Position numbers and translations under genes: made by a program. Under the pieces are notes generated by a model that was not told the DNA's origin, did not search any database, and saw nothing but the letters and a program-made list of their open reading frames with translations. From Blastocladiella emersonii ATCC 22665 (Eukaryota > Fungi > Blastocladiomycota), in contig JANHCV010000013.1 in NCBI GenBank assembly GCA_025594325.1, forward strand, positions 1,240,001 to 1,304,000: DNA of 64,000 bases. Direction: 5' to 3'. Position 1 is the stretch's first letter. Each line of letters starts with the position of its first letter. Below, piece after piece: positions 1 to 64,000 of the stretch.

Positions 1-83
1 TGTGCTCCCCGGCCTATGTAAACGCCGTTTTCCTCCAAAGTAACTCGCTCTCTCTCCCCCGTCCTCCCTCAAAGCCGAAAAGA

Positions 84-1212
84 ATGGCTCCCCCGTCAAG
101 CAAAAAGCGCGCTGGCCGTACGGCCATGTCCATCGAGGAGATCGTCAAGAACGTGCCCGAAATCCCGCCGCCGCCCGCCGATAGCGACGAGGATGCAGAT
201 GACGACGCTGCTGGGAGCGACGGCAACGCTGCTGTCACGCCGACCAACCCGCTGCCGCCCGTGACCATCGCCAAGCCAAGCAAGCGCAAGGCCAGTGGCA
301 GCAAGGCCAGCAGCGGCAAGGCCAGCGGCGGCAAGGCCACCTTCTGCTCCGCGTCGACCAACTTCCTCCTCGACCACTTCTGCAACCTCGCTGACGACGG
401 CGTGCTCGGCGACAGCAACACGCTCAAGGCCCAGCACCGTGTGTCGATTGCCCAGGCCCTGTCGGACGAGTTCAACATGCAGTTTACGGCGGAGCAGGTC
501 AAGAACCGCGTGACATACGTACGCTTTGTCTTGCGGACACGCGTCAACCGTAGCGCTAACAACGTCAGCGTTCGGCTCCAGCTTCGCACTTGTTTTCGCG
601 CCGTAAAACGGCTTCTGTCGTACTCGGGCAACGGCTGCACCTGGAATGAGGGTGAGTGCACGGTCGACGTGCCAGAGGAGTTCTGGAACGATCTCTCGGT
701 ACGTTTGTTCAATATCGTTACGCGTCAACTCGCGGCGAGCTAACAGCGCCTGGCCTGCTTCAATTGTAGGCAGAGCTCAAGGAGGAGCTGACTGCGGGCT
801 GCAAGCCCTTCCCGTACTACAAGAAGGCCAACATGCTGTGGGGCAGCTCGACCGCCACCGGCAAGTCCTCGCACCTCGAGCAGGACGCAAGGAGTCTGGT
901 GACGTGGAAGGTGTTGATGGTCAAGACGACGCGGCCCCCGCCAGCAAGCGCAGCCGCACTTCGGACAGCAGCTCGCGTCGCCTCTCGGACTCGGAATTCC
1001 TCATGGGCATCAAGGAGGTGTTCCAGAGCGTCTCAACCGCCGACTCCAAGCCCGTTCTGACCGCCGCACTTGAATGGGTCCAGGACGCGTACAATGACAA
1101 TGAAGAGTACCAGATCGACGTCGCCACCCGCCTGACCGAGGATCAAACGCTTCGCGTCATGGCCGTGTCCGAATCGAAGCGCAAGCGCGTCCTCGAGTTT
1201 TTCATTCAGTAG
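84..1212 (+). CDS. Harbinger Myb/SANT-like DNA-binding protein, probably frameshifted
   Basis: Introns 519-581 and 699-769 (GTACG...AG). The spliced product reads VKNRVTYLRTCFRAVKRLLSYSGNGCTWNEG...VPEEFW...KPFPYYKKANMLWGSSTATG, a Myb_DNA-bind_3-like pattern. The plausible C-terminus (to 1212) is in another frame after about 870-890. Confidence 0.75.
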
Positions 1213-1379
1213 CTCTCTCGCACATGTCCCCCTCCCCTCGCGTTGCTTCCTGGCCTTGTTCTCGCCCATTTGTGTCCAATACATCTGGCTTTGTGTCCAT
1301 CGTATCTTCAATCGTTACCCTTGGCTCGAAAATGACGCGACTCGTTGAGAAACGCGTGGTTCGCAAAGTGTCTCACACG

Positions 1380-1403
1380 TCACGTGATTGATCGACGCGT
1401 CTC
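1380..1403 (-). promoter_or_regulatory. Composite motif GAGACGCGTCG-ATCAAT-CACGTGA
   Basis: Perfect copy of the recurrent MCB-like plus E-box motif, lying between the 3' ends of the two Harbinger genes. Confidence 0.55.
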
Positions 1404-1525
1404 CACCGATGCGTTCTGACCTCAGCGACGCGTCAAATCATCTAGAATCGCTTATCTAACGTTATAGTACTTGACAAATCAGTATATTACAGCATGCATG
1501 CGGGTACAACAATTATTTCGCGCCT

Positions 1526-2843
1526 TCAAAGATGGGTCCCACGAGCGGCCATGACGCGCCTGTACTCGGTCCAAAGAACATTTGCGATGCGGTTCCGAAG
1601 CGAGATACCGCGCTGACGAGCTCCGTCCAGCGAGGCCTCGAGGACAGCGGCCTCGTCGTCCTCCTCGTTCTCGTCGTCCAGGGGCTCGCGCCCACGCACT
1701 GGCGCCTCACGCGCCGCGTCCCGCGCGCGCCGGAGCTCCGTCTCGGCGTCGCGAAAGAAGGCGTCGCCGCCTTGGTTCCACTTGTTGATCATGTTGTGCA
1801 GCGTGCAGAGCGCGTACACAAGCTTGACTTGAGTCTTGATTGGGTAGGCCGCGCCAATCGAGAGGACGCGGAACCGCTTCTTGAGCACGCCAAAGATATG
1901 CTCAATGGAGTTGCGGAGCGACGCGTGACGCAGATTGAAAAGCTCTTCGCGGTTCTTAACTCTACGTACGTTGGTGAAGCAGATGAGATGGCGCCAACGT
2001 GATGGTCATGGCAGTGAGAACGTACCCATCCTTGCCGCGGGCAAACTCGCGAAGATGATAGCGGGTACCGCTGAAGGGCACGATGATGGACGTGCGGTTT
2101 GCGTAGCCGCCGTCGGCGAGGTAGAAGCGGCCGGCGGGGATCTTGAACCCACGGGCGAAGGCGTCCGAGAGCACGCGCGAGTCGTGCGCCTTGCCCTCCC
2201 ACCCTGCGAGAACGTAGGTGAAGTTCAAGTCAAAGTCGCAGGCAGCGAGGACATTTGAGGAGATGGTCCCCTTGCGGTTTCGGAACGAGTCGTGAAGCTT
2301 GGCGGGCACAACAAACGGGATGTGCGTTCCGTCAAGCGCGCCGACCGCGTTCTGGAACGGAGCGTATTTCGGGTCGTGGGCGATGCGCTCATGCACGGGC
2401 GTAGAATCGGACGGCTGGACAATGAACTCGGGCATCAGGCGGTACAGAGCGTCGAGCACCTGCTTCAGAACCCTGGACGCGGTCTCGCCAGAGATTTGGA
2501 ACCGCTCCCTGAGGTTGCGGTTGGTGCTGCCCTCGCCGGCCATGACAAGAAAAACCATGAAGCGCGCCTCGACGGACAGCTCGCGGCCGTCGGTGAGAAG
2601 GCCACGGTCGCGGAACAGGCGGCAGATGGCCTTGAAGGTCTCGCGGGGCATACGGGCGATTTCCGAAAAACGCGTTTTGCTGTTGCACGTCAGCAGCTCT
2701 TGAACCCACGACTCGCCAGAAAGCGTGGACGTGCGGATAGGCTCCCACGAGCGGCGCTCGTTGCGCGCAGCGAGACGTCGCAGGAGAGCGAGGGCGGCCG
2801 TGAGCATGAGGCCGCGCAGCTTGCGGTTGTATCCCTTGCCCAT
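1526..2843 (-). CDS. Harbinger (DDE_Tnp_4-type) transposase, about 417 aa, apparently intact
   Basis: Motifs GALDGTH, YLADGGY and FNLRHASLRNSIEHIFGVLKKRF. One intron at 1962-2025 (GTACGT...TAG) joins ORFs 1962..2960 and 1526..1888 in frame. Confidence 0.92.
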
Positions 2844-3090
2844 GTTGTTTGAGGGCTCGAGAACACGATGCGTGAGGTTAGGTGTTGATTCGTTGCAATA
2901 AGTGCGGCTGCAAAGAGGTGGGAAAGATTTTATTGCGGGGGGGGGGGGAGGGGCGTTCATCCAGCGGGGCGTTTGGTTCGCACGGCCGCTGAGATGAACG
3001 GGGGTGAGGTGAAACGTGGCAACATTTTCAGCTGATCCACCTGATCTGAACCAAACGGACCCTTATTTACAAATTCGACGGACAAAATCC

Positions 3091-3920
3091 TCAATGTGTA
3101 GGCTGCATAGCGAGCGCGTACACGGTCGGCGCGAGCCGCTGAAGCTCGGCGAGATGCTTCCGTTTAGTATCGGGAACCTGAGTCAGCTCGTTGAGCTGCT
3201 CGGCGGTGATAAGCTCGTCAAGGAATCCATTCGGCAGCAACCCGGAAATGAAAGTTGGAACTGGAGGCAGAAGCTTGAGGAGCGCGAAGGTGAGTGCCGC
3301 ATCGTGCGCGACGAGAAGCTGGAACACCAATCCCGTCATTCCGTCGTTCCGCTGCTGCTCCGCGTGTCCACTAAGCTCGGATCCGTAGCAATAAGGCTCG
3401 TTCTCGTCATCACTCTCAATACCGTTCATGGTATTTCTTTGTGTCGGGCTCGGGCTCGCAAAAGCCGAGAAGAGCGAGGCCATGTCCGTGTCATGGCGTC
3501 GACGAGAAGCGAAAACGTGTCGCGCCACACGGCTTCGTACGTGGGCGAGCAGCGCGGACACTCGTGAATGTGCGGAGCGAGCTTATTCTCGAACTCGGCG
3601 CGATAATAAAAGCGGGCAGTGGCCATGGCGCAGACCAGGTGTCCTGCGGCGCCCGTCTCACGCGAAAGTTCGAGGGCGCGGTTCCGCAGCTACGGTCGCG
3701 AGAACGTGGCCTCACCGAGAAGCGCGATGAGTAGGGTCGCTCTCCAGTCCCGAGGAAAGCGCAGGATCAGCCCAAGCGGAAGTTGCCGGGCGACGATAGA
3801 GAAGATTTCAAGCAGTTCGTTGTCCGAGTTGCGCTTGCCGTCCAAGCACACGTCGAGAAATGGGCCAAAGCGGAAACCGTCGTTTCTTGATTGGAAGATA
3901 TCGTGAGCTTTCATAAAATC
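3091..3920 (-). pseudogene. C-terminal-only duplicate of F-box-like/CxxC family (family 1)
   Basis: Fragments DGKRNSDNELLEIFSIV, LAPHIHECPRCSPTYEAVWRDTF and LAELQRLAPTVYA lie in different frames and match the C-terminal exon of the family 1 paralogues. No N-terminal part is present. Confidence 0.75.
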
Positions 3921-3964
3921 TTAGGATATTTCATTACCTCGTGTACAACTCTTTCCATTTTCCA

Positions 3965-6240
3965 TCAGCGACCCGCGTTTGGCCTGCGGCGACGAATCGT
4001 CGCTGGAGAAAACGCGCTTGGCGCGACTCGCTGGAGCTCAAGGATGTACTCTTGATTGGCTCCATAAGTTTGAGCAACCGACTGAACGTGATGCACGAAC
4101 ACGGTGTCGTCGAGTGCGCGGGAAGGCAACAATGTCAAAAAGTCGGCGTAGCCCGGGTACAGTCCCAAGGCAAGCTGGGCGAACAAAACTGGGCGGTCTT
4201 CCCGAAGCACGTTGAGAAGAAACCGAGTTTGGCCGCTGATTCGATGCTCCGTCGCGCATTCGTGGCCATGGCCTTGGTCCTGCGAAGCGGAAGAACTGTA
4301 CAAGTCCATTCTTTGAGTTGAGCTCGCAAAATGCGACTGAAGCTGCGCCACCGTTGTGTCGCAAGAAGTGGTTGCAAGGAGGAGAGGAAAGGTTTCGCGC
4401 CAGCCCGATTCGTAGGCCGACCAGCAGTGTGGACAATGCTGAAGATGTGGCGCGAGCTCGTCCTCGAACCTGTCTTGAAACAGGAAACGGACAGTGATCA
4501 CGGCGCTCAGAAAGTGACCTCCAGAGCCGGCTTTCCGCATAGCGCCAAGTGCGCGGTCACGCAGCCGCGGCCGCGAAAGTGTAGCTTCGACAAGTAGTGC
4601 GATGGCATAGGTCGTTTCCCAAAACCACGAGTAGACGTCAGGCGACACGAGCGGAAGTTTGAACGCGACGATGGAGAAAATAATGTCAAGCAGTTGGTCG
4701 TCCGTGTTGTGCTTTCCGTCCAGGAAAGTCTTGATGAAGGGTCCGGTGCAGAAACCGTTGACGGTCTCGAAACTTTCGCTGATTCGTGGAATTAGGTTTG
4801 AAGAGGTTGTTGTGCGGACAAAGTACGCGAGCTCTGAGCGAAGATCCGGGTCTCCGAGGTAACCGCTCGCAAAGGCTATGCGGATGGACAGTTAAAGGGT
4901 CAGCTTTGACGCGCCATGGGGAGAGGGAGACGTATGACAACGCACCCGCAACAAGAGCGTCATCCCACAAAGTCGGTGGGACGATAGCGAGCAACGCGTC
5001 CACATCCTCGCTCGAATGGCTGAGCAGCGCACGGGCGAACATGACGCCGAGCTCGGGCGGTTGGAGAAAACCAAGATTGGTTAACGTTGCGACAAGGTCC
5101 ATTGAGGGGTTTGCTGGCCCTCCGGTCCAGATATGCTCGAGCTCGAACCACTCGTAAATGTGCTGGCTTGTCAGTAGAAGCTGTTCCTGAGTGAGAAACC
5201 CGTGGAATAGGTCGGCAAATTGTGTAGCGAGGTCGATCAGGAGTAATGGATTGAATGGACCGATTAAATTGACAGCCGCAGAGATGAGATCAGATGGTGG
5301 GAGGCCACAGTCACACGAAAGGATCGATTCCAACACAGCAGGGACAACGACATCCGACGAGACCTGGCCGTCGATTTGACTGAACATGAATTTAAGAACC
5401 GGCTCGAGCGATACGAGGGCGAGAACTTTGGTGGGGTTGGTCCCAAAGCAAGTGGGAAGAAGGAGTCTCAGCGGCTCGGGCTTCCAAAAGATAACCGCGG
5501 TGAGGCAAATAAAATCGGCTAGACGCTGTCGGTACGGCGAGCGGTCCCTTGCGTCATAGAACGCCTCGAAGCCTTCGCTGCTTACATTGCAGACTGGGTA
5601 AAGGAGGCCAAGGCATTTGGATTTCAAGTAGGAGATGCCAGCGTGCTTGAATTTCCGAGAGTAGATGCTCTAGCAAGGAGCGGTGGTTGAGGATGACTGC
5701 AGACGTGAGCGTCCACATCACTACTCCAACGGGGTGCTTGTAAAGCGAGAAGGGCGCGGGTGTCGCTAAGAGCTTGTCGGCAAGATCTTCCAGGAGAGGG
5801 CCGAGCTGTCGAGCGCCGCGGCCACAAATCTGAACGTGAGCGCGAGGGGTCGCACAGGCAAAGATGGCGCTGAACAAGCCGTGGATATACGTTTTATATG
5901 CGCAACGCTCGATCTCGGTGCATTCGTATTCCGCAAATGGGTGCTGTTTCTGGAGCTCAAACATGGAGAAGGCAATGATCGTGTCGTAAGTGAGAGTAAC
6001 TTTCAATGGTGAGCTCGACAGCTGCGCTTCGTTCAGCAATGGTGCCGCAATCCGAAGGAGTTCACGCGTGGTCCAAATACAGAGTACCCCTTGTTCGCGC
6101 GATAAATTTGCAAGAGTGCGCGATGCGGCAGGAACAGCAGGCCGCTCCTGGATAAGTTGCAAGACGGTGGCCGCAAGCTCGGCCGGGAGGCTGGCAAACG
6201 AAAGATCATGGATGCCAAGTCGGCTTTAATCTAGTTGCAT
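3965..6240 (-). pseudogene. Family 1 F-box-like/CxxC protein, disrupted
   Basis: N-terminal LSFASLPAELAATVLQL...PAASR...IWT motif. In-frame TAA at codon 5, frameshift near 5620, conserved phase-1 intron (GTGCGT...CATAG) at about 4876-4945, C-terminal HCPHC...W motif. Confidence 0.75.
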
Positions 6241-6420
6241 TAAGTATTTCATGGCGGTTTGCTACATGTGCGACGGATATAGCTGCGAGAAGTTGCGACG
6301 CGCGTCGGTGGGAAGCGGGTTGAGACAGGGGCTGAAACATCACGCGACCGCGCCGCGCTCCTCTCCTCCTTGTGTCTACCTCTCCCTCCCATGGAATGCC
6401 TCGGAACAGCCATCAACTTG

Positions 6421-6570
6421 ATGCAATTCATGTCTTACCAAGTCGTTGATGAGGTCCTTGTTTGGGCCATCCGCGTCGATCAGTGTGTTGGTTGCGAATG
6501 TTCCGCGACGAGAGTGGTGCTGTAGCCGGCCACCAGATCGCGGGTAATCTTTCAAAATATGCGCTCCTGA
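6421..6570 (+). pseudogene. Short N-terminal remnant of family 2 (F-box-like/ankyrin-like)
   Basis: Translates MQFMSYQVVDEVLVWAIRVD, resembling MQRLPFELIETILEWAIRID of the 31103 paralogue. Stop at 6523-6525. Confidence 0.45.
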
Positions 6571-6920
6571 CCTCCTTCGGAGTGGCACTATAACGGGTCT
6601 GTGCGGTTCGCCGTGCACGCAGTCAGGTGAATCTTTCAGCCTGTGAGTGACAAGGCGCGTCCACGCGCGGCAAGGATAAACAGCGTCTGCCGGATGGTCC
6701 GTGGTCCAAATGCATTGAGTGATTCATGGCAGAAGGCATCATGTGGCGGGGCGCCGTTGTTGTGGAGGAGCGGCGAACGAAACGCGATGTTGACCACCGC
6801 GCACCACCCCCCTGAGTTCCACCCTCCTGGTCTCGCACCTCGCGTGTAGGCTGCCCTTCGCCTGCTCCGAGGATCATTTGCCATGGAAACACTCTATTCA
6901 TTCGTTCTATATGCTCCGAT

Positions 6921-8051
6921 TCAGGGCAGGAACAGGTCCTCGCCGCGATCGCCCGGCGTCACGCCGACCCGTGCCCCGTGCGCCTTGCGCGCCTCGATCG
7001 CGAGCGCCGTCCCCGCGGGCTGCACCGGCATGGTCACCGGCGCGGCGGCGTGCACGTAGTAGACCTTGCTCTCGTACACGCCACTGCTGCGCGTGCGCGG
7101 GAGCGTCGGGTCCGCGGGGCCAGGCGAGCTCGGGTCGGGCGCCGCGGTGGAGACGGCGGAGACGGGACGCAGCTGTGCGGTCGCGGGAGGTGCCGTGAGC
7201 TGTGGAGCGGGAGGTGCCGGCGGCGGCGGAGTGATGCCGCGGGTGCGGAGCTCGGCCTTGGCAGTGTGCCGCCCGCGCCGGCACATGGTGAACCCGACGA
7301 GCACGAGGAGCAGGGCGGCGACGGCGCCGAGTGCGGCGTACATGATGCTGGATGAGGATGAAGAAGCCACCGAGTCGTTCGCGATGTCGCCCATCGACGC
7401 CTTGGGATCCGCCGCTGGTGGCGTGGGCGTGACCGATGCTGAGCCAGTCGACGCAGCCGTACGTGTTGCCGAGACAGTCGTGGACGTACGCGAGGCCAAA
7501 GCTGAGACCGTAGCGGTTAACACGGGCGGCAGCGACACGATCGCGGGCGAGAAGGGCGGGCAGACAAACATAAAGTCGTAGTACGCCGGGCCCGACGGCG
7601 GGTTCGTGGCAGCAATCTCCTTGAGCACGCACCCCGCAAACGCCGACTCCTGGTCCTGCACCCACGGCCCAAACTGGCTGCCGCTACTGCTTCCGCTGCT
7701 GCTCCCCCGAGCGCCGCCACTGCGCGAGTACTCGTACCCGTTGTACGCGAGCCGCGTGAGCCCGTCCTTATCCCACGAAATGTCAAATGACTTGAGCCCG
7801 CCCTCGCTCACAAACACGTTGGACGGCGGGCGGACGAGGCTGCTGGTGCAGTACGCCTCGAGCGACGTGATCACGTCGCCCGTCCACACGGGGATCAGAC
7901 CGGCGAGGATCGACTCGTCTTTGCCGTCGAAGCAGTGCACGCGGCTGATGCTCGAGCCGACCCCTTGCCCCGCGGTGGACGGCCGCAGCGACGCGGGGAT
8001 GTCGCCGATCCGCTTCGTGCGCAGCTCGTCGAGGCGGTCCGTGGACGACAT
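6921..8051 (-). CDS. Putative single-pass membrane protein, unknown function
   Basis: 376-aa ORF with strong GC3 bias, an S/T/P-rich stalk, a hydrophobic segment IMYAALGAVAALLLVLVGFTMC followed by RRGR, and a Pro-rich tail. Confidence 0.65.
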   Translation of the reverse strand: MSSTDRLDELRTKRIGDIPASLRPSTAGQGVGSSISRVHCFDGKDESILAGLIPVWTGDVITSLEAYCTSSLVRPPSNVFVSEGGLKSFDISWDKDGLTRLAYNGYEYSRSGGARGSSSGSSSGSQFGPWVQDQESAFAGCVLKEIAATNPPSGPAYYDFMFVCPPFSPAIVSLPPVLTATVSALASRTSTTVSATRTAASTGSASVTPTPPAADPKASMGDIANDSVASSSSSSIMYAALGAVAALLLVLVGFTMCRRGRHTAKAELRTRGITPPPPAPPAPQLTAPPATAQLRPVSAVSTAAPDPSSPGPADPTLPRTRSSGVYESKVYYVHAAAPVTMPVQPAGTALAIEARKAHGARVGVTPGDRGEDLFLP

Positions 8052-8651
8052 GGCGGGCTGGCTCTAGTTAAGGCTGGCGTGAGTGAGTTACATCCGAGTG
8101 GTTCATGAGCTGTGCATACATTCAAGACTAGTCGATCTGACTAGGAGAGAGAGAGCGTGGCTTTCGAGGGCGGTCAGCAAAGCTAGCACGTTTGCCGCGC
8201 GGAGGGAAGTGCGCCCACGCGGGTCACCGCATGATCGGTCGCATCTAGTCCGGCCTTGCAAACCGCCATCGACGACGCACAGCTGCCCAGCTTCCTCCGT
8301 TGTTTCCTGCGACCTTCTGAACCGGCATCGTATGGCAAGGAGGCGGCGCTCTTGCAACTCAAAGTCTGCAGCGAGCTGGCGTTGTGATCCGCTCAACGTG
8401 AAGCGAGGAGTACCGTGAGCACCAACCTTCGAACAGAGCGCGGAACCTGCAACGGCTACAGTGATGGGGTGGCCTGGAGCTGGCCTGAAGCACCAAGGAC
8501 GCGCTGCTCATTTCAACGGGGGGTCAGCTGACGGCCGCTCGGGACAGATCGCGAGCGAAACGTCCGTCCCGAGCACGACGCCGTTCAGCGCTTCCCGTCC
8601 ACCATGTAAGGAATCAGTCAAGTCTGCCCACTTGATGCAATGTAATACACT

Positions 8652-9872
8652 ATGCAACGACTGCCGATCGAGCTCATCGAGCTCATTCTCATGCACGCGC
8701 TTCGCCGCGACTTCAGCTGGACGGACCCGCTTCCGCTGCTCCGCGTCGCCCCTGGGCTTTCGCGGCTTCGCAAGCTTGTCTTTACGTACTCGCTGCACAA
8801 TCGGATGCGACAGGCGCTCTTGCCGCAATTCTCTGTATTGAACCAGCTCGGACCTCGCGCAACGCTGCGGGACTTGCTTATCGAGCACCGCGGCCCATCG
8901 CCCGACATGAAGCAGTCGTCCTTTTATCTCTCGCTCATCCTCGTCACCAATCGCTCCGACCGCTTGAAGGAATGGAGCGGGATCGAGGTCGGCGAGGACG
9001 GCCGAAGCCCCGTGAGCTTGGTCGACCTGGCCTCCGGCCTCGGCTGCAAGGATGTGCTCGAGCACCTCCACAAGCGCCAGTGGATCAAGCACTACACTGA
9101 GCGTGCCGTCGACGATGCCGCCACCGCGGGCCACATCGGCGTGCTTCGCTGGTGGCAAGAGTCCTGCTTGTCGATCAAAATGACGGAGCGCGCCTACTAC
9201 GGCGCCGTTGAAAAGGACGACCTCGATCTCGTCGACTGCGTGTGCCAGATGCAGCTCGCGCCGACCAACTACGTCGAGTGCCCGACCATCATACCGCGCG
9301 ACGCGCTCATGGCCGGGAGCATCAACATTCTCAACAGCCTCATGTACGAAAACCCCGACGAGTGGTGGATGATCGCCATGGGCTGGGACTCGTTCGTGAG
9401 GAGCGCGCTGCATCGCGGCACGCTCCACGTTCGCTCGCTCGACTGGATTCTGAACAACGTGCCACAGCAGCACCTCAAGCCGTACCCACTGAACAATCCG
9501 AATCCCCGCTTCGACTACACCAGCGTCAAGTACAAGCCGTTCTTTGACTCGATTGGGGGCCTTGTGGCCGAGACCACTGACGATTTCTGGAAGTACGTCG
9601 TCTTGTGCGCGACCGAGTACTGCGCAATCGAGGTGCTCGATTGGGCTTCCATATCTATCGCGCTCGAGTCGCTCGCATGCCCAGTGACTTGGATCTGCGT
9701 CAACCATGACGACAACGAGTCCGCCGTGCTTGAGCGACTCGCGTGGTGGATGCATTCGGGCATCCAGCTGGCTCCCGGACCCTATCATCTTGCGCTTTCA
9801 AAGGCGGAGCAGCTCGGGTTCGGGAAGGTGACCGCGTGGTGGCGCGAATCGGGTCTGCTGCAGCTCAACTAG
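8652..9872 (+). CDS. Family 2 F-box-like plus ankyrin-like repeat protein
   Basis: 406-aa intronless ORF. N-terminal LPIELIELIL motif, ankyrin-like AVDDAATAGHIGVLRWW repeat, and C-terminal CPVTW...LERLAWW...LGF..V.AWWRESG shared with the 40300 and 31103 copies. Confidence 0.75.
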   Translation: MQRLPIELIELILMHALRRDFSWTDPLPLLRVAPGLSRLRKLVFTYSLHNRMRQALLPQFSVLNQLGPRATLRDLLIEHRGPSPDMKQSSFYLSLILVTNRSDRLKEWSGIEVGEDGRSPVSLVDLASGLGCKDVLEHLHKRQWIKHYTERAVDDAATAGHIGVLRWWQESCLSIKMTERAYYGAVEKDDLDLVDCVCQMQLAPTNYVECPTIIPRDALMAGSINILNSLMYENPDEWWMIAMGWDSFVRSALHRGTLHVRSLDWILNNVPQQHLKPYPLNNPNPRFDYTSVKYKPFFDSIGGLVAETTDDFWKYVVLCATEYCAIEVLDWASISIALESLACPVTWICVNHDDNESAVLERLAWWMHSGIQLAPGPYHLALSKAEQLGFGKVTAWWRESGLLQLN

Positions 9873-10418
9873 CGCGGCAACGACTTTCGAGTCTCTTTCA
9901 AGCGATATCTAAATGATTCCAGTCTCTTCTTTTACAATTTGATTATATCTGAACAATACACCGTTGGTTGGCCTGGATCGACTGAGCGGGGGCTCGTGGT
10001 TACACAGCACGTGAGTGGCGCGGCGCGTGAACCCGACGGCCTTGCGGGTGACTCGAACACCCCATTGCGGAGTTTCTTTCCGCAAAGCTCGAAGATAATA
10101 GGCATTGGCTTCGTAGTAGAAGCTGAACTAATCAGTTTGAGGTCACACCTGGCACAGGTTACCCTGTTCGAAGCAGCGTTAGACCGCGGAGGCATTTCGC
10201 AAACTACATTCAAAGCAAATAAATCATTTCACGGCGATGATTTGCTGCGTCTTCGCCTTTTTCCTCTGGCCCCAAAGTATTCCGGGATGTGCGCGTGGAG
10301 CCACGTGCATCGGCCCACCGCGTTCCCACGGTTCCGCTACGCGCGCCGCCCGCCGCCGCGTCGCGACTTCTCCTCTCCGTAGCGCACCCTCGCTCTCAGG
10401 ACAACTTCACTTGCAGCA

Positions 10419-10655
10419 ATGAAACACCTAATGCAACGCGCGGCCCTGTCGTCGCTCACGATGGGCGACGTGCCGCTCGAGCCCTTGAACCTTGTGTGCC
10501 AGCTCGCTCAACCACGTCACACGGTGGCGACTTCGTCCAAGCTTTTCGCCCACGCTATCAATAACCGTGCCGTACACGCTTCTTGGTCGTTCCAGCAGGT
10601 CTTGCAACTCAGCACGAAGTTTCCTCCGCCCTCGGGTTACAATCCTCCCGATCTT
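10419..10655 (+). pseudogene. Family 1 gene, 5' part, interrupted by TIR element
   Basis: MKHLMQRAALSSLTMGDVPLEPLNLVCQL...ASWSFQQVLQL aligns with the N-terminus of the 16449 gene and shares the ACTTCACTTGCAGCAATG start context. Confidence 0.75.
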
Positions 10656-10980
10656 CAAAGTGAACAGGCGGGGCAAAGTTCCTTTGTAGCGGCGACAAAG
10701 TAAACCCGCAAAGGATTGCAAAGTAACTTTGGGCCAACAAAGTAATGCAAAGTTTCTTTGCGCAAGGGATTACTTTGCGGCCTTGAACAAGATTACTTTG
10801 GAAACGTTTACTTTGAACCCGCGCGCAAAGTGCCATGGGACCCGGAGCGCAAAGTTACGTTGCTGCACTTAGTGGTTCGGATAGCTGGTCGCGGCGGCGA
10901 GCAGCAGATTCGCCGCCTGATCCGCTCGCTGATGGGTCGGCACTGCATTGAAGTAGCAGCAGAAACAATTATTTATCGCT

Positions 10981-11823
10981 TCAGTTAAAGTCGTTGCCAC
11001 CGTTGGCCCCCGCCCCTGTCCCGCCATGCGGTTCCATGGCCGGATCGCCCGCGCCGGCCGTGTCAAGCTCGCTGTGCCGCGGGATCGGGACGCGCGAGAT
11101 GGTCCACACAAACTCGTTGTCGGCGGGCGCGTCGCGAGCCGCCAGCGGTGGCCGCCGCTCGTCAGGGCACACGCACGCGCGGTCGCGAATAGCGCGGATC
11201 GGCACGACAATGGGCCGCGTGATGTTAACGTAGCGCACGCGGCTAATACCCGCCACCACCGCCCGCGTCGCGGCCGCCGGATTGAGGTCGTGGTGGCGCA
11301 GCGGGTGCATGGCGAGCGGGTTCAGCGCGGCAAACGCGACGCCGTCGAGCTTGAAAAAGTCGGTGATTTGGCCGTAGATGGACGACATGGCCGGGTCCGG
11401 TTCCGGCATCACGAACCGCGTGTAGCGGTCCAGCGCGGGGAACGCGCCGGCGACCAAGAACATGCGATCCGCCACTGTCGTGGGGATCACGACGCGGACG
11501 ACAGCGTCCTCGCGACACTGGAGCGGCACGCTCGACAGCGTCGCCGAGTGGAACACGGACACGGACGCATGGTAAGCGTTGCGCGAGAGCACCTCGACGT
11601 CGAGCCGCAGCTTGCGGCGGAACCACGAGTACCCGATCGAATCCTCCGTAGCCGCCGATCCGTTGGGCTCGAGAAGCACCGCATGCGAAAAGGACGTGAA
11701 CGCTGCGGCGAGGTCGGTGGAGAGTGGGTGCGCGGTCGTGGTCCGGTGCTCGACGTGGGCCTCGCCCGAGTTGGACCCCCGTCGGCCGGGCAGCAGCGTG
11801 GCGATGCGCGGCACGGCGGCCAC
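10981..11823 (-). CDS. Possible C-terminal remnant of EnSpm/CACTA-type transposase
   Basis: 280-aa ORF inside the element. The segment REDAVVRV...SSIYGQITDFFKLDGVAFAAL...VRYVNITRPIVV resembles the YG(Q/E)I..(F/I) C-terminal region of CACTA transposases. No DDE core is visible. Confidence 0.4.
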   Translation of the reverse strand: MAAVPRIATLLPGRRGSNSGEAHVEHRTTTAHPLSTDLAAAFTSFSHAVLLEPNGSAATEDSIGYSWFRRKLRLDVEVLSRNAYHASVSVFHSATLSSVPLQCREDAVVRVVIPTTVADRMFLVAGAFPALDRYTRFVMPEPDPAMSSIYGQITDFFKLDGVAFAALNPLAMHPLRHHDLNPAAATRAVVAGISRVRYVNITRPIVVPIRAIRDRACVCPDERRPPLAARDAPADNEFVWTISRVPIPRHSELDTAGAGDPAMEPHGGTGAGANGGNDFN

Positions 11824-12803
11824 GGCGGCGCGGATCGTCTGGTCGAGCCTCTGATGGCGGCCGTAAGGTCGTGAAATTCGTCAACCGCGCGCTCCACCAC
11901 GGCGACCGTTACAATTGGGCGATTAGGAAAACGATACTAGCGAACGAGCATCACCCGCTCCCCATAGATCGCTGACAATGCGGAACAAGGAAGGGTACAC
12001 TGGGGGCGCCTCGTGGTGCACTCGAAGGCCTTATAAATAGCTTAGAACTTGTCTGACTTAAGATCCTTGCTTTCCGGGTAGTAGCCGGTCAGAAATCGCC
12101 TGAAGCAGCGTAAGGGTGGCGCTGTGTGGCGGCCTGGTCGAGCTGACAAGAGGTACAGGTTCGCCCAAATGGCGCGGTCTAGAGAAGGCTTTAATGTTGT
12201 TGATGCATTTGCAGTAAGTGACAAAGGTCCCGCGTCGCTGGTGTGTCGGGGTTCGGGAGAGAAGACGTGCGGCGGCCGGCCCGGTGGCAGCCAACCTGCA
12301 GCCAGCCCCGTCGCGGACTCCATTTCTGGACTTCGCCGCGCTCGGCCGCGCTCGTCCGCCATCCGTCGTTTTTCTGACGCTTCGTCGCCTTCCATCCACA
12401 ACACTCGTTCCTTGGGTGACCGACGCTGCGATGCCTGACTAGGTGCGTCCGTTAGACATCGCTTAGGAGTGGATTCGCAAGCTCGCTGGGGTCAACTGGG
12501 GCGATCCGATTCACGCGCGCTTCGACGCGCCCCCGCAGCCCCAGCCAGCAGTACCGTTGGTGCGGGTGATGAGGGAATTCCAGGTGGTGCGTTTTTGAGG
12601 GTGGATAGTAGTTTGCGCGCGAGCACCAAGACGTCTCGCGAGTCGTGGTGAGTGACGAGTCTGCGAGGCAGTGCGTTCTGTTTCCTTACGGGCACGAGGG
12701 CCAACGTTTGAGTATCTACGATTGCTTTTCTGCATCGCTTATGGTGGTCCGTGGTGGCGCGGACGCGTCGGGTGCGGCTCGGGGCGGACGCGCGAGACAG
12801 TGC

Positions 12804-12827
12804 GAGACGCGTCGCGAAAACACGTGA
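12804..12827 (+). promoter_or_regulatory. Composite motif GAGACGCGTCG-CGAAAA-CACGTGA
   Basis: Identical over 24 bp to 34909-34932. Confidence 0.55.
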
Positions 12828-14204
12828 TGCGCGTTTTTTGATCAACGCGCTGCGCGTTGGCCGCTTCGCCGCTTCGGCGGTGGACTCTGCGCTTCCGCGG
12901 CCGCCCGCCCCGCCCGCTCGCTCGCTCCCGCCCCGCCCCTACATAAGCGGGCGGGTCCCCTTGCACCGACTGACGTTCCCGCACACGCTCGCCGCCGCCG
13001 CCATCCCATCCGCCGCTCCACGCCGCCGTCGCTGCACACTCGACCCGCGCCCGCCGACCAAGTGGAGCTTGCCGCCCGACCGATCGACGCTACACGACGA
13101 CGCGCACCCGCCCTCGCACGCTTGGCTCCACGTCACGGTGCGCGTCCCCGCGACTCGCTCGTCACGGCGCACGCGCGCGACGGCGACGTCGGTCGCCCGC
13201 CCGCCCACCTCTCGTGGTGATGGGCGCGAGACTGACGTGGATGCCGCTCCGCCGCCGCCCTGCTCGCCGTCTCTCGCACATCCGCGCCCGCGCAGTGTGT
13301 CTCACTCGCTCTCGTCACGATCCCGTAGCTCGCGCGCCCCGCACCCGCGCTGAGTGGCCCGCGTAGCGCAGCCGCGTCGGTTGCCGACACGACCACGGCG
13401 AGCGGGTACGTCTCCTGCAAGCGCGCTGGGTCGCAGCTCAGTGTCTCACGTCCGATCGCTCGCGCTCGCTGCCCGTCTAGACGCGCGGAGACGGTGCCAA
13501 CTCAGCGCTCAAGCTTGACGAAGTCGCGTGCGGTCTCGGTACGATCGCGCTTCTCGCCTCCACCAGCGCGGCGATGACTAACTCGGCGCCTGCCGCGATC
13601 CGTTCCTTCTATTCGAGCGCTCAGGTGCCGCGGCGGCCAAGGCGGGCGCGACACGGGTACGTTCTCGCTCTGCTTGCACGACAGCTCCCTCGATCCCGCT
13701 CCTCACCTCGGTCTCCCGCGCTCGCCCCGCTGTAGCCTCGACCGAGCGCGTCAAGTGCTTCAAGATGACCACGCCCGCGAGTGACGGCGGCGGCGCGAGG
13801 ACCGCGGCAGCGGCGCGCGCGCGTGCATGGGCTCAACGCGGGCGCGGCGCGGGTGCGGTGCGGGCGGACCGTGGTCGTGGTCGTGGCGGCGGCGGTCGTC
13901 GCAGTACCCGCTTTTTTTTTGCGTCCCGTGATCCCTATACAAAGGTCCTTTGTATACTTTGGACGGATTCCTTTGTGAAGCTTTGAGGACGCTTAGGCCA
14001 AAAACCGCGCAAAAGGAACCGCAGTCCAAAGGATTCAAAGCGACTTGAACCGGCTCTCACCCAAAGTTTTCAAAGTAACTCAGTCGCCGCAAAGGACTCC
14101 AAAGTGACTTAGAAGTGTTCCGTCCAAAGGAAACGCAAAGTAAACTCCAAAGGGACTTTGCCAATCCTTTGTATCCTTTGGAGCCCGGGGCCCTTTTCAC
14201 TGTG

Positions 14205-16048
14205 CGTGGAGAAGAAGCAACTAATCCCCAGGCTCTTTCGCACCGCCAATACTCAGTTCCCTCAGCTTCAGCCTCTTGATTACGTGGAGCTACTTCTCGC
14301 GACTATCGGCACTCGACGGAACTCAGTTTTCCGCCGACTTCTGTCGGATTTGGCAGAAACGTGGCCGCTCTTGTTGCAGGTCACGCGGCCGTGGGGTATC
14401 TGGACCGCACACATGCGCCTTGCTTCGGGCGGCGATAACGAAGGCTGGATGTACGACTTTTGGGACGAGGAGGAGGGCGAGTTTGCGATCCACGAGGGCG
14501 ACTTTCCCGACCGACCCGGTACGACCAGCCATCGGCTCACACTGGTCGAGTTTCTTGTTTACTCGGCGGTTTCGCGCTGGGATTACAATGCTCTTGAACC
14601 CTTCTCGACCCACGCATTGGTCTCGACGTGCCGGTCGTAATCAAGTTTTTCCGGTTCAAACCTGCCACCTACCTTGCACTTGAAGCTTTTTCGCGCTCAA
14701 CGGCGACGGCTACAGCGATGCAAGTCCTTGATTGGCTCGTAGCTCACGGGTGGACCAACTCCTGTCCTGTGTACACGCGCCCGCTCGTTCAACTGGTTTC
14801 TCGCTGTGGCCCAACTGCTCTCGCTCATGCGCTTACACATTACCCGGATGTCCTTCTTGAGGGCTTGCCAGAGCTCTACCTTGATTACGTTACCGTTTGC
14901 CCCATCTCTTGGTTTACTACCCAACCGCTAATTGCGCCTTCCGAGCTCGCTGTTATTCTTGAGTACAAGTTGCTTGACGCTGACCGCTGGAATTGGGACC
15001 ACGCTGTTGCCCACGCTCTGCAAAATAGCCCTGGATGTCTCGAGCTGATTCGCGCGTACCTCGGTGAGGTCAAGTGGCTCGTGACGATCAAAAGCGGTAC
15101 GAGCGGTCCATCTTGTGTCGTTAGTCATCGCTCACGTTCGAGTGTCATTGTGTAGCGATCCGCATCGTCGTCATGAAGCAGGGCTCCTTGTCAGTGCCAG
15201 TGCCCTACGGCGAGCAGGCGAGGCCTGAGATACCCTTAGCCGCGACGCACGCACAGGCTCTCGTCCGTTATACGCGCGAGGTCGGGCTACGTGATCGCTT
15301 GGACATGATTGCTGAGGCCATTGTCGGCTGCGCCAAAGTGCAGAACGACTCGACTGCCGATGCGCTCACGCGACTTCTGTTTTGCGACATGGTCGCCGAC
15401 CCAGTAGATCTCGTTGCTATTGCGTGCAAGGTAATTCAGCTTCATGGTAACAGCACCGAGACGTTCGACAGAGACTGCGTCCTTTCGCTTTCGTGGCTCG
15501 CCATGGTCGCATTTGGCTCCGAGAGCACGCGCGCTCGCGCCCTTGACTTTGTAACCGAGACAGGCACCGCTTCGTGCTGGCTCGAGGAGATGCTGTGGAC
15601 GGCCGTTGACTCTACCAGCCCGACCAATCTCACTGCTCCCGGTCTTGTGCTCTGCACCAGGTGTCCGTTCAAGTACCAACCTGCGTGGCGCGATGCGACC
15701 GCTGCACTTTTGGCTCGTTTCCCTTCCGCGGTACTCAGAGTTGGCATCCGGCGCACATCTACGTTTCCTTTACCTGTGCAGCGCGACGGCCGCACGCTCG
15801 TTGCGGACTTGGTTCAAGCGCTCGCCGACGAGAAGGAGAACTCGTGCTGCGCTCCAAACGCGCCCAGTGGCGGGCCGACGCGTTACCTGCTCGAGTCGTT
15901 TGCGAGCGCCAAGCCGCAGTGGGTGCCTGTACTCATTGAAGCCCATGCGCCAGTTCCTCTGGAGATGCTCGAAGTGTTGTCCAAGTTCACCCGCCGTGGT
16001 GTGTCCGGGACGACGAAGCCTGTTGCCATGGTGAAGCGCACGAAATGA
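14205..16048 (+). pseudogene. Family 1 gene, 3' part (tandem copy 1)
   Basis: PLDYVELLL...RRLL...WPLLLQVTRPW aligns with the 16449 gene. Intron 15097-15155 joins to ORF 15173..16048 (LCTRCPFKYQPAWRD). Confidence 0.75.
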
Positions 16049-16292
16049 GCTGCTCGAGTGTTGCTCGTCCCTGCGCGCTGAGCGCTACATTGCTCCTGTG
16101 AGGGTTTGAAGGCCTGGGTTCATATATATGTTGTTCTTGCACGCAGTGCAAAGTATTGGCATGAACGCGCGTTGGATCACGCAAATCACTCTCACTACTG
16201 CTTGTTGGGGTCAGGGCCAAAATCGCTCGTTTGAAGACGAACCTAGTAATGAAAATACTGTCCGACGGCACGTTACCCGGGAGACGCGTTTG

Positions 16293-16316
16293 GAGACGCG
16301 TCGGAATATCATGTGA
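16293..16316 (+). promoter_or_regulatory. Composite motif GAGACGCGTCG-GAATAT-CATGTGA
   Basis: About 133 bp upstream of ATG 16449, same orientation. Confidence 0.65.
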
Positions 16317-16448
16317 TGCTTGAGACGCACGTGCTCGACGCGTCGCGCGCGGTCCCACGGTGCGTCGCGCGCTGCGCGCCGCGTTCCCCCTCATCCGTAG
16401 CGTTTCTCTCTTTCTCGTTCGACACCCTCCAACACTTCACTTGCAGCA

Positions 16449-18582
16449 ATGGATGACTACATGCATTCGGCGGCGGCCGTGCCGCCGACCCTCGCCGATG
16501 TGCCTCCCGAGCTCCTGATCATTATGTGCCAGCTCGTTCGGCCAAACTTTGCCATCGCTGCCGCTTCGAGGCATCTGCTTCTCGCCGTCAAGGAGCGGCC
16601 TGTCATGTCGGCATGGTCATTCTCGAAGGTCCTCCAGCTCGGCGCCAAGGCGTCGTTCTATTTCGTGGAGCGTCCAGCTTGGGACGGAAATTTGCTTAAC
16701 TATTTACTCACCGTCAGCGCGTTGCTCAATCCGCGCCAAGCAATTAAATTCGACGTCCGAAACCTGTTCTTCCTTTTGCAGCAGGCCGAGTGTCGTACCA
16801 CCTGCCGATGCACTCCAGTCGGTTGGTGCATTGCTCAACATGATGCATTGCTAAGCGCATTTGCCGCCTCCTTCTGCGGCCCACAGCTCGCTCGGCTCGC
16901 CTCCGGCAAACTTGTCCAGCAACTGACCGACGAACTCCGCCGTGGCCATGTTCCCCACTACGCTCCAACCTTTCAGCATCCCCGGCCCGTGCTGTTCCAG
17001 TACGTCGAGCTCCTGGTCGCGGCCGTTGTCACACAGCGTCGCTCGGCCTTCCGTCAACTACTTCACGAGGTTGTCCGATACGCTCCGCTCCTGCTGCAGA
17101 TTGTGCGGCCATTGCGGGAGTGGCTCACGCCTACATCCAACTTACCGCGTGAAACAATCCTGGGCGACTGGAATGTGGCTGGTCCAGGGACTCCCGTCGA
17201 CTTTCCGCTGCGTTTGGTCGACTTTTTTGCGTACTTGGCAATTTCTGGCTGGTTCCACGACGCGTTTGAGCCCCTGCTCAACCCGGCCATGGGTCCCGAC
17301 GTGCCCGTGCTCGTCCAACTTTTCCGGTGCGAGGATATCATCAACAATGTCGCGGGGAATTTCGAGAATGCCTCATCCCGGCTGGTTCGGTCTTGCGAGC
17401 CCGGCACCGAGCTGCGTGTTCTCGACTGGCCTACTGCAAACGTCTGGAGCAACATGGCGTCCGTGCTCGTGAACTCGCTTGTGACGCGATGCGTTACCAA
17501 CAAGCCGGCATCCACCGAGCAGCCACAGTCGTTCTCGTTCAGTAATCAGAAGCACTCGGATCCCATTCCGGACTTTGTTGTCGCGGCGTGGTTCGGCTTG
17601 ATGCGTGCGCATCTCGGGGACGAGAAGTGGACCTCGACAGTCAACGAAGGTACGTCTCGCCATTGTCGAATTGAGTGAGCTTCGTTGACGGTTGCATGTC
17701 GTGTCCGCGCGTGTAGTGATTCGTGTCGCGATCTTGGGACCGCAGAACGACCGCATTCAGAGCAAGATGTTCCTTGCCCCGACCTATTTGCAAGTCTTGC
17801 TTCGCTTCGCATCCGAGTCCGGGCCCGAGGATTTCAACGATGCCTTCGTCAAGGCGATCCTCAATTGTTTGGGCATGCCTGGAGACTCACCGCTTTACGC
17901 TCTCACGCGTCTACTCGGCCATCGCGTGATTGCGGAGCCCATTGACCTGCTTTACATCGCAAGCCAAGTCTTTCGCAGCATCAACTATAACATCCACGCC
18001 TTGCCGACCAGGTGTTCGACCTTACTCGCCCTTATCGCCACGGCGGCCATCAGCTCGGCCGACACGCGGGCCTTTACGCTCGACATCATCTCCAACACTG
18101 GCACTGCGGCTTGCTGGCTCAAGCAAATGCTTTGGACGTCCGCAAACGGCACGGTCGCATCTGATCTCACTTGCCCAGGCTTGATGCTTTGTGCCAGATG
18201 CCCCTTCACACACCAAGCTGCGTATCGCGATACGCTCACCGCCCTGCTCGACCGATTCCCGTCCATGGTGCGCCACGTTGGGGTGGATTCTCAACGCATG
18301 ACGCTGGGCTGCTCGCATGACTGCCCCGCCCGTGTGCTCGTCGTCAACTTGGCGAACGCGCTGTGTCGCGAGGCAAGCGAAGCCGCACACAAGCGAGCGT
18401 GCTGCGCCTCGGAGGCACCCAGTGGTGGCCCGATGTGCTTTCTGCTCAAGTCATTTGCTCGCGCGGACCCGCAGTGGGCGCCCGCCTTCACCGCGGCGCA
18501 CAGCCCCGTTCCATCGCAGGTTCTCGACGTGCTGGCTGCGGCTTCGCTTGAAGACGAATCGACTTCCTCCAATAGTGAGTAG
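16449..18582 (+). CDS. Family 1 F-box-like/CxxC protein (tandem copy 2), apparently intact, about 690 aa
   Basis: ORFs 16449..17678 and 17692..18582 are joined in frame by a phase-1 intron at 17650-17716 (GTACGT...GTAG). N-terminal LADVPPELL motif and C-terminal LCARCPF.HQAAYRD motif. Confidence 0.75.
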
Positions 18583-18724
18583 GAAGCGATCGTGCTCCAC
18601 TGGCAGGTGTACTGGATATCTTCTCGTACGCCGTGCGTGAACGACTGACTTGTAGGAAGCGATTGTGCTCCACTGGCAGGTGTACTGTATATCTTCTCGT
18701 ACGCCGTGCGTGAACGACTGACTT
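18579..18724 (+). repeat. 73-bp direct tandem duplication (2 copies)
   Basis: 18579-18651 and 18652-18724 differ at only 2 positions. Starts at the stop codon of the upstream gene. Confidence 0.95.
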
Positions 18725-18908
18725 GAATCTCCGACGGGAAGCTGAATACAAACAAACAACATTTGCATGACGACCGAAGTCCAAAAAACAACCAGCAGCA
18801 CATCAGATTTGGCGGTTCGCTCGACCCTCCATCGTTCCGCCTTTCCTCGGTTACTCGGCCATCTCACAATGGTGCTATGCTACGCTGAAGCCACTGCTCA
18901 ACCCGCGC

Positions 18909-20144
18909 GTGGGTCTCGACATGTCCGCGCTCATCGAGTACTTACGCTCCAACTTTGCCACGTATCATCTGCTCGATTGCTTCCAGAGTCCTCCATCATG
19001 GCTCCCTGGGACGCCCATGTCCGAGTCCAACATGCAACTTCTCGACTGGCTCATCTCAAACGTTTGGTCCAACATGGCAGTTGCCCTGGTGAACTCGCTT
19101 GTCACCCAAATCCTCTCTGGCGAGCTTTCCAAGAAGCGGTCAAGTGGCCCGACTGAATCCTTCATCCACGGGCGACTCGAATCGATCCGTATACATTTCG
19201 GCAAGGACAGATGGATCGCGACGATCGAGGAGGGTACGTACATTCAACCTAGTGTCGGTTTCCCGTCTGACAGATTCTTGCGTAGTATTCCGCGTCGCAA
19301 TCAGAAAGCCGCCAGTTGGCGTGGCTGCAGTCAAAAAGCTGATTGCTCCCTGCCACCCGCAAGTCCTCGTCCGCTTTGCCATGAAGGCGGGTCTCGGCGA
19401 TTGTTCGGACGTGTTCGCTGAGCTCATTCTCGGTTTTGCGGGTGCAGTCGAGGACTCGCCTCTCCTTGCGCTTCAACGCTTTCTCGGGGACCACATTCTC
19501 GCGGCTCCCATCGATCTGCTTTCCATTGTGAACAAGCTATCCAGCGCATCGGTGACTCGACAAACGGCTTGCCCACCGGCTGCACTAGTCTTCTTGCCTT
19601 TATTGCCACGGTGGCTGTCGGTTCTCCGACCACTCGCACCCGTGCTCTTGCGATTGTGGCCGAGACGAGTACTGCGTCGTGGTGGCTCGAAGAAATGCTC
19701 TGGGCCTCGACGACTACTCTCATCCGAGGCGACCTCTCTTTCGCTGACCTCAAACTCTGTGCCAAATGTCCCTTAACACACCAATCTGCGTTCCGCGACG
19801 CGCTTGATGCACTTCTGGAACGGTTCCCAACCGCGGTTCGCACTGTTGGGATGAATCGCAGCCGCAAGGAGCCAGACAGCCTCTTTACCCAGTCTCGTGG
19901 GCTCGCCGCCAGCCTGGCAATTGCGCTTGACTACGAGCTCATGGGTGCGTGTGGCATCCGAGCGTGTTGCGCTCGAAAGCCGGCGGTGATGTACCTCCTC
20001 GCGTCCTTTGCACGCGCGGACCCGGAGTGGGTCACTGCATTCAAGCATGCTTACGACCCCGTTCCGCAGCAACTGCTTGATGCGCTGATCAAAGTCACTA
20101 TCGACGGGACTGGATCGGCGTCAACTCGTGCTAACGAGTCTTAG
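18909..20144 (+). pseudogene. Family 1 tandem copy 3, 5'-truncated and frameshifted
   Basis: MQLLDWLISNVWSNMAVALVNSLVT matches copy 2. Same intron at 19234-19285, frameshift at about 19540-19570, and LCAKCPLTHQSAFRD motif. Confidence 0.75.
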
Positions 20145-20635
20145 GCGATAGTTCAAGTCTGGTTGTTTGCTTCCTTGAGCATTTACTCTCGCGGCCGCTC
20201 CTCTCTATTGGGGCGTTTGGAGCACCTCCACTTAACTCCTACATAAATATCTTGAATGCGAACATTCTTTAAGTGCCCACACGCTTAGAAAGCAGCTCGT
20301 CTTGGCCGTTTCGCGACCGCTTTCCGTCACGTGAGTGGCGCGGCGCGGCGAAACGCGTACATCGTTTCGTCAACCATGGGCGATTCTACGTAAGCGACGC
20401 ACTAAGAGAAAATAACGAAAACGAGCATATCACGGGTAAAAGGTAGCTGTCCATCATCATGCGGGGCGTCCCCGTTCAGCGCGGCCACCACTTGCTCCCA
20501 CGGCGTCCATTCAATGGAACAAGTTGTTCCACTCAGCGTGCCGAAAAACAGAGCATACAAAAATATTGGGTAATCAAACATCAAACATCAAACCGGGACC
20601 AGGAAGCGGGCACGGTAGCGCTTCGTATCATTCCG

Positions 20636-22935
20636 CTACTCCGTAAACATGGCCGACGCGTACTTGTTTGGGGGGAGCCGCTGGAGCTCGTCAAGGTGAC
20701 GCTGGCAGGTCCCTTGAGCTTTGACAATTTTACGGATCTGCTTCGTCGTCGTAAACTCTTCCAGGGAACCGGAGGGCAATGTACTGGAGAGCTTTGTTGA
20801 GAACGGCGCAAGTAGCTCGAGTAGCAGGACGACCAGCGTCGCGTCATGCTTGAGCAGTGCGGCAAGCGCAAACTTGGTCGAATCGTTGACGTGACGCTCC
20901 GTGCAAGTGTGACAATCCGATCGACCGCGAGACGAGTCGTCATCGCCATAGCTGCCCATGTACCTTGTGGAATCCAGAAAGGCCGCGAGAAGTTGCGCCA
21001 TTACGGGCCCTCGAGGGGCGGCAGCAACGAGCTGCGCAAAATTATCGCGCCACACAGACTCGTGCGTCGTCAAGCAGCTGGGACGTGTCTGAAAGTGACT
21101 AGCAAGCTCTTTGGGAGCGCTGTTGGGAAACATAAGGCGGACCGTGATCATAGCGCCTACAAGGTGTCCAGCGGCGCCTGCTTTGAGCACAATCCCGAGA
21201 GCACGATCTACAAGCTGCGGCCTCGCGAAAGTGACCTCGCCCAGGCAAGCGAATACAAGGGTCTTCCCCCAGTACAGGGCGATGTCTTGCACACGTTCAC
21301 GGACAAGGTGCGGACTGACGATGGATAAAATCTCGAGCAGCTCGTCATCGGTGTTGGTCCTGCCGTCCAGGAAAGCGTTGATGAACGAAAAGGAGCGGAA
21401 GCCCTCGTGAGACTCGAAAGTAGCCGCTATGTGCGGGACGAGGTTGGACGAGGAAGTTTCGCGGGCAAGCTGAGCAAGCCCCCGCATTGAGCTTCCGCTG
21501 TAAATGGGCCTGTACTCCTCGAAGGCTACAAGTATGCGGCCAGGGGTCAGTACCAGGGTCGAACACCGCAAGTCGCCCAGTTGAGCGTACCTGCGACAAG
21601 CACATTATCCCACATGGACGGCGAAAAAAGCGAATGGAGCGCTTTGGAATAATCGCGCGCAAGAGGAGCATCGAACCCGCGGGCGATGATTCGACCGATC
21701 ATTGGCGGTTGCAGCAGGCCGTGAGTTACAAGCGGATCAAGCACATCAACGGGCAGCTCTCTGCAAGCCTCGGGCTCCTCTTCAGGATTGAACCAGCCGC
21801 CAATCGAGTAGCTGACTCGGCTGAGCTGTTCCGAGGTGAGAGACCCACATATATGGTCGGGGAAACGAAGCAGGAGTTCTGAGAGAGCGAACGGGTCGTG
21901 CTGGCCGAGTCCACACGTGATTGCAGTCATGAAGTCGTTGGGAATAGTGTAGTCGCGCGATAAAAACACGGTCACCACTTGTGAAAGACCGTCGGTCTCG
22001 GGCGGAGGATATTGCTCAAGCGGTTCGAACATGAGGTCAAGGACCGGCTCGAGTGAGAGAAACCCGAGCACTTCGGCAGGCGAGACGCCAAATTGTGGAT
22101 CAAGGAAGAGCTTGAGAGGATCCGGCTTCCAACACGCGACCGCAACAAAAGTGAAGAAATCGGTCAGAGTCGGCTCGTACGATGAACGATCATCTGCGTC
22201 AGAGAATTTGGAAGTGTCAATGCAGAAAATCGCGCAAAAGTGAGCAAGGCTGTCCCACATAAACCAAGGCAGCCGGGTGACGAGAAGTTGGGGCCAGCAC
22301 CGCTCAATTTCCTTGAGCGCGTGTTCGAGGAGTTTCCGATCGTTGAGGGCGATTGCGGCCGAAAGCATTCGGACAACTAGGGCAACCGGGCGTGCGTACG
22401 GCGAGGCGGGCAACGGGCCGTCCAATGACCTTTCAAAAACGAGTTCCAGAACCGGCACAATCTGGCTCGCACTCCGACCAGTAAGCTGGGCGTGGGCGAG
22501 CGAGCTTGCGCACGAAAAGATGGCGCGAAACAAGGCACCGACTGCCGCGACGCGCGCGTCGTAAACTGCCGCTGTCGCAGGACCCTGGTCAGCACGGTCG
22601 AGCTGGCCTTGAAGCTCATAGATGGCGGTGCAAAGGATTGAGTCGCAATCAAGCAGACGTTTCTCCGACGCGGGCGGCTTGGTCGGACCTGAGCACCCGT
22701 TTTCGAACGACATCGCAAGTTGGACGAGTTCACGCTCCGTCCAAACCCGTAGCACCAGGCGGTCGCGGCAATTGTACGCCAGCTCGCGCGATGCCGCCGC
22801 CACTGCTGCGCGGGCCGTCGATAGCTGAGACACGACCGCGGCCACTTCGCTCGGGAGCCCTAACAACGATAAACAGCACATGTCGGCCGATCGCTCAATC
22901 GATTGCATGGAGTTATTCATTTCAAGAAGCTTCAT
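20636..22935 (-). CDS. Family 1 F-box-like/CxxC-related protein, apparently intact, about 744 aa
   Basis: Phase-1 intron 21526-21590 (GTACGC...TACTGAC...TAG) joins ORFs 21547..23040 and 20636..21571. N-terminal LSLLGLPSEVAAVVSQL...AAASRE...VWT. Confidence 0.75.
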
Positions 22936-23157
22936 GGGAGGTGCAGTGACGAGCGTTTGGGGAGGCGAGGCACGACGCGCTGTCCCCGCGCGCGCACTTC
23001 GGCGAGGTGACTCGACGCGCTCGACCCTCCCTCCGTTCACCTCTGCGACGCCGGACTTGGACCCTCACTCTGACTGGCTTTCAGCTGAGTAAAACAATGC
23101 TTGAGTTAGAAAACTTATCAAACGCTAAACAATGATCTACGGGTGCTCATTCCGCGC

Positions 23158-25393
23158 CTACGAGCGCGTCGCCGACGCGTAAATGGTTGGCGCGAGCCGC
23201 TGAAGCTCGGCGAGATACTCTTCAGTCACCCAATAAGCCTCAGTGAGCTTGCGAGCCTGGTCAACGGTCAGACAAGTGTCAAACGAACCAGAGGGTAGCG
23301 ACCGCGAAATCTTGGTCGCGTCCAAAGCCAGCGAGATGAACAGCGTGACGGCAACCACCGCGTCGTGATGCAGAAGAGTGCTGAGGACAAACTCGGACAT
23401 CCCAGCGACGCGGTGCTGTGTCGAGCATACGTGAGTGTCCTGGGTTGCAAGGAGCAGTGGATCGGAGCTCGCGACTGGCTTTGGGATCATGTAAACTCTG
23501 AGAATTTTGTGAAGCGCAGGGCGGCATTGAGAAGTCGCGGCAAGGAGTGAAAAAAAAAGTGCTGCGCCATGCTGCATCGTACGTTGGGGAGCAGCGAGGA
23601 CACTCGCGGAAATGAGGCGCGAGTGCGTCTTCAAAGTCACCGGGCATCAGGAAACGGGCCGCAATCATTGCGCTGACAAGGTGGCCCGCGGCACCCGTCT
23701 CTCGCACAACCTCGAGCGCACGGCCAAGCAGCTCCGGCCGCGAAAACGTAACCCCCGCGAGGCATGCGATGGCGAACGTAGTGTCCCAGTTCCACGAGTA
23801 GGAAAACAGCCGTGTTTGCGGAAGTTGCTGCGCGACGATCGTAAAGATTTCGAGCAGCTCGTCGTCTGTGCTCCCCTTGCCGTCAAAGCAGGCGGCGATG
23901 AACTCGCCAGCACAGAAGCGAGTCATGGACTGGAAGGATTCGTTAATTTGCGGAGCAAGGTTGGACGAGGCGGTCTCGCGGGCAACCTGACCAAAGCGCC
24001 GAAGCAAACCCTTGTCGCGCAGGTATTCCATCGCGTCAAACGCTAAACGCAGATGGTCGACGACATAGAAATTAGTTAAGCGGAAACGCATGAGCGCGTT
24101 GGTGAAAACGCACCTGCTACGAGTTTGTCGTCCCACATTGTAGGCGAAACCAGCGAGCGATCGCAGCCCATCCGATGCAGCAGTCGCATGATCGTTGAAT
24201 GCGTGAGCGAGGATTCGTCCCAGCTCACGGGGCAACAGGCAGCCGTGTGCGATCAGCGGTGCAAGTACGCCAAGGGGCAGCTCCGTCCTCTCAAACACCT
24301 TCCGCTCGCGCTTGGACCACCTGCCAATTGCGATGCTGGCCAGCTTGGGAAGAATTGCACCGCTGATCTGGTCGCCAAAGCGCGTCAGCGGCTCGGCGAA
24401 CTTTGGAGCGTCGTACTCGCCAACCTCCTTGAGAATGGACGTTTTGAGATCTTGGGCGGTCTCCGAACTGTAAGGCACGATCAAGGTAAGTACCGCAAGG
24501 CAGTTGTGGTCCATGGACGGGGTGTTGTGGAGCTGGTCGAGCATGGCGCGTTGGACAAGTGGCCGCGAGAGAACTTCAAGCACGCGATCCGGGCTCACAT
24601 CGTATCGAGGGGTGAGAAATAGCTGGAGCGGCTCCGATTTCCAGCGGAGGAGCGCTACGAAAGCAAGATAATCGGGCAAGCGGAGCGGTTCGTGATCAGC
24701 ATCGGAAATGCTTTCGAGTCTCAACGAATCGATGAGGCAGATGGGTTCGAAGAGACTAATACGGCGCCATGTGACCAGGTTATGCGGCGCTGTAAGAAAA
24801 TCAGGCCACCGCGACCCGATTTCGGAGAGAGCGTGCTCCACAAAAGATCGATTTTTGAGCATTGTTGCAGCCGTGAGAAGTTGGGTGATCAGACAAACTG
24901 GGCGATGATAGAGAGGGACTGCCGCATCGGTACTCGCAGCCCGCTTGGTCACGAGGTCCGAAAGCCGCACGGGTTGATTTGTGGTTTGGTTGAAGAGCTG
25001 AGCGTGCGCGCGGACACTTGCACATGCGAAAATGGCACGAAACAAGGCGTCAACACGGTGTTGGAACGCATCAGGCTGCTCGGTTGAGTTTGAGTGTCGG
25101 TCGACGCGACCAAGCTGCTCTTGCAGCGAAAACATGGCGTAAATGAGCATAGTTTCGCCATAGAGGGAGTTGGACCACGACCGATTACGCCGAGGGGCTC
25201 CAAGCCGAACAAGTTCGCGAATCGTCCAAATCGAGAGGGGCTGCTCATTGCGAGCAAGAGAAGCCAACTCACGCGATGCAGCTGGAATGGCTAGGCTCGA
25301 TTCCGAAAGCTGTATCACGGCCAAGGTAACTTCCGAGGGAAGGCAAGAGAACGACAGTCCTTGCATGTTTCCGGACACTTCATTCGAATGCAT
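23158..25393 (-). pseudogene. Family 1 protein with two frameshifts
   Basis: LSFSCLPSEVTLAVIQL N-terminus. A 4-bp duplication near 24155 precedes the conserved intron 24043-24113. An A9 tract at 23550-23558 shifts the frame before the true C-terminus (ORF 23158..23640). Confidence 0.7.
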
Positions 25394-25644
25394 AGAGTGA
25401 TCTGCGTGTTACTGCTCCATATGAGTGTGCACCGAGAGCTCAAGCGAGCAGTGTTCGCAGCGAACCGAAGTCGCCTTGCGAGCAGCGTGACCAGCCACCA
25501 TCCCTGTCAGTTTGTCTCTCTCCCTGCAACGGGCCTGAACTGCCATGTAACGCCCACGAATTCGACTGGAACAATATGCAACTGTTATAACATTCATCGA
25601 TCGTGAGCATCCGAGAGAAGGCGAACCGCGTCGTCTCCAAAGCT

Positions 25645-26545
25645 CAACAGCGACCCCATGGACTGTGCCCTCGCTGGCCACGGCACGCACGTCACCGGCA
25701 TCATCGGCGGCAATGACGACTAAATGACGGGCTCGGCGCCCGAGGTGACGCTCGGCGCGTACCGCATCTTCGGGTGCAAGGGCGGCACCTCCACCGAGCT
25801 CATCCTGCAGGGCATGACCGCCGCCTTCAAGGACGGCATGGACATCATCAACATGTCGCTCGGCGGTGGAAGTAGCTTTTTCGATTACTCAACCGCCATC
25901 GCGGCGTCGCGCCTCGCCGACAAGGGCCTCGTCGTCATGTCGGCGCTCGGCAACGACGGTGCGCAGGGCCTGTTCCACGCGGCCGCGCCCGGTGTCGCGC
26001 TCAACGGCTTCGGCGTCGGCTCGTTCGACAACGCCAAGGCGCTCAAGCAGGCCGTCAAGGTCGAGGGCGTCGCGGGCCTGACGTCGATCCCCGCCAACAC
26101 GGACGCGCGGCCCAAGGGCGCCTTCAAGACGGGCGACAAGTACGTCGTCAAGCCGTCACCCGACCCGGCCACGATCCCCAACGACGCGTGCGCGCCGTTC
26201 CCCGCGGGCTTCTCGTTCGAGGGCAAGACGGCGCTGCTGCGCCGCGGCACCTGCGCGTACACGGTCAAGATCGAGAACGCCGTGGCGGCCGGCGCCAAGT
26301 CGATCGTCTTCTTCAACAACCAGCCGACCGGCGTGTGGTTCGGCGGATTCGCCGAGGACTCGGTGTTCCCCGTCCCCGTCGGGTTCGTCTCGCCCGAGGC
26401 CGGGACCGCCATCAAGGCCGCCGTTGAGAAGGGCGCCGCCGTCACCCTCGAGTTCACGCCCGGCCAGGAGCCCGTCGCCGTCCAGACCGCCGGCCAGCCC
26501 TCTGACTTTTCGTTGCGGGAACACAGTGTTGCCTTTTCGTCGTGG
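25645..26545 (+). pseudogene. Subtilisin-like (S8, PA-domain) protease fragment
   Basis: DPMDC..GHGTHVTGII, then TAA at 25721-25723, APEVTLGAYRIFGC, DIINMSLG, GNDG, PA domain (LLRRGTCAYTVKIENAVAAGAK), ending at FSSW. The catalytic Asp and Ser regions are missing. Confidence 0.9.
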
Positions 26546-26609
26546 CTGCACGGGTTCAATCAGAATTTATCGATTCTGTATTCATATCCGCGGAACGGAC
26601 GCGAAGCCG

Positions 26610-26716
26610 TCACTCGCGGCTCTGAGTGAAGCCAGACTCGCGCAACCACGCGGCGACCCGCTCGAAACCAAGCTCGCTCGCGTTGCAAATCGCGAGGTCG
26701 AGAGCGATGCACGGCA
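26610..26716 (-). pseudogene. C-terminal end of family 2 gene, separated by TIR element
   Basis: PCIALDLAICNASELGFERVAAWLRESG matches PYHLALSKAEQLGFGKVTAWWRESG of the 8652 gene. Confidence 0.85.
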
Positions 26717-29700
26717 CACGCCCGTCCCCGCACCCCAGCCCTCCAATTGGCAGCCAACTGGCGGCTTGCCGCTCCCAACTGGCAGCCAACGGTCCGCCTC
26801 GACTGGAAGCCCATGAATTACAGTCCTTTTTTTCGATTGGAACCAAACGGTTGGCCAACTGGGAGCCGACGGCGATTGATTCAGGACCGTAATATATATA
26901 CGCTTGCCCATTGCTCAGCTTCTCACCTCTTCGGTACACTGGTTATCATTCGGGAAAGTTTGTTATATTGCAAGAGTGCAGCGGGCAAGTCGAGCCGCGG
27001 AGGACGCCGCCAGAAACGCGAAGTCCAGACGCTTGGAGCGCCGAGTGCGTCTGGTGCGACGAGTCTTGCCCGTCCTACATGACCGAAACGGACGAGCTCG
27101 GAAGCACAGCTAGACAAGTCGTTGCTGGGAGTGCGAAGCGGAGACAAGACGTCTGAGTGGGTGAAGTCAGCGGCCGCCGTCCAATGCGTGTCTGAACAAG
27201 GTATGTGCAAGGATGGCGTACCGCGAAACGTCAGGCGGTGCACGTTGAGGGGCGAGCGAGGGCACAGCTAGGTCGGACGATTGCGCTCCCACGAGTTACA
27301 AATGTTGGTCATGAGCGCCGGAATGAACCAAGGAAAGAGTACCTTTGATGACGGATACGGCGGGTTGTTGATGCGGAGGAGGTCGAGGTCGCTGGGTTGA
27401 GCACGGAGCTACAGGAACTCGGTTTGAGGGGCCGTGGTGCGAGGTGTCAGCGGTGGCAGTTGAAGCGATGCTCCATGGCCACCAGCGTGCGTGATGGGAC
27501 TGCTGATGGCATGTTTCGGATTGCAGCAAGTGATGCATGAAGAGACCGCAGTCATCGCGGCCGACGTCATTCATTCCTGGAGGCGGTGGCGGCGAAGGAG
27601 CGAATGACGGCGGCGGCGGGCGACGTCGGGGGCTGGTGCAGCTGGCGGCGAGGCTCGAGACCTGGGTCATGTGACCTCACGCCTTTTCCCGACGCGTCTC
27701 GCACCGACTTGAACGCGTCTCCGGACAACGTGCGGCGAACCCTCCGTGCAACTCAAATAAGTTAACAACATGGAAACTCAAAGCGCCTAAAATGTGGCAC
27801 TAGAAATCAGGCACAAACCTGTGCTTGGATGAGTCGCTCCTTGGCCAAACTGTCCAGTCGCGCGTTGTCGGGTTCACCTCCAAGCTCGAGAACAAAAGCT
27901 TTGCTGACTCGGCCGTCAAGATGCTTCCGCTTTCTCAGAAGGTGCGAGTCCGCGCAACGCGTTTCTTCGAGTTGAGCGTTGCCGCTAAATTGTGGTGGTA
28001 CGCAGACTCCAGGTTGCCTTCATGCAGTTTCGCGGTCATGCTTGGAACTTGAGCGACTGGAAAGCTGATAGGCTCACCGGGAAAGGCACCGCCGTGCTTT
28101 TTCCTATAGGTGCAGCAGCCGCCATCCTCACGGATGTGGGAATGTCCTTTGCAGTAAGTTTGCGCGGATGCGACCTCAAGTCGGAGCTACGACGCAACTT
28201 TCGCCACATACGCGGCGCGCGGCACGACTCAGTGCTCCCCTTGACTGCGGCCGCGACCGCCGCCGAGGCGCTCATCAACATTCCAGCGTTCGTTACCGCA
28301 TTTCGGGGCGGCAGGCACCGATCGCCCAAGCGCAACTCATTCTCTGCGAGACGCGCTAGCGAACTTCCAGCTCCGCCTAGCCCCTTACCTTTTGCTAACC
28401 CGTGCCCACTTAAACTGGCGCTAGCCGCACTGCTGAAAGTCGCCGAGTGCTTCAAAGTTGGAAGCAAGGTGGCTGACACGCAAGCGCACGCACATTTGCG
28501 CTTCGCATCGCATACGTTCGCCCCCGCGGCGCCTGGGGTCGCAGGTACTCCCATCGGTAACGCCCTTTCGGCCTTCTGTGAGGGCGAAATTGGAATTGGA
28601 CTCCGCACCAGCACCGCTGGCTTGCACTTTGAGCAGCTCCTCCGCTCAAACCGCATCGAACGCACCTCGTGGACGCGCCGCTCATTCCGTGGCTCAAGCA
28701 GATGTACGGCCACCTGCGCAAGCTCATCGAACCGCGCCTCGGGCTCCTCGCTGCAGTAACCATCGCCTCGAGCGACGTCCAGGAGCGCGTATAGCGCCCA
28801 CACTGCAGCGCGATCGCGGAGGCATGACGGCGACCCTAGGAGTTGTTGCCCTGCCGCCATTTGGCGCGAGCGACCACCCGTGCGTTCCTCTGTTGACGCG
28901 CGCGCGCCGCGCAGCACTCGGAGTGCGCACCGTGCTGCATCGCGTCGCTTCTTTGACCCTGACTACAAGTGCCGCGGCGGCGGCGACGTGCGATATGCTA
29001 GATGGTTTACTGGAAATCTACCCGCAGTTTATAGCGCGCTCCTGCACGGCGCAAGCGCCGCGGTTATTGGCGTTCCAGCGCTCGGCACAGCGCCGCAAGG
29101 CAGCCCGCGCCGCGCCAGCTCCGCTCATGAGCTTACAGCTTGTGCGCTCGTTGGCCAGCTGCCGATCCGCACCCGGTTACATAGGTTCTGGCTGCAACGC
29201 AACGAGTCGCTCAGCTGCGTTGAGCGCCTCGGAGCCGGTGTTGAGGTTGCGGATACGCAAGCGAATGCGTTTACGTGTCCCACTTCGCGCGCTTGTCCCC
29301 GCGGCGCTCGTCAACGCAATGGCGCGCATCGGGTACACTCTCCAGGCGCTCGGCGAGCAAGAGATTGACAGAAGCTTCAGCGCCAATGTTTCAACGTACT
29401 CGCTCATCGCATCTTGAGCTTGGGTCGTACCAAAGAACACTAGCCGCTGTCGTACTGTCTTAGAAACGCCGCTTGTCGCGTCTTTCCATCGCACTAACGG
29501 TCACCAGCACGAGTTCTTCGCCTTCCGCCTCGCACTTCCCGCTGCGACGATTATCATCACTAAGAGCGGCATTTGCGAGCATAAACATGTTTGGCGTACT
29601 TGTAGCAATGAGATTGCCAAAGCTGAACTTGAGGCCCAAGGGGCAGCTCTGCTGCAAACAGCTGTCCGCTCCGCGCTCCCTTAACGCGCACCATGCTACC

Positions 29701-30039
29701 TCACGTCCATTCGTACACTCGGACGAGCTGCAGCAGCCGCGCTCGTGGAAACGGACATCACATCAGTGTTGCCATCAGTGAGAGCCAGCCAGCAAACTCT
29801 CGCTTGACAGCTCGCGACGCAAATGAATCCAGAACGACCTGACCCTGCACCGGAATTTTTGTTAGGTCTGTGCAAACTTATGATATCCTTGGGGAGCAGC
29901 ATTTCAACAAATAGAGTTGACCGGACGTTGGGTTCCAATCGGACAGGGTCGACCAGAAGCGTTGGCTGCCAGTTGGAGCTCGTCAAGCCACCATTTTGTT
30001 GGCTGCCAATTGGAAGGCTGGGGTGCGGGGACGGGCGTG
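26717..30039. mobile_element. 3323-bp TIR DNA element with 2-bp (CA) TSD, no recognisable transposase
   Basis: 42-bp TIR CACGCCCGTCCCCGCACCCCAGCCYTCCAATTGGCAGCCAAC (41/42 identical), subterminal TGGCAGCCAAC repeats, and CA on both flanks (26715-16, 30040-41). Excision restores the host reading frame. Confidence 0.9.
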
Positions 30040-31103
30040 CAGCGTGACGCCCGAGTTTTTCCACCAATCGAGCCGCTTGAGCACCGTGTCCTTGTCATCT
30101 CCCGACGCAACCCAGAGCCACTCGACAGGGCACACGAACTTGTCACCTTTCAGCGTCTCAAATAACCAAGCGAGCACGCGTGTTTTGCTTGTCTGGTTTG
30201 CGATGGCGAGGGTTGAGAGCCAGAACGCCGTGCCATCGTAATACGCGTTCGGAATGGTCATGGAGTTAGGCCTGTCGGCGTCTTCGAGCGGAATCTTGTA
30301 CGCGCTGTCGCAGAGCAAGGGCGACGTGTACGGAAACATGAGGCGGCGGTGTATCCATGAGAGCACGGCCACGTTCTCGCTCTTGATGACGCGGGGAACA
30401 ATCCACTACCAGTCGGGAAGCTCCCAGAGCTCGTCGGGGCAGTAGCCAAAGTACTTGATCCATCCGAAGCTGCCGAGCAAGATGGACATATCAAGCACAT
30501 CGATATTCTTTCCTGTCTCTTCATCGATGGGCTTGATGTCGACCGACATGAGCATGTCAACGATGACCGGCGCGTCCCACGCAATGGTTTGATTGCACAG
30601 AGGAGGAGAAGCCATGATCTCGAAGTCTCCCTGAATCCACCATTCGAGGACTTCGAGATCGCCGGCACGCGCCGCGCCGTCGAATGCGCGTTCCGTGTAC
30701 TTGACGTCGTCAAAACGCTCAGCAAACCACTTCGGTAGCTTGGGCTGGTCGCTGACGGACGCAAGGTCGATGTAGTCAGGCGAGGGAGGAAATTCCCGCT
30801 CCGAGTCGAACCATTTGTCCAAAAGATCGATGCGACCGTCGACGCAGAGCAAGCAGAGATATAAGTGGACCTGGTCGTCGCCGCTTAGCGGAGGCGTGCA
30901 GCGATGCTGGATAAGTTGTTTACGAAGCGACGACTCCTTCTCGTCAAGCGCTTGCTGAAAGCGGCCGTGGAGCGGGAAGCGCAGCGTGGCATGGCGGACC
31001 CGTGTGAGACCGGGCGCGACCAACGGGGGTCGGTGCCGCGCGGGTCGATGCGGATGGCCCACTCCAGGATCGTCTCGATGAGTTCAAAAGGCAAGCGTTG
31101 CAT
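30040..31103 (-). pseudogene. Family 2 F-box-like/ankyrin-like gene, disrupted
   Basis: MQRLPFELIETIL start, frameshift near 31030, AFDGAARAGDLEVLEWW repeat, in-frame TAG at 30406-30408, and TE insertion after WWKNSGVTL. Confidence 0.85.
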
Positions 31104-31452
31104 GATGTGGCAGCCGCGTTGGCAGCGTTGCATGGCAGTGAGGGGGTCGCGCGAGAGAGCAAACGAAACGAGCACCACGGCGGCGATGACGTCGGCGCCC
31201 GCACGTGCCGCTGAACAACGCGCAAATCTGACCTTGCGCCAACCAGAAAGCGATGCAAGTCAACCTCCAAGCTCGGTTGCAGACGTCAAACAGCAAATAA
31301 GACAGTCACACAAGGTATGTCAGCGCTCGGACTCTCCCGCCACAGCACGTCAAGTGACTGCGGGGCACCGATTTGTCGCTGTGGTTTAGCCTCACGTTAA
31401 CCGTCCTCTAACAAGCATAGGTTGGCTTGCCGAAGGCAGAACGTGCGAGATA

Positions 31453-31476
31453 CCGACGCGTCGGAATAACACGTGA
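31453..31476 (+). promoter_or_regulatory. Composite motif CCGACGCGTCG-GAATAA-CACGTGA
   Basis: About 103 bp upstream of ATG 31579. Confidence 0.65.
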
Positions 31477-31578
31477 GCCGCTTCACGTGCACCGCGCGTT
31501 CCCACACACGCGACGCGACCCGCGCCTCTTGCTGCCCTGCCCGCTTTCTCTCGCTCACTAACGAATGCATTAACAACC

Positions 31579-34500
31579 ATGAAACTACCCGCAACTGACG
31601 GAAATAGAGCTGACATTGCTTTTACGGTCGACTTGTCGGAGGCGCCGATCCGGACGCTCCTGACGTGTCGCGCGCCGTACCGCGGGAACCGTGTCGCTAG
31701 GTATCGCCCCTTTCGACGCGAGCCGCCTCGTAATTTGCTCTTCTCGCACAACTCGTCCGAGCAGCTGGAGCTTTGCGCGCTTTTGTGCGGCTGCGGGGAC
31801 CTCGCCGAGGTTGCTCGCACCGTGTGCGAGGCCGCGGCCAAGGAGACCAAGCCGACGCTCTCGTTCACGCTCAATGATTGGCAGCCCGAAGTCCTCGCGC
31901 GAAACTTTCTCATTTTACATGCCATCGTCCACACTTCGGATGACGAGCTCGACTTGGACACTCTTACACGCTACTTTGGCCAGCTTTGGTACTCACATCT
32001 TCTCGACCCGAGCGCTCGCGAATTTTGGGATACTCAGCTGCGGGCTTGCATCGACACGGAGTGGGTCCAGCGTTCGGACGGCACGCCGCTGGCCATCGGC
32101 AACGAGTCAACTCAAATCGAACTGTGCCGCTGCTGGAACGCCTGGCTCGAGGTTGACTGGTCCGTTAACACTTTATTGAAAAGTCGGGCACGGTATCATC
32201 AATTGGCTGCCGCTGCGGATCCGACTACCATTCCGAGTCCTTCAGACTCGGCTTCATGCTTCATGAAACGGGTTGACGCGCAGTACCGCGGTGTACTTGA
32301 CGGCTCTCAGTCCGCGCGCACGACGTGCTCGATTGAACGTCTTGCCGACTCAAACGCGTTCACGCTCCAAGGTAAAGCTCGATCGGGGCATGAGTCCGTT
32401 GTCAATCCAACGATGCTCTGGATCTCCACCACAAACGAGCCGTACTACGCCGTCGACGCGAGTGTTCTGCCATCCGATGCTTTCGATTTGTTTATCGGCC
32501 GCGGGCTTCCCGAGCCGAGTATGCTGTCCGAGCTGAGCGAGTGGATCACCGCGCTGTCTGACGGCTTATGGCGGGAAGGGCCGCTTATTCGTGTCGCCTT
32601 TTTCCACGGTCATGCGGTCATGGTCATGGAGCAGCTTGTTGGTTCCGCGGCCCAATTCGACATCGTCGACACGAACAACCTGATGGATTCGTGTGGCCTG
32701 CCCAGCCTTCTCCTCCACGGGTCTGCGCTCCTCCGCAGCAACAACGACGAGCGCTCCGAGCGCGCGTGCTTGTCTACGTACTCGAAGTCAAGTGCGGGGG
32801 ATAATGCGGGAGACTACGACGCGTACCTCCAGCGCATGTCTGGCCTTCCACTTTCGACGTTTCCAGCCCTTTTTGGAGTCGTCCCAGCCGACAAGCCAAG
32901 CGCCCTGTCCACAGCGAGCTGGTGTAAAGTTTTTGCTTGGAGTCGCGACCGCCTCGAATCCTGCCCGATACGCTGCCTGACCTTCGTCAAGATGTCTCAG
33001 CCGACAGTTCCGACCGCACTGAAGAGGTCGCAGTTTCTTGCCGACTCCCTGGTCGCGGCCATGCAACACTTCTCGCTGCCGAACTCACCGAGTACGAACC
33101 GCGTTCTCGTTCCTTTGTCGCGCATTCATACTAACGACTCTTGTCTAGTCCCCAACTTCACTACAGTTCGCTGGCTTCCAAAACTTGTTCGGCTTGCCAT
33201 CGACTCAGGCCGCGTCACCTTGACAGATCCGACCCGTTCTGGTCAGCCTTCGGGCGCCCAACAATCGGACGAATTCTCCCGCTTTGTACTCGATATCGCC
33301 AAGCGTAGTGGGCTTTCAACGAACACGATGGCCGAGCTCTCCTCGGCCGTTGACTTGCATGGATACAGACCCAAGTCGAAACCTGGTCGCGGTTATTGCC
33401 TTGACGTCCTGATTCCTGCTGATGACAACGACAACAATTCTCTGCAGCCCTCTTACCTCGTGCTCGAACTCATTGGCCCCAACAAGACCTTTCGCTTTGA
33501 GAGCCTTCACATTGAGCCAGTCTACGAAACCCCTTCGCTACTGCGCGTTTCGGCGACCTTTTCTCCTGCGCTGGACAGTAGCTTGCCGCCCAACAGCATG
33601 CGTGCCTCTGTGTACCGGGAGAAACTCTCAGGGCCTTTTGCTGCCAAGGCCAAGCTTGTACCAATGCCGGCTCCGTTGGTCACAAAGTATTCGCTTGTTG
33701 AATCGCGCACAATTCTCTATCGAGTTCAACCGCAGCTTCCGAACGACTGGATTCTTCCCGTCGAGCACGTCACCGAGAAGGCGGACGGAATCGAGCTCGT
33801 CTTGCGCGTTCCGTTGACCGGTCCCGCGGCGAAGGCCAAGCTTACGCTTCTGAAACCCGACGCAGCTCCGCTCTATCAGGCCGCTGCCAAGCCCGATACA
33901 TGGTCCGGCGCGGCAACCTTGCTCATTGATGGGGCTCCTCAGAGCATGCGAGTGACGGCTCCTGTTCGCGTGACCAACCTCCAGGTTTCGCGCAAGCAGG
34001 GCCGCATAACTCTCTTTCTCAAACGCATCATGGCGCCGTTCGCCGATCTTCAGTCCTTGCCCCCTTCACTTTGTGCTGGTCGCTGCTATTCAGCTCAAGC
34101 AATAGTCGCGTCCTGCAGCACTCGATTCGCGCGGCCAGCTGCATGGCCACGGACCTGATCAATGCTCTCCATCCCGAGGGCGCCGCCGCCAGGCGCAAGG
34201 GCGTGAATGTGCTGCAGTCTCTTCATCTCCTGAAGAATCCGGGCAAGCCGAGTATGCGGGAGGCTGCAGGCGTGGTCGAGGTCCTCCGGCAGCTCTTTGA
34301 GGCGTTTGCTAGCGGGATGCAGGCGGTTTCTGTTCGTCGATCCGGTGCGGCTTACTTTGCTCTCATCTTCATCGAGCGAGCTGTCCTCTTTCCCTCTACT
34401 GGCCCAGGGATGATCCCGACCCCGGGCCTGGAGTGCACCATCGCCATGACGTCCCGCACCGCGGATGTGACCAGCGCGACCAGCGCGGCCGAGTGGGGTG

Positions 34501-34778
34501 CTTGGAGCGTGGCCATCACGAAATGTGTGAAGGCAATTGTAGGGCACATGTCCGTCCACGAGCTTCCAATCGATGCCATCGCACCGCTCAGCGTGGCCGA
34601 AGCTGTTGCTTTCAAGGTGCTCGCGCCCGAACTCGATCCGCGGTTTGACGCGGCCCTTTACACACCATTGCGACCAATCCTCAAGCGCGTGATATTTACG
34701 CCTGCGTACCCGCTGTGTGGCAGCGGCATGGACTCGTTCGGCCCCGCGCTCAAGGAGTTTCTTGACAAGGGTATCTGA
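31579..34778 (+). CDS. DUF4470-domain protein (frameshift or unresolved intron near 34080-34150)
   Basis: ALLCGCGDLAEVART...FTLNDWQPEVLARNFLIL is the DUF4470 signature. The C-terminal LRPILKRVIFTPAYP in ORF 34071..34778 matches LKSELKRGLAFPLYP of the paralogue. Confidence 0.7.
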
Positions 34779-34908
34779 CGGTTGATATGATGTCGTGATG
34801 AAATACGAAGACTTTGCGCGTTGCCTACCTCGTCATCTCCGTAATCACCCATCTTTCTCAACACGCAAAACCTTGAGAACCGGGCGGCCGCGTCCTTGGG
34901 CGCTCCGA

Positions 34909-34932
34909 GAGACGCGTCGCGAAAACACGTGA
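34909..34932 (+). promoter_or_regulatory. Composite motif GAGACGCGTCG-CGAAAA-CACGTGA
   Basis: Perfect copy, identical to 12804-12827. Confidence 0.55.
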
Positions 34933-35849
34933 CTTTCGCGTGACGAGGTCACCTGACTGTCTCGCGTTTTTGAGCCACGCGTTGGAGCGCGTTTCTCAAG
35001 CTTTCTCCCACTCGAGGATGTCAACGCTTGTTGGACCATGCGTTCGGATCGCGAGAAACCCACAACCGTACCAGGAAAAGCCTGTATATAACCGGCGGAC
35101 CGCCCGCTCCCCAAAACGATCAGTGCTTACCGACTTCCATGCAATGTAACACGCGCCCTGCGCTCTCCTCGCTCCCGAGCTCCACTGCCTATAGCCAACC
35201 CGCCGCTTCGTCGCGGGCCCCAACCTCTCGATCATGTGGATCTCGTGGGATGACGGCGTGACAACCCGCAAGGGCTCACAACATGTATTCCCCCCACATC
35301 TGCATCGCTCGGCGGCCTGCGCAATGACGAGCAGCGAAGCGCTAGCGTGGGACCTCGGGTGCGTCGAAAGTGCGGGTATGAATCCGCGATCGCCCGCTGC
35401 CAGAACGCCGCTCCTGGACCATGACATCGACAGTGGGATTCCGAGGACGCATACGATCAGTCCGATGAAGATCCTACGTCACCATCGTGTCGTCGTGGTT
35501 CATGGAGGTAAGAGCCAGCGTGGGCGACGCGCATTCGGCCGCTTTGCAGGCGAGTCGAGGGTCGGGCGAGATGGTCGCGACGGCCGAGGGTGATTCCTCA
35601 TCGCCGTTCGCTGATATCTCGTCCGACCCTGCGCACTGGGAGTGATATCCCTGTGTTGCTACTTTATTGTTCATCGTAAGCTACGCGCCTTCTCAGTGAG
35701 GTGCCGATCCGCGCTTGTGGTCGTTCGAGGAGCGAGACTCGATCTCAAATTGTGTGCAGAACTCGGAATTGTATGCAAACTCTACGCATCATCCGACGCC
35801 GAAACTCGCCGCCACGCACCGCGGGCACGAGGGACCAGCCGCGCTTGTG

Positions 35850-36830
35850 CGCCCCAGCCCCATCTCCGACGTCTCGCCGTATACATTCTGCATGCCGCTG
35901 TGCCATGCGAGCCCGACCGCGAGCGCGATCGCCGCGGCCACCCCAGTCTTTGCGTCGACGAGTTCCGCGAGCGAGACGCATAACACGATACCCGCTCACG
36001 CCCACGCCTCGCCAAACCGGCGCCTTGCATCACCGAGCCGGAGCGCCACGAGGTGGCAAACGGCGTATTACAGGAACACCGTAGCCGCGCTGAATGCCCA
36101 CGTCAGCGCGAGCGCGCCGTAGGTGCCAAAAACAGTCTCAGCGAGCGCACCGCCAATCAAAAACACCGCAGTCCGGGGTTTCTCGTGTGCGCGTCGATGC
36201 GCGTGAAGAACGTGAGTACCTCTCCATGCCACGTTATGGCGAGGACCGTACGCGGCAGGTCGTAAACAAGTTTCAGCCCCACGCGGGCCGTGGCGGTCAT
36301 GGTACCGACGGCCACGATCGCGGCGGCGAAGGTGCAGTGCAACGGTGCTGAGCGGGGCGACGCTCCAGACAGTTGGTGCGATCGATGTCGGCGAGCGAGG
36401 GAGCGGCGAGGACGGCGACGGCGCCGACCCACAGGTACAGCGCTCTCAAAACGATGAGCGTCGCAATGATGGCGCGCTTGATTGATACGCGTGGCTCGCG
36501 AACCTCGTCGCCGAGCGTCGCGACGCGGTCGTACTCCGTGAAGGCGATGAACGTGAGCGCTGAAGCTTCAAGGATGCTGATGGCCGCCGAGCGGTCCGGG
36601 TAAAGATGTCGGGGATGCCTAGAGCTCCGACTCGGGCAGAGCGTGGACGGTGGACTGACCGACGTGTGAGAAAAACAAGAGCGACAAGAGCCTCAGCAAC
36701 AAGACGTCTAGTTGGCGCGGTTCAACGACTCGAGCCAAAGTAGCCGATAGCGGTGAAAAGCAGAATCAGGCCGGCGACGCCAAGGACGGGACAGTCCAGG
36801 GTGACGCGGTCGCGGTGCTCGAGGGCGAGG
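35850..36830 (-). pseudogene. Decayed APC-superfamily amino-acid permease
   Basis: Manual translation gives ALTFIAFTEYDRVATLGDEVREPRVSIKRAIIATLIVLRALYLWVGAVAV and ALTWAFSAATVFL*YAVCHLVAL, with several stops and frameshifts. Confidence 0.7.
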
Positions 36831-37144
36831 ACAGGTTGCCGTGCGCCAGCATCATAAGATAACTTGATGAACCGATGGCCGCCAGGCGCTCCAAGTTGGA
36901 AGGTCGGTCGCATTATTCCTTCAAGTCGCGCTTGTCCACGCCGGCATAGATTGCGCGTCTGAACCAATTGCGCTGAGTTATTTCATTAGATTTGCGTCAA
37001 ATCTTCTCGTGTGAGGAGAGGAAGCTTGCGGGCATGACCTCGAAAAATATATTCGCCTGAAATGCGCATCACATGCTCTGATGCACCTCAGAGGGCCCCG
37101 CATCGCCGCGCCCACATTTCCTCTCCTCCCACAGATCACGCAAA

Positions 37145-38277
37145 ATGGAAACCAATGAATTAACTTCATGCAACGAATTTTCCCGCGAGCAGCACTTAAG
37201 CTTCTCGAATCTCCCGGCCGAGCTGGTTGTCGTCGTGCTGCAGCTGGCGGTCCCACGCATTGCAGTCTCGCTGGCGACCAGCAGGTTCGCCACGCTTACT
37301 TCCGAGCCGACCACTCAATCTATCTGGCGCCTTACGTACATGCTGCGGCCCGACGTGTGCGGCTGGGGCGCGCTTCGCTTATGCTCTGCAGAATGGTGCC
37401 CCTGCGATTTGCTTGAGCTGGATGTGCCCGTCAGCTCGGATGATCCTATTCCACTCGCTCCATACTTGACCCACGTTGCATGCTTGGCTCGCGCTGCCGC
37501 CGAGGCGCGTAAGCACGACCGCGGCCGTTGGCGGCCCGGGCCTGACGTGTTTGATGAGACTTTTCTCGCACAACTGATTGCGCACTTCAAACCCGAGTCG
37601 CTCGACGAGCTTACTCAGGAAGAATTTGACGACTGGCAGGATGCAGTTGATGACGCCTGCGACCTTGGAGGAGAATACTCCGATCCGGCCTTTTCGACCG
37701 TACCGCAGTGGTTTGTGCTCACTTGCACTACGCACACTGGTACTTTTACAAGCTGCTCATGCCCGAGGTCCGGTACGCGCCCGAGCTCCAGAGCTGGGGC
37801 ATGGAAGCGTATTTGAGGTCGCTATCGATCGGCGACGGCAGCGACAACGATGCTTCGATTACAGAAACGAAACCGCCGGCCGATCTTGTCGATCGTAACT
37901 GGGCACCATGGCAGCACGCGGTGCACTTGATGCTGACCGAGATTCCCGATTTCAAGCCGTCGCTAGAGACCTTCCCTGAACCCATCCGCTCTCACCTCTT
38001 CTCAAAGGAGGTGGTGCGCGAGGCCGATTCGCGTCGTTGCACTGAACTTGCATGTGGCGAAGGCGGACATGGGACCGATTTCGCTTGGATTCTCGAGCAA
38101 TTACACCGCGTCGCGCATCGCACGCTGTTCCGCGTCCTCGGACTAAACGAATCGTCGCCCCAGTATTACTGGCGCATCCTCCCGTATCCCGCTCTTAGCA
38201 ATGTCCGACGGATGCCTTCTGTGCAGCAGGACGATCAGGAAGCCGCGGCGCTTCGAATCCTGGAGGAAGTGTTTTGA
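37145..38277 (+). pseudogene. Family 1-type F-box-like N-terminus on an unrelated C-terminus, 1-nt frameshift near 37710
   Basis: HLSFSNLPAELVVVVLQL...ATSRF...IW motif. ORFs 37145..37816 and 37708..38277 overlap in different frames. Confidence 0.55.
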
Positions 38278-38862
38278 GGGTCGCCCAAGGCAGAAACCTT
38301 TCTAGCGTTGTTCAAGCAGGCTTGTGGTCGCACAGAATAGACAGAAAATGACCCATTTGATTGGAGGTCACGTCGATTTAAAGGCAAGAAATTGCGATAA
38401 CCGCACTCTCGCCCCTGGTCGTCGCATTCATCTCGCAAAAGCGCACGTCGCCCGAGCTAGACGCGTACACGAAACCAGCAGTGATTGCGGAGAGCGCGAG
38501 TTTGACCGAAATGAGCACGTGCGGATGAGTGACGCGAGGGGAGCCTCTCAATGGGCTCAAAATTGTTCAAGATGCCATTCGTGGAAGCTTGGTCGATGCA
38601 CCATCACCACTCATTCTGAGCAAGCGGTGTCTGCCGTCGATCCTCGTCCCAGGCACTCACTACTCATTTGAAGCAAGTGGTGACTGCGCACTGATTTGTT
38701 GTGAATGAACGGTGTGGCACCAAACGATCAGATCGGACCGTAAATGTTTGGTGGACCGCGCGACCTCACTCCACGCGAAGCCGTACAAAGGAGCGCCATC
38801 CCAGCATGCACCGCCTCTCTCCACTCAAGAACACTTCACACGCAACGTAATCAACAGCAGTA

Positions 38863-39951
38863 ATGCCCTCGGCAGCCGTTTGTGTCGGGATCAGCAACGG
38901 CGGCGACTACGCAGCCTGCGTCGCGGACGCAAACAACATGGCCACGCTCGCGGCCAACGGCGGCGCCGACTCGATTGCCACCTTGACCGACGCCGACGGC
39001 GGCACCGTGACCCCGGAATCCGTGCTCGGCGCGCTCCGCGACATGGTCGAATCCGCGCAGCCGGGCGACCAGCTGCTCTTCTCGTTCTCGGGCCAGGCCG
39101 GCGAGCAGTCCGGCGGCGACAGCAACGCGATCCAGCTCGGCGACGGCCAGACCATCACCGCCGGCCAGATCGAGGAGATTATCGGCTCGCTTCCCGAGGG
39201 CGCCCAGCTGACCATGGCGTTCGACGGCTCGTCGACGGGTACCACGTTCGATTTTGACCCAGCCAGCAGCGGCTCCGCCGGAAACGTGGTGTTTCTGTCC
39301 TCGCCCGTGCTCGAATCGCCTCCCGCTGGCGACGAGGCCGGCAGTCCCTTCACGCTCGCACTTCTCCGCGTCATGTCGCAGAACGACCACGTCACGTTCA
39401 TGGACGCGGCCGCGGGCATTGACGCCGAACTTGGCCTCACTGTGCCGTCCACCGTTGTCGCGTCCAGCCACACCGAGGAGCTTTACGGAACCATCTTTGC
39501 GTCGGATCCTGCGCTTGAGTCTGCAACCGACGAGGCCGCCACGATTGCGCCCATGAACGCGACCCGTACCGATCAAAACCATGACGGAATCGTGGACAAG
39601 GTTGTCATCAAGTCGTTGTTTCCCGATACCACGGCGACTGCCTACGACACGGACGCAAACGGGAAAGTCGACCAAGTCCATCTCCAAACACCGCACACTT
39701 ATGCAATCGGCCTCGACGAAAATATGACGGGGAAAGTCGAGTCGCTGACGGTCATGGACTACAAGACTGGAAACTCCGTGATCATGCTAGATATGAACGA
39801 GGACGGTGTAGTCGACGAATGGCGGAAACTCGACTGGGACGACAATATCCTCGATTTCGGCCGGGGCGACGGTGCCTCCATGACCGTTCCCGTTGGAGTC
39901 TACCGCATCGACGATGGATTCGCACTGATGCAGCAGAATTGGCAGGCATAG
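38863..39951 (+). CDS. Inactive metacaspase-like (peptidase C14 fold) protein with C-terminal DxDxDG-type repeats
   Basis: AVCVGIS...CVADANNM...LTD...VESAQPGDQLLFSFSGQAG...LPEGAQLTMAFDGSSTG...PFTLALL follows the metacaspase p20/p10 pattern, with the catalytic His replaced by Gln78 and Cys by Ser123. Confidence 0.8.
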   Translation: MPSAAVCVGISNGGDYAACVADANNMATLAANGGADSIATLTDADGGTVTPESVLGALRDMVESAQPGDQLLFSFSGQAGEQSGGDSNAIQLGDGQTITAGQIEEIIGSLPEGAQLTMAFDGSSTGTTFDFDPASSGSAGNVVFLSSPVLESPPAGDEAGSPFTLALLRVMSQNDHVTFMDAAAGIDAELGLTVPSTVVASSHTEELYGTIFASDPALESATDEAATIAPMNATRTDQNHDGIVDKVVIKSLFPDTTATAYDTDANGKVDQVHLQTPHTYAIGLDENMTGKVESLTVMDYKTGNSVIMLDMNEDGVVDEWRKLDWDDNILDFGRGDGASMTVPVGVYRIDDGFALMQQNWQA

Positions 39952-40143
39952 CTGCTGGCTGTTGTGTCCAAACCGGGGTGTGATCAGCACTCAGTGCCTT
40001 GAATACACGATCTCTTTATCACCTTTAAATACGCGTAAGTCTCGAATGAGGGTTGAGATCGGGAAGGGGACATCAAGATGTGGGCCTGCGGCACTCGACG
40101 CGCGTCTCGGAGTGTTGCAGTGGCCGCGCGAAACGCAAGACGC

Positions 40144-40167
40144 GAGAGGCGACGATCAATCATGTGA
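40144..40167 (+). promoter_or_regulatory. Variant composite motif GAGAGGCGACG-ATCAAT-CATGTGA
   Basis: Same spacing as the perfect copies, about 133 bp upstream of ATG 40300. Confidence 0.4.
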
Positions 40168-40299
40168 TTGGAGCGTGACGCCTTCACGTCATGAGCAAGC
40201 CACCCTAGCGGATCGGACCCCGACTTCGACTCCCTTGTAGACCTGTTCGCAGACTCGCTCAAGGCAATGAAATCAAATGCAGAACTAGCACCACACACC

Positions 40300-41532
40300 A
40301 TGCAACGGATTCCGATTGAGATCGTGGAGCAAATCCTTGTCCAGGCCGTCCTCCGCGACCCAAGTGGCGTCGACCCGTTCCTGCTGCTTCGCGTCGCTCC
40401 CGGTCTTTCGCAGCTCAAACGCGTCGTACTTCAACACTCGGTACACCCGCGCATGTATACACTGCTTGACAAGCGTGACGAAGCGACGTGGAGAGCTCTC
40501 CTCGACCTTCGCGAGACCTTGCCTTTGATGGACGACAGCGACGAGGCCATCTACTATCTCTCATTGCTCTGCGTCGACGGCCGCATCGATCTCTTGGACG
40601 AGTGGGTCGAGCAGGGCCTCCGCATGCCACGCTCCCCGCACTATATGGATTTGGCCTCGACGCACGGCCAAGTTGGCGTGCTTGACTGGCTCTATGCACG
40701 ACCCGTCAAGCGGTGCTACACGTGGGCCGCCATCGAAGCCGCCGCGAGCAAACGACTTCTCGGCGCTCTTGATTGGTGGGCCCGCTCCGGCCTCAAATTC
40801 GAAGGCGATGTTCACGTCGAAGTGTTCTCTCACGCAGTCGAACAGGAGGACACCGAGATCATCGAACGTCTTGTCCAACTAAACGTCGACCACTGGACCG
40901 ATCACGGCTACTTCTACCCCATGATGCGCGAGGCGCTTGATGGCAGGCGCCTCAAGGTTCTCAACCAGTGCGCCTGGTCGTTACCCGATGTCCACGTAGT
41001 CATGGAAGGCACGGACTGGGCAGAGCTTGTGCGGGACGCGATGGAGAACGAGGAGTTCGACTTTCTGTCCTGGATCTACCGCGACGTTCCCAAGCATCAG
41101 CTCGACATATACGACGAGCTACCCAACAACAGGGATGATTACGGAGTGGCCGCCATCCAGAGTACTGCCGACTTGGGTGATTACGGATACGAAATCGAAC
41201 CGAGTTGCGTGCGAGTCGCAAGCGGCGACGTCTTTTGGCCATACATGCTTGGCTACGCGAGCAAGTACAACTGGATCAGTGTGCTCGACTGGTTCCGCGC
41301 CACTCTCCCGCAGGGCCACCTCACTTGCCCGCTTGGCTGGTCAATCGTGGAACACGACGACGACGAGGACGCGGCGCTCGCGCGGCTCCAGTGGTGGCTC
41401 GACTCGGACGCTCCGCTTAAGCTTGGGCGTAATCACGTCCGCTGCGCCGAAGATTTTGCGCTTGAGCTTGGATTCCATTGGATCGCGCAGTGGTGGCGCG
41501 ACTCGGGTCTCGAAAGCCAGCAGCAGGCGTGA
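40300..41532 (+). CDS. Family 2 F-box-like plus ankyrin-like repeat protein, intact
   Basis: MQRIPIEIVEQIL, MDLASTHGQVGVLDWL and AIEAAASKRLLGALDWW. Colinear with the 8652 gene. Confidence 0.75.
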   Translation: MQRIPIEIVEQILVQAVLRDPSGVDPFLLLRVAPGLSQLKRVVLQHSVHPRMYTLLDKRDEATWRALLDLRETLPLMDDSDEAIYYLSLLCVDGRIDLLDEWVEQGLRMPRSPHYMDLASTHGQVGVLDWLYARPVKRCYTWAAIEAAASKRLLGALDWWARSGLKFEGDVHVEVFSHAVEQEDTEIIERLVQLNVDHWTDHGYFYPMMREALDGRRLKVLNQCAWSLPDVHVVMEGTDWAELVRDAMENEEFDFLSWIYRDVPKHQLDIYDELPNNRDDYGVAAIQSTADLGDYGYEIEPSCVRVASGDVFWPYMLGYASKYNWISVLDWFRATLPQGHLTCPLGWSIVEHDDDEDAALARLQWWLDSDAPLKLGRNHVRCAEDFALELGFHWIAQWWRDSGLESQQQA

Positions 41533-41780
41533 TGCGCGGGTTCACGCTTTTCAGCACAAGGATTTTGTCAATGATGAAGAGAACATGAGTCTATTAAACA
41601 GAATTGATTTGACGTTAACTTGTCAGTTGCAGGAGCATACTTCAGGATCGCAAACCATTCAGAAATCCGCGATGTTTCCACACTCATCAACGGCTTTATT
41701 GCCTAACCATCTGGGCAGCCCAGTGCCCGTCTTCCTGATTCGCAACAACGAGGGTGGGAAAGTGCATGTATTGCTCGCCG

Positions 41781-43598
41781 TTAGGCATTTTCGTAGACCG
41801 CACAAACCATGAGACGCAGGGTACGACGAAGGCGCGCTCGCCAGCGAAAGCCGCGAGACTTAATTTCATCTGGCTGCTTCGCCAGTGCGTAGACGGTCGG
41901 CCCGAGCCGCTTGAGCTCAGCGAGATGTCCTCGTTTGGTCCCTGGCGAATAGACAGCCTTGCGAATCAACTGCTTGGTCAAACAGGCATCAAGTGAGCCG
42001 TCGGGCAGTGCTTTTGAAAGTTTGGTAGGGAAGGGGGCAATCACCTCGAACAGTGTGGCAATCAGCCCAGCGTCGTGGCCAAGCAGGACGTCGAGGGCAG
42101 ATGCACTGCGATCACCGCCTTGCTCACCGTCACACACATGACGGTCGGTTGAAACGCGGGGCGCAGACTTGGGGGTTTGGTGCGCTTGGACAAGTTCAAG
42201 AAGATTGTGAAGATTCGACGCGTCCCTGCGCCGTGAGGAACGGCGGTCACAAGCAGTGCGAAGGTCTCGTGCCAGGAAATCGCGGGATTTGAAGAGCAGC
42301 GAGGACACGGTGTGAGGCACGCTTGCAGGTCATCATCAAAGCCGTCGCCAAGCAGGACGCGCGCCGTGACCATGGCGCTCATAAAGTGACTCGCTGCGCC
42401 CGTCTGGCGCGCAATTTTGAGAGCACGGTCGCGAAGCTGTGGCCGAGCCAGAGCCACTTCCATGAGACTCGCAACGGGATGCGCCGTTCCCCAGTAGCAA
42501 GTTTCCTCGGTACATGAAGTGGTCAGTTTCTGAGCGACAATCGAAAGTATCTCGAGCAGTTCGTTGTCGGTGTCGCAGTAGGCGCGGAGAAAGGCTTCGA
42601 TAAAGGCGGTGAACCAAAAACCCTCCGATCCATTGAATGTGTCGGCGATGCGCGGAAGCAGGTTGGATGAGGTTGTGTCGCGCACGACGCGCGCGAGCTC
42701 TAACCGAACGCGACAATCATGGACAAGTCCGCATTCAAATACTAGAGCTAGGAACGTCAGCATAAAACACTTCACCATCCCTGATTCAACTAATGGATGC
42801 GTACCCCTCAGAAGAACCTGGTCCCACACGGTTGGCGATACAATTGAACGAAAGCCATCCGTGGCGAACGTGACGTGCCCCCGTATCCCATCCGCGTCGC
42901 GTGTGACCGACTCGTGGCAGAATCGCGCGAAAATCTCTCCAAGGTCAGATGGGCCAGGAATCCGTAGGTAACAAGCGGTTCAAAGACATTGATCGGGGGC
43001 TCATTGTGCCGTTGTGTCGAGCCCAGCACAAACCATCGCACAACGAGGCGACCAGTCAAAGCGAGCTCGTCTGGTGCAAGGCATCCACTCAGCCGGTCAG
43101 CAAATCGTGTGACAAGGTCGGCGAGCAGACCCGGGGCTTGGCCAGCGAGCTCATACACAGCGGCGGCGAGAAGTGCACTGGGTACCGAGCAGTCGCCGCG
43201 CAGGAGCAAGGCCATCACGGCATGGAGATAGTGAATCGGTGGTTGCTCTCGAGGGTGTTGGTACAAGAGGTCGAAGATTGAATCGAGCGATGCGAGCTCG
43301 AGCACATCGGCAAGGCGAGCGCCGTACGAAGGGGATGAGAGCAGCTCGAGTCTCTGACGCCACGATCGAACGCGGCCCCGAGCCGTGAAAGCTCCCGCAT
43401 CGTCCAAGCCGAGAGGACCAGCTGGTCGCGACATAGTTCGGCAAGATGACTCGAGGCAGCAGGAACAGCGGCGCGGGCCTGTGCGAGCTGAACGACGGCG
43501 GCGGCCAACTCGGCCGGCAGAGCGGCAAACGACAGATCGAACGTGTCGGGTGGTCGCTCAACTAGATGCATAGAGTGATACATGGCAGAAAGTTGCAT
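41781..43598 (-). pseudogene. Family 1 protein, internally deleted and frameshifted
   Basis: LSFAALPAELAAAVVQL N-terminus. Homologous pieces are spread over ORFs 43215..43751, 42808..43434, 42062..42829 and 41781..42320, including the TPCPRCSS..W motif. Confidence 0.75.
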
Positions 43599-43876
43599 AG
43601 GAGGCGGTGTGCCGTTGCTGCGGGAGAAGCGGTCTTCCGCGGGGCGACTCGACGGGAAACTCAGCGGTCCCATGGCTGCTCGTTTCTCTCTCCCAACCGG
43701 CAACCCGATCCTCCCATGTAACTCCACTGATCTTGCTATTACATGGCGCAACTATCGCCTGACGGAATTGCCTTGCAGACGTCAGTGTTGGCGCGCTTCA
43801 GGCCCTGTCCGGCGTGCAGCGTGTTGGCAGCTCAGACTTCGCGTCGCCGCTTCATGAACCACCTCATGCCCAGAAG

Positions 43877-45893
43877 TCAGCGCGCCACCTTGTGGCCCGG
43901 TTTACATTCCTGGTCACACATGATGTATCTACCGCAAGACGCGCGCTGCATCTTTCCGTTTCGATTTAAATGCTGTGGGAACGCCGCGATGAGCGCGGCG
44001 AGCGCGTCGCCGTACGCCCGCGTGTACGGCAGCGGGCACGAGCTGCATCCGACCTTGACGGTCGCTCCGTGCTTGCGCGCCGGCAGGGCCGACTTACGCA
44101 ACAGCGCGCCGTGCGCCTCGGGGCGCCATTCGGGTGCGTGAGCGTACGTCCACAGCGCCGCGCTCACAAGGAGGGGAGCGGTGCCCGTGTGGCGAATTGT
44201 GTCAATGGCGCGGTCGCGAGAAGCAGGCTTGGCGAGAGCGACGGTCATGAGCCACGCGAGCCGCTTTGTGACCGGCTTGAGGCGACAGGCGTCCGGACCG
44301 CGGAGCGCAAGCAGGCGCGCAACGACGGCGAGGACGTCCGAGGGATCCGCAACGAGCTCGCCGGTGAGCAGGTTCAGGATGAGTTCGTTGATGCGTCCTC
44401 CGACCCCCGAGCTGACGCGTTCGAGCGCGTTGCCGAACTGCATGTTGATCAGGCCGACCGATCCCGTCGCGCGTGACAGCCACGATCCGCTGCATGGATC
44501 GCCTGTTAACGCTCATGGCCTTCTTGAAGGCTACATGTTCGCACGGCGGTGGTAAGCGATGTGGCTGTCCCAACGCTGATAAATATGGTGCGTACCATCG
44601 AGAAGAACCTTGTCGAGGTCAACGACATTCATCTGAGCGCACTCGACCGTCAACAACGCGCCACGCACGAGCCCATGAGCAAAAATCTCGTCCCACGGAA
44701 TCGTCGTCAAGTCTGCGAACCCGTTGCTCGCAAGCCGAGTGGGTTGCGCCGCCGTAAGCTCGTTACGGCCGAGCCAGAACGGGACGAAGCGGCGAAAGTC
44801 GGCCTTCTCGTCGTCATTTGTTCCGGCGAGCGCGGCCTCATGGTGCCGTTCCAAAATGTGCACCAAGACGGCGGGCCCGCCGCAAGCAGCGCATCGCGCA
44901 ATAGAGCACGCCTCAAAAGGATTGGTCCACCCATGCGCGAGCAGCCAGTCAAGGATTAAGTTGGCGCCTGCCGGCGAGCGGCCACCCTGATCAAGTTGCT
45001 TGAACAGGGCGTCGGCCATGGAATCAGATTGGAAGACCGCAACAACCCGGTCGATCTTGATCCGGGTGCGCTGGTCGATGAGAAACTTGAGAACACCGGG
45101 ATTCCAAGTATATACCGCAAGCGCGCCGAGAAAGTCTGCGAGGCGGAGGATCGTCGAGGCAGCAGCCGGTGGAGACAGCGAAGCAGGAGCAGCTTCATAG
45201 CCTAAGCGAGACGTGGTGAAGTTGCAGAAGAGACACCACGCGTCCCATTCCTTTGTGACCTCGAGCAAACAGGCCCACTTGGTCGAGATTTGTGTGATTA
45301 GGGACGAGAAGAGCTGCGGGCGGTGGTCCGTGACGGAGTAGAAGAACAGCTCGAGCAGCGCGATGAGCGGGTAGCGCAAGGGCGACACACCAGCACGGGC
45401 CGCTCGCATCGCGTTCGTGCTTGACTGCAAGTGTGCCGTGATTTGGCTTGTGCTGCGGTTACCGACCAGGTGATCGACACGCGGGCCGAGGCACTGGACA
45501 AACGATTTGAGCAGCTTGCCGTGGAGCGCGATACAGACCTCAAGCAGGACCGCGTCCGGTCCATCACGGGCCGCACACTCGATCTCACGAATCCAATCAA
45601 TAAAGCGAAGCGCGCGCAGGCTTGGTGTTCATGTCGCGCTGCGAGCGCAGACGCCAAGCGGCCGGCGAGTCGAATTCGCGGTCCTCGAGCTGGGCCAGCG
45701 CGCGAAGGGTCCAAGGCGTTCGGACTTCGAGATCAGACACGAGCGAGTGCATGTCGCTCGGGGCGGCGGGAATAACGCGCCGCGGACGAGCGAGTGCAGC
45801 GATTCGCTTCAAGATGTCCAACGGGATGGGCTTGGGCATCGTGGCGGCTGATGCAACAAGTTTCTCCGACTGAGATTTCATTCGATCCATCAT
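43877..45893 (-). pseudogene. Family 1 protein (similar to the 16449 subgroup), frameshifted
   Basis: PIPLDILKRIAAL...PAA...PWT N-terminus, LILDWLLAHGWTN, intron after LLDG (GTACGC), and ADPSDVL...TGTA...GCSSCPLPY..AY. Frameshifts near 45605 and 44450. Confidence 0.7.
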
Positions 45894-45973
45894 TGCATGG
45901 TGTGTGAGAGCGGAAGGTGGATCGCGCCGCGCCGCGGGAAATCAGGTCGAGGAGGACAGCATCGCGTGACCAC

Positions 45974-45997
45974 TCACATGATTTCGCGACGCGTCCC
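45974..45997 (-). promoter_or_regulatory. Composite motif GGGACGCGTCG-CGAAAT-CATGTGA
   Basis: 81 bp upstream of ATG 45893, same strand. Confidence 0.65.
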
Positions 45998-46151
45998 CCG
46001 TCTCCCGTTCGGCCAGGGGTGCTAGAACCCCTGGTTCGGCATGCTTCGAGTCCACTCGAGGGAGACTGGAAGCAGTCGACAGACTCGCGAAAGCAACCAT
46101 AGCAGTGAGAAACACAACAAACATCCGATTACACACTCAACACAAAACCAC

Positions 46152-49100
46152 TCAGACGGTGGGGTACAGCGGGAAAGCGAGGCCGCGCTTGAGCTCGGAC
46201 TTGAGCACCGCGAACGCCGCCGCCGTGCCCGCGTCCGTCTTGGGGAACTCGGTCACGTCGGGCACGCCACGATCGACCACAGCCGCGTGGCCAAAGTCAA
46301 AGTACTCGCGAATCGCGGCCGAGTGCTCGCCCGACCACCTGGCGAGATGAAACCGCTGCGACTGCTGGGCAAAGTGCGCGTCCTCGGCCGCCTCAATGAG
46401 CGGGCGGATCCGGTTCACCACCGCGCGCTTGGTCACGGCCACGTCGGGCACGCACAAGTAGCTCACGTCGAGCGCCGTCGTGAGCCCAAACGCCTTGCCC
46501 TGCGGCGGCAGGTGCACGGGCCGGTTGACGAAGAACACGACGACGACGTTCCCGCTGCCGCCACGGTCCAGGACCTTGCCGACGAACAGGCACGGCAGGT
46601 CCTCCGCCTTGGCGCGGATCTCGAGGTGCATCGCCTTGAGCGCCACGGAGCTGCACGCGCCGAGGTTGCGCAGGTCCGACATGAGCCGCGGGAAAAAGAG
46701 CTGGCCGAGGCCGTGCGGTGACTCGGCTTTGCTGTACATGCCGTTCACAACAATCAGCCCGGCGGGGCGGAACTGCAGCGAGTCGGGCTGCCCGTGGTCG
46801 ATGGGCGGCAGCGCGATGCGCGGGATCAGCGCGGGAAGACCGAGCGCGGGATCGACCGCCTGCGCGACCAGCGCAAGCGACACCACGATCGTACGCGACT
46901 TACGGTCGACTTTGACGTCGGTCGCGCGCGCCGTATACGGCAGGCGGAACGTCTGCACCTTGTCGTCGACAAGCAGAGCCACGGCGCCGCGGTGCTGCGC
47001 GAGATCGCTCGCGGGCACCGGCTTCACGCGGACGCGCTCGCGACCCGCGGGCAGGTGGAGCACGAGGCGGCCGTTCGCGTGATCAAGCAGTGAAAAGTGA
47101 GCGGCGGACAGGTGCCAAGCCGGCGGCGAAGCAGGTGCGGTGCTAGCAGCGGAAGCGGACGCCGTGATCCCGTGGATCGCGGACTGAAGCTCAGTGACGC
47201 GCACGCGCGTCGTCTTGACTGCGGGCGTCGAAGCTGGTGACGAACGCCGCGTGCGGCCCGCCTGGTCAAAGCCAAGCTCGTCGCTGATGAACTTGGGGTT
47301 GCCGACCACCACGTCATCCAGCCGCGTATGCGCGCGCAAAGCACCAAGCGAGAATTTGGCCGTACGATCAGCGACGTGCTCCGCTGACAGGTACCACGTC
47401 ACCTGGACGGTGCCGCGGACCGCGTCGTGGACGGCACGGATCGAGCGGAACACCGTCGTCGCCTTCGAGCCGACCATGTTGACGAAAATGGCAGCGGTCG
47501 ACGCGGAAAGCGGCGAAGGCGAGAGCAGCGTGAACGTGGCCTCGGCGCGGTACACGAACGGGTCCGTCTGCCCAGGCACACCGCGGGGGAACCCGTGGTA
47601 GTGCGCAACGAGAATACTCTCAGCACACGAGCCGAAGGGAGTGCCCGACTTGATAAGCATGCCGCTGATCTCGTTCATGTCCACGTCCGGGCGCTGCCAC
47701 GGAAGCGAATTGTAGAGCGCTCCATGAGACCAGACGATGCGGCCCGCAGCGAAGGCGTACGCAAAGGCCTTCATGAGGAGGGCGCCGGTGAAGTGGGGTC
47801 CACCTACGAGAATTCCGAGTATGGTTAGTTACAAGCGTGGCGGCTGCGCGCTGCGATGAGAAACGGACCGAGGGCGCAGCTGTGGCACGGGTCTACCTTC
47901 GAGAGCAGGAAAGAGAGCCGAACAAACTCGACGACCATTTGCTTCGAGTCGGCAATCGAGAGAGGAACGTCGGGCGGCGCCAGCTTGCGCAAGAAGAATT
48001 GGCGATGCTTGAGCTGCTGAGAGACGCGGCGCTCGTCCGGCTCGGACGGCGCGAACGGGTGCGTGCGAGCGTGCCAGTGGTCAAAGTAATAGTCGCCAGA
48101 CCCGCAAAACGCGACGCCAAACAGGACGGGAAGCACGCAATAAGCAGTGAACGCGGCAGACTCGAGCGCCTCGCGAGCGCCGCGAGTGCTCCCATGCTCC
48201 TCCTTCAACAAGGCGTGGGCAATGGAGTCGTGGTTCGATTTGTGGCTCGAGCAGATGCAAAGGAGCGAGTGGTCACCCGTCTCGCCGTCGCTGTACTTGA
48301 GCACGGCCAAGCCGTGGAGAAGAAGGTTGCTGAAGCCGCAGCGGTCCGCCAGCGTCGACGTCTCGACCACGTCGAAACGGAGCTCGGGGTCCGATGTCAT
48401 CTCCTCGAGAACAAGGACAGCGTCACCGAGAACAAAGAAGAGCTCGCGCGACGGCGCGCTAGGGGCGTCGGGACCAAACGCTGACACGAGTGCGCCGATC
48501 CACTTGGTCAGCTGGCTCCACAACCCCTGATCAATACTCTGGTGGCTCGCGTCCATGAATATCCCAGCAAGCGGGGTACCGAGAGGAGAGCTGATTTTCG
48601 TCGACGAAGCGCGGAAGGTCGGGTTGACAACGTAGCGCGGCGGCGACTCCGAGTTGGGCTGCGCCTGCGCGTGAAGCTGGCCGCGGTAGTCGCCCAAAAA
48701 GTACGCGCCGTCGTCGACGAATCGTTCGACCCCGCAGGCAAGGCGTCCGTCGGTGCGACCGCCAAGAGTGTGCATCGGCCCCAACTCGAGGAAGAGCGGG
48801 ACCCGCGAGCGAAGGATGAGAGTTTCGCGCGCGGTCTTGGTGCGGTCTTTCTTGGACTTTTGCGCAGTGCGGTCGTAGTCCCTGTGAAGGCGAGGCAGAC
48901 GCAACGGGTCGGTCGCAAGAAGCTTGGCGCGGGCGGCCGCGTGCTCTGCCGAAGTGGGAGTCGAGTTGCACCGCTCGATCCAGGCGCTCCAGCAAGCGCG
49001 AACGGCTTGAAGCGTCGCATCGTTCGTGACGCGGACCCGCGGGTAAGCCGTGTGCCAGTTGACGTCCAGGCACGCGCGCATCTGCTCGACCCAGTACGCG

Positions 49101-49483
49101 AGCGCGGCCGACTCGAGGTGCTCCGAAAACCTCAGCTGCCCAATGAAGCGGTCCATCGTCTCGCGGTCGAGCTCCGAAATCATGAGAGCGTGCAGGATCA
49201 GCAGCGAGCGAGCAATCGGCTCGGCGCGCAGGTCGTTGAGCGTGAAGGACATGGCGGCGAGCGACCCTTTGCGCTCGGCCTCGCCGATCGTCAGGGCGAC
49301 CGAGCGCAAGTCGTTGAAGCCGCACAGCAGAACATCAAGTTTGCGGTCGGCATCGCTGGAATCGTGGTAGAGGAAGACGTCGGTGGCGTGCGAGTCGCGA
49401 AACGGATCGAAGTGCTCAGACGGATCCGTGTAGATGACCGTCGCGCATGTTTGCGTCGGCATAAACTTTGACTCTGAGTCCAT
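46152..49483 (-). CDS. DUF4470-domain protein, apparently intact, two exons
   Basis: VLLCGFNDLRSVALT...FTLNDLRAEPIARSLLIL. A phase-1 intron at 47804-47868 (GTCCGT...ACTAAC...TAG) joins ORFs 47825..49501 and 46152..47774. Confidence 0.75.
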
Positions 49484-49713
49484 TGCAGCAAGTCGATTCA
49501 TCCGTTTAGCATTGGCGGGTGAGGAGAGACCTGTGGAGCGAGAGGGCGGATGGCGCTGCGGAGCCGCGAAACCAGCGTTGGCGGCGTGAGTCGATCAAAC
49601 GGAAATAAGGAACGCGCGGATCACATGATAAAATGTCTCGCGTGTCTCACGCCCGACGCGTCGAGATCGGAGTGCGCAAGGAGCTCGCACCGAGCTTCAT
49701 ATACACCTCCCTT

Positions 49714-50722
49714 TCAGGCGTCGTGCACGGCATTCACGGCTCCATAAGCTTGCAGTTCCCAAGGACACAAATAAATCAGATGCATTTTTAAATGGGTGCG
49801 GAAGAGCGGGAACAACAGCGCGCGCTTGAGCTTCGGCTTGAGGTACGTAAAGGCCGCAGCTGTCCGCGCGTCCGTTGCCATGACCCGCCAAAAGTCGGGG
49901 ACCAAGCGATCGAGCGCGTGCGCGCCGGACCGGGCGCTTGGGAACGTCGGGTTCACGACAAGGGCCTTGTCCGTGGTGCTGCCGTTCGTGCAAAAGTAGA
50001 CGCCAGTTTCGACGAGATTTTGGACCTCGCAACGGGTGCGCGCGCTACGCGAAGGCTTGAGCAAATCGGCGCACTCGAGCATCGCAACCGAAGCCGCGCG
50101 ATCCAAGAGCACGTCGCTCGATTGCTCCAGCTCGGAGGTTGCCTTGTCGGTGCTACCAAGCGCGGCGTATCGATTTCCTGCGGGCTCCGCCGAGTCTCGC
50201 ACAAAGTCGTACCGCTCAAGCCAAGCCGTCCAGCAAGCGCGGGCGGCGCGAAGTGTCACATCATTCATGACGCGGACCCAGGAAGCAGTCGAGAGCCAGT
50301 CACACTCGAGGCAAGTGCGCATTTGGCCAACCCAAAAGTCAAGCGCCTCCCGCTGGAGTTGCACCGAGAACCAGAGCTGGCCGATGAAGCGGTCAAGTTT
50401 CGCACGGTCGAGCGTCGAGGTCATGAGAGCATGTAGAATCAAGAGCGAGCGAACAATCGGCTTCGGTCGGAGGTCGTTGAGGGTGAAAGACATGGCCGAG
50501 AGGGATGCCTTGCGCTCAGCTTCACCGACCGGAAAGGCAACCGACCGCAAGTCGTGCAAGCCGCATAACAAAGCATCAAGCTTACGGTCGGGGATACTCG
50601 CGTCGTGGTAGAAGAAAGCGTCCGTGGCGCACGAGTCGCTGTACGGGTCGAAGTGCGCAGGCGGGTCTGTAAAGAACTGTCGCCCTGGTCTGCGTTGGCA
50701 TAAATTGTGACGCTGATTCCAT
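49714..50722 (-). pseudogene. DUF4470 paralogue with large internal deletion
   Basis: MESASQFMPTQTRATVLY start is out of frame with the rest. The N-terminal domain is colinear with the 49483 gene, then jumps to the final motif TDARTAAAFTYLKPKLKRALLFPLF. Confidence 0.75.
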
Positions 50723-50865
50723 TGCATTAAGTTATTTTCTTGAGCTTTGCGTTTACGGTCGCGACTGAGGGACGTTGCGAGAAGCAGTCCGCGGCGGTCA
50801 AGCCAGGGGGGGGGGGCTCCCTGGTCAAGCCGACCAGCATGCATGGATACCGATCCCGTGGGTGG

Positions 50866-50889
50866 TCACATGATTTCTCGACGCGTCTC
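50866..50889 (-). promoter_or_regulatory. Composite motif GAGACGCGTCG-AGAAAT-CATGTGA
   Basis: About 144 bp upstream of ATG 50722, same strand. Confidence 0.65.
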
Positions 50890-52103
50890 CTGCCGCTTGC
50901 TCCGTGCCCCTCCGGCCTTTCCTAAGAGTGACCAGGCAAATCGTGCAAGACATGTACGAAATATTTATTTTTTAAACAATTTACGAATGGCAACCAAACT
51001 CGATACTAAGGAGGAGCAGGAGCAAGAGAGCGCGCGACACATGTCAGCATTGCTTTGCTACTTTCGTCACGGCGGCGACGCGCATGATTCGCCCTTACAA
51101 CGCTGGCCACGTACCGCTCGCGCACAGCGACGCGTTGATACATGACAACTCTGAGCGAAGCAGCGAGCGACCTCGTACCCCGTGGTCATAGCCGCGCACA
51201 GCCTCTCAAAGGCCATGGCCGCTGCTTGACCCCGGCTCGACTGGAACCGCGCTTTGCCACGCAGCCATGCGAAACTGCGGTTGATCACCTCAGCTCATGG
51301 ACCGGATCTTAGTCTGCCAGCACGGGACAACCTGGCGGCCCAGCGGCGCCAGCTCGAGATGCGCCATGCCTTTCCATCGTCCTGCGAGTTCGCTCACTCG
51401 TGGCCCCTCGAGGTCGCCGCACGCACGTCCGCGTTCCGCGCCTCCGTCTCACCAAACTCGCTTTCGCTTCGAGCAACCGCTTCGTGTTAGCCGTGCCGCA
51501 ATACGCGATCCTCTCAACGTCGAGCCGAGATGCGCACCGCGCCGCTCGCATTTATCTCAATTCGAGAAACGGACGCGACGCGCGACGCGCGCGACCACGA
51601 TGGCCGCGGCCGTTCTGGTTCACGCTCCTGCACCTTTGCTCTCCGGCCGTCGTCGATCCTTGACGTACAGTTCAGGTCCTGTTCGCGGCGCCAGTGTGAT
51701 CTGCGACACGAGCTCGCCTCGCTTCAATCCAACCGTTGCTCAGCGGCGGCCGAGGCCGCGGCCTGGATCCCGCCTTGCCCGCAGGCCACGTCGCGTCCGC
51801 GCACCGCGGCGCTTTTATCGTTTCTTTCCTTGCGACGCACTTCGTGCGTCTACGTGTTGTTCCACAAGGGTCGGAGCGGCGAGCAGCTCCGAGCTCACGG
51901 CAATGGCCGCGCGACGTTCAAGAGCACCGCGGCCGCTGTTCATGGCTGTGGCCAGCTCCTACCCTGGCTCCGACCCGCGTCCATCGCGCAACTCTCACTC
52001 TCAACCAACTTCGAGCTCGACAGGGAGAATAATATATGCAATGAACCCGCAACAACAAAACGAAATATACACTCACTTACCAACCTCACCACGCACCACC
52101 CTC

Positions 52104-54467
52104 TTAGTGATGCTCACCACCACCATCATGATGCCCACCATCCTCGCCGCCGTCGAACCCGCCGACATGGTGGAAGTTCCCGTGGTCGTCAACGACGAGC
52201 CCGAGCTCCGCCATATCCGCATGGTCGGCCCCACCATCACCACCCGCCGCGAGATCCGCGGCCCCGAAATCGTGCACGAGCGCCGCGACGTCCGCGTCGT
52301 CCATGCCCGCGCCGCCGATATCCCACCCGCCGGCGCTCGGCGCCGTCGCGTCCTCGATGGCCGCGTCGAGCGCGTGGAACTGCGCCGCGACGTCATCCGA
52401 CGCGGGAGCCGAGGTGTCGTCGACGGCGTTGTGCGCCGCGGATGCGGCGGGAGCGGCAGCTGGCGAGTCGGCAGTGGTGCTGGGCAGGGCGGCGGGGAGC
52501 GCCGCGGGCAGCGCGGACCCGTCGGCGAGCGTGACGGCCTCGGAGTGGGCCGTGGTGCCGAGGTCGAGCGTGAACCCGGCGTCGGTGGCGGGGTTGGCGT
52601 CCGTGAGGTGGTTGGCGGTCACCGCGGCGCCGGCCGCCGACGAACTCGACGCACCGGAATCGTCGACGAGCTTGTTGGGCACCGTCGACGTCGTAGTATG
52701 CGCGGGCGCCTGCGGCGCCGACTGCACGGCGTTAGCCTTCATGAGGTTCCCGACGAGGGCGCCGGCGGTGGCGAGCCCACCGATGGCGGAGACGGCCGAG
52801 ATGTAGGGCATGGCCTTCTGGATCCAGGGCTGCTGGGGTGCGTTCTGGGCCTGGACGGCCTGGGCGATGGAGGCGGGCATGAAGAGCATGAAGGACGACG
52901 CGAGCGAGGGTTTGGGTGCGGCGCCGGGCACGTCCCAGTCGACGAGGGTGAGCGCGCCGTCTTTCGCATCCGCCACCAGAATCTTCTTGGCCTCGGGGTG
53001 CGCGAGGGCGAAGGCGAGCGGGTTGTGCGGGAGCTTGAGGAACTCCCAGACGGCGGCGTGGTCGATGTCGGCGCGCTCGGTGAGGGTGCCGAAATCCTTG
53101 TCAACGGCGAGGTACAGCTCCGTGTCGGCGCACTGCAGGACCATCTTGGCCTTGTGGCCCTGGTTGAGGTCGAAGGTGTCGACGCGCCACATCTTGGTGT
53201 CGGAGACGAGCGAGATGGTGAAGTAGGCGGCACGGTGCGACTCCTTCTTGATGTCGAACTTGGCGAACTTGAAGGCGCCCGCCGTGACCTTGGCCTTGGT
53301 GTCGCGCTCAATGTACCGCTCCTTGATGTCGACCATGGACACGGGCGTCGTCAGGTTGGCCGTCGGGCCCGGCGGCGGGCGCGGCGGGCCGCCGGGACCG
53401 GGCGGGCCGTTCGGACCAGGACCCATCATGGGCGGGCGCGGGCCGCCGGGGCCGCCGGGACCACCCATCATGCCGGGACCGCCGGGCCCGCCCATCATCG
53501 GACCGCCGGGCCCGCCCATCATGGGCGGACGCGGGCCGCCGGGGCCCATCATGCCAGGACCGCCGGGGCCGCCCATCATCGGGCCGCCGGGACCGCCCGG
53601 GCCGCCCATCATCGGCGGGCGCGGACCGCCGGGACCGCCAGGACCGCCAGGGCCCATCATGGGCGGGCGCGGCGGGCCGTTCATGCCCATGGGACCGGGA
53701 CCGGGACCGCCGTTGTTGTTCATCATCATCATGGGTCCGGGACCGCCAGGACCGCCGGGGCCGGCCATGCCCGAGGGCGGGCGCATGCCGGAGCCGATGG
53801 ACGAGACGACGCCGTTGTTGGCGGGCGGGGAGGGCGTGCGCTGGGCGGCGGGCGCGGCAGCGGGCGGGGCGGCGGTGCTCTGGCGCGAGTTGGAGGGCGG
53901 GCGGGCGTTCGAGGTCGGGCGGCCGAGCGACGCCCCGGCGGCCATCTCCATCTTGAACATCTTCTCCCAGCCGGCATCGAGACTGCCGAGCGCGAGCGAC
54001 CCGTCCTTGACGATGAGGACGCGCTTGGTCGGGTGCGTCAACGAGAAGAAGCCGCCCTCGAACGCCTGCATGGTCCAGATACAGAACGAGTTGGGGTTCT
54101 GGACGACCTTGAGGACCGCGTCCTGCTCGGTGCCGACGTAGCGCGGCGGGGTGCCGAACCGGAACAGGACCTGGACGCCCGACTCGGGCTTGTACAGCGG
54201 GACGGGCGGCTGCTGCGCGACGTAGCGCAGGATCGACACGTGCGCGGCGGGCGTCACGGGCGCCGACGACGACGCCCACGTGTAGGCGCCGGCGGCGGAC
54301 GCGGCCGTGGCGTCGGCGATGGCGAGGTGCTGCTGCCACGCGTTGCGCAGGACCACCATCTTGAGCGGCGGCGGCGCGGTCCCCGACGTGGTGCCGGGCC
54401 GGTTGGCGGCGGCGTTGGCCGACTCGGGCCCGCGCGCGGGCGGCGAGTTGCCGCGGGACTGCTGCAT
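52104..54467 (-). CDS. Protein with two beta-trefoil/fascin-like segments separated by a Gly-Pro-Met-rich linker
   Basis: Long GC3-biased ORF. Segments PRYVGTEQDAVLKVV...IWTMQAFEGGFFSL...RVLIVKDGSL and LQCADTELYLAVDKD...AVWEF...KILVADAKDG flank (GGPGGPRPPMM)n, followed by an acidic Ala-rich tail. Confidence 0.6.
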   Translation of the reverse strand: MQQSRGNSPPARGPESANAAANRPGTTSGTAPPPLKMVVLRNAWQQHLAIADATAASAAGAYTWASSSAPVTPAAHVSILRYVAQQPPVPLYKPESGVQVLFRFGTPPRYVGTEQDAVLKVVQNPNSFCIWTMQAFEGGFFSLTHPTKRVLIVKDGSLALGSLDAGWEKMFKMEMAAGASLGRPTSNARPPSNSRQSTAAPPAAAPAAQRTPSPPANNGVVSSIGSGMRPPSGMAGPGGPGGPGPMMMMNNNGGPGPGPMGMNGPPRPPMMGPGGPGGPGGPRPPMMGGPGGPGGPMMGGPGGPGMMGPGGPRPPMMGGPGGPMMGGPGGPGMMGGPGGPGGPRPPMMGPGPNGPPGPGGPPRPPPGPTANLTTPVSMVDIKERYIERDTKAKVTAGAFKFAKFDIKKESHRAAYFTISLVSDTKMWRVDTFDLNQGHKAKMVLQCADTELYLAVDKDFGTLTERADIDHAAVWEFLKLPHNPLAFALAHPEAKKILVADAKDGALTLVDWDVPGAAPKPSLASSFMLFMPASIAQAVQAQNAPQQPWIQKAMPYISAVSAIGGLATAGALVGNLMKANAVQSAPQAPAHTTTSTVPNKLVDDSGASSSSAAGAAVTANHLTDANPATDAGFTLDLGTTAHSEAVTLADGSALPAALPAALPSTTADSPAAAPAASAAHNAVDDTSAPASDDVAAQFHALDAAIEDATAPSAGGWDIGGAGMDDADVAALVHDFGAADLAAGGDGGADHADMAELGLVVDDHGNFHHVGGFDGGEDGGHHDGGGEHH

Positions 54468-55358
54468 GTTGTCTTGCGGGATGGAAGGAAAGGCGCGCGC
54501 CGCGAGCGAGGCGAGCGTGTTGGACGAGGTCGGGATGAGCGGGAGCTGCGGCGGCGTCGACGCGGGGGACAGGTGCTGATGCGTTGCAGTGTCTGAGGGT
54601 GTCGCCGATAGCATGTGCTACGGGAGTTGCGGGAAGAGAGAGAGGACGGTTAGCGGCGGTCGGCGGTCGGTCGACGCGGTCTTCGGGGAACCGCTGCGGT
54701 CCGCTGCGGTCCGCTGCATCGAAACCACTCCCCGCCGCTGCGTTCTCGCCGCTGCCCGCTGTCCGCCGCGTTCCCGAGCACACATCGATTGTTTTCATTT
54801 CAGCACCGGCCTCGCGGCGCACGCGTGCGTGCGGGGTGACGCACCCAAGCCCGCCCGCTGTCGCCGTCGTGGCTGAGCACGGCGCCACGCCCGAATGAAA
54901 TCAATCACGGCGTGCGTGAGCCCGCGCGGACATGAACTTCGCGCGCCGGGCCGCTGGCGGGCAATCTCGGTCGGCAGCGGGGAGGGGAGGGAGGGGAGGG
55001 ATCGCGGCAGCGGTGCTGTGCCGCCATGGCCGCGGCCATCGCCGAACGTACGTCGTGGTCAGTGTCCGTCGAGTCGGGCCGGCGGCAGCCTCGTATACTG
55101 ATGTGTATGCTACGCTGGTGTGTTGGTCTGGGAGAGCGCGGTTCCTCGCCGTCCCCAGCGCCCTTGAGCCGGCCACGGCCGCGTATACATATATAACCCG
55201 CCGCCGTCGCCGTCGCCGTCGCCGTAGCCGCGAACCGCGGCGCGCTGCGGTGCCGCGACCGCCGACCGCAGCCTCTCTACTCCCGACTCACCCACTCGCT
55301 CGCCGACCATCCTAAGGGTTACACCCGCCAATCCACATGTATTCGTCACTCACCAACG

Positions 55359-58138
55359 TCAGATCTTGCGCTTCTTGGCCAGCCGCGCCATGGCGCCCTC
55401 CTCCTCCTCTTGCTTGGCCGACTTGGCCGCCTCGGCCTTGGCCCGCTCGGCGACCTTGCCGAACACGGCTGCGGGCACCTGCTTCTGCGCCACCTCGGTG
55501 ACGCCCTCGTCCTCCTCCTCGCCGTCCCCGTCACCGGCGCCGGACGGCACGAACGCGAGCCGCTTCTCCTCCTCGTCCTTCTTGGCCTTTTCCGCGCGCT
55601 CGGCCGCGTCCTTGTGCCGCTGCTTGGCGCTGGCCAGCTGCGCCGCGATATAGTTGACCTCGGTGTTGAACTGCGCCTGCACGCTGCGCTTCACGCGCAA
55701 CATCTCCTTGAACGTATCCTCGTTACCGTACTGCACCTCGAACGCGTGCCACGCCGTCCAGTATTTCGGCATCCCGCGCGGGTCCGCGAGCGCGGCGCCG
55801 TGCGCGAACACGGCGCGCGCACGGTCCACCTCGCCGAGGCGGAGCTCGAGCGCGGCAAACTCGAGACACGTCGCGGCCGCCGCCTTGTCGGGGAGCTGCG
55901 GGAGCGCGCGCTCGTACACGTCGCGTGCGGCGACGAGCCCGAAGTGCGTGGTGGCGACGTGCACCGCGTGCGCGTACAGATGGCGGCGGGCGTCGCGGGG
56001 CGCGGCGCGGCACGCGCGGTCGAGGACGCGCATCGCGCGGCGCACCTGCCCGTGCTGCAGCTCGACCGCCGCGTAGGGGACGTACAGCGCGCGCGCGTGC
56101 TGCGCCGGGCAGTCCGCGACGGCTTGCTCGAACAGGTCGCGCAGGCGCTCGAGGTGCACGCCTGACTGCGGCGCGGGCTCGCCCAATTCCTCGCCCGAGA
56201 GGACCGCGGAAACGTCGACGTCCAGCGCGTACCGGCGCATGAACTTGGCCAGGTACACGGTCCACAGGTCGAGGGCGACGGGCCACTTGAACGCGTCGAT
56301 GCCGCGCTCGTACACCTTGAACGCGTCCTCGTAGTAGTCGTGCGCCTCGAGGTACAGCGCGTAGTTGACGACCACCTGCGGCGTCGCGATCTTGAGGGCC
56401 AGCATCGCGTCGTACGCCGCCACGACCGTGTCGCGCGTCCCGAAACACTCTTCGAGGTCGACGCAGTACGACCACAGCGCGAGCGACTTGCACAGGCGGC
56501 GGTGCGCGGGGACGCGCGTGTCGCGGAAGTCGATGGTGGCGGCGCCCGCGGCGGGGATCGAGCACGCGCGGCCCAACAGATCGCGCGCGGCCGCGACGTT
56601 GCCCGCGCGCAGCTCAAAGTCGGCGTAGGCCGTCCACACGTTGACGAGCTCGCCGACCGTCTTGTACTCGGTGGTGCGCTTGACGGCGTGCTCGAACACG
56701 GCGCGCGCCGCGTCGCGGTCGCCGCGCTGCGTCTCGTGGTAGCCCGCGTACGCGGTCCACAGCTCGTCCATGCCGCCCGTCGCCTGCTTCGGGTGCACCG
56801 TGGCGAGCGCGCGCTGGTAGGTTTGTTCCACCTCGTGGGCGGGCACGAGCGAGGCGCGCTTGATCCACTCGAGCACGTTGTGCGGGTTCTGGCGCAGGAG
56901 CACGTCGTTGACGAGCACGGGCCGCGCGGCCATGAGCCGGTCGAGCCGCGTGAGGCGGAGGTCGACGTCGACTTGCGCGGCGTCGCGCGCCGTGGTGGCT
57001 GCCGCGAGGGCCGCGGCGTCGCCCGCTTTTTTCGCACGCTTGGCCGCCTTCTTGGCCGCGCCGAGCGTCTCGAGGTGCGCAGCGACGACCTGCTCCTCGA
57101 CCTCGAGGTACGCGTCGAACAGCTGGGTGAAATCTCGGAGGGTGACGACGGCGCGGAGGGCCTCCTCGAAGACATTCCGTGCGCGCTCGATGCGGCCGGC
57201 CGCGAGCCAGTACCGGGCGAGCGCGGTCCAGAAGGGCGCGGCGTGCTGCGGGAACCGGCGGATGCCCGCGCGCAGAATGTCGTCGACCGAGACGGCGGTG
57301 AGCGCATCGGGGTGCTGGACGGCGACGGTGCACAGCTTGTCGAAGAGATCGTACGACGATTTACCGCCAGAATCGGTCGACGTGGAGATGGCGCGCATGA
57401 GCTGTGTCGCGGCGCCGTTGTAGTCGCCGAGATCGAGCAGCAGCTTGATGTACGCGTAGTGCTGTTTCGGCTCGAGCTTGAGGTGGCGCTTGTGGACGTG
57501 TGCGGCGAGCGGGCCGCCGACACCCTCGGCCCAGGGCAGGTACAGGTCCCAGACGCGCGGGTGCTGCGTGGTCGGGAGCGCGCGCAGGGCGGCGTCAAAG
57601 GCCTCGCGGATCAGCCCCACGCGGTGCGGCAGCTCCTTTGTCAGCACCCCCAAATAGTCGGTCCACAGGCGCGGCATCTTGTGCAGGGTCAGGAGCGCGC
57701 GGGCGTAGCACCCGTGGAGCCGGGTGGCCTCGGCGTCGCGCGCGTGCGGGTCGGCGACGGACCGGAGCCCCGTGCGCGACCAGTCGAGGTACGCCTTCCA
57801 CAGCTTGTAGGACCCGGGCAGCGTGCGCACGGCGCGCTCGTACAGCAGCGCGAGGTGCGAGCGCGGGGCGCGGCCGAGCGTCACGGCGCCCAGCTTGTGC
57901 TCGAGGTACCGCACCCACGCGCGCACCGAGTACGGATCGCGCAGCAGGTCGTTTTCGAACGGCAGGTCGTCGTCGGCCTGGGGACGCGGGGATGCGGGTT
58001 AGCGGGTGAGGGTGCGTGATGATGGGTGGGAGGCCGTACAATGGTGCGCAGCGCAGTAGCCTTGGCGGCAGCGAGCGCGTCGGCCGAGAAGAACGGCGCT
58101 GCCGGTGGTGCGGAAGCGGGTGGGCCGTCCACGTCCAT
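55359..58138 (-). CDS. SYF1: Pre-mRNA splicing factor SYF1/XAB2 (HAT repeats)
   Basis: DLPFENDLLRDPYSVRAW, LYERAVRTLPGSYKLWKAYL, KMPRLW, TPQVVVNYALYLE, FKVYERGIDAFKWP and VQAQFNTEVNY. Intron 57978-58039. Confidence 0.95.
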
Positions 58139-58465
58139 TCCGATAAAAGAGCTGCGGCGGCGGGGCGCGGGGTCAGCATTTCGGCGGCCGCGCGATCGGA
58201 TGCATCGTGGTCCATTGCACGCACTTGGGGCGGGCGCGGCGACGGGGAGCGCGCGCGGGTTTCGGGCAGGGTTTCGGGGCGATGAGAGCGGACTCGGCGA
58301 GCGGCCGCAATGTCGGTGCGGTTGCGCGGGAAAGCCGTCACCTGAGAAGGCGTGAGTGGCGAGCCGCGCGCCCTCCAAGGTCCGTTCTCCCGGGCCCGCC
58401 TTCAACGCTGCCCGCTCCCTCCACCGACGCCCTCTCCCCCAACCCACACCCACAACGCTACTCAA

Positions 58466-59120
58466 ATGAACATCTCGGCCCACGACAGCAGCATCCTCGA
58501 CCTCATCTTCAGCCCCGGCGCCCACGGCGCGCCCGCGCCCGCCCCGCCAAAGCCCGACCCGGCGCGCCCGAGCCCCTCAGCCCAGGGTCCGTCCTCCCGC
58601 CCTCTGCACCCAGCACCAACTGACACCCCAACCCGCCGTAGCCATCGCCGCCCTCGACCCCGCCACCGCGTCCGAGATGCGCCGCCTCGAGGCCCGCGGC
58701 ATCGAGCTGGCCGAGACCGCCGCCGACACGCCCGCTGCCATCGCCGCCTTCACGTCCGCGCTGGCCCTGTGCCCGGCGAACGCCTCGGTCCTCAACAACC
58801 GCGCCCAGGCGTACCGGCTTCTGGGCGATCTCGACGCGGCGCTCGCCGACCTCAACGCCGCCATCGCGCACGGCGCGGGCGACAGTTTCGTGCTCAAGCA
58901 GGCCCACACGCAGCGCGCCGTCGTGTACAAGTCGCTCGCGCAGCCCGACCAGTCGCTCGCCGACTTCGAGGCCGCCGCGCGCCACGGCAACGAGATTGCG
59001 CGGATCGCCGCCGTCAAGGAGAACCCCATTGCGCAGCTGTGTAACGCCATGGTCACGGACCTCATGGCGCAGTACCACGCGCCGCCACCTTCTGCTGCTG
59101 AGGGCGAGAAGAAGAACTAA
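58466..59120 (+). CDS. TTC36: TPR protein, TTC36-like
   Basis: HDSSILDLIFSP N-terminus, ASVLNNRAQAYRL...DLNAAI, QAHTQRA, DFEAAARHGN and NPIAQLCNAM. Intron 58587-58641. Confidence 0.75.
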
Positions 59121-59131
59121 TGTACATGGAT

Positions 59132-61376
59132 TTACTTGCTCCCCGACCGCTCCATGAGCCGCGACCCCGACGACCGCAGGTACGACGCGGCGTTGGGCGG
59201 CGGCCAGAACGCCGTCGGGATCTCGCTCACCGTGGTCGCCTTTGAGCTCGTGCTCTCGTCCAGCGCCACCGTGCTCTGCGACGCGCTCGCACTCGCCGTG
59301 GTCGTCTCGGTCGCCACGCTGCTCGCGCTCCCCGACACCACCCGCCGCACCTCAACGTTTCCGGGCGGTGGCGGCGAGCTCGGCCGCACGCTCGCCTGAC
59401 GCTGCCTCCCCGCCGATGAACCGGGTCGGTGTCCAGCGGGACTGGCTGCCGCGCGCCGCGACCCGACCAGCTTGCTCCCCGCCGCGTTGCTCGCCGCCGA
59501 CACGGCAAACACGTGCGTCGCGAGCTCCGCGATCTTGCGCCGCACCGCCAACGACCGCCCCGCGTGTTCGCCGTCCGACGGCAGCTACTCCGCCCAATGC
59601 GTCAGTCACGGCGTCACCGCGAGTGAGGTAACGCGTACCTTGAGCTCCTCCCTTCTCCTCTGCTCCTGCAACGTGCCCCACTGGCCCGGCGGGACGTACC
59701 ACGCGCCGCCGTACCTGGCGCCGGGCGCCATCGCCTTCCCCTCCCCCACCCTCTTCCCTCCCCCACCGGCGCCGCGCCACGCCGGCCGCACCGACACCCG
59801 CCTTCTCGCCGCCGCCACGGCCTCGTCGCGCTCGCGCATCGTCGCCGCACACTCGTCGGACCGTTCAACCCGCATCACCTGCTCCGCCGCCGTGGGGGGC
59901 ACGTGCCGGTCCACGCGCACGATGAAGTGCGCCGCGTCGCTGCCCGCCGTCCACTTGGCCGCGGCCGCGGAGGCGGGGGTCGGCGGCGCGCCGCTGGCGC
60001 GGGAGGAGGTGGGGGAGGGGAGGTTCAGCTGCGCGCGGTAGTGCTCGAACACGGACGTGCCGGGTTTGCGGTCCGACGGCTCTGCGGCGGCGGGTGGTGG
60101 TGGGGGAGGTGGTGGTGCGAAGTCGGCCGGCGAGGAGGGGAGGGGGATGGTCAGCGGGTGGTGTGGTTTCTGCACCACGGTGCTCGGCGACGCGCCCAGC
60201 GTCGATGGTCGCCGGCTCGGCGCTTTGGCCGCGGACGAGGTCCGTCTTGACGCGGTCGACGACGTGGGCACCGTCGTCGATCCGGCCCTCGACGCGCGCG
60301 ACGGCGGCGGCGGAGCGGGCGTCTCCCCCACCACCACGGCCGCCGCGGTCCCCGTCCCCGCGTCCCGACTCGTGACGACGAGGCCGGAGTACTTTTTCCT
60401 TGGCGGCATGCCGCCCTTGCCCTCTGTCCCCTCCTCCCACGCGTACTGGTTCCACGCGCCGCCGCGGTACTGGTGCGCGAGCAAGTGTCCGTCGGTCCCG
60501 CAGATGGAGTTGGCGCGCGACCGCGTGTGCGGCGACGGCGCGCGGACCGAGTTGCGCCGCGACCCGATCAGCGGGTTTGGGACGAGAACCGGGATCACGA
60601 GCTCCATGTACTCTTGCAGGTGTCTACGGTTTGGCGGGGCGTGAGTGAGTGAGGGGTGTGGGAGGGAGAGGGGGACGGACCGCCACAGGCCAGGGTACGA
60701 CGACTCGACCAGGTTCGACATGCGCTCGACGCGGTCGTCCTCGATATCTATGTTCGTGGTCGTGAGTCTCACCCGCGCCCAGTAGATCCGCTAGCGTACC
60801 CTTCTCGTGCTCAATCGTCGCCGCCTGCTCCGCCACCGCCCCGCCCCTCGGCACCACGCCCGCGCCCGGCTGCTGCTCGTGCCGGAACAGCCCGCGCGGG
60901 CCGAGCCAGAGATCGTGCCCGAGCGCGGCAACGAGCTGGAGCACGCCCTCGACATCCATGGGCTCGCAGCGGTACGCCGCGTACCCAGCATGGTCCGCGG
61001 CCTCGCGGTGCGCAAACGCCGCGAGACACGCGCACAGCTCCTCCTGGATCGGGCTCAGGTACACGTCGTCGTCGGGGTCCGTCGACATGGTCTCGCTGCC
61101 GAGCAGGGATTCCGAGGGGAGGCGCGAGCTGGACGAGCCGGCGGTCGCGAGGCGTAAGGTGGAGGGGAGGGAGGCGAGCAGGCCCTCGACGCCGACGCGG
61201 CTCGTCGCCTTCACGAGCGTGCGGACGGCGAGGACCAGCATGTGTCGCTCCAGATGCGACCACAGGCACTCGGGCTCGTTTGAAGCGGGCGCGGTGGTGG
61301 CGGCGGGGGTGCATGACGGGGACGGTGGCCGGCGCCGGAGCAGGGCCGCGGGCGGGTCGCTGACTTTGAAGTGCAT
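59132..61376 (-). CDS. Multi-exon hypothetical protein
   Basis: GC3-biased exons joined at GTACGC/GTCCGT donors (near 60797, 60665 and 59640). Globular N-terminus, Pro/Ser-rich middle, GAWYVPPGQW motif. Exon boundaries are approximate. Confidence 0.55.
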
Positions 61377-61520
61377 TGGTTTACGTTTATGGGGAGGAGA
61401 GAGCGAAGACGGAGACGTGCGCGTGCGAAGAGTCGTCCTTGCCGCGTCGCGTCGCGTCGCGTCGCGAGACGGGGACATCTCCCACCATCGCGCGTCGCGT
61501 TCAATAAAAACCCAATCTAT

Positions 61521-63011
61521 TCACGACGTCGACAACGACCCGAGCGCGCGTCTTAGGTCCTGGATCGGCTCGACAGGCAGGCCCTGCATGACAGCCTCCA
61601 TCTTGGCGTACACTGCTCCGCGTCGCTCCCACTCGGCCAACCTCGCCCGGACCGCGGCGTGCGCCTCGGCCTCGTCGGCCAGCTGCTTCCTGACAGCCGC
61701 GAGCTCGGCCTCGACCTTGGCGACCTGCGCGCGCATCGCGGCCGCCTCGTGCCGTGCCTCGGTCACCTCGCCGCGCATCCCGGCCGCGGCCGCCGCCTCG
61801 GCCTCGCCGCGGTCGCGCTCCTGGCCCAGCTCGTCGTGCAGCCGCATCGCCGCGAGCTCGCGCGTGTGCATCGCGTCGTGCGCCTGCGCGAGCGCGCGGT
61901 CTTTCTGCTCCACCACCGCCTTGGCCGCGACCAGCTCCGCCGTCAGGTCGCGCACGCGCCGGTGCAGCGTCTCGGTCTCCTCGACCTTGGCCGCAACACG
62001 CACCTCCGCGTCCCGCGAAACCCGCGCGAGCTCGGCCTCCGCGGCCGCGAGCCGCCCGCCGACCCGCGCGTGCTCGCCCAGGAGCTCCTGCATCTCGGCC
62101 TCGCACCGGCGGCGGACCTCGGCCTCGTGCGCGAGCGCGAGCTCGACGTGGCGCAGCTGCGCCGCGGCTTTCGCGCGCGCGGCCTCCGCGTCGCGCGCCG
62201 CCGTCTGCGCCGCCTCGAGGGCGAGCTGGACTCCGGCGTGCGACTCGGCGCGCACGCGCAGGTCCGTGACGACTGCCTGCGCCTCGTCGTGCAGGGAACG
62301 CCACTTTTCCTCGCGCGCGGTCGCTGCGGCCACGTCGGACTTGAGGCGAACGCACTCGGCCTGCGCCGCGGCCGTCGCGGCTTGCAGGGTTTCGACGGTC
62401 TGCTTCGCGCGCGCGGCCGCCGAGGTGAGGCGCGAGACTTCGGCGTGTTTCGCGGCGACCTGCGACTCCCACTCGGCCGTGGCGCGGAGCAAGCGCCGGT
62501 GCGATTCCGCGAGGTCGTCGCGGACCTGGGCGAGCTCGGTCTCGAGGTCCCGCGCGCGCGCGGATTCGGACGCCGCGGAGGCGGTGGCCGCGGCGGTCGC
62601 GGCGTCAGCGGCGGACAGGCGGTCTTGGAACTGGCGCTTCAGCGCGGTCACGTCCTCGGTGGCTTCTTTTTCGGACAGGGACTTGTTGCTCCGTCTACAC
62701 GGCACGCGTGTCAGGTGTGCGGCGAGAGGGAACGCGGTGAGCGTGACGTACAGGAACCGCGTCTCGAGCTCGAGCAGGTAGATCTGCTGCTGCAGCGACT
62801 TGACAAAGTCGTCCTGGGTCTTGCGCTGCGCCGCCTTGGACGCCGACGACATGGGCGAGGGCTTTGAGAGAGAGCCCGTCTTGCCGCTCGCGCCTACACA
62901 CGGTCACACCGCGTCAGGGCTCGTCGGGTCGGCAGGTCCGGGGCGAGCAAGCGGACCAGGAAACACGGTGCCCTTGACAGGGCTCTTGGCGGGGAACGCG
63001 CTAAAGTTCAT
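61521..63011 (-). CDS. Coiled-coil protein, unknown function
   Basis: Ala/Glu/Arg-rich heptad pattern with DDFVKSLQQQIYLLELETRFL motif. Probable introns at 62862-62909 and near 62695-62750. Confidence 0.65.
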
Positions 63012-63099
63012 GGTGTCGCGGAATGCATGTGCTTTCGGTTGTGTAGGTGGTGCGGTTGGTGGAGAGGAGAAGCGGTGAGGTGACGCGACGTGCGCGGCG

Positions 63100-63140
63100 G
63101 AACGCGTCGAGCAATCACGTTTTGTCTCACGACGCGTCTC
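63100..63140. promoter_or_regulatory. Variant double composite motif (ACGCGTCG-AGCAAT-CACGTTT with a second CGACGCGTCTC)
   Basis: Two ACGCGT cores flank an E-box-like site about 90-130 bp upstream of ATG 63011. Confidence 0.4.
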
Positions 63141-63255
63141 GCACCGCGACTCCTCGCAACTGTCGAAACTGAGACGGGCAGTAACACAAACTGTAGCTGT
63201 ATGATGGAGGTGATATGGGAAGACACAAAAAGAGCTGTAGGGGTACAAGTTGGAC

Positions 63256-64000
63256 CTACGCGGCGAGGAGGATCGCCGCGATCGCCGCAACGACCGCGAC
63301 GCCAAACGACGCGGCGGCGGACCGTGGCGCGGGCGACTTGCCGAGCCCGGACGCGCTGGTGTTCACGTCCGTGAGCCCTCCGGTCCCCGCCTTGACGGGG
63401 TCGACGACGCCCGTGGCGGTCGCGGGCGGGACCGTGGCGATGCCCGCGGGCTGGATGTAGTCGCAGCGGAGGTTGCAGTACTCGGAGTCGGGGATGCACC
63501 ATTTCGAGGTGCGCTTGTAGGGCGGGTTGAGGGGGACCGGGTACACCTTGTTGATGGCGTTGATGAGCGAGTCCTCGGGCGCGGGCAGGTCCTGGTTCGA
63601 GTTCCACAGCATGATGCCGCCGAGCCCCTGGTCAATGACCCACTTGGCCTTCTCGGCGACGGTCGCGGGCGAGTCGATGAACCACGACGCCGTGCCGTTG
63701 TTGAAGATGTTGATGCCGCGCTTCGTGTCCACGTACGACTTCCACTTGGCGTCCTTGCGGAACATGTTCATCAGGATGTTGTACGCCGTCGGCTCCGTCA
63801 TCTGCACCTTGTTGGCGCCGACGGGGATCCCGAACCCGGGGATCCCGTCGCGCGACTGCATCCGGTCCGTGAGACCCATCCACCCGTTGCCGTACAGCGG
63901 GATGCCGACCACTACGCGCACCGATCAAGTCAGCAAGCAGATCACTCGCTTTCCTCACCCAAAAAATGACGTACCGAGCTTCTCCTTGGCAAACCCGAGA
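63256..64000 (-). CDS. GH18 chitinase, 3' part, with probable GPI signal
   Basis: KEKL|VVGIPLYG.GW, FIDSPATVAEKAKWVIDQGLGGIMLW, S/T-rich linker and hydrophobic C-terminus. Intron at about 63911-63973. The gene continues beyond the window. Confidence 0.88.

Follow-up and report, generated by a model that had tools for sequence, protein, structure and literature searches.

Composite promoter elements with a fixed architecture are familiar from yeast. The site of Cbf1-Met4-Met28 (RYAAT beside CACGTGA) pairs an E-box with a short neighboring element at a restricted distance and orientation to specify a regulon, and Pho4-Pho2 and the PAC-RRPE pair are likewise grouped as fixed-architecture composite elements. 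E-boxes of the Cbf1/USF class include CDEI (RTCACRTG) and the M-box TCATGTGA of MiT/TFE. To our knowledge, almost nothing is known about the promoter grammar of zoosporic fungi; our literature search found no papers on promoter motifs of Blastocladiella emersonii and no relevant paper containing both half-site strings described below. ACGCGT is the MBF site (MCB, MluI cell-cycle box) and CGCGAA the SBF site (SCB, CRCGAAA), and they overlap with E2F sites (PMC4862756).

Here, we describe a motif in a 64-kb window (the whole stretch of DNA analyzed) of B. emersonii ATCC 22665 that shares features with each of these systems. Its left half carries ACGCGT within GACGCGTC, with CGCGAAA at the junction in 5/14 sites, but in contrast to MCB and SCB, its targets are ORFan families and not replication or G1/S genes, the half loses its symmetry through a conserved GA prefix, and ACGCGT itself is generic, being present in three quarters of B. 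emersonii ordinary promoters. The right half, CAYGTGA, is the reverse complement of the yeast CDEI/Cbf1 site RTCACRTG; like Cbf1/USF-class sites, it tolerates either C or T at the variable position (CACGTG or CATGTG) and requires the A that flanks this core. Unlike those sites, it is locked 6 nt from a second element and has an obligatory A/T flank. Compared to the yeast composites, the partner and the spacing are different, the register is more rigid (N6 in 14/14 sites), the targets are lineage-specific families, and some copies are located on transposons.

RESULTS

Architecture and spacing of the motif

The original prediction listed seven perfect copies of GACGCGTCG-N6-CAYGTGA in the window, all in noncoding DNA. 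All seven are present (starting at 1380 and, likewise on the minus strand, 45974 and 50866 and, on the plus strand, 12806, 16295, 31455, and 34911), and inspection of open reading frames bore out their noncoding position. No copies occurred in 100 dinucleotide shuffles. When the spacing in GACGCGTCG-Nx-CAYGTGA was varied from x=0 to x=30, the window yielded seven matches at N6 and a single match at N26, all other spacings being empty. The preferred spacing also stood out in a 204-kb sample, in which the window was supplemented with 140 kb from five other B. emersonii ATCC 22665 contigs reached via paralog loci: ACGCGT-N8-CAYGTGA occurred 10 times, against 0 to 3 times for each other spacing. 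All 14 canonical sites have the N6 spacing, in addition to which there is one N26 variant.

The spacers of the seven perfect copies end in AW, as claimed, and the spacer is NNAWAW in 14/14 sites. This gives the full consensus GA-GACGCGTCG-NN-AWAW-CAYGTGA of about 24 nt. The palindrome GACGCGTC, and with it the core hexamer of the MCB, is intact in 11/14 sites. The same number of sites have CAYGTGA (with C or T as Y), which amounts to an E-box core plus the flanking A (RTCACRTG on the opposite strand). An overlapping SCB/E2F-like CGCGAAA was counted in three window copies, matching the earlier count, and in only 5/14 sites overall, so we left it outside the motif definition. Each half is also found alone. 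The motif therefore consists of two separable sites in fixed spacing and orientation, as expected of a composite element. Extra copies of the words ACGCGT and CGCGTT are clustered in the motif flanks.

Four degenerate copies had also been proposed, three of which stand: those at 27677 (minus strand) and 40146 (plus strand), both with two mismatches, and a split variant at 49621 (minus strand) with the N26 spacing. The fourth, a look-alike with three mismatches in the GC-rich core compartment (63101 to 63122, plus strand), cannot be told from chance, as 3.3 matches are expected at up to three mismatches.

Position relative to genes

Four perfect copies and the 40146 variant were predicted to lie 80 to 145 bp upstream of an ATG, and the distances from the motif end are indeed 132, 102, 92, 138, and 99 nt, respectively. 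The copy at 16295 to 16316 (plus strand) precedes ATG 16449 of a family 1 gene (409 amino acids [aa]; 16449 to 17678, plus strand; no Pfam family) in DNA that is single copy by contig depth. The copy at 31455 to 31476 (plus strand) precedes ATG 31579 of a DUF4470 gene (859 aa; 31579 to 34158, plus strand) and lies within a 446-nt divergent intergenic region that this gene shares with a minus-strand family 2 gene (ATG 31133/31103). On the minus strand, the copies at 45974 to 45995 and 50866 to 50887 precede ATG 45881 of a family 1 gene (41784 to 45881) and ATG 50727 of a DUF4470 gene. The variant at 40146 to 40167 (plus strand), with GAGGCGACG as its degenerate half, precedes ATG 40267 of a family 2 gene (421 aa; 40267 to 41532, plus strand), for whose product a weak ankyrin signal and an Allomyces homolog were found. 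In the split variant (49621 to 49662, minus strand), CATGTGA with its A/T flank (49621 to 49627) is intact and GACGCGTCG lies upstream at a distance of 26 nt, whereas the half at the canonical upstream position has decayed; ATG 49501 of a further DUF4470 gene follows after about 120 nt.

The motif was also recovered ahead of paralogs on four other contigs: at L002:9871 (108 nt from the ATG of P0002), at L001:7399 (92 nt from a family 1 gene that lacks annotation), at L003:18662 (about 120 nt from a family 2-like ORF of 548 aa), and at L006:12600 (102 nt from a DUF4470 ATG). Across the window and the other contigs, nine copies are located 92 to 138 nt upstream of a start codon (mean, 110 nt), and in 9/9 of them the CAYGTGA half is nearest to the gene (P = 0.004). 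Downstream of the motif, there is a pyrimidine-rich tract at +40 to +110 from the motif start, as well as a TGCAA-type box. These data support the original view of a composite, oriented, promoter-near element with fixed spacing that is common to unrelated accessory families.

Specificity for family promoters

The composite motif was present in 9/26 family promoters and 0/28 ordinary promoters (P = 6e-4 [by Fisher's test]), an enrichment inflated by the fact that some of the 26 family promoters were found by looking beside motif copies. When only promoters identified by homology were counted, the figures were 8/24 and 0/28 (P = 0.001). Of the two halves, CAYGTGA was found in 16/26 family promoters versus 5/28 ordinary ones, and CATGTG was found in 14/26 versus 1/28. 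Of 28 ordinary genes with various functions, 21 had ACGCGT in the 500 nt upstream. ACGCGT is thus a generic promoter word of this genome, and specificity for the families is confined to the rigid register and to the CAYGTGA half, most of all in its CATGTGA form. The specificity of the MCB for a cell cycle gene set is not seen here, given this wide occurrence of ACGCGT and the ORFan targets of the composite.

The original prediction had left open a regulon or a core promoter. The split between family and ordinary promoters supports the former and argues against the latter, since a general core-promoter element should be found in most promoters of any gene class. The elements that ordinary promoters have in common are CT-rich tracts and TGCAAC(GTAA), and both ACGCGT and CACGTG are enriched in these promoters. 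The motif is missing from many paralogs, among them P0001, P0003, P0004, w25393, w22935, and w8652.

Gene families downstream of the motif

The marked genes were said to belong to three unrelated families, and this holds as far as tested: the families form separate blastp clusters, and hhalign gave a probability of 0.1% for family 1 against family 2. The motif-bearing DUF4470 genes are MYND-less. Paralog pairs have dN/dS ratios of 0.27 to 0.59 with dS above 1.1, indicating that the family genes are real and that their neutral sites are saturated. As the motif has stayed intact despite this saturation, it looks to be under selective maintenance.

No homologs of family 1 were found among 5.8 billion clusters or 1.84 billion representatives, and looking up the family 2 protein of the window by exact sequence gave no match. 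Most of the family genes in the window are missing from the public proteome, and the public annotation has no gene calls there. The LPxE(h)xxxI(h) N termini of families 1 and 2 were considered as F-boxes, a reading we rejected because there was no Pfam F-box match even at E=5 and the families are unrelated by hhalign. The accessory compartment was also considered as an endogenous giant virus, a reading rejected because no viral hallmark domains were present in the scanned ORFs. In Allomyces, the motif was absent from the 20.9-kb locus around the homolog, a single locus that is too small to infer absence from the genus.

Orphan and transposon-borne copies and a second motif

Three of the seven perfect window copies have no intact downstream ORF; transposons or repeats contain two of the three. 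The orphan copy at 34911 to 34932 (plus strand) lies about 130 nt past the end of DUF4470 reading frames and is identical across 24 nt to the copy at 12806 to 12827 (plus strand). The latter is within multicopy repeat DNA (about 10.6 to 14.2 kb) that splits a family 1 gene, and no ATG was found in the 260 nt downstream of it. The copy at 1380 to 1401 (minus strand) is in a PIF/Harbinger transposon, between convergent Myb-like and DDE_Tnp_4 genes; a second copy of this element, 97.8% identical, is located at L002:18982-21201. Among the variants, the one at 27677 to 27698 (minus strand), with a decayed E-box half, is inside a 3.3-kb element with 49-nt inverted repeats at 26710 to 26758 and 29998 to 30046. 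Copies pointing antisense at the 3' ends of genes were seen at 1380, L001:21416, and L001:5032.

Embedding in a dispersed repeat, which had been named in advance as grounds for abandoning the motif, therefore applies to two of the seven perfect copies and one variant. It does not apply to the other five perfect copies, whose flanks are unrelated and unalignable, as are those of the gene-linked copies on other contigs. The motif is not itself a transposon end: copies of such an end or of a dispersed repeat would share extended flanks, terminal repeats, or target duplications, and among the perfect window copies and the gene-linked copies elsewhere, the exceptions to a lack of flank similarity are those at 1380 and 12806. 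The region from 14.2 to 16.4 kb is single copy by contig depth.

A second motif, CACGTGAGTGGCGC-RR-CGCGT, contains the two half-site types of the main motif in reversed order with a conserved spacer. It occurs at 10008 to 10028 (plus strand), 390 nt before the family 1 ATG at 10419, and again at 20328 (plus strand). The idea that it is a transposon terminus is not supported, as the sequences flanking it on either side are unrelated and its two copies in the window point in the same direction.

DISCUSSION

The motif is most likely a shared on/off switch of unrelated, species-specific gene families. Its position makes it a probable transcriptional cis-element of a family-specific regulon. We give a probability of roughly 60% to the explanation as a whole, that is, a promoter-proximal composite cis-element that would hold two proteins in register and give the families a common program. 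The element lies 92 to 138 nt before the start codon, with the pyrimidine-rich tract and the TGCAA-type box following it, and the genes it marks belong to some of the fast-evolving, lineage-specific families (family 1, family 2 with its relatives, and the DUF4470 genes that are MYND-less) rather than to the ordinary set. A factor for the generic CGCG/MCB-like promoter word would read the left half, a Cbf1/USF-class bHLH-zipper would sit beside it on CAYGTGA in a rigid register, and the A/T-rich spacer may contribute DNA shape or protein contacts. A promoter would then need the two halves in register to respond, and the families would in this way have a common expression program. We propose the pair of a CGCG-box factor and a bHLH-zipper tentatively.

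A single protein with a long recognition surface, such as a multi-zinc-finger array or a transposon-derived Myb/SANT protein, could instead read all 24 nt, making the likeness to known half-sites coincidental. Analogues are REST on the bipartite, fixed-spacing NRSE and CTCF on its site. The near-continuous information over 24 nt (GA prefix and AWAW spacer included), the invariant spacing, the asymmetric left half (GAGACGCGTCG, with GAGAC recurring nearby), and the copy inside a Harbinger element encoding a Myb/SANT-like protein would all suit such a reader. Nevertheless, we consider it unlikely: both halves are near-perfect palindromes of the type bound by dimeric factors, each is widespread alone in promoters, decayed copies have lost one half only, and the variant with halves 26 nt apart persists ahead of an intact paralog. 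It is quite improbable that, instead of activating the downstream gene, the motif labels repeat-rich accessory DNA to be repressed or to have its chromatin organized (as a silencer, an insulator, or a site where heterochromatin nucleates) or is an antisense promoter, since the distance of 92 to 138 nt and the 9/9 orientation fit an upstream activating site and would be needless for a boundary or for silencing. The restriction of the motif to the lower-GC accessory compartment, its copies in transposons and antisense at gene 3' ends, and the lack of public gene calls there are, however, what such a mark would predict.

The copies could also be functionless passengers that were carried along when promoters were duplicated or were distributed by transposons or gene conversion. 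This would account for the copy at 1380 in a Harbinger element with a near-identical second copy, the copy at 12806 in multicopy DNA, the variant at 27677 in an element with terminal inverted repeats, and the 24-nt identity between the 12806 and 34911 copies. Yet flanks are unique for five of the seven window copies and four gene-linked copies on other contigs, the region from 14.2 to 16.4 kb is single copy, and genes of four unrelated protein families have the motif at the same distance and in the same orientation. With paralog dS above 1.1, an unselected 16-base pattern would not have persisted, and we regard passengers as a very unlikely explanation. Least credible, to the point of being highly improbable, is that the motif serves B. 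emersonii promoters in general, as a core-promoter or positioning element, and not one regulon in particular. The fixed distance to start codons and the enrichment of ACGCGT and CACGTG in ordinary promoters point that way, but the composite is found in 0/28 and CATGTG in 1/28 ordinary promoters, which have other elements of their own.

A more far-reaching version of the two-protein composite reading is possible but doubtful. In it, a lineage-specific regulon of ORFan families that evolve fast would be wired by one rigid MCB/E-box composite, the transposons of at least two or three families that also carry this composite may spread or exploit the switch and recruit new genes to the program, and CACGTGAGTGGCGC-RR-CGCGT would follow the same grammar.

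New here are the division into a generic and a specific half, the AWAW spacer, the transposon-borne copies, the dN/dS argument, the second, related motif, and the negative result at the Allomyces locus. The motif is long, rigid, and easily scanned, and it singles out species-specific families that are mostly absent from public annotation. It is therefore a handle for finding such genes, for predicting their coexpression (for example, by life cycle stage), and for fishing for the proteins that bind it. It is also a naturally occurring example in which a second site, held in a fixed register, confers specificity on a generic promoter word, and its transposon-borne copies offer a chance to test the rewiring of a regulon by mobile DNA.

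Occurrence and anatomy of the composite motif

We scanned the window for GACGCGTCG-N6-CAYGTGA and recovered all seven perfect copies of the original prediction, with starts at 1380, 45974 and 50866 on the minus strand and at 12806, 16295, 31455 and 34911 on the plus strand. No match occurred in 100 dinucleotide-preserving shuffles. Allowing up to three mismatches gave 11 matches against 3.3 expected, among them two-mismatch copies at 27677 (-) and 40146 (+), a three-mismatch match at 63101 (+) and a palindromic echo at 27691. Half-site spacings from 0 to 30 nt peaked in the window at 6 nt (seven copies), with a single case at 26 nt (the 49621 variant) and none at other spacings. Half of the 14 GACGCGTC palindromes in the window belong to the composite.

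Fourteen sites follow the pattern G(12/14)-A(11)-GACGCGTCG-NN-A(11)-W(14)-A(13)-W(14)-CAYGTGA. The nominal spacer is thus half constrained, with four A/T positions, even though the genome is 60% G+C. CGCGAAA overlaps just 5 of the 14 sites and is therefore not a defining feature.

Position and promoter specificity

Nine canonical copies lie 92 to 138 nt upstream of a start codon (mean, 110), and the CAYGTGA half is gene-proximal in all nine (binomial p = 0.004). Co-oriented composites within 200 nt upstream were present in 9/26 promoters of lineage-specific families (family 1, family 2 and its relatives, and DUF4470) versus 0/28 ordinary promoters (Fisher, 6e-4), a figure biased by two family promoters found through searching beside motif copies; with homology-found promoters only, the counts were 8/24 and 0/28 (p = 0.001). 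In two divergent gene pairs (window 31103-/31579+ and L003 18540-/19017+), the motif is ~100 to 120 nt from the gene it points at and ~330 nt from the opposite gene. Numerous family paralogs have no composite, which therefore marks a subset within each family. These position statistics lend good support to a putative regulon-type promoter element, as predicted; the alternative proposal of a core promoter is rejected by its absence from all 28 ordinary promoters.

The two halves differ in specificity. ACGCGT is a generic promoter word of the B. emersonii genome, observed 21 times versus 7 expected in 300 nt of ordinary promoters and present within 500 nt upstream in 21/28 of them. CAYGTGA occurs in 16/26 family versus 5/28 ordinary promoters (p = 0.002), mostly 50 to 150 nt upstream, and CATGTG in 14/26 versus 1/28 (p = 4e-5). 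What sets the family promoters apart is therefore the E-box variant, together with the rigid register of the halves.

Loosely positioned CGCG/CACG words 3' of the composite are followed by a pyrimidine-rich tract (+40 to +110 from the composite start; 0.6 to 0.7 pyrimidine) and, close to the start codon of motif-bearing genes, a TGCAA/ATGCA box. The CT-rich tract also occurs in ordinary promoters, together with a TGCAAC(GTAA) element. Being ahead of tract and box, the composite would, by general fungal promoter layout, occupy the upstream-activating-site position before the probable initiation zone.

In ordinary promoters of the window and loci L001 to L006, the CT-rich tract precedes TGCAAC, often GCAACGTAA(Y), 10 to 40 nt before start codons; CGTTGC/GCAACG was observed 30 times (8.8 expected) and in 20/28 promoters. 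Tract plus TGCAAC is a candidate initiator-type element of B. emersonii. An ATGCA(A) box between -60 and +40 of the start was found in 18/20 family genes versus 5/27 ordinary genes (p = 1e-6), for example at window 10419, 40267, 8652 and 50727, L003 6964 and 19017, and L001 7306. In families 1 and 2 the box frequently reads ATGAAAYACTNNATGCAA, and in DUF4470 genes it often forms a very small upstream ORF; it may be a signal at the DNA, RNA or peptide level.

Copies on other contigs and the downstream genes

Paralogs of the window's DUF4470 protein all came from Blastocladiella emersonii ATCC 22665 (GCA_025594325.1). Our independent sample comprised six loci (L001 to L006; 140 kb in total) on five other contigs of this genome, and it contained additional copies. 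One-mismatch copies lie at L002:9871 (+), 108 nt upstream of the annotated ATG of protein model P0002, and at L001:7399 (-), 92 nt upstream of the ATG of a family 1 gene that tblastn identified and public annotation lacks. A perfect copy at L003:18662 (-) is ~120 nt upstream of an unannotated 548-aa ORF related to family 2, and a two-mismatch copy at L006:12600 (+) is 102 nt upstream of a DUF4470 start.

As predicted, the families are unrelated: profile comparison found no relationship between families 1 and 2, and DUF4470 is a third. In P0002, the segment N-terminal to the DUF4470 region had no similarity to the DUF4470 query. The window's family genes were not found in public protein collections. 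Paralog pairs had dN/dS of 0.27 to 0.59 with dS of 1.1 to 2.0, which suggests that the proteins are under purifying selection and that neutral sites are saturated; at such divergence, unalignable promoter flanks are expected. That 16 specified bases are nevertheless intact across many promoters indicates that the motif is under selection or has been acquired anew repeatedly.

Several other features of these loci were observed. An annotated 505-aa gene with a Cas12f1-like_TNB (TnpB/Fanzor-type) domain in precomputed Pfam annotation (L005 7123-8808, -) adjoins a DUF4470 gene. A family 2-related gene forms an inverted duplication (L006 10001-11652, +, and 16513-14862, -) on either side of a DUF4470 gene, and in public model P0005 ("Vacuolar morphogenesis protein 6") the left copy and that DUF4470 gene seem to have been joined into one gene. 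Across the window and L001 to L006, accessory stretches (window 1-51000) are 55 to 62% G+C and mostly without public annotation; core stretches (window 51000-64000) are 65 to 72% G+C.

A second related motif

A second fixed motif, CACGTGA-GTGGCGC-RR-CGCGT(C), joins the same two half-site types in reversed order across a conserved GC-rich spacer. It occurs at window 10008-10028 and 20328-20348 (both +), L001 5047 (+) and 21380 (-), and L002 6372, L003 21523, L005 3301 and L006 12615 (all +), with unrelated flanks on both sides. Two copies are 70 to 90 nt upstream of family gene starts (L002 6464 and L006 12724), and several are at 3' ends of genes. At two sites, L001 5032/5047 and L006 12600/12615, a single CACGTGA belongs both to this motif and to a degenerate copy of the main one; the result is a tripartite MCB/E-box/MCB array.

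Mechanism and rival explanations

Passive spread by transposons remains a rival explanation. Copy 1380 falls within a PIF/Harbinger element whose Myb/SANT-like gene (84-743, +) and DDE_Tnp_4 transposase (1962-2960, -) lie on either side of it. Window 838-3066 has a 97.8% identical duplicate on another contig (L002:18982-21201), carrying the copy at L002:19525 (-), so the transposon was probably recently active. Copy 12806 is in multi-copy DNA, judged from source-sample contigs: between 10.6 and 14.2 kb, summed depth is 2 to 10x higher and contigs are fragmented, many with variant letters, and 14.2 to 16.4 kb, including copy 16295, is single copy. Variant 27677 is within a 3.3-kb element that has 49-nt inverted repeats at its ends. 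Embedding in dispersed repeats, a refuting condition set out with the prediction, was thus seen for these three, none of which has an intact downstream ORF (copy 34911 is an orphan too), but not for the others: a 320-nt alignment around each copy confined conservation to ~24 nt, and BLAST with 1.2 kb around each found no other common flanks except paralogous coding sequence. These nonmatching flanks rule out the motif as a transposon end. The repeat at 10600-14200, which had no Pfam-recognizable ORF, interrupts a family 1 gene (5' end at 10419, remainder from ~14113).

Each half matches a known site class; read on the opposite strand, CAYGTGA corresponds to the yeast CDEI site (RTCACRTG). MBF/SBF-type factors have the sites ACGCGT and CGCGAA, which E2F sites overlap (PMC4862756). 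On the favored reading, the composite would be an upstream element read by two factors in fixed register: one, with MBF/SBF-type and E2F proteins as candidates, would recognize the generic CGCG word, and the other, a bHLH-zipper of the Cbf1/USF class, would recognize CAYGTGA. This pair is an unproven prediction from sequence. One protein with a long footprint reading the whole composite is a rival; two separable modules are favored because decayed copies have lost just one half, each half also occurs alone, and the 49621 variant, with halves 26 nt apart, precedes an intact paralog. A repressive or boundary element is a further rival to the two-factor upstream element.

Cbf1-Met4-Met28, Pho4-Pho2 and PAC-RRPE are known composite elements of similar architecture. 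An Allomyces family 2 homolog (20.9-kb locus) had no composite copy, a sample too small for dating the motif. Distinctive of the B. emersonii combination are its rigidity, A/T spacer, ORFan targets and transposon-borne copies, on which our literature search found no paper. New here are the distinction between generic and specific halves, the rule for the spacer, the copies found on transposons, the case for selection and the second related motif.
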